61,887 nt of DNA, filler included, from Kipferlia bialata (GCA_003568945.1; 3 parts of 3 records of this genome joined end to end with filler, not necessarily neighbours in it), one strand, 5' to 3'; shown: positions 1 to 61,887, counted from the first letter of the whole stretch. Notes: generated by a model from the sequence alone, not told the origin. Translations and numbers: made by a program.

Positions 1-74
1 GTACCCTTTTTTTAAACCCCCCCCCCCCCCCCCCCTCTCTACATGTATTCTCGACATACCTGGTCTCACCCCAG

Positions 75-3000
75 GTCAGAGTCCCTCCTGTCCGAGGTGC
101 GTGACATGCGTGTGAGGCTGACCAGTGTCACTGAGCAGAGGGACGCCATGCGGAGACAGACAGAGGAGGAGGGGCAGACCAGGTATATACATACACATAC
201 TTTAGTATATGTACATATGCATCTCTGTATATATATCCCTCTGACTCTCAGGGACACTGTGGAGGGCGAGTCATGGATATACACTCGTCATACTAAATGT
301 ATTGTATTTGTATATATATGTGTGTATGTGCGTGCCTATCTAGCCACTAACTCCCAGGGACACTGTGGAGGCCGAGCTGAGGGAGAGGGCCAGGGAGGCA
401 GCCACACACGCAGCGGAGGTACATTTCTAGTTATTCATGACTATATATTTATGTTTATATGTATGTATGGTCAGGGTATATATATGCATCCACACACGCA
501 GAGGTACATAGGCGACTGTACGTATATCAAAGGATGCCTGGATCTATCTGGTATTCTTATGCTATATTTATGTTATACAATCTGATACTCATATATATAC
601 ATTCACTCATCCCCTAGGTCGATGGCAAGGGTATGGCTCTGTCTGCTGCCAATGCCACTCTGGAGAGGGATGTGCAGAGGCTGAGGGCACAGCTCGAGAA
701 GTCACACACGCAGGTATATCTCATTCATGCTCTCTCTCTCTCTCTCTCTCTCTCTCAGATTATGTGCACCCTGCGCCATGTATATACGTATATATGCATC
801 TACTATTCACCCCAGGCCCTGCAGTCTGTGTCCATTTACCTCTCTCTCACACACACACACATATATATATGCATACTCTCTCTCTATGTGTGTATATACA
901 CCCAACCTCTAGGCCATGCGCTCTGTCTCTATCTCTGAGCACGAGGGCATAGTCAACAAGGTGCAGGAGGAGATGGCAGGGGTGATCCAGACTCTGAGGT
1001 ACGATGTGTGTAAATAGTGTGTTGATAAGAGTCTATATATTTACATCTTTGGAGTGTATACGGTTAATACTTTTGGCGCTCGTGATAGCCTTGATCCATA
1101 CTGACCCTCCAGACTTGAGGTTGCCTCAGCTGAGACCTCCCAGCACGTATAGAGTATATAGTATATATGCAATCGGCTGTATATTTTACTGTTCGGAACT
1201 ACATCCACCCCCCCCCCCTCACCCTCTAGACTTGAGGTAGCCTCTGCCGAGACCTCCTTACAGGAGCATGTCAGACACAAGGACAGGGAGACGGAGGAGA
1301 GGTGAGACAGTAATGACTGATACAATGATTCATATACAAAGGTAGACATTGTGTGGGAGACGCAAGGACAGTGAGTCGGAGAACCCCCCTCCAAGAGATG
1401 AGGTAAACATATATCTAAAGAATAGAAATAGAATACTTTACCTTCACATCAGAGTGACTGCCCTTGAGCAGGACCATGCTAAACAAGTGTATCTCTCTGT
1501 GTCTCTCTCTCCATATATATATATATATATATATCCATACCCCCCCTTACCCTCAGAGTGACTGCCCTTGAGCAGGACCATGCCAGACAAGTGACACTGC
1601 TGATGGAGAGGGTGACACAGCTGGAGGGGGCAGGGGCACAGGCTAGGACACAGGTATGTATACTTATACATATATATATATATATATATATAGATGTGTG
1701 TGTGTATCTATATATGTATATGTATGAGAGTGACACAGCTGGAGGGAGCAGGGGCACAGGCTAGGACACAGGTATAGATGCATTCACATATATATATATA
1801 TATATATATTTATTATATATATATTGTCTACTTGCATATTCTCATATATGTATGAGAGTGATATGGCTGAAGAGCAGTGGTGGAAGCAAGGACTCTACTC
1901 TTTCATCACATTATGTATGTACTCTTACCTCCCAGACTGCTGCAGCCGAAGCCACCAACCGAGACCTCAGGGCCATGAACACCCAGCTGGAGCAGGCACT
2001 GGCAGAACAGAGGGAGAAGGCTAGTGAGGGTGAGTGTGTATTATGTACACAGATGTGTGTAATCGTCAATAGTTTTTGTCGTACTACACTACCAGTCCCA
2101 TGATATTTATCAGGGTCTCTGTGTTTGTGATTATACTGTTCTAACACAAGCTCTCAACGACGCCCTCCTGCAGTGCCAGTCCCATGAGTTAGATAGGGCC
2201 AGGACAGCGGCACTGGCAGCAGCACAGGGGGAGACAGACAAGTACGTGTATACTCGTAAATGAACGGGTATTTGATGTATACCACCTTTGTAAATATAGG
2301 TAAATATGGATGTTTATCTTACCTCCAGCAAGCGCCTCCGCTATGAGTCCATCACCCAGCACCTGTCCATGGCTGTGGAGGAACTGCAGACCAAGCTGAG
2401 GAAGGCAGTGAGGTGGGGAGAGACGCGTGTATACGATACTGACTATCATATACTTTTAGCATCAGACGTATGTATATACCTAACCACTAGGGAGAGTGCC
2501 GTCCTCAGGCAGCAGACCAGCACCCTCATACAATATATGTATATATGTATATATTGTATAGTATATGATACCACTCTCACTCTCAGAGAGAGTGCCGTTC
2601 TGAGGCAGCAGACCAGCACCCTGTCTGTCAAGCAGCAGAGAGAGGCACGGGCGCTGTCTGCTGAGATCAGACGCTGGAGGGAGCACGTGGCACAGTTGGA
2701 GACGCAGCTGAAGGTGTGTATGTGTTTATGGTATATATATGGCATACAATAGTATGTATATTCCTATGTGTGGAGGGAACACGTGGCACAGTTGGAGACA
2801 CAACTGAAGGTGGGAGATTGTATTTATAGTATATATATTGTGTTCCGTATATTGCATTATCGATGTGTACATCCCATATCCGTACGCACCTTGACCCCAG
2901 GTTGCTGACTCCCGTGTCAATGCCGCCGCTGCCAGGGAGAGACAGAGGGGGGACGCCCTGGCACACAAGCTGGCAGACGCACAGGCCAGGTACAGGGGGG

Positions 3001-5967
3001 AGTGTTATACTAATAATACTGATCTACTCTATTATATATATGTATATACTATTGTGTGATTACTGTATTTATTCTGTGTAATGCCAAGGTGGCAGACGCT
3101 CAGGCCAGGTATGCATCTCGGGACATATGTTCTTGTATTATATATTTGTACTCTCTGTACCTAACACTCCCAGACTAGCCCTGCAGGATGACACCATCAA
3201 TAGTTCACACACATATATATACGTGTTTCTACACACACACATATATATACGTGTTTCTATTCGCACACGTATTGAAATAGTTACTTACACTCCAGACTGG
3301 CCCTGCAGGGTGACACCATCACCACTACCAAGAGGGCCAATGCAGTGCTGAGGTGGGTGTACACGTAACACTGAGGGATTGACTATAGTGTAGTGAGTAG
3401 TGCTCTCTTTATGATTCCCCCTCTTCTGATTTGCCAACGCAGTGCTCAGGTGAGTATATCTACGTGTAATCAGAAGAAGATCATCGAAACTATGACAACT
3501 GGGGCAATTGTATTATTGAGTTGTATATTGGATCCTCACCGTGTAGGGCCGAGCGTGTCACTCTGTCTGAGCGCCTGGCAGGTGCAGTGTCTGTGACAGA
3601 CGTGACAAGAGGGGACGTTGATAGGGCTAAGGGTATGTGTAATATCTCTAAATATATATATATATATATATGTATATAATTTGTGTGTATATGTATCTAT
3701 ATATCTGCAAAATACAGTTAGACGTGGCAAGGGGTGATGTGGTTTGGGCAAAGGGTATGTATTAGTAGAACATCCATTATTACACACATTTCACATACTA
3801 CAAAATCATCTCCATATTCTCTAACCCTCAGATGAGATTGTCAGACTGAGGGCACAACTGGAGCAGAGTGAGGTATGCCTACTGACCACGCATATATTAT
3901 TATATAGATGTTGTATATTGTATATATATTATTTAATAGATGCTATGGTTCAATACTATATATGTATGCTCGGAGTGAGATATGAAACTGTACTGTACAC
4001 ATGCATATCTGGGGAATTATATGTGAAACTATTACCCCCCCTCCCTCCCCCCCACCCCCAGGCCAAGTGCAGACAGAGTGTAGATGCCGCGGCCCAGCTG
4101 TCAGAGTCACTCTCCACAACCGAGGTGGGTGGATAGTATAATATATATATATATACCTTCGCCTTGCATGTTGTTATATACTTATGGATGTAGACGAGCT
4201 GTCAGAGTCACTATCCACAACAGAGGTAAGGGTGTATGACATAATGTGATACAGTTCTTATTCGAAGTAATTTGTAGTTGTTTCACTGAATGCTTCATAT
4301 ACCTCTCCCCCTCACCCCAGGACTCCTCCAAGTCCCTGCACTCAGAGAATGCCAACCTCAGGGCAGATCTTACAAGGGCTAGGTGAATATGGTTATAGAC
4401 TCTCCATATATAACTATATCTAACTATATATAGCAGTATATGTACATTACCAACATAGGTCTGATCTTACAAGGGCTAGGTGGGTGTGGTTATAGACTCC
4501 GCAACCAATTACACTCTCCATTTGAATGCTCGAAGTTTAGTTTTACCAGTATTCGGATACTAGAGTCTCCCTTTCTCCATCTTATCTCTCCCCCCCTCCC
4601 CCCTCACTGTAGGGGTGAGATCACTGCCCTGGAGAACAGGGTAACAGGGCTCAAGGTAACGTAGCTATTTATCCTGTATATCCTGTATATCCTGTACATA
4701 AGTAAATATGCTTAGTGTTGTGACATGATGTACTCAGTGTTTGTATACCATATACGGCCTGAGTCCGAGAAGATGTGTACTATATGCATAATGAATCAGA
4801 AATGTAAGGTCTTACCCCAGGCCGAGTCCGAGAGGTTCAGGGCCGGTGCTGCCAGGGACATCAGAGAGGGGGGGGAGAGGGAGACAGCTGTCAGGTGCGG
4901 TAATTCTTTCCTGCCACTGTTGTCTCCATTACCATTATCTTTTAAACACCACTAGGATATAGTCACATTTACTTCTTTATACACAGATACCTTTGTCACT
5001 CGTAACCCCTAGGAGAGAGCTGCATGCAGCCGAGATGAGGCTCAGTGCAGTCACACAGAAGATGGGGGTGCTGGCAGAGGTATAGTGTAGTAGCGGCTCA
5101 ATTGTGTACATTTAGTCAGTTAAGAAATACTTGTAGATGTTTCCTCACATATCCGTGATAATTCATATAATGTATATATACTCTTCTAATGCTCACTGCA
5201 GGAGAACACCTCTGTGCGTGCCAGGGACAGCAGTGTGACTGCCCTGCTCTCTAGGTCCTTTGCCACGCTGGAGAGTGGGGTGGACACAGTCTTTGACAGG
5301 TGTGTCTAGGGTACACTACCCTTGCCTAAATATACTAATTCAATTGAGTCTCACCCCAGGCTGTCTGCGGAGGTGTACAGACTCTGTATCAGTATATTGA
5401 GTATCTCTATATATATTTCTCTGACTGATACTAATATGTCACTTTAATCTTCCAGGCTGTCTGCCGAGGTGTCCAGGCTGAGGAGTGGGGTCAGAGACAC
5501 AGGGGCAGAGATCGAGAGGGTCAGCACAACCAATGTCAGGTAGTGTGGTGTACAGTGTTTGGACTTATATATATTGTTTTATATATACGCTTATCCCCAG
5601 AGCCCGCTCCCAGCTGCGTGAGATTGTGACCCTTGACAAGATGTTGATGGCCCCACCCACAGAGGGCAAGAAGGGAGCCTCTAACACACCTACAACCACC
5701 TCTATGTATGGGTCTGGTGGGACCACCCACCTGTCCTCACCCTCGTCCTCGGAGTCCTCTGCCTTAGAGACGTCAGGGGGGGTATCTGCATACACTAGTG
5801 CTGGTACTGGAGGTACTAGTGGTGCTAGTGGTACTAGTGGTATTGGTGTATCTTCCTATGGCACCCCTAGTGCCTCTAGTGCAGGTGGCTATGGCACAGG
5901 CAGTCCCTATCTGTACCAGTCCCAGGTGGGGAAGCCCAGTCCACTCAGGAGGAGCCACAGGGAGTGA
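75..5967 (+). CDS. Long coiled-coil protein with Ser/Gly/Thr-rich C-terminus; about 21 exons, 5' partial
   Basis: Chain of short GT..YAG exons, phase-consistent where checked (75-182, 358-418, 618-713, 913-998, 1230-1301, 1557-1653, 1936-2029 ... 5456-5539, 5600-5967 ending TGA). They encode E/R/L/A/Q-rich heptad-like sequence such as ALSAANATLERDVQRLRAQLEK. Confidence 0.8.
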
Positions 5968-6199
5968 TGCGTGTAATAGATACTAGTCAAGTGACTAGAG
6001 TATGTCAGTTTATATTGTAGGTCATATTACATAATTCAATTGTCCACTCAGGAAGAGTGACAGGGAGGCATGAAATATAGTGCCTGCTGTGTCCCAATAT
6101 GTACAGTTCACCCCAACAGCATTCACATTTATTAACCATTTACAATCCACGTCAAGGGTGTGACACCTCTCACTCTCTCCTTCTCTCTCTGTCTGTTAT

Positions 6200-6357
6200 C
6201 TACAGCTTCTGGATGGGTGTTCCCTTCTTGACGGTGTCCTTGAGGGGTCCGTACCCACCGAGGCCCAGTGCCCATAGGCCTAGGAGCACGGCACACACAA
6301 CATCGGCAGCGGACATGGGGACAAAGCCGGTGCGGAAGCGGTAGTAGATGAGGTTGG
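6200..6357 (-). CDS. Orphan terminal exon of a small membrane protein
   Basis: After a ctcacccccag acceptor, the phase-1 frame reads NLIYYRFRTGFVPMSAADVVCAVLLGLWALGLGGYGPLKDTVKKGTPIQKL* with GC3-rich codons. It is out of phase with the upstream CFAP52 exon. Confidence 0.5.
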
Positions 6358-6536
6358 CTGGGGGTGAGAGGACAACATAGCGGAAAGGAGTGGGGGGGGG
6401 GGGGGGGGGGGGGGAAGAGGGGGGAGTGAAGTAGAGAGAGAAAGAGAAAACACAAGTGACAAATTAGAGATATGAGAACTGAACCTGAAGTGAGACACAT
6501 ACATGTACATGAATATTCGTATGCACGGTCACCCAC

Positions 6537-7554
6537 CTTGAAGATGGAGCACTCCTTGGTACCGACCAGCATGACGCCCGAGTTGGGGGAGACAGCGAGG
6601 GATGTGATGCCGCCCTCGATGGCCTCGCTCTTGAGGATGGCGAGGTTGTTCTTGGACAGCAGCACAATCTTGCCAGAGGCAGAGCCCACAATCAGGTTGC
6701 CAGAGGCGTTGGTGGTGATGGTGTGGAGGCCACCGGAGAAGGGTCTCTTCTGGGGGGCGGATGCTGCGAAGACGCGTGTCCTGAGGTTGACCTTGACCAT
6801 GTCGCCTGTCTCTGTGGTCGAGTACAGCCACTGGTCGTCGGCGTCAATGTGCAGGGCGGTGTACACACGCACCAGGGAGCCCAGGTTCACGGGGCTCTGC
6901 TTGACAATGCCAGCGGCGTAGTCAATGTCGAACACCCACATCCTCTCCTCACCCACACCCACCAGGGTCGAGGAGCATGTGGAGGTGAAGGACAGGGCGC
7001 GGATGGCCTTGCCTCCAACTATCCGGCTGCCCATCTTGGCACTGCCGCTCTCCAGCTCCCACAGGACAACCTCGTTGTCAGCACCGTAGGATGCAAGCCA
7101 CTTGTCATCGTGAGAGAAGCTCAGGGCAATCACAGACTCCTGGGGTGAGAGACGGGAACAGATGGTGAAACACCATGTACAGTATGTCTCACCTTGTGCT
7201 GCTGCAGAGTGTAGATCAGCTTCTCCTCAATCAGATCCCACACGCAGATCTCGCTGGTGAATCCCCCATGGGTAGTGGTACCGGAAGCACAGAACCTACG
7301 AGTGAGCGGATAAGAACACGAAATACAAAGATGGAGAATCCTCACCTTCCACTGGCACTCACTGTCAGAACACTAATGTTCTGTGTGTGCTCGTAGAAAG
7401 AAACTGGCCTGGTGCTGTTACCAAGCTCTGCGACGCACAAAGAAGAGCCAAGAGCATAGATATACCGCTCTCCGTCTGCCAGAAGGTATAGGCCGTTCTT
7501 GACGGCTCCATTGAACCCGATCTGCCCCCTAGGGCTAAGCTCGAGCTTAGTCAT
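6537..7554 (-). CDS. CFAP52: CFAP52/WDR16-like WD40 ciliary protein, N-terminal half only
   Basis: Exons 7554-7346, 7295-7193, 7139-6537. LELSPRGQIGFNGAV, ASGTTTHGGFTSEICVWD, TTETGDMVKVN and EGGITSL..VGTKECSIFK are colinear with the first ~320 aa of WDR16 as I recall it. Confidence 0.85.
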
Positions 7555-7747
7555 CTCTCTATACGGTGGTCAAAGGTCGTGTGTACAGGTCTCAGGCACC
7601 AAGTCTGCCGTCTAAACAGGATGCTCATTTTGCAGAATTCTTGATTTTGAGTTGAGGGTGCAGAGAAAGTTTTTGGTTTTCTGAAACTTTCAGACTGAAA
7701 GGACTCAGTATTCCACTCTCTTAGTGATCTACTCCCATTGCCATGTA

Positions 7748-9091
7748 ATGTCAGAGGAGATCCTAGGTTCGCACTCCTCGGGGAATAAGCCGGGACCGTC
7801 AGGGTACCGGTATCTGCATTTTCGGCAACTCTTTTTGATCTACGCACTTGTCCTTCTGGTAGAGTCATACGTGCACAAGACAGCCTATGTTCAGCTCGGC
7901 CTCCGGGACTCGACTGGTCATTATCTACTCTATGTACGTCAGCTAGTACGGGTATCACTCTGGTTGTTGATATACTAGTGAAACACTGTCAATTGCCTGC
8001 ACACCTCCCCTCTCTCACATTCAGTTAACCTATGCGACTGTTACCTGCACGTCGCTCTACGCAGCTGTGTCCTATCTGCCCCTGGTCCATGCAACATTGG
8101 CCACCCCCAAGTGGGAGCTGCTGTTCCACCCCAGGTACCATATACTATAATGCCCCTGTGACATGCCATCCTGTGTCACATCTAGTGTCTATCATATATA
8201 TAAATATTATTGAGCCCCACTCACTCCAGGGGACTATTCCGCCTGTCGCTCTACCACATCTCCTGCACCACTGAGCTGTGCCTGACCCTTGTCTTCTGGA
8301 CCATCCTGGGCATACACACAGAGGGCATGCCTATATGGGCACAGATATGGGCATATGTGGACAACATAGGTACTCAACAACATAATACATAGCTATATGT
8401 CAGGTGCAGGGTTATGTTCACTACAGCCTCACTTTTAGGTGTACATGGCAGCCTGATAGTGTGGCTGCTGCTGGATGGTGTCCGATACGACCCCCTACTC
8501 AGGAGGGGCTACACAGTCAAGGCCTTCCTGGCCCCTCTCATATACTGTGTGGCCTATGTGATACTGGCAGTGAGCAGCGGCATGCAGACTGGGCTCTACC
8601 CCTACTTCTTCCTGGACCCTGGGTTCATGCCATTCAACGTCATGGTCATATTTGTACGTGAGCTGGTAATATGGTTCTATATATACAGAATTCAGTTCAT
8701 CTTCTCTCCAGTCTCCAGATATTTTCTCGCCCCTTGCCTCACTCTGCAGATGATAGGCATCCTTGTGGGCCTCTTCCTGTGCCACCTGTCCCTTGTGGGT
8801 CTCTACTCCCTCTGTGACAGGTGCTCCAAGGGAAGTGGCAAGGAGTACACCACATCATACCCGACCCCTTCCCTGTCCACCTGTCCCCAATGTCTGTGTC
8901 CCATAGTTACTGCCCCATCACTGTCTAAGGGGCATGAGATCACACCTTGCTCTGAGTCACAGGATGACTTCCCCATACCTCTGTTCCCATGTGACTCACA
9001 GTCTGTTACGCGTAGTCATCCAGTCAATCTGGACCTCACTGTCGGGTGGGGGATAGACCCCCTCTCTCCCATGGGACACTCCCTTGTATAG
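7748..9091 (+). CDS. FAR-17a/AIG1-like (rolling-stone-like) multi-pass membrane protein
   Basis: Five phase-consistent exons (7748-7933, 8025-8134, 8230-8369, 8439-8653, 8750-9091). Motifs LY|LTY, VFWT, VHG and YPYFFLD plus about 6 hydrophobic segments. Confidence 0.7.
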
Positions 9092-9424
9092 TACTTACCT
9101 AATGTGCTCCATTGTGACCATTTTCATATCTTCCATTGATACCCCGTCATAGCTAGCTCTTTCATTACTTGTCACAATGGCCCATCATTCCTAGTGATGC
9201 CTTAAATAGAACTACTCTTTGTTTGTGGTACGAGGCCCAATGTTTTGACTGGATAAGTACACTCTGTAACTCTCTGGTGTGCGCCTCGCTCAGGCACATC
9301 TGTGAAAAAGGGTTTGGAGTAGAACAAGCAAAAAATTGTGGGGGTCTAGCACACTGACACATTCTGCTATATATAGCCAAAAGCAAGTACACCCGGGCTT
9401 TTACAGCCAACGTATAGCTTATAT

Positions 9425-10260
9425 ATGACACACAAGGTGTGGGGGATGGGTGCGGGGCCCAAACACGGCTGCCGCGTGCCCAATATCTTCGCATTCCTTG
9501 TTTTATTCCTCACATTGGCATCAGTGTGGGGCTCATATACCCCAGAAATCTCCGTTACAGGTCTCCCCACGACCCCTCTGGCCACCGTAGAGTACACCGT
9601 ATCTGTGGCCATGGATGTGGGCACTGTGTCGGTCCCCATGATGCTTCCTGTGCTTGTGTCCTACACCCACAGCCTGGGTACATCCACCTATGAGTTGTAC
9701 CCTGCCGTCGAGGACAACTACACAGCCGTGGAAGGGCCCGTGACGCTCCCTTACGAGGGCAAGTACACCGTGAGTGTGTCTGCCGGGGGTGTTGACCTCT
9801 CCTCCCTCCTCGCCTCCACATCTGTGGTGGCTGAGCTGGCTGTGGTGGACCTCTCCTTCTCCACCCTGTACTTCGATGCCCAGGTCACAGCTGGGAACCA
9901 GGTCGACACCCACTTCGAGCTCAAGACCAGCACTGGGGATCATCTTGGCGCCCCTTCTATCCGCTGGACTGGGTGTGGGTGGAGCCATACAACCTCTCCC
10001 TCGGAGTTCACTCTGACTGCCGGGTTCGAGAAGTGCTATGTGGCCCTGCCCACCACGGCCTGTACCTACAGCGCCCAGGTGATGTGGGGTGCTGTGGACG
10101 TGGACTCCCCCAAGTCTGTGGTTGTGCTGGCCGGTGCCGTTGACTCTGCAAAGTCATCGGCCATGGCCCATGCCGTGTCTCCCTTGGACTCTGCCTCTGA
10201 TGCATCCACTGGGGTGGCGGTGGGTAACGATGTCGTGGTCACATTCATCCCAAGGGATAG
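9425..10260 (+). CDS. Secreted/surface protein with Ig-like (filamin/invasin-type) beta repeats, 3' partial
   Basis: Signal-peptide-like IFAFLVLFLTLASVWG, then T/V/S-rich beta sequence with VLAGAVDSAKS. Donor GT at 10261, then the N gap. Confidence 0.65.
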
Positions 10261-10388
10261 GTGGGTGATGTAGATATCGATATGTCTATTTTTGTACTCT
10301 GGTCAGAGGGCGGTACTCACATTCTTGTTTGGATATCGCTGGAGGGGGGGGGGGGGGGGGACCCCCCCCCCCCCCCATGGGGGTATTT

Positions 10389-11229
10389 NNNNNNNNNNNN
10401 NNNNNNNNNNNNNNNNNNNNNNNNNNNNNNNNNNNNNNNNNNNNNNNNNNNNNNNNNNNNNNNNNNNNNNNNNNNNNNNNNNNNNNNNNNNNNNNNNNNN
10501 NNNNNNNNNNNNNNNNNNNNNNNNNNNNNNNNNNNNNNNNNNNNNNNNNNNNNNNNNNNNNNNNNNNNNNNNNNNNNNNNNNNNNNNNNNNNNNNNNNNN
10601 NNNNNNNNNNNNNNNNNNNNNNNNNNNNNNNNNNNNNNNNNNNNNNNNNNNNNNNNNNNNNNNNNNNNNNNNNNNNNNNNNNNNNNNNNNNNNNNNNNNN
10701 NNNNNNNNNNNNNNNNNNNNNNNNNNNNNNNNNNNNNNNNNNNNNNNNNNNNNNNNNNNNNNNNNNNNNNNNNNNNNNNNNNNNNNNNNNNNNNNNNNNN
10801 NNNNNNNNNNNNNNNNNNNNNNNNNNNNNNNNNNNNNNNNNNNNNNNNNNNNNNNNNNNNNNNNNNNNNNNNNNNNNNNNNNNNNNNNNNNNNNNNNNNN
10901 NNNNNNNNNNNNNNNNNNNNNNNNNNNNNNNNNNNNNNNNNNNNNNNNNNNNNNNNNNNNNNNNNNNNNNNNNNNNNNNNNNNNNNNNNNNNNNNNNNNN
11001 NNNNNNNNNNNNNNNNNNNNNNNNNNNNNNNNNNNNNNNNNNNNNNNNNNNNNNNNNNNNNNNNNNNNNNNNNNNNNNNNNNNNNNNNNNNNNNNNNNNN
11101 NNNNNNNNNNNNNNNNNNNNNNNNNNNNNNNNNNNNNNNNNNNNNNNNNNNNNNNNNNNNNNNNNNNNNNNNNNNNNNNNNNNNNNNNNNNNNNNNNNNN
11201 NNNNNNNNNNNNNNNNNNNNNNNNNNNNN
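10389..11229. other. Assembly gap (N run) flanked by poly-G/poly-C
   Basis: Direct observation. Confidence 0.99.
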
Positions 11230-11370
11230 GGGGGGTGGGGGGGGGGGGTGTGTGGGTGGGTGGTGTCGGAAGGGAATGACCCTAGAACTCTATGAGACGT
11301 ACTCTCATGCATTTGACACACAATATACAATGGTATTCAATTGTATACATGAATACACCACTGAGCATAC

Positions 11371-11858
11371 CTGGGGGAGTACCTCCATAGCGGAGGTTAC
11401 AAATGCTTGCAGATCATCGCCTACACATGGGTTCCCAGAGACATCCACGCATCGAAGGATGGGGAGACCTGCCAAGGGCTCCAGGGCGTCCAAGGAGGCC
11501 AGAGCGTTGTCTGCAACCAACACAAACCGCAGAGACTTGCACTGAGCCAGGGGCAGCAAGGAGCACACAAGATTGTGGGACAGCACGAGGGTGGTTAGTT
11601 CCAGCAGTTTACTTAGGGGAGACAGGTCTGCCACCTTGTTCCCAGAGAGGTCGAGGGTCAGCAGCCGCTTGCATCTAGCGACCGCTGAAATATCAGTTAT
11701 ACCCATATCACTCGCACGTAACCGGTACACACTCCCCAGTGTGAAATCCCCCGACAGTCTCAAAATCTAGAAGTTAGTCTCTGTCTAGTTATTTCCACAC
11801 AAATCCAAGGGCCCATACTAGCAAGACATTATACCTCCTTTTCTGAAAGCCGTCCCAT
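11371..11858 (-). CDS. Leucine-rich repeat protein, LRRC61-like, 3' partial
   Basis: MGRLSEKE|ILRLSGDFTLGSVYRL..LLTLDLSGNKVADLSPL..LSHN..VADN..VSGNPC. Exons 11858-11835 and 11766-11371. Confidence 0.75.
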
Positions 11859-12014
11859 GGAATGACTGACACACAATGACAACTTGAAGTTTACTTTAAT
11901 TCGAAGAGAGACTTGAAGTTCTCTCAACAAGTCATTTCAGACTCACACAAAAACATCTTACTGAACGCCTGGGGGCCCGAGGCTGGGGGTTCCCGGACAA
12001 CTCAGCAACTATAT

Positions 12015-12394
12015 CTACCTCCTTGGGTTGCGGCCCTTGTAGCCTCCCTTCTTAGCTCCCTTGTCAGCAGAAGACTTCCTGATGGTAAGGTGAACACAAT
12101 CGCACTCAGTATAAATATGTATACTAACCTGGCCTGCTTGGGTCTGTCATCCACAAGGAGGACATCAAGGTTGAGTGTCTCGGACAGCAGGACGTTGCGG
12201 ATGGTGGTTCCCCTCACAACCAGAAGAGGGATAGACTTAGTCTCCTTGTTGGGGACAGTGAGGCGGGCAGCGCGCACAGTCACTGACATGGCGTTGTCCA
12301 CACCCACAACAGTTCCGCGGACAGAAGCTCCGGTCTTAAGCTCAAGAGTCACTGTCTCGTTACGCAGACGCTGAACGAATCTGACGAGCTTCAT
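12015..12394 (-). CDS. SNRPD1: Small nuclear ribonucleoprotein Sm D1
   Basis: MKLVRFVQRLRNETVTLELKTG..GTVVGVDNAM..VRGTTIR..LNLDVLLVDD. One intron at 12128-12079. Confidence 0.93.
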
Positions 12395-12509
12395 TGTGTG
12401 TGCAACAAAGGAAGGCTCGCTGTCACTCCCAATTCCTCCGACTTGCTAAACCGGAGAATAGTCGGAAAGTCATAAAGAGGCACCCTGTTCTCGCCCGAGA
12501 TTGATAATA
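12395..12509. promoter_or_regulatory. Probable bidirectional promoter between SmD1 and the eIF4B-like gene
   Basis: Only 115 bp separate the two divergent ATGs. No specific motif identified. Confidence 0.5.
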
Positions 12510-13899
12510 ATGGCCAAGAAGCAGCTGCTTGACATCACACAGGGTAGGTTTTGTAGTGTTATGTACTAGTTAGGTTTGGTTTACAGTGTTCTTTGCATTC
12601 CTTCTGCAAGTATTTCCCAATGTATCATACTGATTCTCAGCTCCCTCTGGTGGAGACCAGTGGGACGAGGAGGATGATCTGGAGCAGTTCAACACTGCTC
12701 CTCCCGCCCCTGCTCGTGGTTCCGGGTCTTTCCAGTCCTCTAGGGGTTCCTCCGGATACGGCAGCTCTTCTGGTGGATACGGTGGCTCCTCCGGCGGATA
12801 CGGCAGCTCTTCTGGTGGATACGGCAGCTCTTCTGGTGGATACGGCAGCTCTTCTGGTGGATACGGAGGCTCCTCTGGTGGATACGGAGGCCGTTCCACC
12901 TCCTACAACGACTACCAGGAGACATTTGAGGTACCCAGCCGCCCCCCCTATGGAGTGCTGATCCGCAACCTTCCCTACGAGACTACCATGGAGGACATTG
13001 GCATGTTCCTGGAGCAGCAGTACCAGATCAATGACATGGACAAGATCGTGATGCATGTCAACAAGGACACAGGCGAGGCCAGAGGCTGGGCCACTGTCAT
13101 CATCAAGACCCCCGAGTCGATGCAGAAGCTCCTCGACCTCAACAACACCAGCTTCCAGGGCAGACCCATGCTCATCAAGCCAGAGAGGCAGGACATCCTC
13201 GAGCGCCAGTGTGGCCAGCAGCAGAGGGGAGGATTCGGCCAGCAGAGGGGAGGATACGGCCAGACCAGGGCTGGAGCCTTCGCCCCCCCAGGCGGCTTCT
13301 CCCGTGAGGGAATGGGTACCGGCACCTCCGCTGCCGAGAAGCGTGCTGCCCACCAGGCTGAGCGCCGTGCTTACTACGAGAGCCAGCGCCCCGAGGGATC
13401 CACCTCCACCTTCCGCTCCACCAACTCCTTCCAGGCCCCTGCCAGGGCTGAGCCTGCCGGCCCCGTCGACATGAGCGCCAAGCCCAGGGCTGCCCCAGCC
13501 GAGAGGAAGCCCAAGGCCAACCCCTTCGGAGCCGCTGCCCCCGTCGAGACTGTCGATGTGTGGGCCACCCCTTCCTCTGTGCAGCAGAGGCCTGCCAGGC
13601 GCGAGAGAACCGCCCCTGAGGAGAAGAAGAAGGCCGACCGCTTTGGATCTGCCCGCAGCATGGACTGGGTACGGGGGTTGTATCACGCAAGTTAGGTGTC
13701 TGTTATACTGTATATCGTTATGTGCTAACCCCAGGGCCGCACCAACCTGAGCACCGAGCCCAAGAAGGCCCCCAAGAAGGAGGAGGCCAAGGAGGCTCCC
13801 AAGCCCAAGGCCGCCCCCAAGGCCGCCCCCGCCAAGGAGGCCCCCGCCAAGTCTGCCACCAAGGCCAGCCACTGGGGTGCCCTCAAGAGGGAGGAGTAA
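12510..13899 (+). CDS. eIF4B/eIF4H-like RRM translation factor
   Basis: Exons 12510-12543, 12641-13668, 13735-13899. N-terminal WDEEDD, VPSRPPYGVLIRNLPY RRM, and a KANPFGAAAPVET motif typical of eIF4B. Strong codon bias. Confidence 0.8.
12746..12890 (+). repeat. 21-bp coding tandem repeat (GGATACGGCAGCTCTTCTGGT, about 6-7 copies) encoding GYGSSSG
   Basis: Direct observation. Confidence 0.95.
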
Positions 13900-14201
13900 G
13901 GACCTGGGGTATAGGGTGTCAGAGGACTGGTGACAGGTTGTGTTTGTATCTGTAGGTGTCCTGTTTGTTTTGTCTTGAGCCTCAGGGTGTTTCTGGTATG
14001 GCGTCGGGGTCTATTTGCCGGTTTTAGCACGATCCTCGCGTCTATTGGGGTTCATATGCTCTCTAAATTGAAGTACTGATGGATTTTCGTACTGATGGGG
14101 TTGTTATGATGTTTGTGATTGCTGACCACTATCTATTTGTGATACTATTGGTTGAATGACAGAAATACGGAAACATGAGACATGGAACCATTGTCCGACC
14201 T

Positions 14202-15442
14202 CTACACTGCGTCATGGATACTGGCAAGGAAGGCGTCGTGCTTGCTGATACCCTTCCTGACCTTTGCTAACTGGGCCTTCCACTCGTCAGTCATCACCAC
14301 CCTCAGGACCCTCCCCTCCACCTGCACAGCCACTCTGGCCCCAATCAGCAGCTCAGACGCGGCATGGGCCCTGTCCTTGTGGTACTCAGAGACAGGGGTG
14401 GGACGCCGAGCAGACCACCGGCACCACTGCCCGTGCAGTCTGGTGGGGTCAGATGGGATGGCGAAGTCCGGCTTGGTCCTGACCCTCATGTCTGACCCCA
14501 GGGCAGACAGGGTCCTGGGGTGAGAGGGGAGGGGGGGGGGGGGGCACGCACCGCCCTGGAGAGACACTCTGTACCTAGGCATCCTCCAGATGTCTGCCTC
14601 CTCACTGTCTACTGTGGGCCCTGACTGGACCCTGGCCTGTCTGTGGGCCTCCTTCTCTATGGTGTCTCTGACCACCACATTGCTCAGCTCACACACTGAC
14701 ACACCGTGGTGGGTCTTGTAGGGGATCTCCTTGGGGGCCACTGTGTAGCCCTCACTTCCCTTGTCCTTGTAGATGCGCCTGTGCAGAGGGTACAGACGCC
14801 GGAACTGGAGTCAGGAACAACACGTAACAATCACAATGAGATATATAATGACACGAGTCAAACTCTTATACTGTAGATAGGGGACACAACATCCACCGCA
14901 GGTACCTGCCCTGGTGGTATGCCCTTGCTCTCCTGCATCTGGGACACAACCTGGAGTAAGGGGAAGAGGGCGAGAGAGTGACTTGGATAGACGTGAGGGA
15001 GGGAGGGAGGGAGAGATGATAGTAATACGACAGCACACATTATAGGTACCCAAAGGCGACTGAAAGGAAAAGGTTGGAGACGTTGTATAGAACAGCATGC
15101 CACACACAACCGAAGCAACATAGAGCATATATGTCGTACCCGTACTATATGGGGGTGTGCGATAGGGGTAGCTCCGGTGTGCTCCGCTGGGACCGTGCCG
15201 ATCCTTCCGTCATGCCAGGCAGAAGCTGTGTCCATGCCGCACAGGACACGGGGGATGAGGGCGCCATTCCTCTCCGGCACTGGGGCCATGGTCTTGTTCT
15301 CGGGGACAGGCACAGCCACTCCGGCACCAAGCCTGTGACGCAACCGCCTGCCCCACTGAGTCCTCCGATAGGACTCCTCAACCTGCCCGGGCTTGGCCGT
15401 CACGGCACCGTACAGGGCGAGCTGCTCGCTACTTATCACCAT
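14202..15442 (-). CDS. Hypothetical basic protein, about 4 exons
   Basis: GC-rich ORF segments (MVISSEQLALYG..., ...KHDAFLASIHDAV*) separated by GT..CAG introns. Confidence 0.6.
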
Positions 15443-15684
15443 GGCTTGGAGAGTCTCTACTGAGTCTACTAAGTCAACTGAGTCTACTGAGCCAGGAGGG
15501 ACCTCAACTCCCAGCGGTGTGGGTTCAGCCAGCTAGAGAGAATAAGTATGGACAATTATAGGGTATGTGGTGATAAGTGCTAAAACACTCGACTTTTGAA
15601 CTTAGGACTCAACAAACACCAACACTCATATATAAGCTTACTTCTCCACACCCACATACATATACGGAACATAACCGAACTCCG

Positions 15685-16146
15685 ATGGAGGGAGGTCATC
15701 GTATGATGGGGAACGTGACCTACAATTCACCGGACCTAATCATGCCCCTGCTACTCGGGACTCCCAGTTCCAGATTCAGAGCCAGGGTTGGCCCGTTCTT
15801 CATATATACCCAGGGGGTAGCTCATCTGTACTATACAACCAGGTCCCACGCTCTGGTTAGAGTGAAGGCGTCCAGCCTTGGTACCAGGTAGGGTCAGACT
15901 CTTAGTGTTTATGAAATTTATTGACGTGTCTACCTTCTTCTATAGTCGTCTTCAGAATACAACAACTACTATGAAATATTGTGGTATGTCCATTGTCTTT
16001 ATAGGAATTGTTAGGCTCAGCCTGGTATTTCTCTGTCCGGCGTCTATCTCACCCCAGCATCATCAGTTCTCTGTTTCTGAGTTGTCGTGATGCCAACCGG
16101 AGCAGCCTCGCCGCTCTTGCATCCAAGCTCGACCTGCCCTTCCTAG
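15685..16146 (+). CDS. Possible 5' part of a hypothetical gene running into the gap
   Basis: ATG-led ORF to a donor near 15888, then a phase-compatible exon 16058-16146 after ctcaccccag. Confidence 0.35.
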
Positions 16147-16230
16147 GTACTCTAATTGGCACCTGAGTCTTCATCGAATTATATATGACTCACTTGATAT
16201 CCCCCCCCCCCCCCCCCCCCCTGACTCCCC

Positions 16231-16606
16231 NNNNNNNNNNNNNNNNNNNNNNNNNNNNNNNNNNNNNNNNNNNNNNNNNNNNNNNNNNNNNNNNNNNNNN
16301 NNNNNNNNNNNNNNNNNNNNNNNNNNNNNNNNNNNNNNNNNNNNNNNNNNNNNNNNNNNNNNNNNNNNNNNNNNNNNNNNNNNNNNNNNNNNNNNNNNNN
16401 NNNNNNNNNNNNNNNNNNNNNNNNNNNNNNNNNNNNNNNNNNNNNNNNNNNNNNNNNNNNNNNNNNNNNNNNNNNNNNNNNNNNNNNNNNNNNNNNNNNN
16501 NNNNNNNNNNNNNNNNNNNNNNNNNNNNNNNNNNNNNNNNNNNNNNNNNNNNNNNNNNNNNNNNNNNNNNNNNNNNNNNNNNNNNNNNNNNNNNNNNNNN
16601 NNNNNN
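16231..16606. other. Assembly gap (N run) flanked by poly-C/poly-G
   Basis: Direct observation. Confidence 0.99.
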
Positions 16607-16617
16607 GGGGGGGGGGG

Positions 16618-16653
<36 letters not shown>

Positions 16654-16721
16654 TCCACACTATCAAGAGAGTTATGCATCAATCCTCAGCTGTATACATC
16701 TCTCTCTACTCCCCTCCTCAC

Positions 16722-16864
16722 CTGCTAAAGTTGTGGCTGCGCCTCACTAGCTCATACTCACTGTCCTGCAGGGACTCACTGCCCTTCTCCTCCACAACAG
16801 CCGCAAACTCACTGAGCCTCCGAGAGAACTCTGCCGGCTTGAGGGTGGTGTTGTGTGTGGACAT
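16722..16864 (-). CDS. Exon of a hypothetical gene running into the gap
   Basis: MSTHNTTLKPAEFSRRLSEFAAVVEEKGSESLQDSEYELVRRSHNFS, then a GTGAG donor. Confidence 0.45.
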
Positions 16865-17295
16865 GGTCCAGACACCACAGGGGGGGTCAGGCTAGGTGGT
16901 AGTCTCTGGCTTCCTACTCTATCTGCTTCTCAGGTCTATTTGGTATCACTCTGGGCAACAGTGCCCACGTCTCTGGTTGGTAGACCCCCAGGCGGTACCA
17001 CGGGTACCAGAAGAGCCGCTGGGTCGCTACAGAGTACAGTTATACTGGGTGAAGGAAGGCCATGCAACTGACCATAATTTGCCTTGCAAATCCCAAGAAT
17101 AGAGGATTTGAGGGTTTAACTAAATTGGACAATAAACTTGTCACAGTGACATGACGTCTTCGAAGACTGTCATACATATTTAAAGACTTTAGACTGTCTG
17201 TCTATTGACACACAGCATCCAATATACAGGGATAGCTCTTGAATGACATAACTATCAGCAGGAAACACACTTGACACAAAAAGATACCGAATACA

Positions 17296-17467
17296 CTAAA
17301 CCCTTCCTCCCACGCCTACTCCTATGCCTACTCCTGTATGTGTGCCCTGACCGTGCCCAGGATGGGTCTGGTGACAGCTATGGTGGGCTGCCTCATCCTG
17401 CCGTACATGGCTGACTCCCTCTCCTGGGCTGCTAGCTGCTGAGACAACAGCCTGGAGTGAGAGAGGG

Positions 17468-17498
<31 letters not shown>

Positions 17499-19738
17499 GA
17501 CTGTGTGTGTGTGCCCACCTCCTATGCTCCTGGTCGGACACAGTGTTGGGTGTATTGGCCAGTCTCCTATTCCTGGCTACTCTCCGTCTCTCCCCAGGTG
17601 TCTCCCCTCCCTCCCCCTCCCCCTCCTCTGTCTCTCCCCTGGCCCTACTAGACACATGGCCTGGCAGCATGTCAATGGCACCCCTCTCCTGCACAGTCAG
17701 AAGGCTGTGTCTGTACATAATGACATAGTGTGAAGGGTCAGTGCAATCATACAGTATAGCCACCCCCACCTGTCTGAGTGCCTGCCTCTGCTCTGTGGTG
17801 GCCCTTCTCAGTATGGCCTCCAGGTGGCACAGACGGTGGGCATACTCCTAATCATGAGACACAGTCATACAGAGTCAGTGTACACTATGTATATACACCC
17901 ACCTTGATGTCCCCCCTGCCCATCCTCTCTCTCAGCAGGGCAGGGCCTGACATGGAGGAGTAGTCAGGCCGGGCACCCTCCCCCTCACTCCTATCTCCTC
18001 CCTCTGATAGTAGTGCCTTCATCTCCTGTCTAGCCTTCCTAGTCTGGGGCAGTGTCTTCGGCATGTCTAGCTGACAGGACTGGTAGATGCAGCCCCTCGC
18101 AGCAGTCAGCTGGTCTGGGGTTGGATCATGTCAGATAGATAGAGAGAGAGGGTTTCAATACATACTATATACACGTACCCAGCTTGTGCCTGAGCCCCTC
18201 TATCCTGTCCAGTGTGACTGGGATGGCACTGCATAGAGAGTCAGCCTGGGCAGACAGCCCAATAAGAGTGTCAATCTCCTCACGAGGCAGGTCCTGGGGT
18301 GAGGTGGTATACACACCGGGTGTTCATCACATATGCATACACCTCCTACACCCACCTGTACACTGAGGCCTAGTCTGGTTGGGATACCGCGGCTGGTACC
18401 TAGGGGTCAGTAGTGTACATGGTTATACTGATCAAGGGGAACATGTATTCAGGTGTATGTGCGTATATGTCGATATACCTGGGTACTCCCCCACCATGGC
18501 CTGTCTCAGATTGAGGTCAGCTGGGGGCCTGGGTGTCAGAAGCAGTGGCAGGGTATGTAAGACAGGTAGAGAGGCTTGTGTGTGTATACCTGACGTCTGC
18601 CGGGAGGGGCACATCCTTGGCCCCAGGCACACTCTCCAGTGCAGACACCCTAACAGTCAGACACACAGAGAGAGGGGTGTCAGGATACATACGCTCACAC
18701 AGTCCTGGGCTGTCCTACCTTGAGTAGAGGGTGGCCATCTTCTGGGCCTTCCTCTGCTGCACATAGCCTTCCTGCCTGACATTGGGGTATAGTGAGAGAG
18801 AGAGAGTAAGAGAGCGAGTGTGTCCACGTGTGTGTAATCCATACCTCTTGTGCATCTTTGCATATGCCGATGCCTTGGGCATGTCTAGACTGGCAACACG
18901 GGCCTTGACCTCAGCTGCCCTTGGGTGAGAGAGAGATAGAGAGAGAGAGAAAGGGATAGAGTATGTGTGCACTCCCCATACCTGTTCCTAGCATATGCAG
19001 AGGGTCTCTTCATGGGGGCAGTCCGGCACTGAGGTGAACAGAGGGAGAGAGAGAGAGGCACCATATCCGTAGTCTGTCCCATATACACTACATACACCCT
19101 ACCTTGATGGATGTGTCTCTGTGTGCCCTAGAGGCCTCAGGTCTCTGCCGGGTAACAGTCACCTCAGACTGCCTCAGATGCAGCGGGAGCGGCTTCATGA
19201 CCTGGGAGAAGAGATGTAGGTGGTATATCATCCATATACTGGTGAACATGAGAGTGACTGGGAAGGGTATCTGATTACACGTACGTGTGCATCGATGTCT
19301 GGCGACACCTCCAGCTGGGACCTGGTGGGGTGGTGGGGGGGCAGTCTGCGTCTGGCACGAGGGACAGCGGGAGAGGAGAACTGAGTGAGACAAATGGAGT
19401 ACCAAAGCTTAATCGAGTCAATAGTCACTGACCCCCATATACGCTCTTTCAGCCGCACTGGTTCTACTAGCAACATTATCACTCTTCTACACTTAGTAAG
19501 AAATATAGACCCACTGAGAGTGACAGTGGTGCCAGATGGCCAAATAGAATCATATATATAGCAAGTAAGTGTCAACTATGTATACAATGCACTCTGTAAG
19601 TCCAACACACCTGAGACTGACGCTGGAACCGGCGGACATAACTGTCGTCCTGGGCAGGCATCCCTCTCTCTGCCTCTCTCTGCCGTGTGGTATAGCGGCA
19701 CTAGGGATAGGTGGCACTAGAGAAACTGCACTTGGCAT
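17296..19738 (-). CDS. Hypothetical basic, low-complexity multi-exon protein
   Basis: Many short GC-rich exons bounded by GT and ctcacccc(c/t)ag, from MPSAVSLVPP to GVGIGVGVGGRV*. Phases were not all checked. Confidence 0.6.
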
Positions 19739-19910
19739 GAAGATTACAAGACAAGGCAAACAGAAACATCGAGGGTCCAGTCACATGAAGGACGACTCAC
19801 TCTCCTATAGACTGCAACTTGAGAGGCTCTCTACCCCCTGTGGATACAGTCACTCAAGGAACAACCTGTTATTTACCAGAAGACCATTGAGTGGGTACTG
19901 AGTGCATACC

Positions 19911-20463
19911 ATGGAGGCCTCTCCGGCCCTGGCTGACAGACTGCAGCTGCTGAAGATACTCAAGGTATGGGAGAGGAGAGAGTCGGTGGTTCTTCATATA
20001 CGACACGCACCACTTGACAACCCTGTAGTATTACCATCGGTGATGTGCTGAAGCGTGTCTACGTGCTTACTGTTACAATAGGAGGTGGTCTAACAGTGAT
20101 TATCCTTGTCACTCTCTTCTACTCTGTCCTGTAGTGTATCTTAGGTGACTCATCCCAGCGTCAATACCTTGTGTGTCGGGATCTTAGTCCACCAGGATGT
20201 GTGCTTGGTATGTTGGTCATGGCTATAGTCTGTAGCAGTGTTCGTATCCTGCGTCCAAACTGTGTTCATTTTCTCTTCACCCTCTAACCCAGTCCCATCC
20301 CCCGTGTCCGTCTATGTCTGGGACGGAATGCTCTATGTTAACGTAAGAGGTGAGTAGCTTTAGTGTTTCCCCCACATATCTGATTGTATATTCCTTCCTT
20401 CTCACTGTCAGACGGGTCTCCCTATGACGGTGCCTTGCTACACTTCAGCATCACTTTCCCAAG
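19911..20463 (+). CDS. Ubiquitin-conjugating (E2) fold protein, AKTIP/FTS-like, 3' partial
   Basis: Spliced: MEASPALADRLQLLKILK|CILGDSSQRQYLVCRDLSPPGCVL|VPSPVSVYVWDGMLYVNVR|DGSPYDGALLHFSITFP. Confidence 0.7.
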
Positions 20464-20556
20464 GTGGGGGTGTCCTAGATGCATCGTCGGATACCCATGT
20501 TTCTCCCACCATTGTCCTCTAACCCCAATCGCTTCTTTCCCGGCTCTCTCTCTCTC

Positions 20557-20596
<40 letters not shown>

Positions 20597-20696
20597 NNNN
20601 NNNNNNNNNNNNNNNNNNNNNNNNNNNNNNNNNNNNNNNNTTAATTAATTAANNNNNNNNNNNNNNNNNNNNNNNNNNNNNNNNNNNNNNNNNNNN
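20597..20696. other. Artificial contig linker N44-TTAATTAATTAA-N44
   Basis: Exactly 100 nt with a six-frame stop cassette. Identical copy at 52407-52506. Confidence 0.97.
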
Positions 20697-21161
20697 GCTC
20701 ATCATAGAGGGTTGCTTCGAGGTATGATTGTCCCCGCCCCCCCCCCCGGGACCCAATCTCCCTTCTTCTATCTCTTACCCGTCATGTTCTTTTCGATCTG
20801 ACAATTACTAGATCTAGTATGAATACCTTCCCATCCTTTGAAATGTCACACCGATTTGCAGATCAGTCTATCCTCTAGCCTATTCTACATACACCATGTA
20901 CACACTGTATGAAGTAACACAATACTGTTGAATGGGGTAACAGTAGCTATTAGCCTCCCACCCCCCACCCCCCACCCATCCCTCTCTCTCCCTCTCGCTC
21001 TCTCCCTCCGCCCAATTCTTTCTTGCTCTCTCTATCTCTCTACTCATCACAGTGTATGTCTCCTGGTGCTCCTCTCTCTTTCTCTCTCTCTCTCTCATCA
21101 GTGGCTCTCTCTATCAATCTATCTATATATATAGAGATAGCTAGATACATCTCATACCCAG

Positions 21162-22120
21162 GCTGTATGTCTCCTGGTACTGATTGTCAGCGAGGTCCTG
21201 GTGTGCCTGAAGAGGGTGAGTTCTCTCTCTCTCTCTCTCTCGAACTCCCTCACCGCCCCCCCTCTATGTATCTAATGGATGATAATGATCACATATTGTT
21301 TTGCGTTCAATTCTTCTCCACTCTTTTTATACTCTTTGTCTCGATCTAACCTCAGGTCAACCACATGTCCCTCTTTGGCAGCAGACTCACCCTGGAGGGA
21401 AGGTATTGATGTATAGTGTACTATGTATACATTCACATACAGTGTGCACTATACTGTACATATTTTTATACAGTAATAGTAATAGCTCCTTGTCTCTCTT
21501 TGGCAGCAGACTCACCCTGGAGGGGAGGTATTCATAGTGCAGTATACATAAACCATCAGCAAATGTTACTATAATGACTGGTAGTGATGCACTACGTGGT
21601 TCTATTGAGTGACATCTCCAAGCTCTCTCTCCCCCTCTCTCTCCCCCTTACCCAAAGTATCATGAGTGATATCTCCAAGCTCCGGTCCATCATGTTCTAT
21701 GGGGTACCGGTGCTGCTTGGACTGTGTCTGTGTGTGGATGTTAGGTACGCTGCATAGATCCACTTCCTATACAGATATATATGTGGACTGTGTGACAACA
21801 TGTAGTAGTCTATAATATATATTTGTTCCCATACGAACCATATATATGCATATACGTACCATGCCCCAAGGGACGTTTCCAGATATCCATATATCCAATG
21901 TATCCACTTGTATATACCCTTACCCCAGAGATGGTGCCACCCCCCAGATGGAGGCAGATACCACACAGACTCTCTCTCTCTCTCTCTGTATATACATATA
22001 TGACAGGCAGATCATCTGCCAGATGTTCTCTCTTTCTCTTTAAATTCAATATATGTATGTATATATCCCCTTACCCTCAGGGACGGTGCCACCCCCCAGA
22101 TGGAGGCAGATGTATGTTAT

Positions 22121-22167
<47 letters not shown>

Positions 22168-22925
22168 CATCTATATATATATATGTATATATCTATGTAT
22201 CTAATACCTCTAGGGATGGTGCCACCCCCCAGATGGAGGCCGATGTCAACTCGGTGGGGTTCATGGTACAGGTACAGTGGTAGTGATAGATATTACAGAG
22301 GTAAAGCATTAGTATAGGAACAATGTATGTATATAAATGCTAATATGTATATATACAGTATATGTATATGTATGTCAACTCAGTGAGATTCATGGTGCAG
22401 GTATGGTAGTATACAGTGTATACTATACACTGTAACAGGGTTTCTGTGACATTATTCTATAATATTCAAGCAGACCTCTCTCTCCACACCCTTATTCCAG
22501 CGCATGTGGTTCATCGGTGTCACCATCTGCCGCATCTTCGTTCCTGTCTTGGAGCTGTCTTTGTTGGTCGCCGCCATACACTGCGTTATGTGAGTACATA
22601 CTCATTCTATCTCTCTCTGTTTCTCGCTCTCATCCTCGTCTCCGTCAGGAAAGAGTATTATATTCACTCTCTCTCTCTCTCTTTCTCTCTCTCTCCCTAC
22701 ATCCTTTTACCCCAGGTATGCTATTCTGTTCTCAGGCTTTGTCAACCATGCAGTGTGGAGGAAGGTATGTATCCAGAAGTGAATAATAGTACTAGTTGCC
22801 ATATGGATACACTCTATATTAATACACTATAGTGTCTATACTAGCGTGGTCAACCATACAGTATGGAGAAGGGTGAGTCTGCATGCTAGTGTTTATGGTA
22901 TCTTACCCTCTCCTTCCTCTGTCTC

Positions 22926-22971
<46 letters not shown>

Positions 22972-25767
22972 TGTTCGGATACAAGCAGGGATAATCTCTC
23001 ACTATCTGTATCTATCTTGTCTTTCGAATATATACTAACGTGTGGGGGTTATTGGCAGAGAAGACGTTCTATTTTCTGACTCTCTTCCGTGTTATCTGTC
23101 GTATGAGTATATATACGAGTATTCAAGAACTCTTTCTTAAAACAGGTCTCTTCCATCAACATGCTTCCTCATGGAGATGCTATCCTCTCTTGTATATCTG
23201 TGTGTCAATACTACTATTAATATATATAGACAACAACTCTCTCTCTCACACTAGGTCTCATCCATCAACATGCGTGTCTTCCTGGTGGAGATGCTATCCT
23301 TGGGGCTCTTCTCTGCCATACTGCTGGGATACCTGGCCATAAGGTACAGTAACACACCTATCCAATAACATATAGTATATATAGTAAATGTATGTATGTG
23401 TGTCATACCCTAGACTGTCAAGGGTTTCGTCTGAGTCCTTCACACATGTTCTCTCTCTGCATCTTGTACAGAGAAATACAGGGAACGCATAGACTTGGAA
23501 TATGTATCTCACGCCAGACTATCCCGCCTGCCCTCTGAGTCCTATACCAGATTGTGTCTCTCTCTCTCTCCCTGTATCCAATGAATCTATACATCCGTAT
23601 ATATATGTATGGATGTGCATTAACCTTAGACTATCCGGCCTGCCCTCTGAGTCCTATACCAGAGACTGGGTGTATGAAGTGATGGCCATACAGGAGTCAC
23701 TGATAAAGGTATATTTGCATTCATAGACACGTACACATACAAAGAGAGAGAAAGACTGGGTGTATGAAGTGATGGCTATACAGGAGTCACTGATCAAGGT
23801 ACAAAAATTGATACATTCATATATACGCACACATACAGAGAGAGAGAGAGAGAGACTGGGTGTATGAAGTGATGGCCATACAGGAGTCACTGATAAAGGT
23901 ATGAATTTGATTACATAGAGAGAGACACATAAGAGAGAGAAAGAGATGTTCTGGGTGAATGGAGTGATGTCTATTCAAGAACTTTCATCAAGGTACCTGA
24001 ATGCATATGAAGGGGGAGAGAGAGTTGCCATATTCTTTTGGAGGATAATGCCTGATCACCTACAAATGACCATCTATGTCCCGTATGGACCTCCGTTTCG
24101 CTGACTCTCTCTCTCTTTCTGTCATACTCACCCAAGGTCACCCACCAGTGGCCGTCAGTGTTCCGCATTATCATGCTCTCTCTCTAAGTATATATATGTG
24201 TGTGTTTTTCCGAACCTTAGGTGACATACTAGTGACCCTCAGTGATCCCTATCAGCATGCTCCTCTACTTATATATATATATATATATATTAGTATATAT
24301 ACATATGTCAATATGTCTCATTATCCATACCTCACCCAGGTCACGTACCAATGGCCCTCCGTGTTTCGCATCATCATGCTCTCCTACTGCTGTCTCCCAT
24401 GTGTGCAGTATGCCATACTGATAGGCATACTGGTGGTAAAGGGGCACAAGTATAGGTATTGTGTATGTATAGATATATAAAGCGAGATATTCATACATAC
24501 ACATTAATATACATGTCTCTAGACTTTGTGCAGTATGCCATACTGATAGGCATACTTGTAGTCAAGGGACATAAGTATAGGAAAATATTTTTCGCACTTC
24601 TCCTCATGGAGCAGTTACCCACTGCACTCTCAACCTGTGGCTCCATCTCTCTCTGACTCTCCCTACACCTATATACTGGACAACCGGCATGTCTTTGTTT
24701 CCACTACCATTCTCTCTCTCTCCCCCTCTACACCCTTATTCCAGGGAGGGCCCTGGCAAGCATCGACCCCGCTCACCGATATCCCCAAGGTACTGAAATT
24801 TCAAAAATATCTCTCTCTCTCTCGCTCTGTCAATCATTGGAGTACTCTGGAATTTCGGCTTGGTACACTATCCTATCTCTCTGTTTTCTATTCTACAAAT
24901 TCCATGTTATATATTATATTCCATAATATATATTATGTGTTATTTACCATACTAGAGCGTCAAGTTCTCTCTGTGTCTGTCTCTTACTCTCCCTTCCTTA
25001 CCCTAGGATACTTGTCCTCGCCAGCAGCAGTCTCCTATTTGCACTATCCACCCTGGGTACTTTTACTACTCTCTCTATATCTCTCTCTCTTTGTCTCTCC
25101 CTAATAGGCGTCCCTAGTAAGCGTCTTTCTCACTATCGATTCTGTGCTCTATATGTCCTAAAATGTGGTCGACGTTTGCTCGGGTATCTTATCTCCATAC
25201 TTATCACTCTTCCTCTCATATACTGCATATCCCCATACCATTCTTGCTTTGACTTCCAGGCAACCTCACCATCCATGTGGTACTTGGCTTGTCGTTGTCT
25301 CATATTGGTGACCAATTTGGTCTCTAATGTATCCATCTCCATATCTCTCTCTTCCTGTCCAACCCTCAGGTGACTACCTCACCATATACGTGATTGACTC
25401 CTCCCTGACCCTGTATGTGGCCATCTTTTGCTATGACCTCGCTTTCCTGGCCATGATGGTATGCTTCATGCCAGTTAGGGCTAAGGTGATGCAGTTATAA
25501 ATATACACTACATAGATTTGTATATATATACAATATATATACATATAGATGGGTAGGATATGACATATCCTTTCTGGCCATGATGGTATGCTTCATGCCA
25601 GTCAAAGCCAAGGTACTGTATATATTCATATACCATATTATATTTACATATATATATATATACATATATTATATAGCTAGTGGTTAGGCTCTGACTCCCA
25701 GACCCAGGACACTGGCACCAGGGTCAGGTCAGGGTCTACAGTCATGAGGGAGGTAGCCGCGGTGTAG
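21162..25767 (+). CDS. Seven-transmembrane (GPCR-like topology) protein, at least 13 exons, 5' partial
   Basis: Phase-consistent exons starting at 21162, 21356, 21658, 22214, 22501, 22716, 23255, 23630, 24340, 24745, 25007, 25370, 25702 (TAG at 25765-25767). Seven hydrophobic stretches. Confidence 0.7.
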
Positions 25768-26725
25768 AGAGGTAGTGTGTGTGTATGTACGAGAGTTTGT
25801 GTTTAGGTTGTTGCTCTGGGCAGCCAGAAGAGAGGTGTGTGGGAAGAGACATAGTCTGGGTCTACAGAGATGAGAGAGGTAGTCGCGGTGTAGATGGGCA
25901 GATAGTGAAAGAAGGTGACAGAGAGGGTGGGAGTTCCAGAGAGAGGATGGGAGAGAGAGTGTATCTGTGAAGTAGACTTGTTGAGAGAGAGAGAGAGAGG
26001 AACGGGATGGCTACAGGGTAGCGTGTACAACAGAGAGTGTGTATGAGTGTGTGTGTGTGAGAGAGAGAGAGAGGAAATATGGGGTACCTGACAATGTCAA
26101 GTTGACATACCCTCGCCCATTTTCCATCCAGTCCCTATGTTAGTTTAGGAAGAGGCAGTTTCTGCCCATGTAGGTACTCACATTTGATGTGAGATAGTGT
26201 ATAATAGACAGAATATGTCATAACTCTGTTGGAATAGTTGGGTAATCTTCTCTACCTAGTAAGAAGAAAGAACATCCAATGTCCTGTTGTAAGAGACTAC
26301 CTCGTAGAGCCAGTGTATCTCTCTGTTCAACCTGCAAGCGACATTCTTATCTACTCATGACATGAAGAGAAGGATTTCGTATATAGGGCGGTGCGCCTAT
26401 ACTTCTGCAACTGTCCCGAAAGGTTGTCCCACCGCACCTCTGTGCATGTGTGTAATTCGTACATTGTCCACACGTATCTCTACTAATTGCCTTACGCATT
26501 ACCTCTATATCTTGTATACAGACATCTTACATTGTCTGCATGTATATCTATTCACTACCGTACACATGACCTCTTGGTAGAGGGCCTCTACTATCTCTTC
26601 ATCTGTAACTGCCCTGACAGGTAGTCCAGCATACTATCTATGTATGTATAGACTATGTACTTTCAGGATACTTGTATCTATTAGTTACCACCACACCCCT
26701 AACGCTACCTGTCTGCACAGGCCCT

Positions 26726-29700
26726 CTATCTCTTCATCTGCAACTGTCCCGATAGGTAGTCCAGCATACTAGACCACCTCTGCTTGTTCTCTATACCTCT
26801 GTTGACCAACTGAGAACCAAGGGTGGCGGCCTTAGGTTATAGAGGAATGGGTATCTAGATCGTGTAGGTAATAATTCACACTCTCAGTGTCTCTTAGCCA
26901 AATGAGAACGAAGGGAAGTAGCCTAACACGACAGAGTACAGGGCTGTTGAGAACAGTGCGAAATGAGAGTTACACATTATGGCAATACCATTATGATATA
27001 CACACCTCTGTCAGGCCAAGTCTGTGCATGTGGGTGGTATGTGCCTTGAGGAGTGGTAGCACCCGCTTCTCAAGGAATAGGACCTGGTGTTACTTAGTAA
27101 CTTCTCTAGTAACTTCTTTAGTAACTTCTTTAGTAACTTCTCTAGTAATTTACGAGGACTGCAATGGCCTACACTTATATACAACATAGTATGACGATCA
27201 TACAGTGGACTATTAAGTGACACGGTATCAGTAGCACTCTTAGTATACAATTACAGTAATATTGTGACATACAGAATACAAATGAACCTTACTACTGTAT
27301 ATATACTATTATATATACACTTGGGATCCGTAGTACCCTACCTGGCATGCACAGAGTGTGAGTTCCGGCCGTATCTCCTGAGTGCTCCTCCAGGCAGGGA
27401 CCAGCATCCCGGCCTATAATTAGTAACACTATTAGTGTCATTGACACTAATTTAGTGTCGTATATACATCTTTTACTGGTGTCTCTTAGGTCTCACTATA
27501 GGGTATAGATAATCACTATGCTAGAGTGTTGGCCAAGCCTTGGCCCAAGGAGTGCACGTCAATATATTCAATCACTGTTGTACTACTAGTGTATTACCTC
27601 TCTTTCCAATACACCAGACTGAAAACTCTCACGCATGGCACTACGTCCAAAGCGCTGTGCTACCTGACAGTGAGTACATCTACGGCTAGGAGGAATAGAA
27701 TATGTAATGGCTAATTGACAAGGTGAAGAGGCCCCAAACATATAACAAATATAGTGTGTAGACCCTACACTGCAGTACTAAATATATACTCCATATAGTA
27801 TAGTATCGTACCTAACAGTGAGTACTCCCCTTGTATAGTGTGTAGTATTATGGTACTGATGTATAAATGATATTAACACCGTAATAATCTACATAGCGTT
27901 CTATACCTTCCATGGCCTGACTGCGTTGCACACTTAATCAGTATATATAATGTATATACAATAGGTTACGAAACATACAAGTATATGAATAGCCACGCTG
28001 TCTAGACACTATAGTATATATACCTTCCACGGCCTGACTGCGTTGCACACTTGACCCAGAACTACCAAAGACCGAGCAGTGATAGTTTGGGCACGACCTT
28101 GTGTTTGTATACAGTTAACATATAGTCTGGGCACGTCCATGTGGTGGGAAGGGCCACTATTAGTACTATAGTAGTACAACATACCAGAAATAAGAATAGC
28201 AGAATGTGAACATATACATTTATGTACACAGTCATCCCCTACTGAACTACACTGGTATACCTAGCACCCCGTAGTATATACTATACACACTATTATAGTG
28301 TGACACTATACACTATGCACACTATTTACCTAGCTCCCCGTCTGGCTCCCCTATGGCACTGGGCACTACTGTCTCACTGGCACATATATACTATACTGTA
28401 TTATAGTATACTCCACAGTGTATTAACTATATGTACCCAATTCCCCGTCTGGCTCCCCTATAGCACTGGGCACTACCGTCTCACAGGTATATATATATAC
28501 TAACATGTATGTAAGGTATATATTATAGAGTATATATACTATAGAGACTATACTATGTACCTAACTCTCCGTCTGGCTCCCCTATGGCACTGGGCACCAC
28601 AGTCTCACTCGCTATGGCATCAACCCACTGCACAGGGGCCCGGAGCCTTCAATTAGGCGGAGTGAATGGTACATTGCAGTCCACTAACTACATCAGATTC
28701 ATATAGCGGCAGTGGGTACTTATCGTTAATCACATGTATGTGAAGTTTGTTCACAAACCTCAGCACTTGATATGTAATAGCCTTGGCCCTCGAGGCACAT
28801 GTCGACACTATCAGGTCCCTTGCAAATGCAATCTCTCTCGGTTGCTTCTCGAATAAACCAGCACCATGGAATATGGCAGTGAGTACAGTGGCAGCCTGGG
28901 GTGAGATAAACTACAATCGTTGTATGTTAAGTGGCAGTCTTAGTTTTCCCCATTAGTACTACAGAGTGTTCCTTTCGGGAGAGAGAGAGAGAGAGAGAGA
29001 ACTCACCTGTTTCTCTATGGGTACCCTCCTGCCATGTATCACGGTCACTGGGTTGTCTGTTGCTGACAGATAGTCTCTAAGGTGTTAGCAACAACGTGAT
29101 GTATCATACCCACAATACCACTAACTCTCAAGTACTGCTGTCTGTAGTAATATAGATGTATCTAAATATGTACACTATTACTATCACTATCACTATCAAT
29201 ACCTTGAGACACCCGGGTGGTCTATGCTGGTGGCTACACTTGATAGCAGCACCAGTAGCTGTAGTGCAGATGGCAGTATGACATGACCCATACTACCCGA
29301 GAGCAAGCCACCTGAGTTTACAACCTCAAAAGCATCGATATATATATATAAGACAATAGAGAATGCCATAAAACATATCAAGAAATTTGTTACTCCAATA
29401 GTGTCAAACTATTGTACTGTACTACATGAATACATACCCGAGATGAGTATCACTGACTGCAAGGAGTCCAGAGCATGAGTTGAGTTGTGGAAGGGGTTTG
29501 CCCGCATCATCCTACGGTGAGAGTCTGGAAAATACGCGGTATTCCTATCTATGCGATGTTATAGTGGTTAGTAGTGAGAGTCAGAAAGTTATGGTATTAT
29601 TATCCTTAAGAAGAGGTCGAGTATTGAATGGTATACCTAGAATATAGTAATAATATAAGTAAAAATAATACACTATGATACCTATAGATTGAGAATAGCA

Positions 29701-32700
29701 CACTGGCCAGGCATCGGTAGGACAGGTGGAGGTTGAGGGTGTGGGTTCCAGGCTGGTGTGCATAGAGATAGAGCAACAACCACCTAAATGTGAAGGTATG
29801 TAATGTGCCCACATCAGAAAGTCCATACTTCTCTCTATGTCCATACTTCCAAGACAATGTGAGAGTAGCACTTATGTACTACTTAAAACGACAACCAGTA
29901 TACCAGTATGTTATAAGACTCACCCAAAACCAAAGCCTCCAAACTGTCTCTCGAATGAATGCGCATCAAAGTCGATATCGGCAATGGCTCTTTCTAGCTG
30001 TAGGCGGGCGTCATAGAGAGCTGATGGTTAGAGGATATGTACACTACGGTAATGGTAGCATTCACTCGAGGGGCTTATTATAGAGTCGTCCTCTTTGTGA
30101 AGTAGTATTCTTAGACTCTACCAGTGGAACATCAAGCGTTTCATAGGTGAGTGCATTATATATCCGGATCCTCATACCATACAGCTTGTGTGAGTGCATC
30201 ACTATCTGGTCCACACACGTGTGACATGTGTAGAGACACCGGGTATGGGTGACAAGACAGGACGGTAGTGTAACAGGTCTGACTATAAGAGATCTCTCCA
30301 GGAGGTAGTGTCCCTTCTTAATGCCCTTAGATGGGCTAGACAGAATACCCGGACGTCGACTGTTCAAATCCCCGAAGGTTGCATTTGCATTGTCTTGAGC
30401 TAAAGTGCTACTCTCATATCGTTCATGTAAACTGGAGAATGGTGCCCTTTCTGCGTATCCGGCTGTAAAGACGACCTTCCCGTCGCTGTCACGTCTACAT
30501 GCTGATCTGAGGGTAAGGTACTTATCTTCAGAACTACTGTACTATTGGTGCATTAATTGGTGTATAATACCCTCTGTATGTGCACAGTAATCGTACTCCA
30601 CAGGATACCACGGTATAAATGCATACTGTAGATTCCCATAATACTGTTAAGTATACGTCACTCACCCAACGGATCTCATTGTGGTATAGACCCCTGGGTA
30701 CCGAGGTATCATCAGCTGGTGGTACTTCATGAGGAACAAGCCAGTGCGCTTGACCCTTTCCAGTGTCTCATAGGTCTGGCGGTTATATGTGTATTGACTG
30801 CTCTATCTGATATCTAAACACAAAACATTGAGGTGACATATACTGTATGGTTTACCTTCTGCAGGTCACTCGGATGTAGGTTCCTCGGAAAGGCCCCGAT
30901 CTCAGCCTGAATATCCTCTGATGTGTAGGCGCCTAACAGTTAGTTGTACCTATTACAGCTGGGTTTTGTTGACATGCTAAAACTATAGTAGTAGTCATTC
31001 ACCACTAGAGATGGAGTATTCCCTCACTACTTCCTGTCCTGATGCCTGAGGAACTGTTACTGATACTCTTTACCAGCTACCTAGCAAGTTGAGCCAAGGC
31101 CGGAACACAAATGTGCGGGCAAGGTTTGGTGGTACTGTTGTTGGTATGTCCCAAGGTACTTATGTCCTCTCAACAAGCACTCTGTTAACTATAAGGTACA
31201 CATGTACCATGATTGTGTGCAAAATGTGTTTGTCCTACCTCGAGCTACCATTGTAATATGGCATCACCCAACTAGTCATACTGATCATTGTACATTGTAT
31301 ATATAGTGCAGACTCAAGACGAGTGACCGTTCCACTAGTACCATGTTTCCCCTATACCCTATATTTACCTTCACAATACGACATCATCCAGTTGGCTCTT
31401 AGGGGTCTAATGCGGTCGCATCTCTGCAACATCTCTCGTTCCTTCTCTAACTCCCTTGTATTAGTAGCAAGTGAATAGTGTAGATAAACCTAGTCTCTCC
31501 TAGAAGAGCTTGTTCCGCTGTCTGTATGCATCCCACAGTTTCTAGTGTCCAGCTACAACTCTGACTGTTTGTTCTGCTTTACTAGCATGTGTACATCCAT
31601 ATGAAGAGTTTGCTAATCACTAGGAGTATCCTAAGCGTTACCTCACATAATCCCTCCTAGTACATGGTCTGTCCTCTGTGTGTGTACAGTAGTGGTGCTG
31701 CTGGAAGTCTTGGGGCACACTGCTCCTCGGGTACGGTAGACAGAATTCCCCTAAGAGTCAGAACTAGCATGTATCACGAGCATATGCACGTGAGTGTTGT
31801 TCATAGTGTTACAATTGCTACCTACTTCCCAAACATCATCACCGTTCTCATCAGAGGTAGTCGTATGCTGTGTGTATGCATGTTAACAGTGACTATGGGA
31901 AAACCTACAGCCCCAATATCATCCGACGACTCATCAGGGCTTAGATCATATATATATATATATACAGTTGTCAATATATATACGTATACATGAATATATG
32001 TGTATACCTACTGCCCCAATATCATCCGACGACTCATCGGGGCTGATTACCAATGGTGTTCTGATGTACGGTGTGTCAAGGTGAGCCGCAAGATCCTCGA
32101 CATGGGTTTGTGTCCTCTTGGGATTAGCTAAAGAATCTATATATGAAGAATCATCTTATACCTGGAGGAAATGGTACCTGATACTAACACATGCCTTACA
32201 GGATTTCGGTATACAGCATTGGTTTATAGTAGTTCTCACCTTAGGTACCAGAGACCCATCCTTGCTCATTAACTCCATATTCGTCATTGGTGGACTGACC
32301 GGACCCCACTGTAGCCTATCGTTAGTAACGATTCGTTACACTCTATCGATTGTCTTAAGGGTAAATGCCACTAACTAAATGATCTATTTCACAGTCACTA
32401 CGTATAGTAATTGAGAGAGTAATATTATGCATAAATAGAGTATTGCCACAGGTAATATTACTGCCAGTATACAAGTGTGTGTATGTATGTACATATCTAC
32501 ATGTATATACAAGGGAGAGCAAATATAGTATATATCTCATACCTCTCTTCGTCTGTCATGTACAGTGTGTGGTTCACTATGCTGGATACAAAGGACACAA
32601 GGGTGGAGTGGATGGGGAGGCAGTCCGGGGTCTTCAGTAGGACCTGATTGTTAGGCTCTAGTGTCTGTCTGCCTTCATCATTACATTGCTATAGGTACTA

Positions 32701-34230
32701 TCTGGTGTACAAGGGTCACCTTCGACGATTGCTATAGGTACTATCTGGTGTACAAAAGAATAGTATCCATTATGCGTATGGAAGCAATACATATATTCCA
32801 CATTGGTTCTCCGATACGTGTACATAGATGTAGATGGACAGGTGTCTACACTATAGTCTGGATCACGGTGTGGTAGACACCTAATAAGAGAAGAATAACT
32901 TATACCTTAATCGTCTGTAATAGGTCATCTGCGTGTGTAACCGCCACCGTCTGGAAGGTTGTAGGGTGCACTAGCAGGTTGGACACGGGTAGTGTGACAA
33001 ACAACCCATCCAGCAAACACTGCAGACCATGTAGAGCCTTGCGTTGCAGCGTAAGATTCTTGGGAAACCTACACGATATGTAGCATAGGGCCTGGTAGTA
33101 CAATTGCCACCCTAGGCTGACCCTGCCTATTCCCATGGATATCGTCTGGTACTCATGTTCATAGTCAGTGTCACCCCTAGCTTTCGCAGTAAGCAGTGCT
33201 AGTACTATTGGCCTCATGGCTGCCTCTCTCTCAACAGGACAGTGGCACTCGGGTAGGTTGTATCCAAGGCTAGGGTCTCTGGATAACAACCACCGCATCT
33301 CTTCATAGAGTGCAGCTACCACTGCGTCTCTATGCGGGGACCTCTCCACCCTGAGCGCTGTAAGGTACATCACACCCACCCTATTGACGTGGTTACGCGG
33401 GAGATAGAGGACAAAGGGTGGTATCCCGACCTCGCCAGTGACAGGGTCCTTCACTCGTTTCTGCAGCTTGAGGCCAGGAGGGTATGTCATGACTGGACAC
33501 AACCACGTTACCAGACACACACCACATACACGGTGGACAACCAGTATCCTCCACACAGTGTGAGTGTAGGTACCTGGGCTATACATGGAGCATAGCACGA
33601 GGCTGAGTAGAGTGACAGCATGTGTGGATATGTAGGTAGTCCAGGCAGGTGTCGAGTATACACCGAGGGACAGCCACCAGCCGGTAGCACTCTCCATCGC
33701 CCCTCTATAGCATGTCTCTGCTCGCCTTAACCCCCATGGAAGTATCAACAGTGTGAGACATAGTGGGAGAGCACACCATAATGTGACTGTAGACACATAC
33801 TCTGGAGAGAGGCTGCTAGGGTATATGATGTCTCTCAACAGTAGGCCTGTCCCACAGCCAATGGAGAGAGAGACAGCAGGGCGTATCCAGTATAGAAAGG
33901 GGTCGAAGGCTGGTACAAGGCCCGCTATTACGTGAAGCAGCTGTCTGGCAACTATATAGGAGGGCGCTAGTAGGAGGTATAGTGTTAGCCTCATTGAGAC
34001 TGAAGGTACTGTACACTCTACAGTGGTACTTCTACTGAAGCTGGTAGCACTGTGCGTCCATACTGGGAAGGACAGCACTAAACAAAGCAGATACACGACG
34101 TAGAAGACATTGTCTCTCTGGTATCAGAGAGAGAGGACCCAATGTAAGTGTATAAAATGAGACCTTGTGTAGCTACTATGTGTTAATGCATGGCTTTGTG
34201 TGCATATTGTATGACCTTGGAGTTCAGCAT
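26726..34230 (-). CDS. Multi-pass membrane protein with C-terminal class I cyclic-nucleotide phosphodiesterase-like domain (degenerate active site)
   Basis: Long hydrophobic exon 34117-32906 ends in a donor. Downstream exons give DIDFDAH, NPFHNSTHALDSLQ, TSIDHPGVS, PIEKQ, LIVSTC, GQVCNAVRPW, RESFQSGVLERE, CQVLFLEKRVLP and NKQRW in PDEase order. The start and the middle exons are uncertain. Confidence 0.75.
27095..27148. repeat. 12-bp intronic tandem repeat (TAGTAACTTCTY x4)
   Basis: Direct observation. Confidence 0.9.
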
Positions 34231-34829
34231 CACAGGGGTAGAGTCTCAGCACCGTGAGGGTGGCGTGTCTCTGGTACGTCAGTCTCTCTCTCTCACTCTC
34301 TCTCTCCCGTCCTGCCAATGCTCTTCTCTCTGAGAGAGGAGAGATAGAGCGATGAATCAGGCGGTTCAGACTATTGTACGTGTGTACAGTCTCGAGTTGA
34401 GGGTATCATTTGTCATTCAAAGAAGGTATCTTTTGTCATACTATAATACACTATCATACCATACCATATCATATCTGTACACACGAATTGATGGTGTGCA
34501 GTAGGCACGCATCAGTGAAGGTATCATGTGTGGACACAGTACTATTGGATCACCGTAGAGTATTTATGATATATATACACCACACGACCAGGCATCAATG
34601 ATTCAAGGCATTGTCATTGTTTGACACACCAACACCATACTAGGGAAGAGATGCAAGCAGCAACAGACTATTAACAATAGGCTATAACATATTGTGACCG
34701 AGCAGAGGATAACTTCTCGATTGTGCTGAGATCAGACATCAGAATGATCCAATCATTATGATTGTCGAAACGTTCTAACGTGCGAGTAAGTTGACAGGAC
34801 GAACTGAACTATCTTCTCTCTGTCCTTCC

Positions 34830-36186
34830 ATGGCAACTCAGCTTGGGGATGTGGTGGCTGAGATGAGGGAACAGATGGTGAGAGTATACTTCTATAACAC
34901 ATTCATACGACATGTATTAGTATCGTTAGGTGTCTGTATTGAGTATCCCGAAGGGATCTCTCTCTCACTCTCTCTCTCTTTCTGACTGCTGCGATGTGGG
35001 AACAGATGGTCAGTGGTTATGTACAGGATTTATACTTACATGGATATATACCACTCCACATATGCCAATGTGGGATCCTTAGCATATGTACATTGGAGAG
35101 TATTGTGGCTGAGGTTTAACCTCAGCCTGAGGTTATAGTTGATGCTCTCAGCTAACGACATATACACCTCTATTTTCACCTCTATTTACGTAGTTTGATG
35201 TGTCAATATTCTCTATGTCTCCCACCCCCTCCCCCATACGTCTCTCCATCACTCTATCTTTGGCTCACCCTCCCTTCCTATGCCATTCTGACTATGATGG
35301 CCTTGATCTATAGTCTCTCTCTATTTCCCCCCCCCTCTCTCTCCCTCTGTCTCTCCCTCTGTCTCTCTCTCTGTTTGTCTCGGTCTCTGTCTCTCCGCCT
35401 CTCTCTCTCTTTTCGCACTTCTTTCTTTCTATCTCTCTCTCTCTCTATCTACACCCTTCTTAACCCCAGGCCACTTTGAACAGGAGGGACATGGAGAGAG
35501 AGCGAGAGGTTAGAGAAATGAGAGTGGAGATTGACAGGTATATACATGTATATGTATTTATGTGTATGTGTGTACGTATGTATATATTTCTCTCTGTCTG
35601 TCCTATACATCTTACCCTCTATACCCCAGGCTCATACACAGTCTCCCCCCACATTTAGATTAGTGAATGGACATATATGTTCAATCTCGCTATGTGTGCA
35701 AACATCACACACACATATATGTATATGTATATATATGTATATTTCTAACCGTCTAGGCTCCAAAGACGTGTTGCTGACATGGAGACCCAGAGGGCACAGA
35801 CCAGGTATTATATATTGTATACTGTATATATAGTATTTCTATGTAATATGTACTACTATGTATTCACATTGAATACCAGCTAGTCTATACAATGTATAGT
35901 ATACATACTCTATATATACTCTATACATACTACGCACATATTCTATATACATAATATAGTATATGGACATTCAGATGCCACAGACAATGTATAGAGCAAG
36001 TCTCTCGCCCTCTCTCTATCTCTCTGTCTCTCATTGCTAGCCCCTGTACCTCTGCCCGTCCTGGCAAACTCTCGCTCTCTCTCTCTCTCTCTCTATATAT
36101 ATATGTGTGTATGTATGCATAAAAATCTTCTCATGTCCAGTACCTCTGCCCGTCCTGGCAATACGCCTCAGGGCCCTGTGATGGTG

Positions 36187-36228
<42 letters not shown>

Positions 36229-36535
36229 TCTCTCTTTCTCTGTTTACTGAATGAGTAGGTAAGACCTCTAAACATACATGGTATCAAAATATATAATATA
36301 TATATTGACATGTCTCTGTACATATCTCCATACATAAGTATTCTTCGACAAGTAATGCAATTACATGCACATTTACATACATGTCGATGTATATATACAT
36401 CAACACACATATTACCTTATATATATACACACATATATATATTAATACTTGATCATGTATATATATACATACTGCTCACTCCAGACCCATCGAGTCCACA
36501 CAAGGGAGAAGGCCACAGAGTACACGTTCCCAGAG
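34830..36535 (+). CDS. 5' exons of a hypothetical protein with N-terminal coiled coil
   Basis: MATQLGDVVAEMREQM|ATLNRRDMEREREVREMRVEID|RLQRRVADMETQRAQT|STSARPGNTPQGPVM|THRVHTREKATEYTFPE, phase-consistent. Confidence 0.6.
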
Positions 36536-36733
36536 GTATTGGTATATACCATACATACTATACGTGTATGCTCTGGTATGATACTATAAAATCCCAGAGG
36601 TATATGAATTTTGGGATAAAAGTACCTCCAGTATCCGTCAGGTCCCATTACCATCAGTGCTTACCCTATCTCTCCCACCGATCTCTCCTATACATATATA
36701 TACCTTTTCTCTCTTTCCTCCTGGTCCCTCCCT

Positions 36734-36786
<53 letters not shown>

Positions 36787-37005
36787 ATATATATATATAT
36801 TAACATTATTAAATATATTTATATTTATCGATATTAGTACGTATGTACTGCTGGACGATGGAAAGCAGGTAGTGTATGTGGTTTTATGCATATATAAGTA
36901 CATCACATATGTGTTACTATATACATTGCACAAGGTCTCACTGTAGGACTGGGGCATGTGGTCCTGGTTCAACACCACTCTGTCTCTCTCTCTCTCTCTC
37001 TCTCC

Positions 37006-37037
<32 letters not shown>

Positions 37038-37070
37038 TATGAGGGTGTGTATATATATCTCACCCCCCAG

Positions 37071-39031
37071 GACTGGGGCATGTGGTCCTGGTTCAACACC
37101 ACCCTGGCAGAGACACGGGCACAGGACAGAAAGGTTCGATGTAACAATGTAGTGTACCGATGCATAGAGTGTTTTATGTACATGCCGTCTGACCCTTCAG
37201 GCCCTCCTTGCGTTCCACCACCCCCCTGGTGTCATTGAACTGGCAGGCATAGACGACACGCTGCCCCACTGTGACAAGCAGGTATATTATCTGATAGTGA
37301 GTGCCTATCTTGGTAGTCTCAAATAGGTTCCTCATATGCATAGAAGTACTTGGAGCCTAGGGCTACTTCGGACTCTCTTCACCTTACCGACATATGTGTT
37401 GCATAGTAGTATATGTATACGTATCGTATATATGGATATGGATACAAATTCTGACACCCTGCCCCACTGTGACAAGTGGGTGTGGATAATAGTATATTTT
37501 GATATACCGTTCTTATGATTGTAAACTGGTATCCAGTGAATGTAGTCTGGCATTGTAACAATCATCCCCTCACTCCAGTACGAGCTGTATCTCAACGAGT
37601 ACAAGGACGTCATCATAGGGGGACTGGCTGGTAAGACATACTGATATTTCATCTATATGCCTATGTGGGGATATATGAGTGTATAGTATCTCTCACCCTC
37701 AGGCCACACCCACACTGACTCCTTCCGTGTCAGTTCCACCAACACCACATCAGTAGATGGGGATAGGGTCCCTGGCACAGTGGTATGGGTGGCTGGTGCT
37801 GCCACTGCCTACAGTGCCCAGAACCCAAGCATGAGGGTGTTCACATACGACAAGGAGTCATACGAGATCACAGGTATATATCAATAGTATTGCATTGTAG
37901 TGTTTGATTATGAATCCGGTGTCTCTAACCCCAGACTACCTAGTGTACTACTATGACCTCGATCGGTCCAATGATGCCGGGGTGCCCATCGTAGAAGAGC
38001 TGTACAGGGCAAGGTGAGTGCATATTGTATCTATATGTATATATGTACATATATATATATATATATATGCTGTATATATGTATATATACTCATGTGCGAT
38101 GGGTGCCCATAGTAGAAGAGCTGTACAGGGCAAAGTGAGTGAAACAATGCAATGTATACACGTGTATACGTATATATATACTTGTCTCTCAGATATATCT
38201 ACACTCATCATGGTTATAGTTACATTTGTCATTCCTATACTCGTGTCATATCCTTACCATGCACCTGTACTCCCTGCCCGACAAGAGTATAGAACACGTT
38301 ACATTTCATATGTTGTATACACCAGATATGCCCTATATAGACCCTTATCTGAGTTATCAAATATATGTATGTGTATGTGTGTGTGTATGTATGTATGTTC
38401 TTTCCCACCCCAGGCACCTGTACTCCCTACCTGACATGTCTGCTGACAGCTGGTACCAGCTGGGGATGGACCTGCAGGTATATACTAATTGTATGGAATG
38501 TATATATAACTCCCCCCGCCCCTTTCTCTCCCTCTAACCCCCCAGGGCACCGACGAGTACCTCTTTGCAGCATACTACGACAACTTCTTTGTGACAGCAG
38601 ACGACATGCACCCCATCAACAACGGTATGACATATATGTTGTATATATGTATATATATGTGTTGTATATATATATGTATATGTAACAATGTATGTATGAT
38701 AATATGAATAATGACATGTACCCCATCATCCAACTCGCCGCATATTATACTGATACACTGATCTGACCCCAGGCTACCATGCCCTGCTGTCCTGTGCCAC
38801 CACAGAGTGGACAATGCATGTACGTGTTTGTGTATGTATATATATATTTATATCTATATGAGTGTGAATATAAGGTTGTGTATTTTAGTAATTGTGAACC
38901 TAGTACTTTGTGAACCTAGTACTTTGTGCCGTGTTCGTGTACTAAAATTGTGTGTATATACATGTACTCACCGACTTCCTAACCCCCAGGACTTTGGAGA
39001 CTGCACCAACAGGGTGAACCCTCCGGTGTGA
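37071..39031 (+). CDS. Acid sphingomyelinase/SMPDL3-like metallophosphoesterase, C-terminal half
   Basis: Nine exons giving WSWFNTTL, AFHHPPG, YKDVIIGGLAGHTHTDSF, NPSMRVFTYD, DYLVYYYDL and YSLPDMSADSW. TGA at 39029-39031. Confidence 0.85.
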
Positions 39032-39881
39032 GACATGGACATGGTTGTGACAAGGAGTGACAACGTGTGAGATGAGACAAGGTCTATATTGTTGAGAAAG
39101 ACGTTGAAGAGAGATTCTATTTAGTATGTTAGTGTGTTAGGTTGTTTTGTATCTGCCTGTGATGGATACTATGTCAATAGACAACTGTGTTAGAGATGAA
39201 GGATAAAATTTGAATTGTTGACCAAGGGTACGTATTGTTTGTATGAGGAGAGAAAGACAGAGAGAGAGAGATGTTTTGGAGTAAAGTTACCATAGATACA
39301 CATAAATATCTACCTTGGTGGATCGGAGAGAGAGAGTAAGTGGGGAAGCATGGCTCGAAAAAGAGCCTTTGCTGCATGATATGATACTATGAGGTGCACT
39401 AATTGTGACTGTACTTTTGTGCCATTTCCGCACTGAATTGAAACAACTCTCCAGCGAGTTGCACTGACCAGAGAAAGACCTCTCTCTACAACACTGTGTA
39501 ACGGGCAGCTGACTTCAGTGTTAGCTGCACGCTGACACGATGATCACTGGTGTGAAAGGTGGGTAGAAGAGGGAGATGTGTATCCAAAGCAGGACGGTGT
39601 ATGTGAGAGGGTCAGCGATATGTCTAGTTTGGTGAGACACCCATCTCACCATTGCCCACACATATCCACAAAATACAGCCATATAGTATCTACTCTTCTG
39701 TGAACAGATCACGTATATTACTCATAACAGCATCCCCCTCCCCCCTCCCCCCCCCTCCCTCCTAGTATATATGTAGTGTCACTATAGTGTTCAGTTTCTT
39801 GGCATGTCAACATACTACCTCAGCTTACTCACCCAACTACTCACTTACATATACAAAATTACTTCCTATACTGACATTTAG

Positions 39882-42800
39882 CCTTATTAGGCCTTGCTCT
39901 GGTAGCCGGGTGTCTGTGTGGCTGCAACAAGATGGACTACTTTGTCAGGTGCATACATATACAATACAGCAGTTACTCTCTCTCTCCCTCTCTGACTTTC
40001 TCTGTCATTGCGTCTTATGTTCTATTACTTTTATACGTTCTGACAATAGTAGCTCTTTTGGGACTTAGCTATCTCTGAGAGAGAGGGTACTCTCTCTCTT
40101 TCTGCCCCCCCCCCCCCATTCCCTCTCTGACTCTATCCTCCTGTACTATGCATCAGTGACTCCTCAGGTGTATTTCGTCTCCCTCTATGGCTCTCTCCCT
40201 CTCCCGCTCAATACATGCCTCTCCTGTATTCTCCCATAGTATTATTCAATATACTATGTATTTATATGATATACCCTAATATACAGTCATATAGTAACAT
40301 TCCAGACCGTTATAATATATGTGTGTGTCCTTACATCAGTGGCTCTTCTGGCACCTTTGGCCTTGATCCCTTATGTACTTATACATATATATATATATTA
40401 ATGTCTTTGGATATTATGTGTTGATATCTATATACACTTATACCAGTGGCTCTTCTGGCACCTTTGGCCTGGAGGCCGATCAGTATGATGTCGGTCTAGA
40501 TACATCATGGGTACGTAAAGTACATACAATATGTAGTAACAGTATAAATATACTCTGGATACATATAGCATATATATATATATATATACTATATATTGTG
40601 TTGGTCCGGACACATCAAACCTATACATGAATGTAACTTCCATTAGCATGATTGTATGAATAGACGGGTATATATATGTGTACCGTAATTAATCATGTAG
40701 TGCCTGCCCTCTTACCCCTAGACCTGAGTATATAATGTATACATATATACTTGTCTCTATATATATGTCATAACCATAGCATGCTCACCCCCTAGGCCAT
40801 ATGTGGGAAGGGTTCTCTCACCAGACTCCACCTGTCAGGAGTCATGGTCAGCTGGGACGATGTCAACATATACACGGTATGCCATAATCTATTATATATA
40901 TAGATATCTTAATACATTTATTAATTATTACAGTATGACATTGTATACACAGTATGCGAGCTGGGACGACGTCAACATATACACGGTATGGCATTGCCTA
41001 GATATCGTATATAGCCATGTAGAGTATAGTATATCCATGGACTCTATATGATTATACTGGACATATACTGCACTCATTCTGGACACAAACTGGTCATATA
41101 CTGGTCTTATAGTGGACATATACTGGCCATATAGTGTACATGTACTGTGCATTCTTAATACATTGTTAACCCCCAGGGCTACAGAGGTGGAGACGGCTCT
41201 GTCTGCCTGGACAGCTTCCCTCAGGTATAGTGTGTATATACATATATATACATATAAGTTTATATTATGGTCCCACAGATGGGGTCAACTTCTGATTCCT
41301 TTGCCTCATTATTTCGCCATGTCTTCTCTTACTCTCTCCTTCCCGTACATCCTTCTCTATCTAAGACACACAGTCACTATGTCATATATATAGTACAGAC
41401 CACATCAAGTATTCTCTCACTCCCAGGAGCTGGAGGGTGACTTTGGGTACAACCTGAATACATATTGTGTAGTAATATATATATACCATATATTTACAAT
41501 ATACTATATAATATATATGATCTAAGGGTAACCTCACTGTCTAGGAGTTGGAGGGTGACTTTGGGTACAACATGGTCATTGACCGAAACACCAGCAGTTA
41601 TAAGAACTGCGTTGTGGGTGAGTGCACAGTGTGGGAGCGAATAACGATATCTGGAATATATGTATCTATTAGAGATTGACTCATATCCTTATACAGAATA
41701 GTCTTATCCCTACTGTCTACCCGTGATTATCCTTAGTGGAGCTTCTCTTCGTTATATATATGTGTATATATTGAGATGTACCAGTTAGACTCTATGCTTG
41801 CTGAACTATTAGTTTAGAGAGAGAGAGTATATGTCTTCTTGCTCTCACCCTAGTCTGGTTGCACACCCGACACTTTGCAGGAGACACGGCACCAGACTAC
41901 TACGGGTAAGCATCATATGTATATATATAGATATACACCAATGGTATAGTGTATATATCGTATGTATATTATAGATACTACTCTATGGAAGGGACACGGC
42001 CCCGGACTATGGGTGTGTAAAGCAGATATATGGTTGTATATGACTTTGTGTGCGTTGTGCACTTACACATATTCATATACTATGTACTCACTATGTGTGA
42101 ATGCTCCCTTAGCTTATATTTGTTTAGACTCTCCCTACATAGTACAACTACTGTCTTCAACACACGAGGGTCCCTGTCCCTCCGTCTCTTCATGTTCTAC
42201 TCTAACCCCCCTAGCTTCCAGTGCTCCGTCGTTCTATGTGGCGATTAGCTATGTATCTTGCGAATACTATTCATATCTCCCTAAGTGTATGTCTTACCCC
42301 CAATATTTCCTTGACTCCTAGCTTCCAGTGCTCCTTCGTTGGCTGTGGCGACGCTGACTCCTGTCCGTACATACCAGACGGCACGAACACATACAGGCAC
42401 GGACAGTGAGTATATATGTATTATACTATAATCATGCTACAATATATGGATTCGGCATGCCTCGGTTTCACATATATATATATATATATATATCCCAGAC
42501 GGCCACACGACATTCAGGTACCAGTAGACACGTGCAATACACTCTGACCCCAGTGACAGCGCTGGTTCCTTCTCCCTCACCAGAGATGAGTACAAGTCAA
42601 ACCACAATGAAAGATGGGTGGGTTCTAGTGTTAAGTAATCATCAAAACCTTGTTAATATGTTGGCCCAAGCTTGTTCTTAACTAGACATACTTCTCGTCT
42701 GTTATCAGATATCAACATGGAAGTTCTATAATGGAACTTCTATTCCAACCTCGTATATTAGTCTAATCCCAGGTTGTGATGGTTGATGATGACAACCAGT

Positions 42801-44832
42801 CCTACATCGATGTCAGCATCAGTGGGGAGGTGGGGCAGGACGACAGGTTCACTCTCTACCAGGTACGTATACACATATGCATATACATATATACTATCTA
42901 TATACATATATATATGTATAATGTATGGTGGGGCAGGACGACAGGTTCACTCTCTACCAGGTACATACATATGGATATATATCTGATGGCATGTATACAT
43001 ATATTATACATATAAATATATGGACATACATGGAGATGGGGAAGGACAACAGGTACACACTCCACCAGGTACATTAATATATATATATATATATAATTAT
43101 ACTACATAGATATATATACGTATAATGTATGGGGCAGTAGGTTTATGCCAGGTATACTATATATATGATAGTATATTGGTATGTGTGCATGAATGTTGTA
43201 CTTCCTCTAAGGTGGATGTGAGGGTATGTAATGATTGGTTGTTTGATTCTTACTCCTACTCTGTCTACATCCCTCTCTCTCTCTCTCTAACTCCAGGCCC
43301 ACTGTACCGGTGACTACTTTGCATCGTACCAGACAAGGGAGGGAGAGGTAGGTGCCAATAGAGTTCATTGGGTTGAAGAGTGTATTATGATATCCTGTGT
43401 TATCTTCTCATTCACTGATTTCTCATCATTTAGATATATATCGGTGGCTCTCTGTTCTGTATACATCCATAAGTGGATGTGTATCTCCATACCTGACCTC
43501 AGCACATGTCTGGGGCCCTCGGTGACACCACCCACCACTTCAAGATGACAGAGGACCACAACTGCTTCTATGGTATGACTAGTTATGCCTAATGCCCCTT
43601 CCTCCACAGGCAATATAGCACATATATATGCCTTATGACATGGTGAATACATGAGCTTAGTGATAACTATTGTCTTCACTACCCCTCAGTGCCCCCCCCC
43701 CCTTGAGAGGGCTGCCTCCACCGGTGACATGGTATACAGTACTAACACATTGTTACTCAATAATTTAACTATCTATACCTAATCCCAGTGTCCCTTGAGA
43801 GTGCTGCCTCCACCGGTGACATGTCCCGGGGTGACTACCCTGCATTCTCTGTGGAGTACTGCACAGGCTGGGACTGCCGGTCAAGGGTATGGACAATCAC
43901 GGAAACACACCATTTTACTCCAATATATACCAATTACAACACTTCTCCTTGGGTATGGACAGGACCAGACTCTTATTATGCTCACACTTTTACAACACTT
44001 ATCATCTCTATTGTCCCCGGCATTAGTGGTGAGTGCTATGCTTGTCCCACACTCACCTCCAGTGGATATTCTGGTTCGTGATAGCCGGTCTCGCTGTGCT
44101 CCTTGTACTAGCTGGAGTGTTCACTATCATTTGTAAGGTAGCATATACCAATGTATCTCCAAGTGGTACCTTGCAAGTGGTATCTTGTCACATACCCACA
44201 CTATACGTTCAGAGAAGTAGCGTATACATCAATGATTGTAATGATAAAGAGCATTCTCATACTCTCCGGAGATGACACCCACCAACGTGCTATAATCCAT
44301 ACCTCACCCCAGAAGAGAAAGAAGGAGGCTGCCCGTTTAGAAGAGGAAGCGATGGAGGCGGAGAGACTGAAGGAAGCAGAGAGAGAGAGAGAGGAAAGGC
44401 GACTGAAAGATGACAATGATAGGGTACGTTTGCATACAGTAATGTCTGTCGTGTTGAATGCTGCATTTCCTCTTGTACCACACACGTCAGTTCTATTGGA
44501 ATGATTGATGATACCAGACAGCCGCGGCAGAACGCCGTCGTCAAGAGAGAGAGCAGCGTGTGAAGAGTGAGCAGCAACTGCAGGAAGCACAGAGTCTGAG
44601 GAGGGAGCAGGAGCAGCAACAACAGCGACAGGTGCGTCAACAGAGTCTAAGAGAGAGAGAGATGACTCTTAAGGCAGAACTGAGGGAAATCGAGAGAGAG
44701 AGGGAGAGAGAGAGGGAGGCTGCGGGTGGCAACGCTGATACTGATGGCACTGGTGTACCTGAGTGTGAGGATAGTCCACTCCTAGAGAGCTATCAGAACA
44801 GTGTGTATGTACCAGAGACGTACAGGAAGTAG
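39882..44832 (+). CDS. Type I membrane protein, paralog A: signal peptide, two CUB-like domains, TM helix, cytoplasmic coiled coil
   Basis: LLGLALVAGCLCGC..SGSSGTFG..YDVGLDTSWAI..DDVNIYTG..VWLHT..YGFQCSF, TM WIFWFVIAGLAVLLVLAGVFTII, E/R-rich tail ending YQNSVYVPETYRK*. Start codon exon not located. Confidence 0.7.
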
Positions 44833-45091
44833 GGTGTGGTCTCATAACAATTGTTTTGGTGTGGATTCTATTTCAATCCTTCTTTCAGACACCGCAATTA
44901 ATTTATCCGAATAGGCGTATCGATACAGGTGAGGGTGATGCCACTGCCAAAGACTGGATGTGAGATAGTAGAGTATCATTAGAGAATCTCAAATTTGGAG
45001 ATGACCTGCTCACATATATAGTATGTATGTACTGGGCTGTACTAAACACTACCTGCTTTGTTTCTTCGCTGCCTTTGATGCAGAGACTTGG

Positions 45092-45523
45092 CTATCTGTC
45101 TATTAAACTAGCCCTCCACTTCAGCTCGCGCTCGTACATCACAGCCATCTCTCGGATTGCAGCACGAATGGAGGCCAGTCCGCTCTTACGGTGGGAAAGA
45201 CGAGGGACTGCCAGGATGGAAGCAGGAACCAGCTGTATCATGTTAGCACGGTGAGGCGAGAGGTGAGGAGGGGTGGGAGGCTTGGGGGGAGACAGAGGGC
45301 CCCCTCTCCTCTTCCGCCTCTCTCTCCGGCGCTTGAACTGGGCCAACTTCCTGGTGAGTCTGGCATCCCAGGTCTCAACCTCAGTAACATCAGTAGATAC
45401 TGACACCACATCACTAGTATCACTGGTGGTAGTAAGGGGGGATCCCAGTCTGTTAGGACAACTCATCGTATCTGGTGCAACGCGCTCAGTCGTCTCCAGC
45501 CGCACTACACTGGGAGCACACAT
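45092..45523 (-). CDS. Hypothetical intronless 143-aa protein
   Basis: Microsatellite-free ATG ORF with a basic KRRRERRKRR tract, lying between the two paralogs. Confidence 0.45.
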   Translation of the reverse strand: MCAPSVVRLETTERVAPDTMSCPNRLGSPLTTTSDTSDVVSVSTDVTEVETWDARLTRKLAQFKRRRERRKRRGGPLSPPKPPTPPHLSPHRANMIQLVPASILAVPRLSHRKSGLASIRAAIREMAVMYERELKWRASLIDR

Positions 45524-46012
45524 ACATCTTACAAGGAGAGATGTTACTTACAAGAAGCATCTGAGGCCCACACACAATTAATTGCCCTACACAATAACCG
45601 TACGACCCGTATGAAGACGACTTATTCCAATGCTTTACACAATGTCACTGGAGATGAGGAAGCTTCTTCCTTTCACCCCCTGTACAGGGTTGAGTTTCAG
45701 TCTGAGTAGAGAAGGCCTAGTAGGAGGAGAGAGAGAGAGACTAATAGCATCAGGGATGGGGGTTAGCCACAGTTCAGGTACCTTGATTAGATATACATGG
45801 TTAGAGATAGTACACCACTGCTCAGCTTGTAGTATATTGTCAGACCTCGGCTTACTGTATCACTCTCGAGAGGCATTGCTTGGTTTCAGTATGACTACCA
45901 AGCAAAAGCACTGGCAGATGGCACTGACAGTGGATAGTTTTAATGTTTGTGTCTCTATATCAGTGCCATAATTCATATTGATACCCATGATCCACATCGA
46001 CTTATACGCCAG

Positions 46013-46080
46013 CTCTGGTGGTCCTGACACTGATCAAGCTGTGCCTATGTATGTGCAACAAGATGGATTACTTTGTCAGG

Positions 46081-46123
<43 letters not shown>

Positions 46124-49100
46124 ATATACATTATATATATAGGTTGTCAGGTAACTACTATTATTACTATGTATATATGTGTATATATATATCTACATAT
46201 TAGTATACATATAGATAGACTGCTTTGAGATGTACCCTCGCCCCCCGTCTCTCTCTCTCTTTCCCACTTGTACTCTCTCCAATTCCCCTATCCTTTCTCC
46301 CATCTCACCTCCCATTCTCCACTCCTATATGTCCATATATTGTCCCCTCCCTGTCCCATCTGGAAGACTAGCAGTATACACATCTCTACTGTAGTATATA
46401 ACCCCCCCCCCCCCCTCCCCTTAAATTTCGGTCACTTTTCCCTATTCACATCTTCCTCGAGCCCTGTTCCATGTGTAGGTGTTCTAAGTATCGTAATACT
46501 GTCCGGCCTTAACTCATTTATACTCTCTCTCGTTCTATTCATTAACGGATAGACTAATCAAATTGACTGAGACACTCCCCCAGTGTCTCCTCTGGGATAT
46601 GTGGTCTTGAATACCTCTATCTCTCTCTCTCTCTCTCTCCCTCTCTCTCTATCAATTTCTCTCTTTCTCTCTCTCTATGTTTATCACTGTCAATACATAC
46701 CACCTCTGTACGTATGTATCACTAATATACAATATATACATATTACCCTTTCTCTCGCTCTCTCCCCTCCCCCCCCCATCCCCCCATCCTCTCCCACCCC
46801 CCCCCTCTCTCTCAACATCTCACATATCAGTGGGAAGTCTGGTACCTTTGGCCTCGAGGCAGATCAGTATACATATATATAGATAGATGTAGTATATATA
46901 ATATTCTAGTTGTATAAATACACTCATATACCAGTGGCTCTTCTGGCACCTTTGGTCTCGAGGCAGAACATTATACATATATATAGATGGATGTAGTATA
47001 ATAATAGATATTGTATAAATACACCCTTATATCAGTGGCTCTTCTGGCACCTTCGGCCTCGAGGCACAGGACTACGACTATGGACTGGACACGTCTTGGG
47101 TATGGTTTAGACTATACACATGGTGGCATAGATATACGGTGTACACACTCTATATATATACATACATGTGTGTGTGTGTCAAAACATACATACATATATA
47201 CCCACACTTAGTACAAATATCACATGTATATAGAAATTACACGTCGTGTATATGTACTACTATTATATGTATATACAGATATACATGTATACATATATAC
47301 ACTCTCTCAAAATGTGGAATACGTATTAGACCTCAACCATACTCTACTTACCCTCTCACCCCCAGGCCCTGTGTGGCAACGGTACCGTGTCATGCACCAT
47401 CATATACATACTATATATATGCATATGTATGTAAATGCATTATGTATGTATAGTACATGCATTTGACATTGCACTCTCACCCCCAGGCCCTGTGTGGGAA
47501 GGGTGCCCTCACCAGACTCCACTTATCAGGAGTGATGGTGCAGACAGACCACGTCAACATTTACACGGTATGTCATTATGTATACGGTATGCACAAGAAT
47601 TTTTTTGACACACACTCATTAGATCCCGCTTTCCCTCTAATGAGTATTCTTTCCCCTCCTTTACTCCTTCTTTTTGAGTATTCTTTCCCTCCTTTACTCC
47701 TTCTTCTTTCCTCTGAATGGCAGGGATACAACCACGGGGACGGAGAGGTTTGCTTGGATAGTTTCCCCCAGGTACTCTTGACACTATGGTGACCTGTCTG
47801 TGTATCATATCACATAATATGAGATAACATATGCTCTTTACATGCATAGATATTGTATATATTGAATGCTAGTCTGATTATTTTCACTTAACTTTAGAGT
47901 GTTATAGCATATTTGACAACTCTATGTTGTGAGTGGTCTCTATGTGAAGCACTAGAGAGTGAGAATAGGACCATTTTCTGTTATGTTGTAATTCAAATAA
48001 TCTCAACGGGAGTTGATGAGTCTCTTTAGGCGGTGGTCACATAGTACCCTACCATCCCTCTCTTTCTCTCTTTCATCCTCTGTTGCTCTCTGACTGTTTG
48101 TAAGAGCATATACCAAGTGGGGTTCTTTCAATACCAAGAGATCGACACTGGGTAGTACCGTCCCTCTCTTTCTCTCTCCATCTCACTTCCAAACACGTGT
48201 GGCCTATTGGATATCACTTCACACCCATGATGTAGAACACTTAGGATATATGTAGTAATTTATATATATTTATATCTATCTTCTAATTCGCAGGAGATTG
48301 ACGGTGACTTTGGCCATGATAAAGTAGTCAACAAGGCAGCAAGTTGTGTAGTGGGTGAGGGTTTACTATCATATGACTTGTGTCGTGTAACTACTCTCTC
48401 TGCATCATCCTGGTGAAGCTGTATACCTACCTCAGTGTCAGTAAAGAATAGATTACACGTACAATATAGTATATGATACTGATACTACTGATACTCTCTC
48501 ACCCTAGTATGGCTGCACACCAACCACCACCCAAGTGAAGACGCCCCAGACTACACTGGGTATGTATATATATATATGTGTATGTATATATTAATATACA
48601 CAGGACACTAAGTGTATGACATACACTATATACAAATCGTGTTCATACCTGCTATTACACTCGAGGTGCCCGTTGGATATTCTGTGTCTTCGATTCTCGT
48701 ATATGTTATTTTTTAATACCTCCCTTCCTTGACTCTGCTAGCTGCCAATGCGCTTTCGTTGGATGCGTCTAATATGTGTCTATGTTTTCATCTCTCCAAG
48801 TGTATCTTTGACCCTAGCTTCCAGTGCTCCTTCTCTGGATGTACCGATACTAAATGTTTTCATATCTAAGCGTATATCTTATATATATCTTACTCCTAAG
48901 CTTCCAGTGTTCCTTCTTTGGGTGTTCAGATGCAGACAGCTGTGCAGACATACCTGATGGGACACACACGTCCAGGTGCATCAGTAGTATATATATATAT
49001 ATTGATATAGATAGATATAGATAGATAGATATAGATGGAGATAGATGGATAGATATATAGATGTGGAGACATACCATATGGAATACACACCTCTTGGTAC

Positions 49101-49630
49101 AGCCAGTATACTAGTATGAACATGTATGAGGTATATAGATGTATATGTGATGGATGGACACACACGTCCAGGTACATCAGTTACCCAATATGAGTGTGGT
49201 CTGTCATGTTCATTAGTTCCTCACTGCCTTGGTATATGTATGTCATCCACATCCACATACTAGTGTACGCATCTTGCTTCCTCTCAAGCTTCCGTTCACT
49301 CCCCTATTTTGAATATATACTACAGATTTTATATATTACATTATCATATATTACCACTCAAGTTATGTTGGGGAGAATTGTCACAGTGCTATTGAGATGT
49401 TTGCCCCGTCTGATTATCTTCACTTACCCCCCAGTGAGGCCACTGGGTCATTCTCCCTGTCCGCTGACGAATACAAGGCAGGCTCAGACATTAGATGGGT
49501 ATGTCGAATCGGTATTCACTTTGGATGTGTGTCAATGTGTATATATATATATATTGTGCCCATTGATAGCTTACAAGAGACGCAAGTGATGGTTTGTGCC
49601 AGGGATACCTCTATCCCTCATACCCCCCAC

Positions 49631-49661
<31 letters not shown>

Positions 49662-51674
49662 CCCCCCTCCACCCCACCACCAGGTTGTGTCTGTCCCTGA
49701 TGGTCTATCCTATGCCGGTGTCACCATGAGTGGCTCAATAGGGGATGATGACACACTCACGGTGTACCAGGTGGGAGGTTGTTCGTAGACACTTCTACGT
49801 GAACATTCATCATCATCATTCGGATATGTTCATATATGTATGTCGTTACCACTTCAACACTCACGGTGTACCAGGTGGGAGATTGTTTGTAGACACTATT
49901 ATGTGAGATGTTCAAAACACTCTACCCAAGCCGCTCTTTGTCTCTCAGCTCAATCTCTTTCCTTGCTAACCCCCCTAGGCATACTGCACAGAGGACTACT
50001 TTGTGTCCTATCAGGAGAGCGAGGGAGAGGTGGGTCCGTATATAGTTACATATATGTCTTGACATATAACTGTATAGTTATATATATATACTTATATGTT
50101 CGTATATATATACACATTTGTGTCCTACCAGGAAAGCGAGGAAGCCGTGGGTATAGGAACAGTTTTCATGTATATATTACATATATTCACCCTGTGACTG
50201 TGGTTTCGGCCTCCGATCCCAATTCTTTATCTCTCTGTCGGTCCAGTTTGTCATACATCATACATTTCTACCTGAGAACTCACTATAGATTTGGTATATT
50301 TCATACTAACTTTAGAGAATGTCCGGTACTGTGAGTTCCTCACGTCGATTCCACATTACGAATGACCACAACTGTTTCTATGGTACGTGCTTACAATATG
50401 AATTACTCTCTGAGAATTGCACTGACTTGGCCATATATAGTTAGATATATATTTTCTAGTTGTCTCTACCATAATTATCGAACCGTTTGGTTGCACTCAG
50501 TCACCCAGTATCTTCTTACAAGATGTCTTCTAACATGAAAGTGAAGCTTGAGACTGCCGCCTCTGTAGGAGATGACGCACCTTCCCTCTCTGTCCAGTAC
50601 TGCACCGGGTGGCACTGCATCTCAAGGGTATACACACTTGGTGTGATATATGTGTGATATATGCCATGTATGCATATCAATTGCACTATGCCTCTGATAC
50701 TATCCACGGGAGGAGGCGTCTAACCACTTACGTCAGTGGCTCTTCTGGATGTACATTGCCGCTGTTCTAGGCATGCTATTCCTAGGTGGTCTGATGCTCT
50801 GGGAACGCCACACGGTACGCATGTTATTATCTATATCCTGCCACCCCATGTTATTATATCCTTCCGTGCACACAGATATGCATATTTGGAGTTCTTACCT
50901 TGCAACATCCTGTCCCTAGTTTATCACTCTGCCTATCTGACCTATCGGATACACCTTCATTTGTTCTCTTGACACTACTATATTACAGGTATATTACAGG
51001 TATCAGTATTCGTTCTATGTCTCTATGTTGATTTTTACCGGTATTGTTAACCGCAGAGGCGCCAGGCCTTCTATGCCAGACTGGAAGAGGAGAGAGAGGA
51101 GGAGAGAAGGAAGCGTGAGAGGCAGAGGCAGAGGGAGGCACAGGAGAACCAGAGGAGAATCGAGGCCATGAGAGAGGTGCGTAGATATCTCTACTTGCGG
51201 GTTATCTCAGATGTAACATAGCAATATGGGTCATTTTCTCTTCTACAACTACATCATTATGGAAATATTTTCTTATGTAGAGATTCATTGCAGTGGGTCT
51301 GTCTCTATTGCATCTTACAGTAGGAAGAACGTGCTGCTTCGTCTAGGTATCACATGTCCTGGCAGCAAGAGAGAGAGAGAGAGAGTGCTAGAATGAGGCA
51401 GAGAGAGATGGATAGGGAGTGCATGGATACCTTTGGGACAGTGCTCCAGATGACCACCCAGGCAGTGCAAGGCACTTCCAGACAAACATACCCCACGGCA
51501 AGCACGTATAGACCCTCGAGTCAGTCAGATGGGCAAGGATCTGCGCCTGATGTTCCTGTACAGGATGTGGAGATTAGGGACATTGATGTAGAGATGCCCC
51601 AGCAAGGAGGGAACGGTGGCTACCAGAATGCACCGTATGTACCCCAGGCCTTCTTCAGAAGTGAGGAGCTATAG
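46013..51674 (+). CDS. Type I membrane CUB-like protein, paralog B
   Basis: Same exon series as paralog A (CNKMDYFV|SGSSGTFGLEA, ALCGKGALTRLHLSGVMV, VCLDSFPQ, FQCSF, YCTGWHCISR), then a TM segment and a tail ending YQNAPYVPQAFFRSEEL*. Confidence 0.7.
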
Positions 51675-52355
51675 AGTGTGTATAACAGTGTATGTTTATG
51701 TGTTGCTCTCAGTTCGTCTTTATCCATATCGCTAAATTCTCTCGAGATACACATGAGAACCCAACGATCCCACAATATATATTGGAACACAGAGGAAATA
51801 TTATAGGTGCTAATTTTATAGCACACAGCTGTGTGTCATTGTGTGTCATAGAGATAGCTACCCTGTCTCTCTGTTGTGGTCTCTCTCCGTTCTCTCTCCT
51901 ACCGCTGTCTCCCTGTGCCCTCCACAAAGTGCACATCTACCTGTCAGACCACTGGACAAATGGCTATATCGAGATATGGAGTGGATCACAAGAGAAAGGA
52001 GCACCTCAGCACCAGAATCTAAGGGTTCAAGTATTTGTGCCGTTTCATACTTGATCATCAGTCTTGACAGAGAACTGAAAACTGAGAATGAGAGAACTGC
52101 CTTCTAATCTATCTTCCAAGCAGACACCCGCCCATTGTTTGTGTCTAGCCTAGGTATATCTTTAGGGCTGCTCTTCTGCGGTTCTCTCTCTATATATAGT
52201 GTCTATATTGAGATATGATACCAATGTAAGTGTAGAGTGTGCAGAGAGGGCCTGACACCCCATATTGTGATATACCAATTATGCATTCCGTTGGGTCTCT
52301 TTCATTAAGCACAGATACAAAGGTGTTTGTGTACTGCATTCATTCCAGGAGCTAC

Positions 52356-52394
<39 letters not shown>

Positions 52395-52406
52395 ACTCCA
52401 CACCCC

Positions 52407-52506
52407 NNNNNNNNNNNNNNNNNNNNNNNNNNNNNNNNNNNNNNNNNNNNTTAATTAATTAANNNNNNNNNNNNNNNNNNNNNNNNNNNNNNNNNNNNNN
52501 NNNNNN
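52407..52506. other. Artificial contig linker N44-TTAATTAATTAA-N44
   Basis: As at 20597-20696. Confidence 0.97.
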
Positions 52507-52787
52507 ATGCATCTACTGCCCCCCCCCCCCCCCCCCCCCCCCCTCTCTCTCTCTTCTCCTCTCTCTTCTCTTCTCTCTCCCACCTTTCCTTCAATCTTCC
52601 ATACCTGTGCGTGTGTTTATACCCCCCTTTTTTCTTCGCTTTACATTGACTTATCAATGGTGTTGTATACCATGTACTAATTTCTTGTCCTTTTCTCCTC
52701 CACTACCTCCACTCACTTCGATATCACTCATCCCATTCATATTTACATATATATATGTGTGTGTGTGTTCATGCTGCCAACCCCCAG

Positions 52788-55700
52788 GCAGTGGCAAGAC
52801 TGACGTATCCATCTGTGCTGTACTCACTGCCCTGTCCCACAAGAGACAGGGTCTAGACACAGATGGGGATACATCCCCCCTCATATCAAAGGCACCCCTC
52901 AGGAACACATCCCCCTCTGCCTCCCAGGATATAGAGCCCGACTGGCTGCTGTCCTCAATGGCCAGTGCCCACAGAAGGTATGGGGTGTGGTGTGGGGTAA
53001 TGTAATGTACCTGCTCTATGTCTCACCCATCATGTATCTTACCCCCCAGCAACGTGTCAGATGTATGTGCTAGAGACGCAGAGCGCAGGCAGCGCTGGGT
53101 CGAGATTGCAGAGGGTCTACATGCACAGGGCATGCTATCAGGGCCAGCCTCCAAGAGGAAGCCTAGTGCTAGTGGAGTGGACCTTGAGGATCTGCTGGAC
53201 TGTGATCTAAGTGAGGGGGAGGTCATCATGCTAGGAGGGGTGGGGGGGGAGCTGTCTCTCAACCCAACCGGTGCCATCAGGTTAGACACACGTGCATCCC
53301 GTTGAGGAGGCTGTCTATTGCTCTTGTATTCTTATCTCTCTCTCTCTCGCTCCGTCTCTCTCTCTCTCTTCCCCCAGGGAGGACATGGAGGAGAGAGCAG
53401 AAGCCCTTGGCAGAGTCGTCTATGCATCTAGGACCCACTCACAGGTGAGAGATGATGATACATTTTATGCCAACTACCACCCTATACCCTACCCCATAGG
53501 TGACCCAGTGGATTCTGTCTCTGCGCAAGATACTGAGCAGGGGGGCATGGTACAGACCACCCCCGGTGAGTGACTGTGGGTCCCCCCCACCAGCCTCTGT
53601 CCCATTCTCCCCCTCCCTCGTGCCCCTAGCCAGTAGACGGGTGCTCTGCTGCTTTGATGCAGCTCGATCCCTGGCAACATCTCCCCACATGCTGGACGAT
53701 GTGTGCAAGAGGGTACGGTGCCTCTATCTGATCACTCAACCTACTAGCCTATACACTCGAATATGCTCCCTCACCCATAGGTTAGACAGCGCGGGCAGTG
53801 TCCCTATGCGGATGCTGGTAACAGGCAGCGGCTGAGTGCATGGATACTGATGTCCAAGGTGCCCCTGACCCATGACGACATTGTCAAGAAGGTGGGAGGG
53901 GGCATGGGTCAGTGTGTATGCATATACCTATTACTCAATGCTCAACCCAATGACTACATAGCTCCCCTTACCCCCAGGGCCAGGAGCTGTGTGCGTGTCC
54001 CTTCCTGTCGACCCGTGCCTGTATACCCTGGGCAGACATTGTCACCATGCCCCATGCCTCTCTACTGGCAGAGAGGGGTAGTGCCTCCAGTGCTACTAGC
54101 AGTGGGAGTACCAGCACAGTATGCACCGGGGGCAGTGCCCTACTGGTGGACGAGGCCCATGGGCTGATGGGTATGCTGGAGAGCATGGCTGCACCTGGGG
54201 TCAGCAGGGAGGGCCTGGGCAGGATATCGTCTGCTGTGGGTGGGTATCTGACTAGGAGGGGCAGGAGTATCCACCACTCCACAGCTATGACAGCGAGGCA
54301 CATCATCAGGTGGGATTGGAGATGTAATACTCTTATGATATATCACTATTCCTCTCTCACTCTCCCTCACCCCTCAGGCTCTGTGACTCTCTGTCCTCCC
54401 TGCCTGTCTGTGGCGTCACCCCCCTCGACACTCTCCTACATACTGAGGTATGCAGCGTGGATCTGTCCATGGTCAAGAATGGGCTGGGGAGTATGAGGTT
54501 CATGAACATACTCAGGGGGTCTGCACAGGGGGAGGAGGAGGGGAGAGAGAGACAGACAGGACGCAGAGGACAGAGTGGTGGCAGTACCCCCACCCAGTCC
54601 CTCGTCAACATGTCACGATCCGTGTTGGTGATAGCAGACATGCTGCAGCAGATGAGCACCAGTGCATTCTACCATGTCACACAGGAGACAGTCAGCGTAT
54701 TCACCCTAAAGCCAGGTGAGTATGAGTGGTGTGCATGTGGTTGATGTTTATTACTCCTGACCCCCTAGGCACCGTCTTTAGGGACATTGTGTCCAGGTAC
54801 AGGAGTACAATGCTGATGGGGGGTACACTTAGCCCCATTCCGGCATTCACGCAGGCGGTACTGGGGGAGAGAGAGGGAGCGGAGGCCGCCACCCAGTCAG
54901 GCCAAGGTCCGGTCCTTGTGGGTCTACCACTGACCTCCCACAGCTACTCCTCGCCCATTGACAACAGCAGGCGCCCCATCCATATTGTGGCAGGTAGGGC
55001 TACCTGTGTGGTGCACCATCCTTGGTCTATATACCACTCCATTCTCTCAGCACCAACAAGCAGGAGACTCCCCCTCCAGCCCCCTGATGGTGACCCACAA
55101 GACCAGGGGCCCAGCCCTGACCCTCCGCATAGGCACCCTGCTGTGCACCTTGATACGTGCAGTTGATGCAGTCTCTCCCAATACTAACACTAATACTAAG
55201 GGCACTGTGGCTGTGTTTGTGCCCTCCTACGCTGACGCCAATGCCCTCCACACCCACATCATGCACCATGTGGGTGTGCCTGCTGTCACGTCATCTGTCT
55301 ACCTAGAGGCCCCTGGGCTCAGCCTGCCCCAGGTCAGACCCAGGCTCATTATAGGTGTGTCTCGTGTGTATCTGTGTCGTTGACACGCACAATTCACTGT
55401 GTGTGTAGTACATCCCCCTCACCCCCTAGGTGTCATGGGTGGCAAGCTGAGTGAGGGAGTTGACCTCAGAGATGAGTGGTGCAGACTGTGTGTGGTGGTG
55501 GGGGTCCCATTCCCAGCACTCGGAGACCCAAGGTATGGGTGTTTGTAGTTGGGGTATGAGTATATGTGGGTAATCCCCTAATTCATCCTCTGTCTATGTA
55601 TCTGTCTGTGTCACTCATCGCGTAGGGTTCGTGCCCGTGCCGAGGGTGAGGGGGGCAAGGAATGGTATCTGGGGCAGGCCCTCCGGTCAGTCAGGCAGAC

Positions 55701-56012
55701 AGTGGGTGAGTCAGTGTTCTCTAGTACTTGTACCTCTATCCATACGTATATATATATGCACAAGCTCTCACCCCAGGCCGTGCTGTCCGACACACCGGGG
55801 ACTGGGGCATGTGTCTGTTGGTCGATGAGAGGTGAGACGCCAGACCCGTGTCCTCTTTCAGTATCCAGTGTGTCATTCCCTGTCTCACTCCCAGATACAC
55901 GTCTGACCGACTCAAGGTGGTTGATGGCCCCCCTTCCACTGTATACAGAGACACCTCAACCACAGTCTCTGGGGTGCAGCAGTTCATGAGACTACACAGG
56001 GCACAGGGCTAG
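52788..56012 (+). CDS. DDX11: DDX11/Chl1-like Fe-S DNA helicase (XPD family), 5' partial
   Basis: GSGKT, YASRTHSQ, LASRRVLC, CPY and CPF Fe-S cysteines, VDEAH, MGGTLSP, FVPSY, GGKLSEGVD, VVGVPFP, QTVG/AVRH, LVDERY. TAG at 56010-56012. Confidence 0.85.
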
Positions 56013-56221
56013 GTGTATATATATACCACATGGCCACAGGGACAGACACTCAGCACTGGGATTGGAGGGGCAGACTGCAGTTCGCAGCTGATCCAGTGAC
56101 ACTCTGTGTCTCTGGAACGGCGAGTCTCCACGAGCCTCTTTGGCACTCTTTCACTAAGGTGTCAATTGGATGCAGAGGCTATGAATACCTGGCAACATCC
56201 TCATTGGCAGACCATGGCTCT

Positions 56222-56600
56222 ACTACATGCTACTTCGTGCTAGAGCATGCAAGTACGATGCATTCGAGTCCAGTCACTCTAGTCAGCACTTGATAAGCCA
56301 CTTGCAGTCGTGACTGTGGGCAGCTTCCCTCGTCAGGCAGGTGGACCAGCACATGCACAGTCTTGGGTTCCCTCTTGATGGATGTGAGTGGGGCCCACAG
56401 GTATCACTGATACCCATTATTGTGTCTGGTGTGTGTACATATGCAACGGAAGCAGGAGGCGGTCCTTCATACAAGTGATAGTATCACTGTGATACTCGAT
56501 TTATGAGGCATTTTAGTGCTGCAAGCACCGATGTTCACTCATATTGACAACATGATGAAGTGATTGCCACATCAAGTGGGAGACGATGTGGAATAGAGAG
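56222..56600 (-). pseudogene. Possible decayed Crinkler-type N-terminal header domain
   Basis: HVVNIE*TSVLAALKCLI..HLYEG..ISD/YLW..KTVHVLVHLP, with two TGA stops and one frameshift. Confidence 0.3.
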
Positions 56601-57123
56601 AGACTTCAATGATCACCTGAGGTGAATTTCACCTCCATATGACACTCATTAATTTATAGGGGTCTCTATAGGACACACATTGGTTGGAAAAACAATCAAT
56701 GTACCTCGCAATTCACATAACACGGAATACTAGAACCCACACCACCATCTGTGTATAGTTCAAGGATACGCGATAACCATCAGGAAGTTCAAGACAAAGG
56801 GCGTAAATGGGGTCATCACCATAGTACGTGTGAGTGCTACTGACTCCCAATCCCGTAGCTGTCCAAGTGTGGATAACCATCGCAGCCTCGAACACCCCTC
56901 TCTCTGATCACTTCTGTAGTTGCCTCGTAGACTACGAGTCGTAGTATATGAGTCTGAAGGCTGGAGTGCCGCAGCATTAGCATCATGCACTGAACATACG
57001 AAATCCCATGATATGCACTGCAACAGCACGGTCCTTGTCACAACTAATGACCACACTTATGGTGTGACGTTTGTGTGGATAGGTCAGAATCAGTGTGACA
57101 CTCTCTTCACTCTCTGCCTCACC

Positions 57124-57523
57124 ATGTGTCCCATGGGCATCCACCTCTGGATAGACACCGATGCCGGTGTGGATGACTGTCTGGCACTGATTGCGGCACT
57201 GACCAACCCCTCAGTCACAGTGCATGGCATATCCTGCACATACGGCAACATATCGAGAGATGCTGTGGTCACCAATGTGCGGAGGACGGTCAGGGCATGC
57301 CAGGGTGTGAGACCAGGGCTAGATGCCCCACCGATATACCTAGGGGAGAGTAGGGGCCTCTCTGACTTCAATGCACAGCACTTGAAGAAGGTAGGCTTGT
57401 GACTATTACATACTCTGCCACACAAGTATATCCCCCTTATCCTCTAGGGCCTGACCCCCTGGTCGACTGGGTCAGCAGACCATGACTGCTGGCACGGCAC
57501 AGACGGACTTGGAGGAGTCCCAG

Positions 57524-57567
<44 letters not shown>

Positions 57568-58774
57568 ACTACTTCTACAATCCAACACTACATTGACCAC
57601 CTGGGTTCAATCATTGTCTTTCTCTCTCTCTCTCTAAATATATATATTTATCCCCCCCCCCCCTCTCTGAAACAATCCACTTCTCTCTTTTCTCGTTACT
57701 CTTTGTGACCCGTCTATTATACAACACTATAGTACTATATAGCACTATTCATACCCATAGGCATTGAGGAGACACTGGCCGTCGCATGTGGCCTATCTCT
57801 GCCCCCTCTCCCTGCATACGTCGAGGACACCTCTGTCTGGTATGTGACTGTGTTACAGAGTGTGTATCATGATACTGTACCCCTTACTGTACCACCAACT
57901 CGATATTAGTGTGCCCCCTATCCTGACATACAGTTACGATGCCCTCCATACTGCCGCCACTGCTGTGAGAGAGATGGGAGAAACCCTTAGAGTTGTTGCC
58001 ATAGGCCCTCTCACTGATATGCACCATGCAGCCCTGAGACACCCAGACCTGCCAGGGCTCATACACCTGTGAGTGGGTAGTAGTGGTATATATACCTGCT
58101 GTGTTCTGTTCACGCTCTCTCACCCCCCAGGTATGTCATGGGCTGTTCCTTCCCAGAGCTGCACCCCTACTGCACTAAACCCATCCTGAGGGGCAACATG
58201 GTCAGCTTCAACATGCCACACACAGAGCACAACACAGGTATTATGCAACATATACCATTCTCATTGTCCATATGGGTACCACCCTCTGCCTCACCCAGCC
58301 TGTGACCCCGAGGCCTCTGCCTCCTCTCTCTCCCTCTACCCCTGCACCGTGGTGGACTGGGCCCTAACAGCACTGAACCCCCTGACTATGGGGGGGTACG
58401 ATGCTCTACACGGCCACTACCCATACACCCCAGGCACCGCATCTAAGGGTGTGCCCTTCCTGACCCAGTTCCACAGACACGTGTCAGAGCACCTGAGGGG
58501 CAAGTGTGAGCCATACGGTGAGTTCCAGATATGCGACCCCCTCGCTGTGCTAGTAGCCATGGACGGGACACTGGTGGAGGGGAGTGTGAGGGGAGAGTGT
58601 ACAGTGAACACCAGTCATGAGGGTGTGACCCTTCCTGTACCCAAGGGTGTGGAGATGATGTATGGCAGGAGTGTGCTACAGGTAGACACACAGGGTTCTT
58701 GTGAGGTGGTCACAAAGGTGGATTATGATACGTGTGTGCAGACACTGAAGAGTGCTCTGGAATACAGAGAATAG
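57124..58774 (+). CDS. Inosine-uridine-preferring nucleoside hydrolase family protein
   Basis: IDTDAGVDD, TYGN, HGTDGLG, AIGPLTD, VMG, N..CDPEA and CDPLAV. Six exons. Confidence 0.92.
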
Positions 58775-58940
58775 AGACAGGGAGTAGAAACACACTACTC
58801 CACCCATGGATACTAATGTCTGGCATTTATACGTTACACTTCACTGTGACCAGTGGTAGACACAGGCAGTCGAGGGTATATCAGGCTCTGAACAGCCTGC
58901 TACTAATGTGCTTCTACCCATGTCCCATTGTACTGACACT

Positions 58941-61226
58941 CTACACACTGGGCTTGGCCCTCTTGGTGCCCAGGGTATCCAGGACCTCGGAGGCTGGGGC
59001 CTGGGGTGAGACAACACATACAGAGGCAACGGTGTAGATAGAAAGTGATATCATCATAGCTCTATATCCATACAACCCCCACCTCTGGCTCGTCGTCTGT
59101 GGATATGTCTGGGACCTCCATGTCTCCCTCACTGATGTCCATGTCCACATCGGCACGGGTCAGGACGGGCTTGGCCTGGGGGTGGGAAGGGGGGGGGGGA
59201 GGGAGAGAGAGAGAGAGAGAGAGAGCAGCGATGAGGGTTTGTGAAGTGAAGTGAAGCCCTACCTTCTTTGTCCTCTTTCTGGGTGCCTTAGCCTTCTTCT
59301 CCTTCTTAGGCTTGCCATCCTCCTCGGGACTCTGGGGGGTTAGGGTATACAGACACATGAGCCATGGTGACTGTACATATATACATCCACCCATGTGAAC
59401 ACACCTCGTCCTCGACGTCTGACACGTCCATGCCCTGTGCACCGTCCTCAGAGGCACCGTCCTCGTCATCGTCATCCTAGGGGTGAGGGAGAGAGGGGAA
59501 GAGAGAGAGTACAGGCAGGGTGTGCGTCAGATATGAACATGCACTGTACACCACCACGACCACACCCACCTCGTCTGTCTCGTGCTCTGCCTCCTGGATG
59601 TCGAAGTCGTCATCCTCCTCGTCAGACTCATAGCTGAGGGTGAGAGGGGGGTGGGGGAGAGAGAGAGAGAGAGAGAGAGAGGACAGGCCCTACCCCTGGA
59701 GGTGGTCGAGTGTCTGCTTGACAGTGCTCTGCTGCTGGGGGGCCTGGGCCTCGGTCACAGTCACGCCCTTGCGCTTCAGCTCCTAGGGGGTGAGTGAGGG
59801 GTATATAGAAACATATGTGCCCATGTATGTATATGCGGTCTTTGATACCTGGATGAGTCCGTCCCTCTCGGACAGGTCGATGTTGTGGAACACGTGTCTG
59901 AGTCTGGAGTGAGAGAGTGTGTGTGTCTGATATATCCATGCCACAAGTAACCCCCCCCAATACCTGTCTGTCCTCATGGAGACTGTGAGCTGCACCGTCC
60001 TGCCACTCCTGGTCTGGAACTCGGCACGGGCCATGGACCTGGGGTCAGGTCAAGGGAATGGGAGAGAGAGAGAGAGAGAGGGAGAGAGGGAGAGAGAGTC
60101 CACGCTGTCCGCACCTGTACTCGAGGTAGAGTGTAGGGTGGTAGAGGAAGAGCAGCGCCCTGGGCATAGGGAACAGCATGCCCTCCTCGTTGCCCAGCAT
60201 GCACTTGACAGACTGCATGCCAGAGGCTGACTCAAAGGCACCCTCCTTGCCGAGCATGTGCTCTGGCACCACTGGCCTGTGCGACGTGAAGGTCTTCATG
60301 ACCCGGGCAAACACCTCCCAGGCCTCGCCCTCGAGCTCTGTCCTGCCGAACCTGGTCTCTCTCTCCTCCTCGGGCATGTTGAGGTCAAGCTCAATGGTGT
60401 CCTGGGGGTGGGTATGTGCAGAGAGGTATATGTGTATATATATGAACATATATTGAGGGAGAGGAAGGGACATATACACATGGAGAGAGAGGTGTACCTT
60501 GGTCAGCTCCAGCAGGAGGTGGTCGTAGCGGGTCTTGCCGAGAGCCACGGAGGATGTGAGGCCGATGTCCATGACATACCTGGGGGGTAGAGAGAGGTCA
60601 CATACATACATGTATGTATGGACACAACCATACACGTGCATATGCACACACACACCTGTCCTGGTTAGGGTGCTCCACCAGACACACCCTAGATACGGCA
60701 CCATAGCGGACACGGAACTGCACACTCTTGCCTAAAGGGTGAGGATACGGAGAGGTGTAGTGGTAGCATTGGAACTCCCCTACCCCAGGGCAGAGATAGT
60801 GGAGACAGGCATACCTCTGAACACGATGAAGTCCTTGTGGAACTCAATATCGTAGTTGGCCCTGGGTCTCTTGAGCTTGATCTCCTGGGGGTGAGGGGGG
60901 GGGGTATTCATACGTGTATATACGGATAGATATGGGTGATGGGTGGTCAAGTGGATGCATACATGGTCAGAGTACATAGAGGGCGTTGGAGACACAACAT
61001 GACCCTACCTTAAACTCACAGTAGGCCCTGTCCTCGGCGTTGAGCTGTGCACGCTCCATGAGGTTCTCATGGAGGTCGTTGATCTGCTCAGGGGGGGCGC
61101 CAAACCTAGGTATCAGACTGGGAAGTGTGATAGATACACGTATACACACACCTGATACACCGGAGGGCAATGTCTCCCTTCTTGACTCCCTCAAGAGACA
61201 CATCGAGGGTGAGCTCCTTCCTATCC
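58941..61226 (-). CDS. SSRP1: FACT complex subunit SSRP1/Pob3, 5' partial, no HMG box
   Basis: RPRANYDIEF, LGKTRYDHLLL, LDLNMPEEE, EVFARVMK, VKCMLGNEEGMLFP, HVFHNIDLSE, then an acidic tail and a K-rich NLS-like stretch. About 13 exons. Confidence 0.88.
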
Positions 61227-61237
61227 CTGGGGTGAGT

Positions 61238-61284
<47 letters not shown>

Positions 61285-61887
61285 GATAATCCTGATACGA
61301 CGATGAATATCCATTTCCCCTCAGTTACATTTAGTACAATGCTCCCTACGACAATATAGATAATACATAGAATGACAATAGCCTAGTCTCATTCTCAATT
61401 TCACTCTCACCTGAACTCTTGAACCTCCATTCCATCGTGGGTCATGCACATGCCTCCTGAGAGCAGAATCAGCACCACAAGGGCACCTGGCATCAGCTAT
61501 AATAACATAACTTGGCGCAATCATATATATAAAGACAACCTGAGCATTAAACAATCACGATGAATGTGGTCTTACAGAACCCACACACGAAATACTTCCA
61601 GAGAGGACAGGATGAACTGAAACAGAACTTAACCATACATGCCTAGCATCTTGTTTCTGGGCCAATACAATATAGAACTGCTTCCCGTTGGGTCCTGCCA
61701 CAGGAAAACCGATCACTCGACCAGCCTCGATTCGTCCATTGATGACAACCCTTGAGACAAAAACGAACATATCCTGTTTTTGTTGATACCTGAATGTAAG
61801 GGTACATGTGTCTGATCAGCCACATTGTCTCTTGAAGGACACCATCCTGTACTTCAGACAATGCAAGAAATGTCATGGAGTGTGTGT

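Follow-up and report, generated by a model that had tools for sequence, protein, structure and literature searches.

Intronic echoes of exon ends in Kipferlia bialata suggest filtering for coding sense and a possible exchange between diverged alleles

Introns and untranslated regions of Kipferlia bialata contain half-copies (echoes) of neighboring exon ends, which raises the question of why copies in noncoding sequence should keep coding sense. A sequence-only reading had claimed from seven pairs that echo and exon differ almost only at synonymous sites; the seven pairs are present at the positions given below, and the tally of 26 synonymous differences to 1 replacement was reproduced in the established frames. 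We aligned the exon ends of 78 exons in five gene models (A to E) to the flanking introns at a score of at least 28, which was reached by 8 of 4,015 unrelated exon-intron pairs. The scan covered these models and parts of a sixth gene (F) within the window, the whole 61,887-nucleotide stretch analyzed (three parts of GCA_003568945.1 joined with filler). Of 57 matches at this threshold, one CT-repeat match was removed; the 56 echoes that remain fall on 49 of the 156 exon ends, or about one third in the five-gene scan. Both exon boundary types are copied (26 upstream and 30 downstream echoes); the exon 5' end marks the start of 23 upstream echoes, and the 3' end marks the finish of 24 downstream echoes. 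The echoes are imperfect copies of 16 to 54 bp, and the spacer is spliced out within a GT-AG intron. The exon-echo distance is 83 to 133 bp in 46 of the 56, with a period of 109 ± 13 bp. Stop-codon ends are also echoed (in the gene A 3' UTR and in gene F) and intron-only repeats at a spacing of about 110 bp are rare, indicating that the relevant boundary is between coding and noncoding sequence rather than splicing. The median intron measures 189 to 300 bp in four echo-rich models and 68 to 76 bp in three compact genes.

Gene A (75..5967, plus strand) encodes a coiled-coil protein and was modeled with 22 exons from RNA joints and an open frame, its 5' end lying outside the model. The scan placed plus-strand echoes at 252-270, 486-504, 1113-1140, 1358-1381, 1453-1489, 1726-1771, 2084-2103, 2492-2526, 2771-2809, 3085-3108, 3174-3199, 3720-3754, 4197-4225, 4450-4479, 5360-5383, and 6042-6067. 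At 1113..1140, the echo of exon 1230-1301 reproduces the 5' end and has a branch motif and AG of its own (3 synonymous, 0 replacement differences), and that at 1726..1771 copies the 3' end of exon 1557-1653 with a GT donor (2 synonymous, 0 replacement); a third, more decayed copy of the latter end lies near 1851-1890. Exon 2587-2713 is echoed at both ends, at 2491..2527 with its own acceptor and at 2771..2809 with the GT kept, each with 3 synonymous differences and each with the exon on the same DNA contig. The 3' end of exon 4062-4124 recurs at 4197..4225 (GT kept, 2 synonymous), and the last codons of the gene recur in the 3' UTR at 6042..6067 with no splice site (1 synonymous, 2 replacement).

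Gene B (21162..25767, plus strand) encodes a membrane protein modeled with 13 exons in an open frame, and the RNA contig piece lengths fit the model. Its plus-strand scan echoes lie at 21053-21070, 21491-21527, 21606-21625, 21930-21959, 22081-22113, 22372-22400, 22844-22868, 23146-23186, 23518-23551, 23753-23798, 23851-23898, 23951-23980, 24137-24180, 24221-24269, 24527-24580, 25559-25612, and 25854-25893. The 3' end of exon 23630-23708 is present four times in an array (23661..24000, plus strand; offsets +90, +190, and +285) whose copies have one junction at a GA run in common, and the last copy is decayed. The 5' end of exon 24340-24455 is echoed at 24137..24180 (6 synonymous, 1 replacement), and its nearer copy (24221-24269) is more decayed and contains a stop. 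The 3' end of the same exon is echoed at 24527..24580 (5 synonymous, 0 replacement), with GT lost in register and the exon on the same DNA contig.

Genes C, D, and E also lie on the plus strand, as do their scan echoes. Gene C (KIPB_000808, 35470..39031), which has an acid sphingomyelinase C-terminal domain, carries echoes at 36047-36067, 36947-36982, 37453-37476, 38101-38133, 38261-38283, and 38713-38728. Those of gene D (KIPB_000809, 39882..44832) are at 40340-40366, 40959-40985, 41427-41456, 41980-42009, 42215-42244, 42489-42521, 42927-42960, 43032-43068, and 43700-43731, and in its array at 42829-43150 decay grows with distance. Gene E (KIPB_000811, 46013..51674), a paralog of gene D, has echoes at 46838-46861, 46935-46965, 47366-47386, 48818-48848, 49059-49093, 49143-49171, 49857-49874, and 50117-50144. 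The far end of the distal echo of gene E exon 47036-47099 (46831..46870, plus strand) reads Asp-Gln-Tyr, as in the exon of paralog D, whereas the gene E exon reads Gln-Asp-Tyr; these residues mark the echo as a relic of an earlier or a different allele.

For gene F, the last 14 codons and stop (26726-26770) are echoed at 26591..26635 with 4 synonymous differences and the stop kept. The pair is better read on the minus strand, which was assigned from the extent of similarity, and its differences are synonymous in this frame as well. A third, decayed copy lies at 26397-26429, and one DNA contig covers all three; the interval 26390-27000 has no X2 contig cover. Within 28331..28612 on the minus strand, an exon 3' end (28561-28612) and two echoes were read in the putative frame of a predicted model. 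The echo at about 28438-28483 has 6 synonymous and 0 replacement differences (counted by eye), that at 28331-28381 has 5 and 0, and one site carries three different synonymous codons among the copies. A further exon end (32009-32044) is echoed at 31906-31941 (31906..32044, minus strand) with 2 synonymous differences.

The synonymous bias persisted in the unbiased scan, although the hand-picked pairs had made it look about 20-fold stronger. The 56 echoes differ from their exons at 98 synonymous and 73 replacement sites, so that "almost only" does not describe them, and dN/dS is 0.23 (bootstrap 95% interval, 0.15 to 0.31). The earlier sample was biased: six hand-picked pairs within the five genes give 0.011, and the remaining 50 echoes give 0.29 (0.21 to 0.39), an interval that reaches the lowest null mean. 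Mismatches at codon positions 1, 2, and 3 number 37, 29, and 105 (p = 9e-16). One explanation is that the echoes are plain neutral repeats kept alike by same-chromosome gene conversion, the synonymous excess reflecting exon constraint, mutation bias, and sampling. Under this explanation, the expected dN/dS is 0.4 to 0.6 rather than 1, and the biased first sample, the 73 replacement differences, and gene D alone (0.56) are all in keeping with it. However, simulated neutral tandem copies on the same chromosome gave 0.39 to 0.60, with values of 0.23 or less in 0 of 400 data sets, and conversion of this kind, one of the mechanisms suggested earlier, cannot by itself lower dN/dS below about 0.4 to 0.5. 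Allowing a synonymous-only offset of 0.16 beside a decay of 0.06 improves the model fit over no offset (2 delta lnL = 31.6), and the branch motifs described below, kept in changed sequence, are unexplained by neutrality. We consider the neutral explanation very unlikely.

The offset is also apparent in individual echoes. In 24 of the 56, there are 37 synonymous differences in 198 sites and 0 in 562 replacement sites. As the score threshold rises, pS stays at 0.20 to 0.22 while pN drops from 0.056 to 0.020, and no correlation of pN with pS was detected across echoes (rho = 0.13, p = 0.35). With the D/E paralog as the outgroup, replacement differences are mostly echo derived (23 versus 3), whereas synonymous differences are symmetric (6 versus 9).

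The splice signals have been retained in a similar manner. The AG is kept in 20 of 26 upstream echoes, and the branch motif with AG is kept in 18, against a background of 0.5% per intron position; 17 of these 18 are unlike the real acceptor. The free branch position agrees with that of the echo's own exon in 5 of 18 cases, compared to 0.26 for random real acceptors. The echo acceptors are thus as unlike those of their own exons as random real acceptors are, while four-fold sites differ by only 23.5%. The flanks therefore seem to be of greater age than the exonic portion, a gap that capture in a single step would not account for on its own. Downstream, GT is kept in 21 of 28 echoes with a donor hexamer that differs in 17 of the 21, and donor scores average 1.27 for echoes, 1.37 for real donors, and -0.76 for intronic GT. 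Most intron flanks are unalignable, only 12 of 51 aligning better than unrelated introns. Hypermutable introns around a neutral echo were ruled out, since the branch motif would then vanish, yet it has been rewritten instead. The junctions are sharp (4.4 of 18 matches past the echo end versus 4.0 to 4.6 when shifted), with no gradual fading seen past the ends, and 31 of 56 adjoin dinucleotide runs (background, 28%). With dN/dS under the neutral tandem-copy range and splice signals filtered likewise, the comparison supports the proposal of the sequence-only reading that echoes are, or were, filtered for coding sense.

The sequence data were contigs of two runs (X1 and X2) from one sample, in which rare forms are dropped; X2 was treated as RNA because GT-AG joints are present, although no run is on record as RNA. 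An assembly artefact in which two alleles were laid in tandem would resemble the observed pattern, and the assembly is a short-read assembly of a diploid (PMC5874029). However, X1 DNA contigs span echo and exon without differences at a depth of 434 to 473, like neighboring single-copy DNA, although the window may itself derive from X1, which is thus not an independent sample. For four of the seven hand-picked pairs, echo and exon lie together on one X1 contig among the contigs listed. Arrays hold three synonymous types and the RNA shows one allele, so that an artefact is scarcely credible.

Echoes might instead work in place, with a minority of transcripts or genome copies switching echo and exon via shared sequence, by homology-guided RNA joining or programmed DNA deletion; purifying selection would then act at present on translated echoes. 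Conserved codons and splice signals beside saturated flanks would fit, as would echo third positions drifting to A/T, as under relaxed codon-bias selection, and the four echo-bearing ends that D and E have in common (p = 0.04). Against this, RNA contigs of genes A and B contain the true exons only, with echoes spliced out and no echo letters, rare forms being undetectable in such contigs. In-register GT/AG pairs were not enriched in the 56 echoes (1 upstream and 5 downstream, none with a branch motif), which rules out in-register alternative splicing. Four of the 56 echoes carry a stop or indel, pN reaches 0.24, and predicted control genes gave 1 marginal match in 41 introns. Use in place seems quite improbable, and we give similarly little credence to the specific form in which echoes are spare exon ends selected in situ, a homology-guided DNA or RNA switch joining echo to exon in a minority of molecules, so that the acceptors, donors, codons, and stop codons of echoes would be put to real use. 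The suggested use in mRNA by an unusual route and programmed rearrangement have no support in the contigs and joints listed.

Among the four mechanisms proposed earlier, exchange between diverged alleles fits best. Until recently, each echo probably served as a functional exon end in a different allele, and a misaligned exchange, by repair or crossover, between diverged homologs probably set it in tandem; the mechanism is reached by inference, as no second Kipferlia allele was found. Alleles in the population would be about 16% divergent at synonymous sites and much more so in microsatellite-rich introns, so that pairing would be possible in coding sequence only. A break within an exon would be extended by about 110 bases on the homolog, over the exon edge, and the extended end would be joined back at a dinucleotide run with no re-annealing. 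The incoming allele's end would stay in use, leaving the resident end stranded in the intron, and only events whose junk lands in an intron or UTR would survive. Subsequent crossover or conversion out of register, involving an echo and the exon end of another allele, would expand, collapse, or refresh arrays, so that echo sequence would repeatedly pass through a functional state; between exchanges, echoes would decay neutrally, with a mean of about 0.06 changes per site. No function is required of the echoes at their present sites. Metamonads are without NHEJ and depend on homologous recombination (PMC8516963), and failed strand annealing with end joining gives tandem duplications in C. elegans (PMC8654963).

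Several observations bear on this exchange. In arrays, copies have junctions in common; of 10 arrays, 7 have the better match in the nearer copy and 2 have the fresher copy farther away, with one tie. Synonymous differences are skewed from exon G/C to echo A/T (49 versus 28, p = 0.02), which conflicts with the symmetry of pure allele swapping, and exchange does not account for the period of 109 ± 13 bp. A single hybridization with two parental types is disfavored, as arrays hold three synonymous types. The X1 DNA contigs showed no second haplotype at gene A, so the culture looks homozygous there, and no joint collapsing echo onto exon was present among the X1 joints listed, in contigs that drop rare forms. 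Two metagenome scans yielded no relative, and KIPB_000808 and KIPB_000811 are each the sole member of their protein cluster, with no second strain.

Two further explanations dispense with alleles. Same-chromosome echoes could serve as spare exon ends if frequent echo-exon deletion, by slippage or single-strand annealing, selects against echoes with a damaged codon or splice signal. Collapse would use what all three classes conserve (acceptor and 5' codons, 3' codons and donor, last codons and stop), and replacement differences tend toward the end distant from the splice site (0.61 versus 0.47 in median relative position; p = 0.02), although this skew may partly be alignment over-extension. However, near-identical young whole-unit duplicates and intron-only duplicates are scarce, and an echo must outlast flank saturation, which would limit collapse to about the pace of point mutation, too slow for a several-fold cut in replacements unless diversity is extreme. 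We regard this explanation as unlikely. Alternatively, paralogs or lost homeologs could be the donors by ectopic templated insertion. Expressed paralogs of gene B differ in exon 22501-22589 at 10 places among those listed, and the one gene E echo whose far end fits D is in line with this; nevertheless, D/E echoes are closer to their own exon than to the paralog exon in 17 of 17 cases, gene A has no paralog contig differences among those listed, and the landing of insertions beside the matching exon is unexplained. Paralog donors are thus highly improbable.

A dN/dS under the neutral floor, together with diverged yet working-type splice signals, points to allele exchange as a source of mirage repeats that is testable with two haplotypes. 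If exchange is the source, alleles since lost are preserved in a single haploid assembly; population diversity could then be estimated from echoes (about 0.16 at silent sites), and outcrossing in a free-living fornicate would gain indirect support. If in-situ selection operates instead, 110-bp direct repeats would underpin a gene-wide backup or diversifying system that has no known counterpart. Echoes also offer a route of intron growth, bear on how a reduced spliceosome passes over a full decoy acceptor lying 110 bases upstream, and mislead gene prediction; the gene predictor miscalled five gene A echoes as exons.

Among known systems, mutually exclusive duplicated exons are tandem exon copies with low dN/dS and splice signals kept, whereas the echoes are half exons with a single splice site and are missing from RNA contigs. 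The pointers for programmed DNA elimination in ciliates are direct repeats flanking AT-rich sequence; in contrast, the echoes are imperfect and 16 to 54 bp long, their spacer leaves with a GT-AG intron at splicing, and both copies remain in bulk DNA. The 37-bp VNTR in human F7 intron 7 repeats over an exon-intron boundary with silent downstream donors, the most upstream donor being chosen, but it is a single locus with identical pseudo-sites, and its abstract mentions no coding-sense filter (PMC1557585). In C. elegans helq-1 and brc-1, failed SDSA and polymerase-theta end joining produce tandem duplications (PMC8654963). As proposed for the echoes, a break end is extended on a template and end joining then duplicates the copied tract, in C. 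elegans with microhomology and a lower size limit of about 100 bp; unlike echoes, these duplications range from about 100 bp to 10 kb (median near 1 kb) in repair mutants. With the sister as template, the copies start out identical, and we infer that the homolog may be the template in Kipferlia.

The closest relatives are the amphioxus mirages of Adh3, the globins BflGb6 and BflGb9, troponin C, and PGBD5 (PMC3087553, PMC3902484). Such duplicated exon-intron boundaries have been known since 2002, with an origin called unclear (PMC3087553), and "undescribed system" was therefore too strong a term for the echoes. Both are tandem duplications across exon-intron boundaries, 5' and 3', in which many but not all copies keep AG/GT and normal splicing is undisturbed. 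The word "synonymous" is absent from PMC3087553; by eye, in the published alignment, amphioxus BflGb6 repeats D3 to D5 differ from the exon by 6 silent and 0 replacement changes, and 3 of the 6 silent letters match the other haplotype's working exon. A literature search, with subscription journals outside its scope, found no report of such repeats in Kipferlia or of synonymous bias in mirages. Kipferlia mostly has one extra copy at a narrow period of 109 ± 13 bp, compared to mirage units of 10 to 160 bp; stop-codon ends are copied too, and the host is a metamonad protist rather than amphioxus. Its intron parts are mostly unalignable, whereas mirage units are 81 to 100% identical, and unit-wide similarity including the intron part is seen only in some Kipferlia arrays. 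With so few intron flanks exceeding unrelated introns, the echoes are a mirage-like variant rather than a plain member, and what is new beyond the known mirages is the selection signature, the density, the fixed period, and the metamonad host.

Self-comparison of the window showed numerous short direct repeats spaced about 90 to 135 bp apart. The sequence-only reading had claimed that echoes (spliced-out partial copies of an exon end, or of a gene's last codons, in the adjoining intron or untranslated region [UTR]) differ from their exons almost only at synonymous sites. Its seven hand-picked pairs are all present, with 26 synonymous differences versus 1 replacement. To take out this choice of pairs, we built models of five plus-strand genes: gene A (75..5967; 22 exons, from RNA joints and open frame), gene B (21162..25767; 13 exons, from open frame, with agreeing RNA piece lengths), gene C (KIPB_000808, 35470..39031) and gene E (KIPB_000811, 46013..51674), both matching the annotated proteins exactly over the tested parts, and gene D (KIPB_000809, 39882..44832), with 364 of 427 20-mers matching the annotated protein. 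Two exons of the window matched KIPB_000808 and KIPB_000811 at 100% protein identity, and KIPB_000809 is a paralog sitting between them. One annotation-skipped exon was retained in gene D, since gene E has a counterpart; the gene D exon at 42322-42405, skipped in annotated KIPB_000809, is homologous to gene E exon 48901-48975 and has GC where gene E has the donor, with a GT nine bases further. KIPB_000808 (34830-39031) holds only the C-terminal part of acid sphingomyelinase after a coiled-coil-like start; the gene is possibly truncated or mis-joined. For gene B, at least two paralogs of the sequence at 22501-22589 exist elsewhere at full DNA depth, differing mostly at third positions, and one of them is present in RNA.

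Each exon was aligned to its own flanking introns at a score cut-off reached by 8 of 4,015 unrelated pairs. Removal of one CT-repeat match from the 57 obtained left 56 echoes at 49 of the 156 exon ends. The offset was 83 to 133 bp in 46 of the 56 (mean, 109; SD, 13), and most of the remainder lay near two or three times that distance. Between echoes and exons there were 98 synonymous differences (pS, 0.22) and 73 replacement differences (pN, 0.056), giving a dN/dS of 0.23 (0.15 to 0.31) and a zero-fold/four-fold ratio of 0.21. By gene, dN/dS was 0.25 (A), 0.14 (B), 0.06 (C), 0.56 (D), and 0.26 (E). The six hand-picked pairs inside these genes gave 0.011, and the other 50 echoes gave 0.29 (0.21 to 0.39). 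A neutral copy next to an exon limited to silent change has a dN/dS of about 0.5, and the proper null is therefore not 1. Neutral copies simulated under four mutation models (pS, 0.10 to 0.14) and passed through the same pipeline had mean dN/dS values of 0.39 to 0.60, with no value as low as 0.23 in 400 data sets; fixed-age simulations with pS up to 0.27 gave 0.39 to 0.44. The unbiased estimate called for by the sequence-only reading, here for the five genes taken together, falls under the neutral means. The silent-site bias is real and significant against the proper null but weaker than first claimed, and "almost only" does not hold. A model in which echoes begin about 16% different at silent sites, with later decay of about 0.06 changes per site, fits the data (2 delta lnL, 31.6). 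Outside this tally, in predicted frames of a minus-strand gene model (gene F), fresh echoes carried no replacements, their silent differences numbering 4, 5, 2, and, in a count by eye, 6; a decayed copy showed 1 silent and 4 replacement differences.

Upstream echoes corresponded to exon 5' ends in 23 of 26 cases and downstream echoes to 3' ends in 24 of 30. Of 72 real acceptors window-wide, 65 have the branch motif YTNAY 2 to 7 bases ahead of the AG, with branch point and 3' splice site nearly fused; the motif occurs at 0.5% of intron positions. Branch motif and AG were present in 18 of the 26 upstream echoes; 17 of these 18 signals differed from the acceptor of their own exon, and echo acceptors resembled it no more than random real acceptors did. 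GT was kept by 21 of 28 downstream echoes, whose donor scores resemble those of real donors; at donor positions +3 to +8, echoes matched their own exon in 56% versus 36% for random pairs. Flanks past the splice signals were alignable in only 12 of 51. The far ends were sharp, 31 of 56 lying next to dinucleotide runs versus a 28% background. The junction was common to copies within one array, and in 7 of 10 arrays similarity to the exon was higher for the nearer copy. Echoes of last codons in the 3' UTRs of genes A, B, and F involve no splice site, and intron-only repeats at echo spacing were few. Echoes resemble fragments of functional alleles in which the codons have been retained, the silent sites have changed, the splice signals persist in rewritten form, and the intron interior has been lost. 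The proposal that echoes are, or were, filtered for coding sense is supported by both the low dN/dS and the rewritten splice signals.

Two simpler origins fit poorly. A same-chromosome copy neutral from birth cannot give kept codons, changed silent sites, and rewritten splice signals, and conversion from the echo's own exon would wipe out silent differences and would not keep a different branch motif.

Echoes probably arise instead by exchange between diverged homologs that can pair only along coding sequence. A break end would use the homolog as template for about 110 bases of extension and then be joined at a microsatellite, which would seed the repeat, and later out-of-register crossover or conversion would expand, collapse, or refresh the array. 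In the accessible text of the papers concerned, failed SDSA with end joining in Caenorhabditis elegans (PMC8654963) is a precedent for the seeding step, and metamonads have no NHEJ and rely on recombination (PMC8516963). Counting against exchange between diverged homologs, a search for a second Kipferlia allele found none, gene A is apparently homozygous, echo flanks are more diverged than four-fold sites, silent differences lean from G/C to A/T, and the repeat period is unexplained by the model.

The published K. bialata genome is a short-read SPAdes assembly, diploid by k-mers, with 124,912 GT-AG introns, and the accessible part of that paper makes no mention of echo-like repeats (PMC5874029). 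Contigs of a DNA run showed zero differences from the window, of which this run may be the source. One covers 1828-3639 at depth 446, and others contain an echo together with its exon, within gene B and over 26085-27000 (depth, 434 to 473). Among the contigs listed, at least four of the seven hand-picked pairs have echo and exon on one contig, in line with the linkage on one molecule that the sequence-only reading wished to see confirmed; the other three had no bridge among the listed pieces. Linkers at 20597-20696 and 52407-52506 (100 bases each: 44 N, a 12-base TTAA repeat, 44 N) leave the window in three pieces, and sequences on opposite sides are probably not genomic neighbours. In a second run, treated as RNA because of its GT-AG joints, one contig spans gene A and skips the echoes within GT-AG introns with no other letters; gene B behaves the same. 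Echo-specific alleles were absent from these spliced contigs, which drop rare forms, and in-register splice routes through echoes were not enriched. Use of the echoes in place is quite improbable. The gene B intron at 25029-25398, in which a heavily decayed echo-like sequence has an acceptor near 25260, is retained in one RNA contig (depth, 9.4).

The 41 introns of five predicted control genes, which in four of the genes are mostly short and richer in GC, yielded a single marginal match. Predicted genes at 16800-19400, 52800-56000, and 58900-61300 (SSRP1-like and helicase-like among them) have introns with medians of 68 to 76 bp, a GC content of about 0.5, and almost no echoes; in contrast, echo-bearing genes have long AT-rich introns. 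An Sm/LSM-domain gene (12134-12374, minus strand) lies head to head with an RRM gene bearing a Gly-Ser-Tyr repeat (12500-13900, plus strand). Paralogs D and E share 185 of 297 residues (pS, 0.59) and four echo-bearing exon ends. Every echo in these genes follows its own exon rather than the paralog's, with almost all replacement differences attributable to the echo.

The sequence-only reading had favored an undescribed system. However, layout and silence in mRNA are shared with mirages, the amphioxus tandem repeats spanning exon-intron boundaries, as described in the accessible text of PMC3087553 and PMC3902484. At one mirage locus, BflGb6, read by eye from that text (PMC3087553), repeats D3 to D5 show six silent and no replacement differences from their own exon; at three of the six, the repeats have the base found in the working exon of the second haplotype, and the working exons of the two haplotypes differ at five silent sites. 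Replacements, a stop, or indels are also present in repeats D1, D2, and D6. This pattern, seen at one locus, agrees with the prediction of the allele model. Mirages, as there described, differ in being similar over the whole unit, a trait lacking in most of the Kipferlia echoes, which we therefore file as a variant of this known type.
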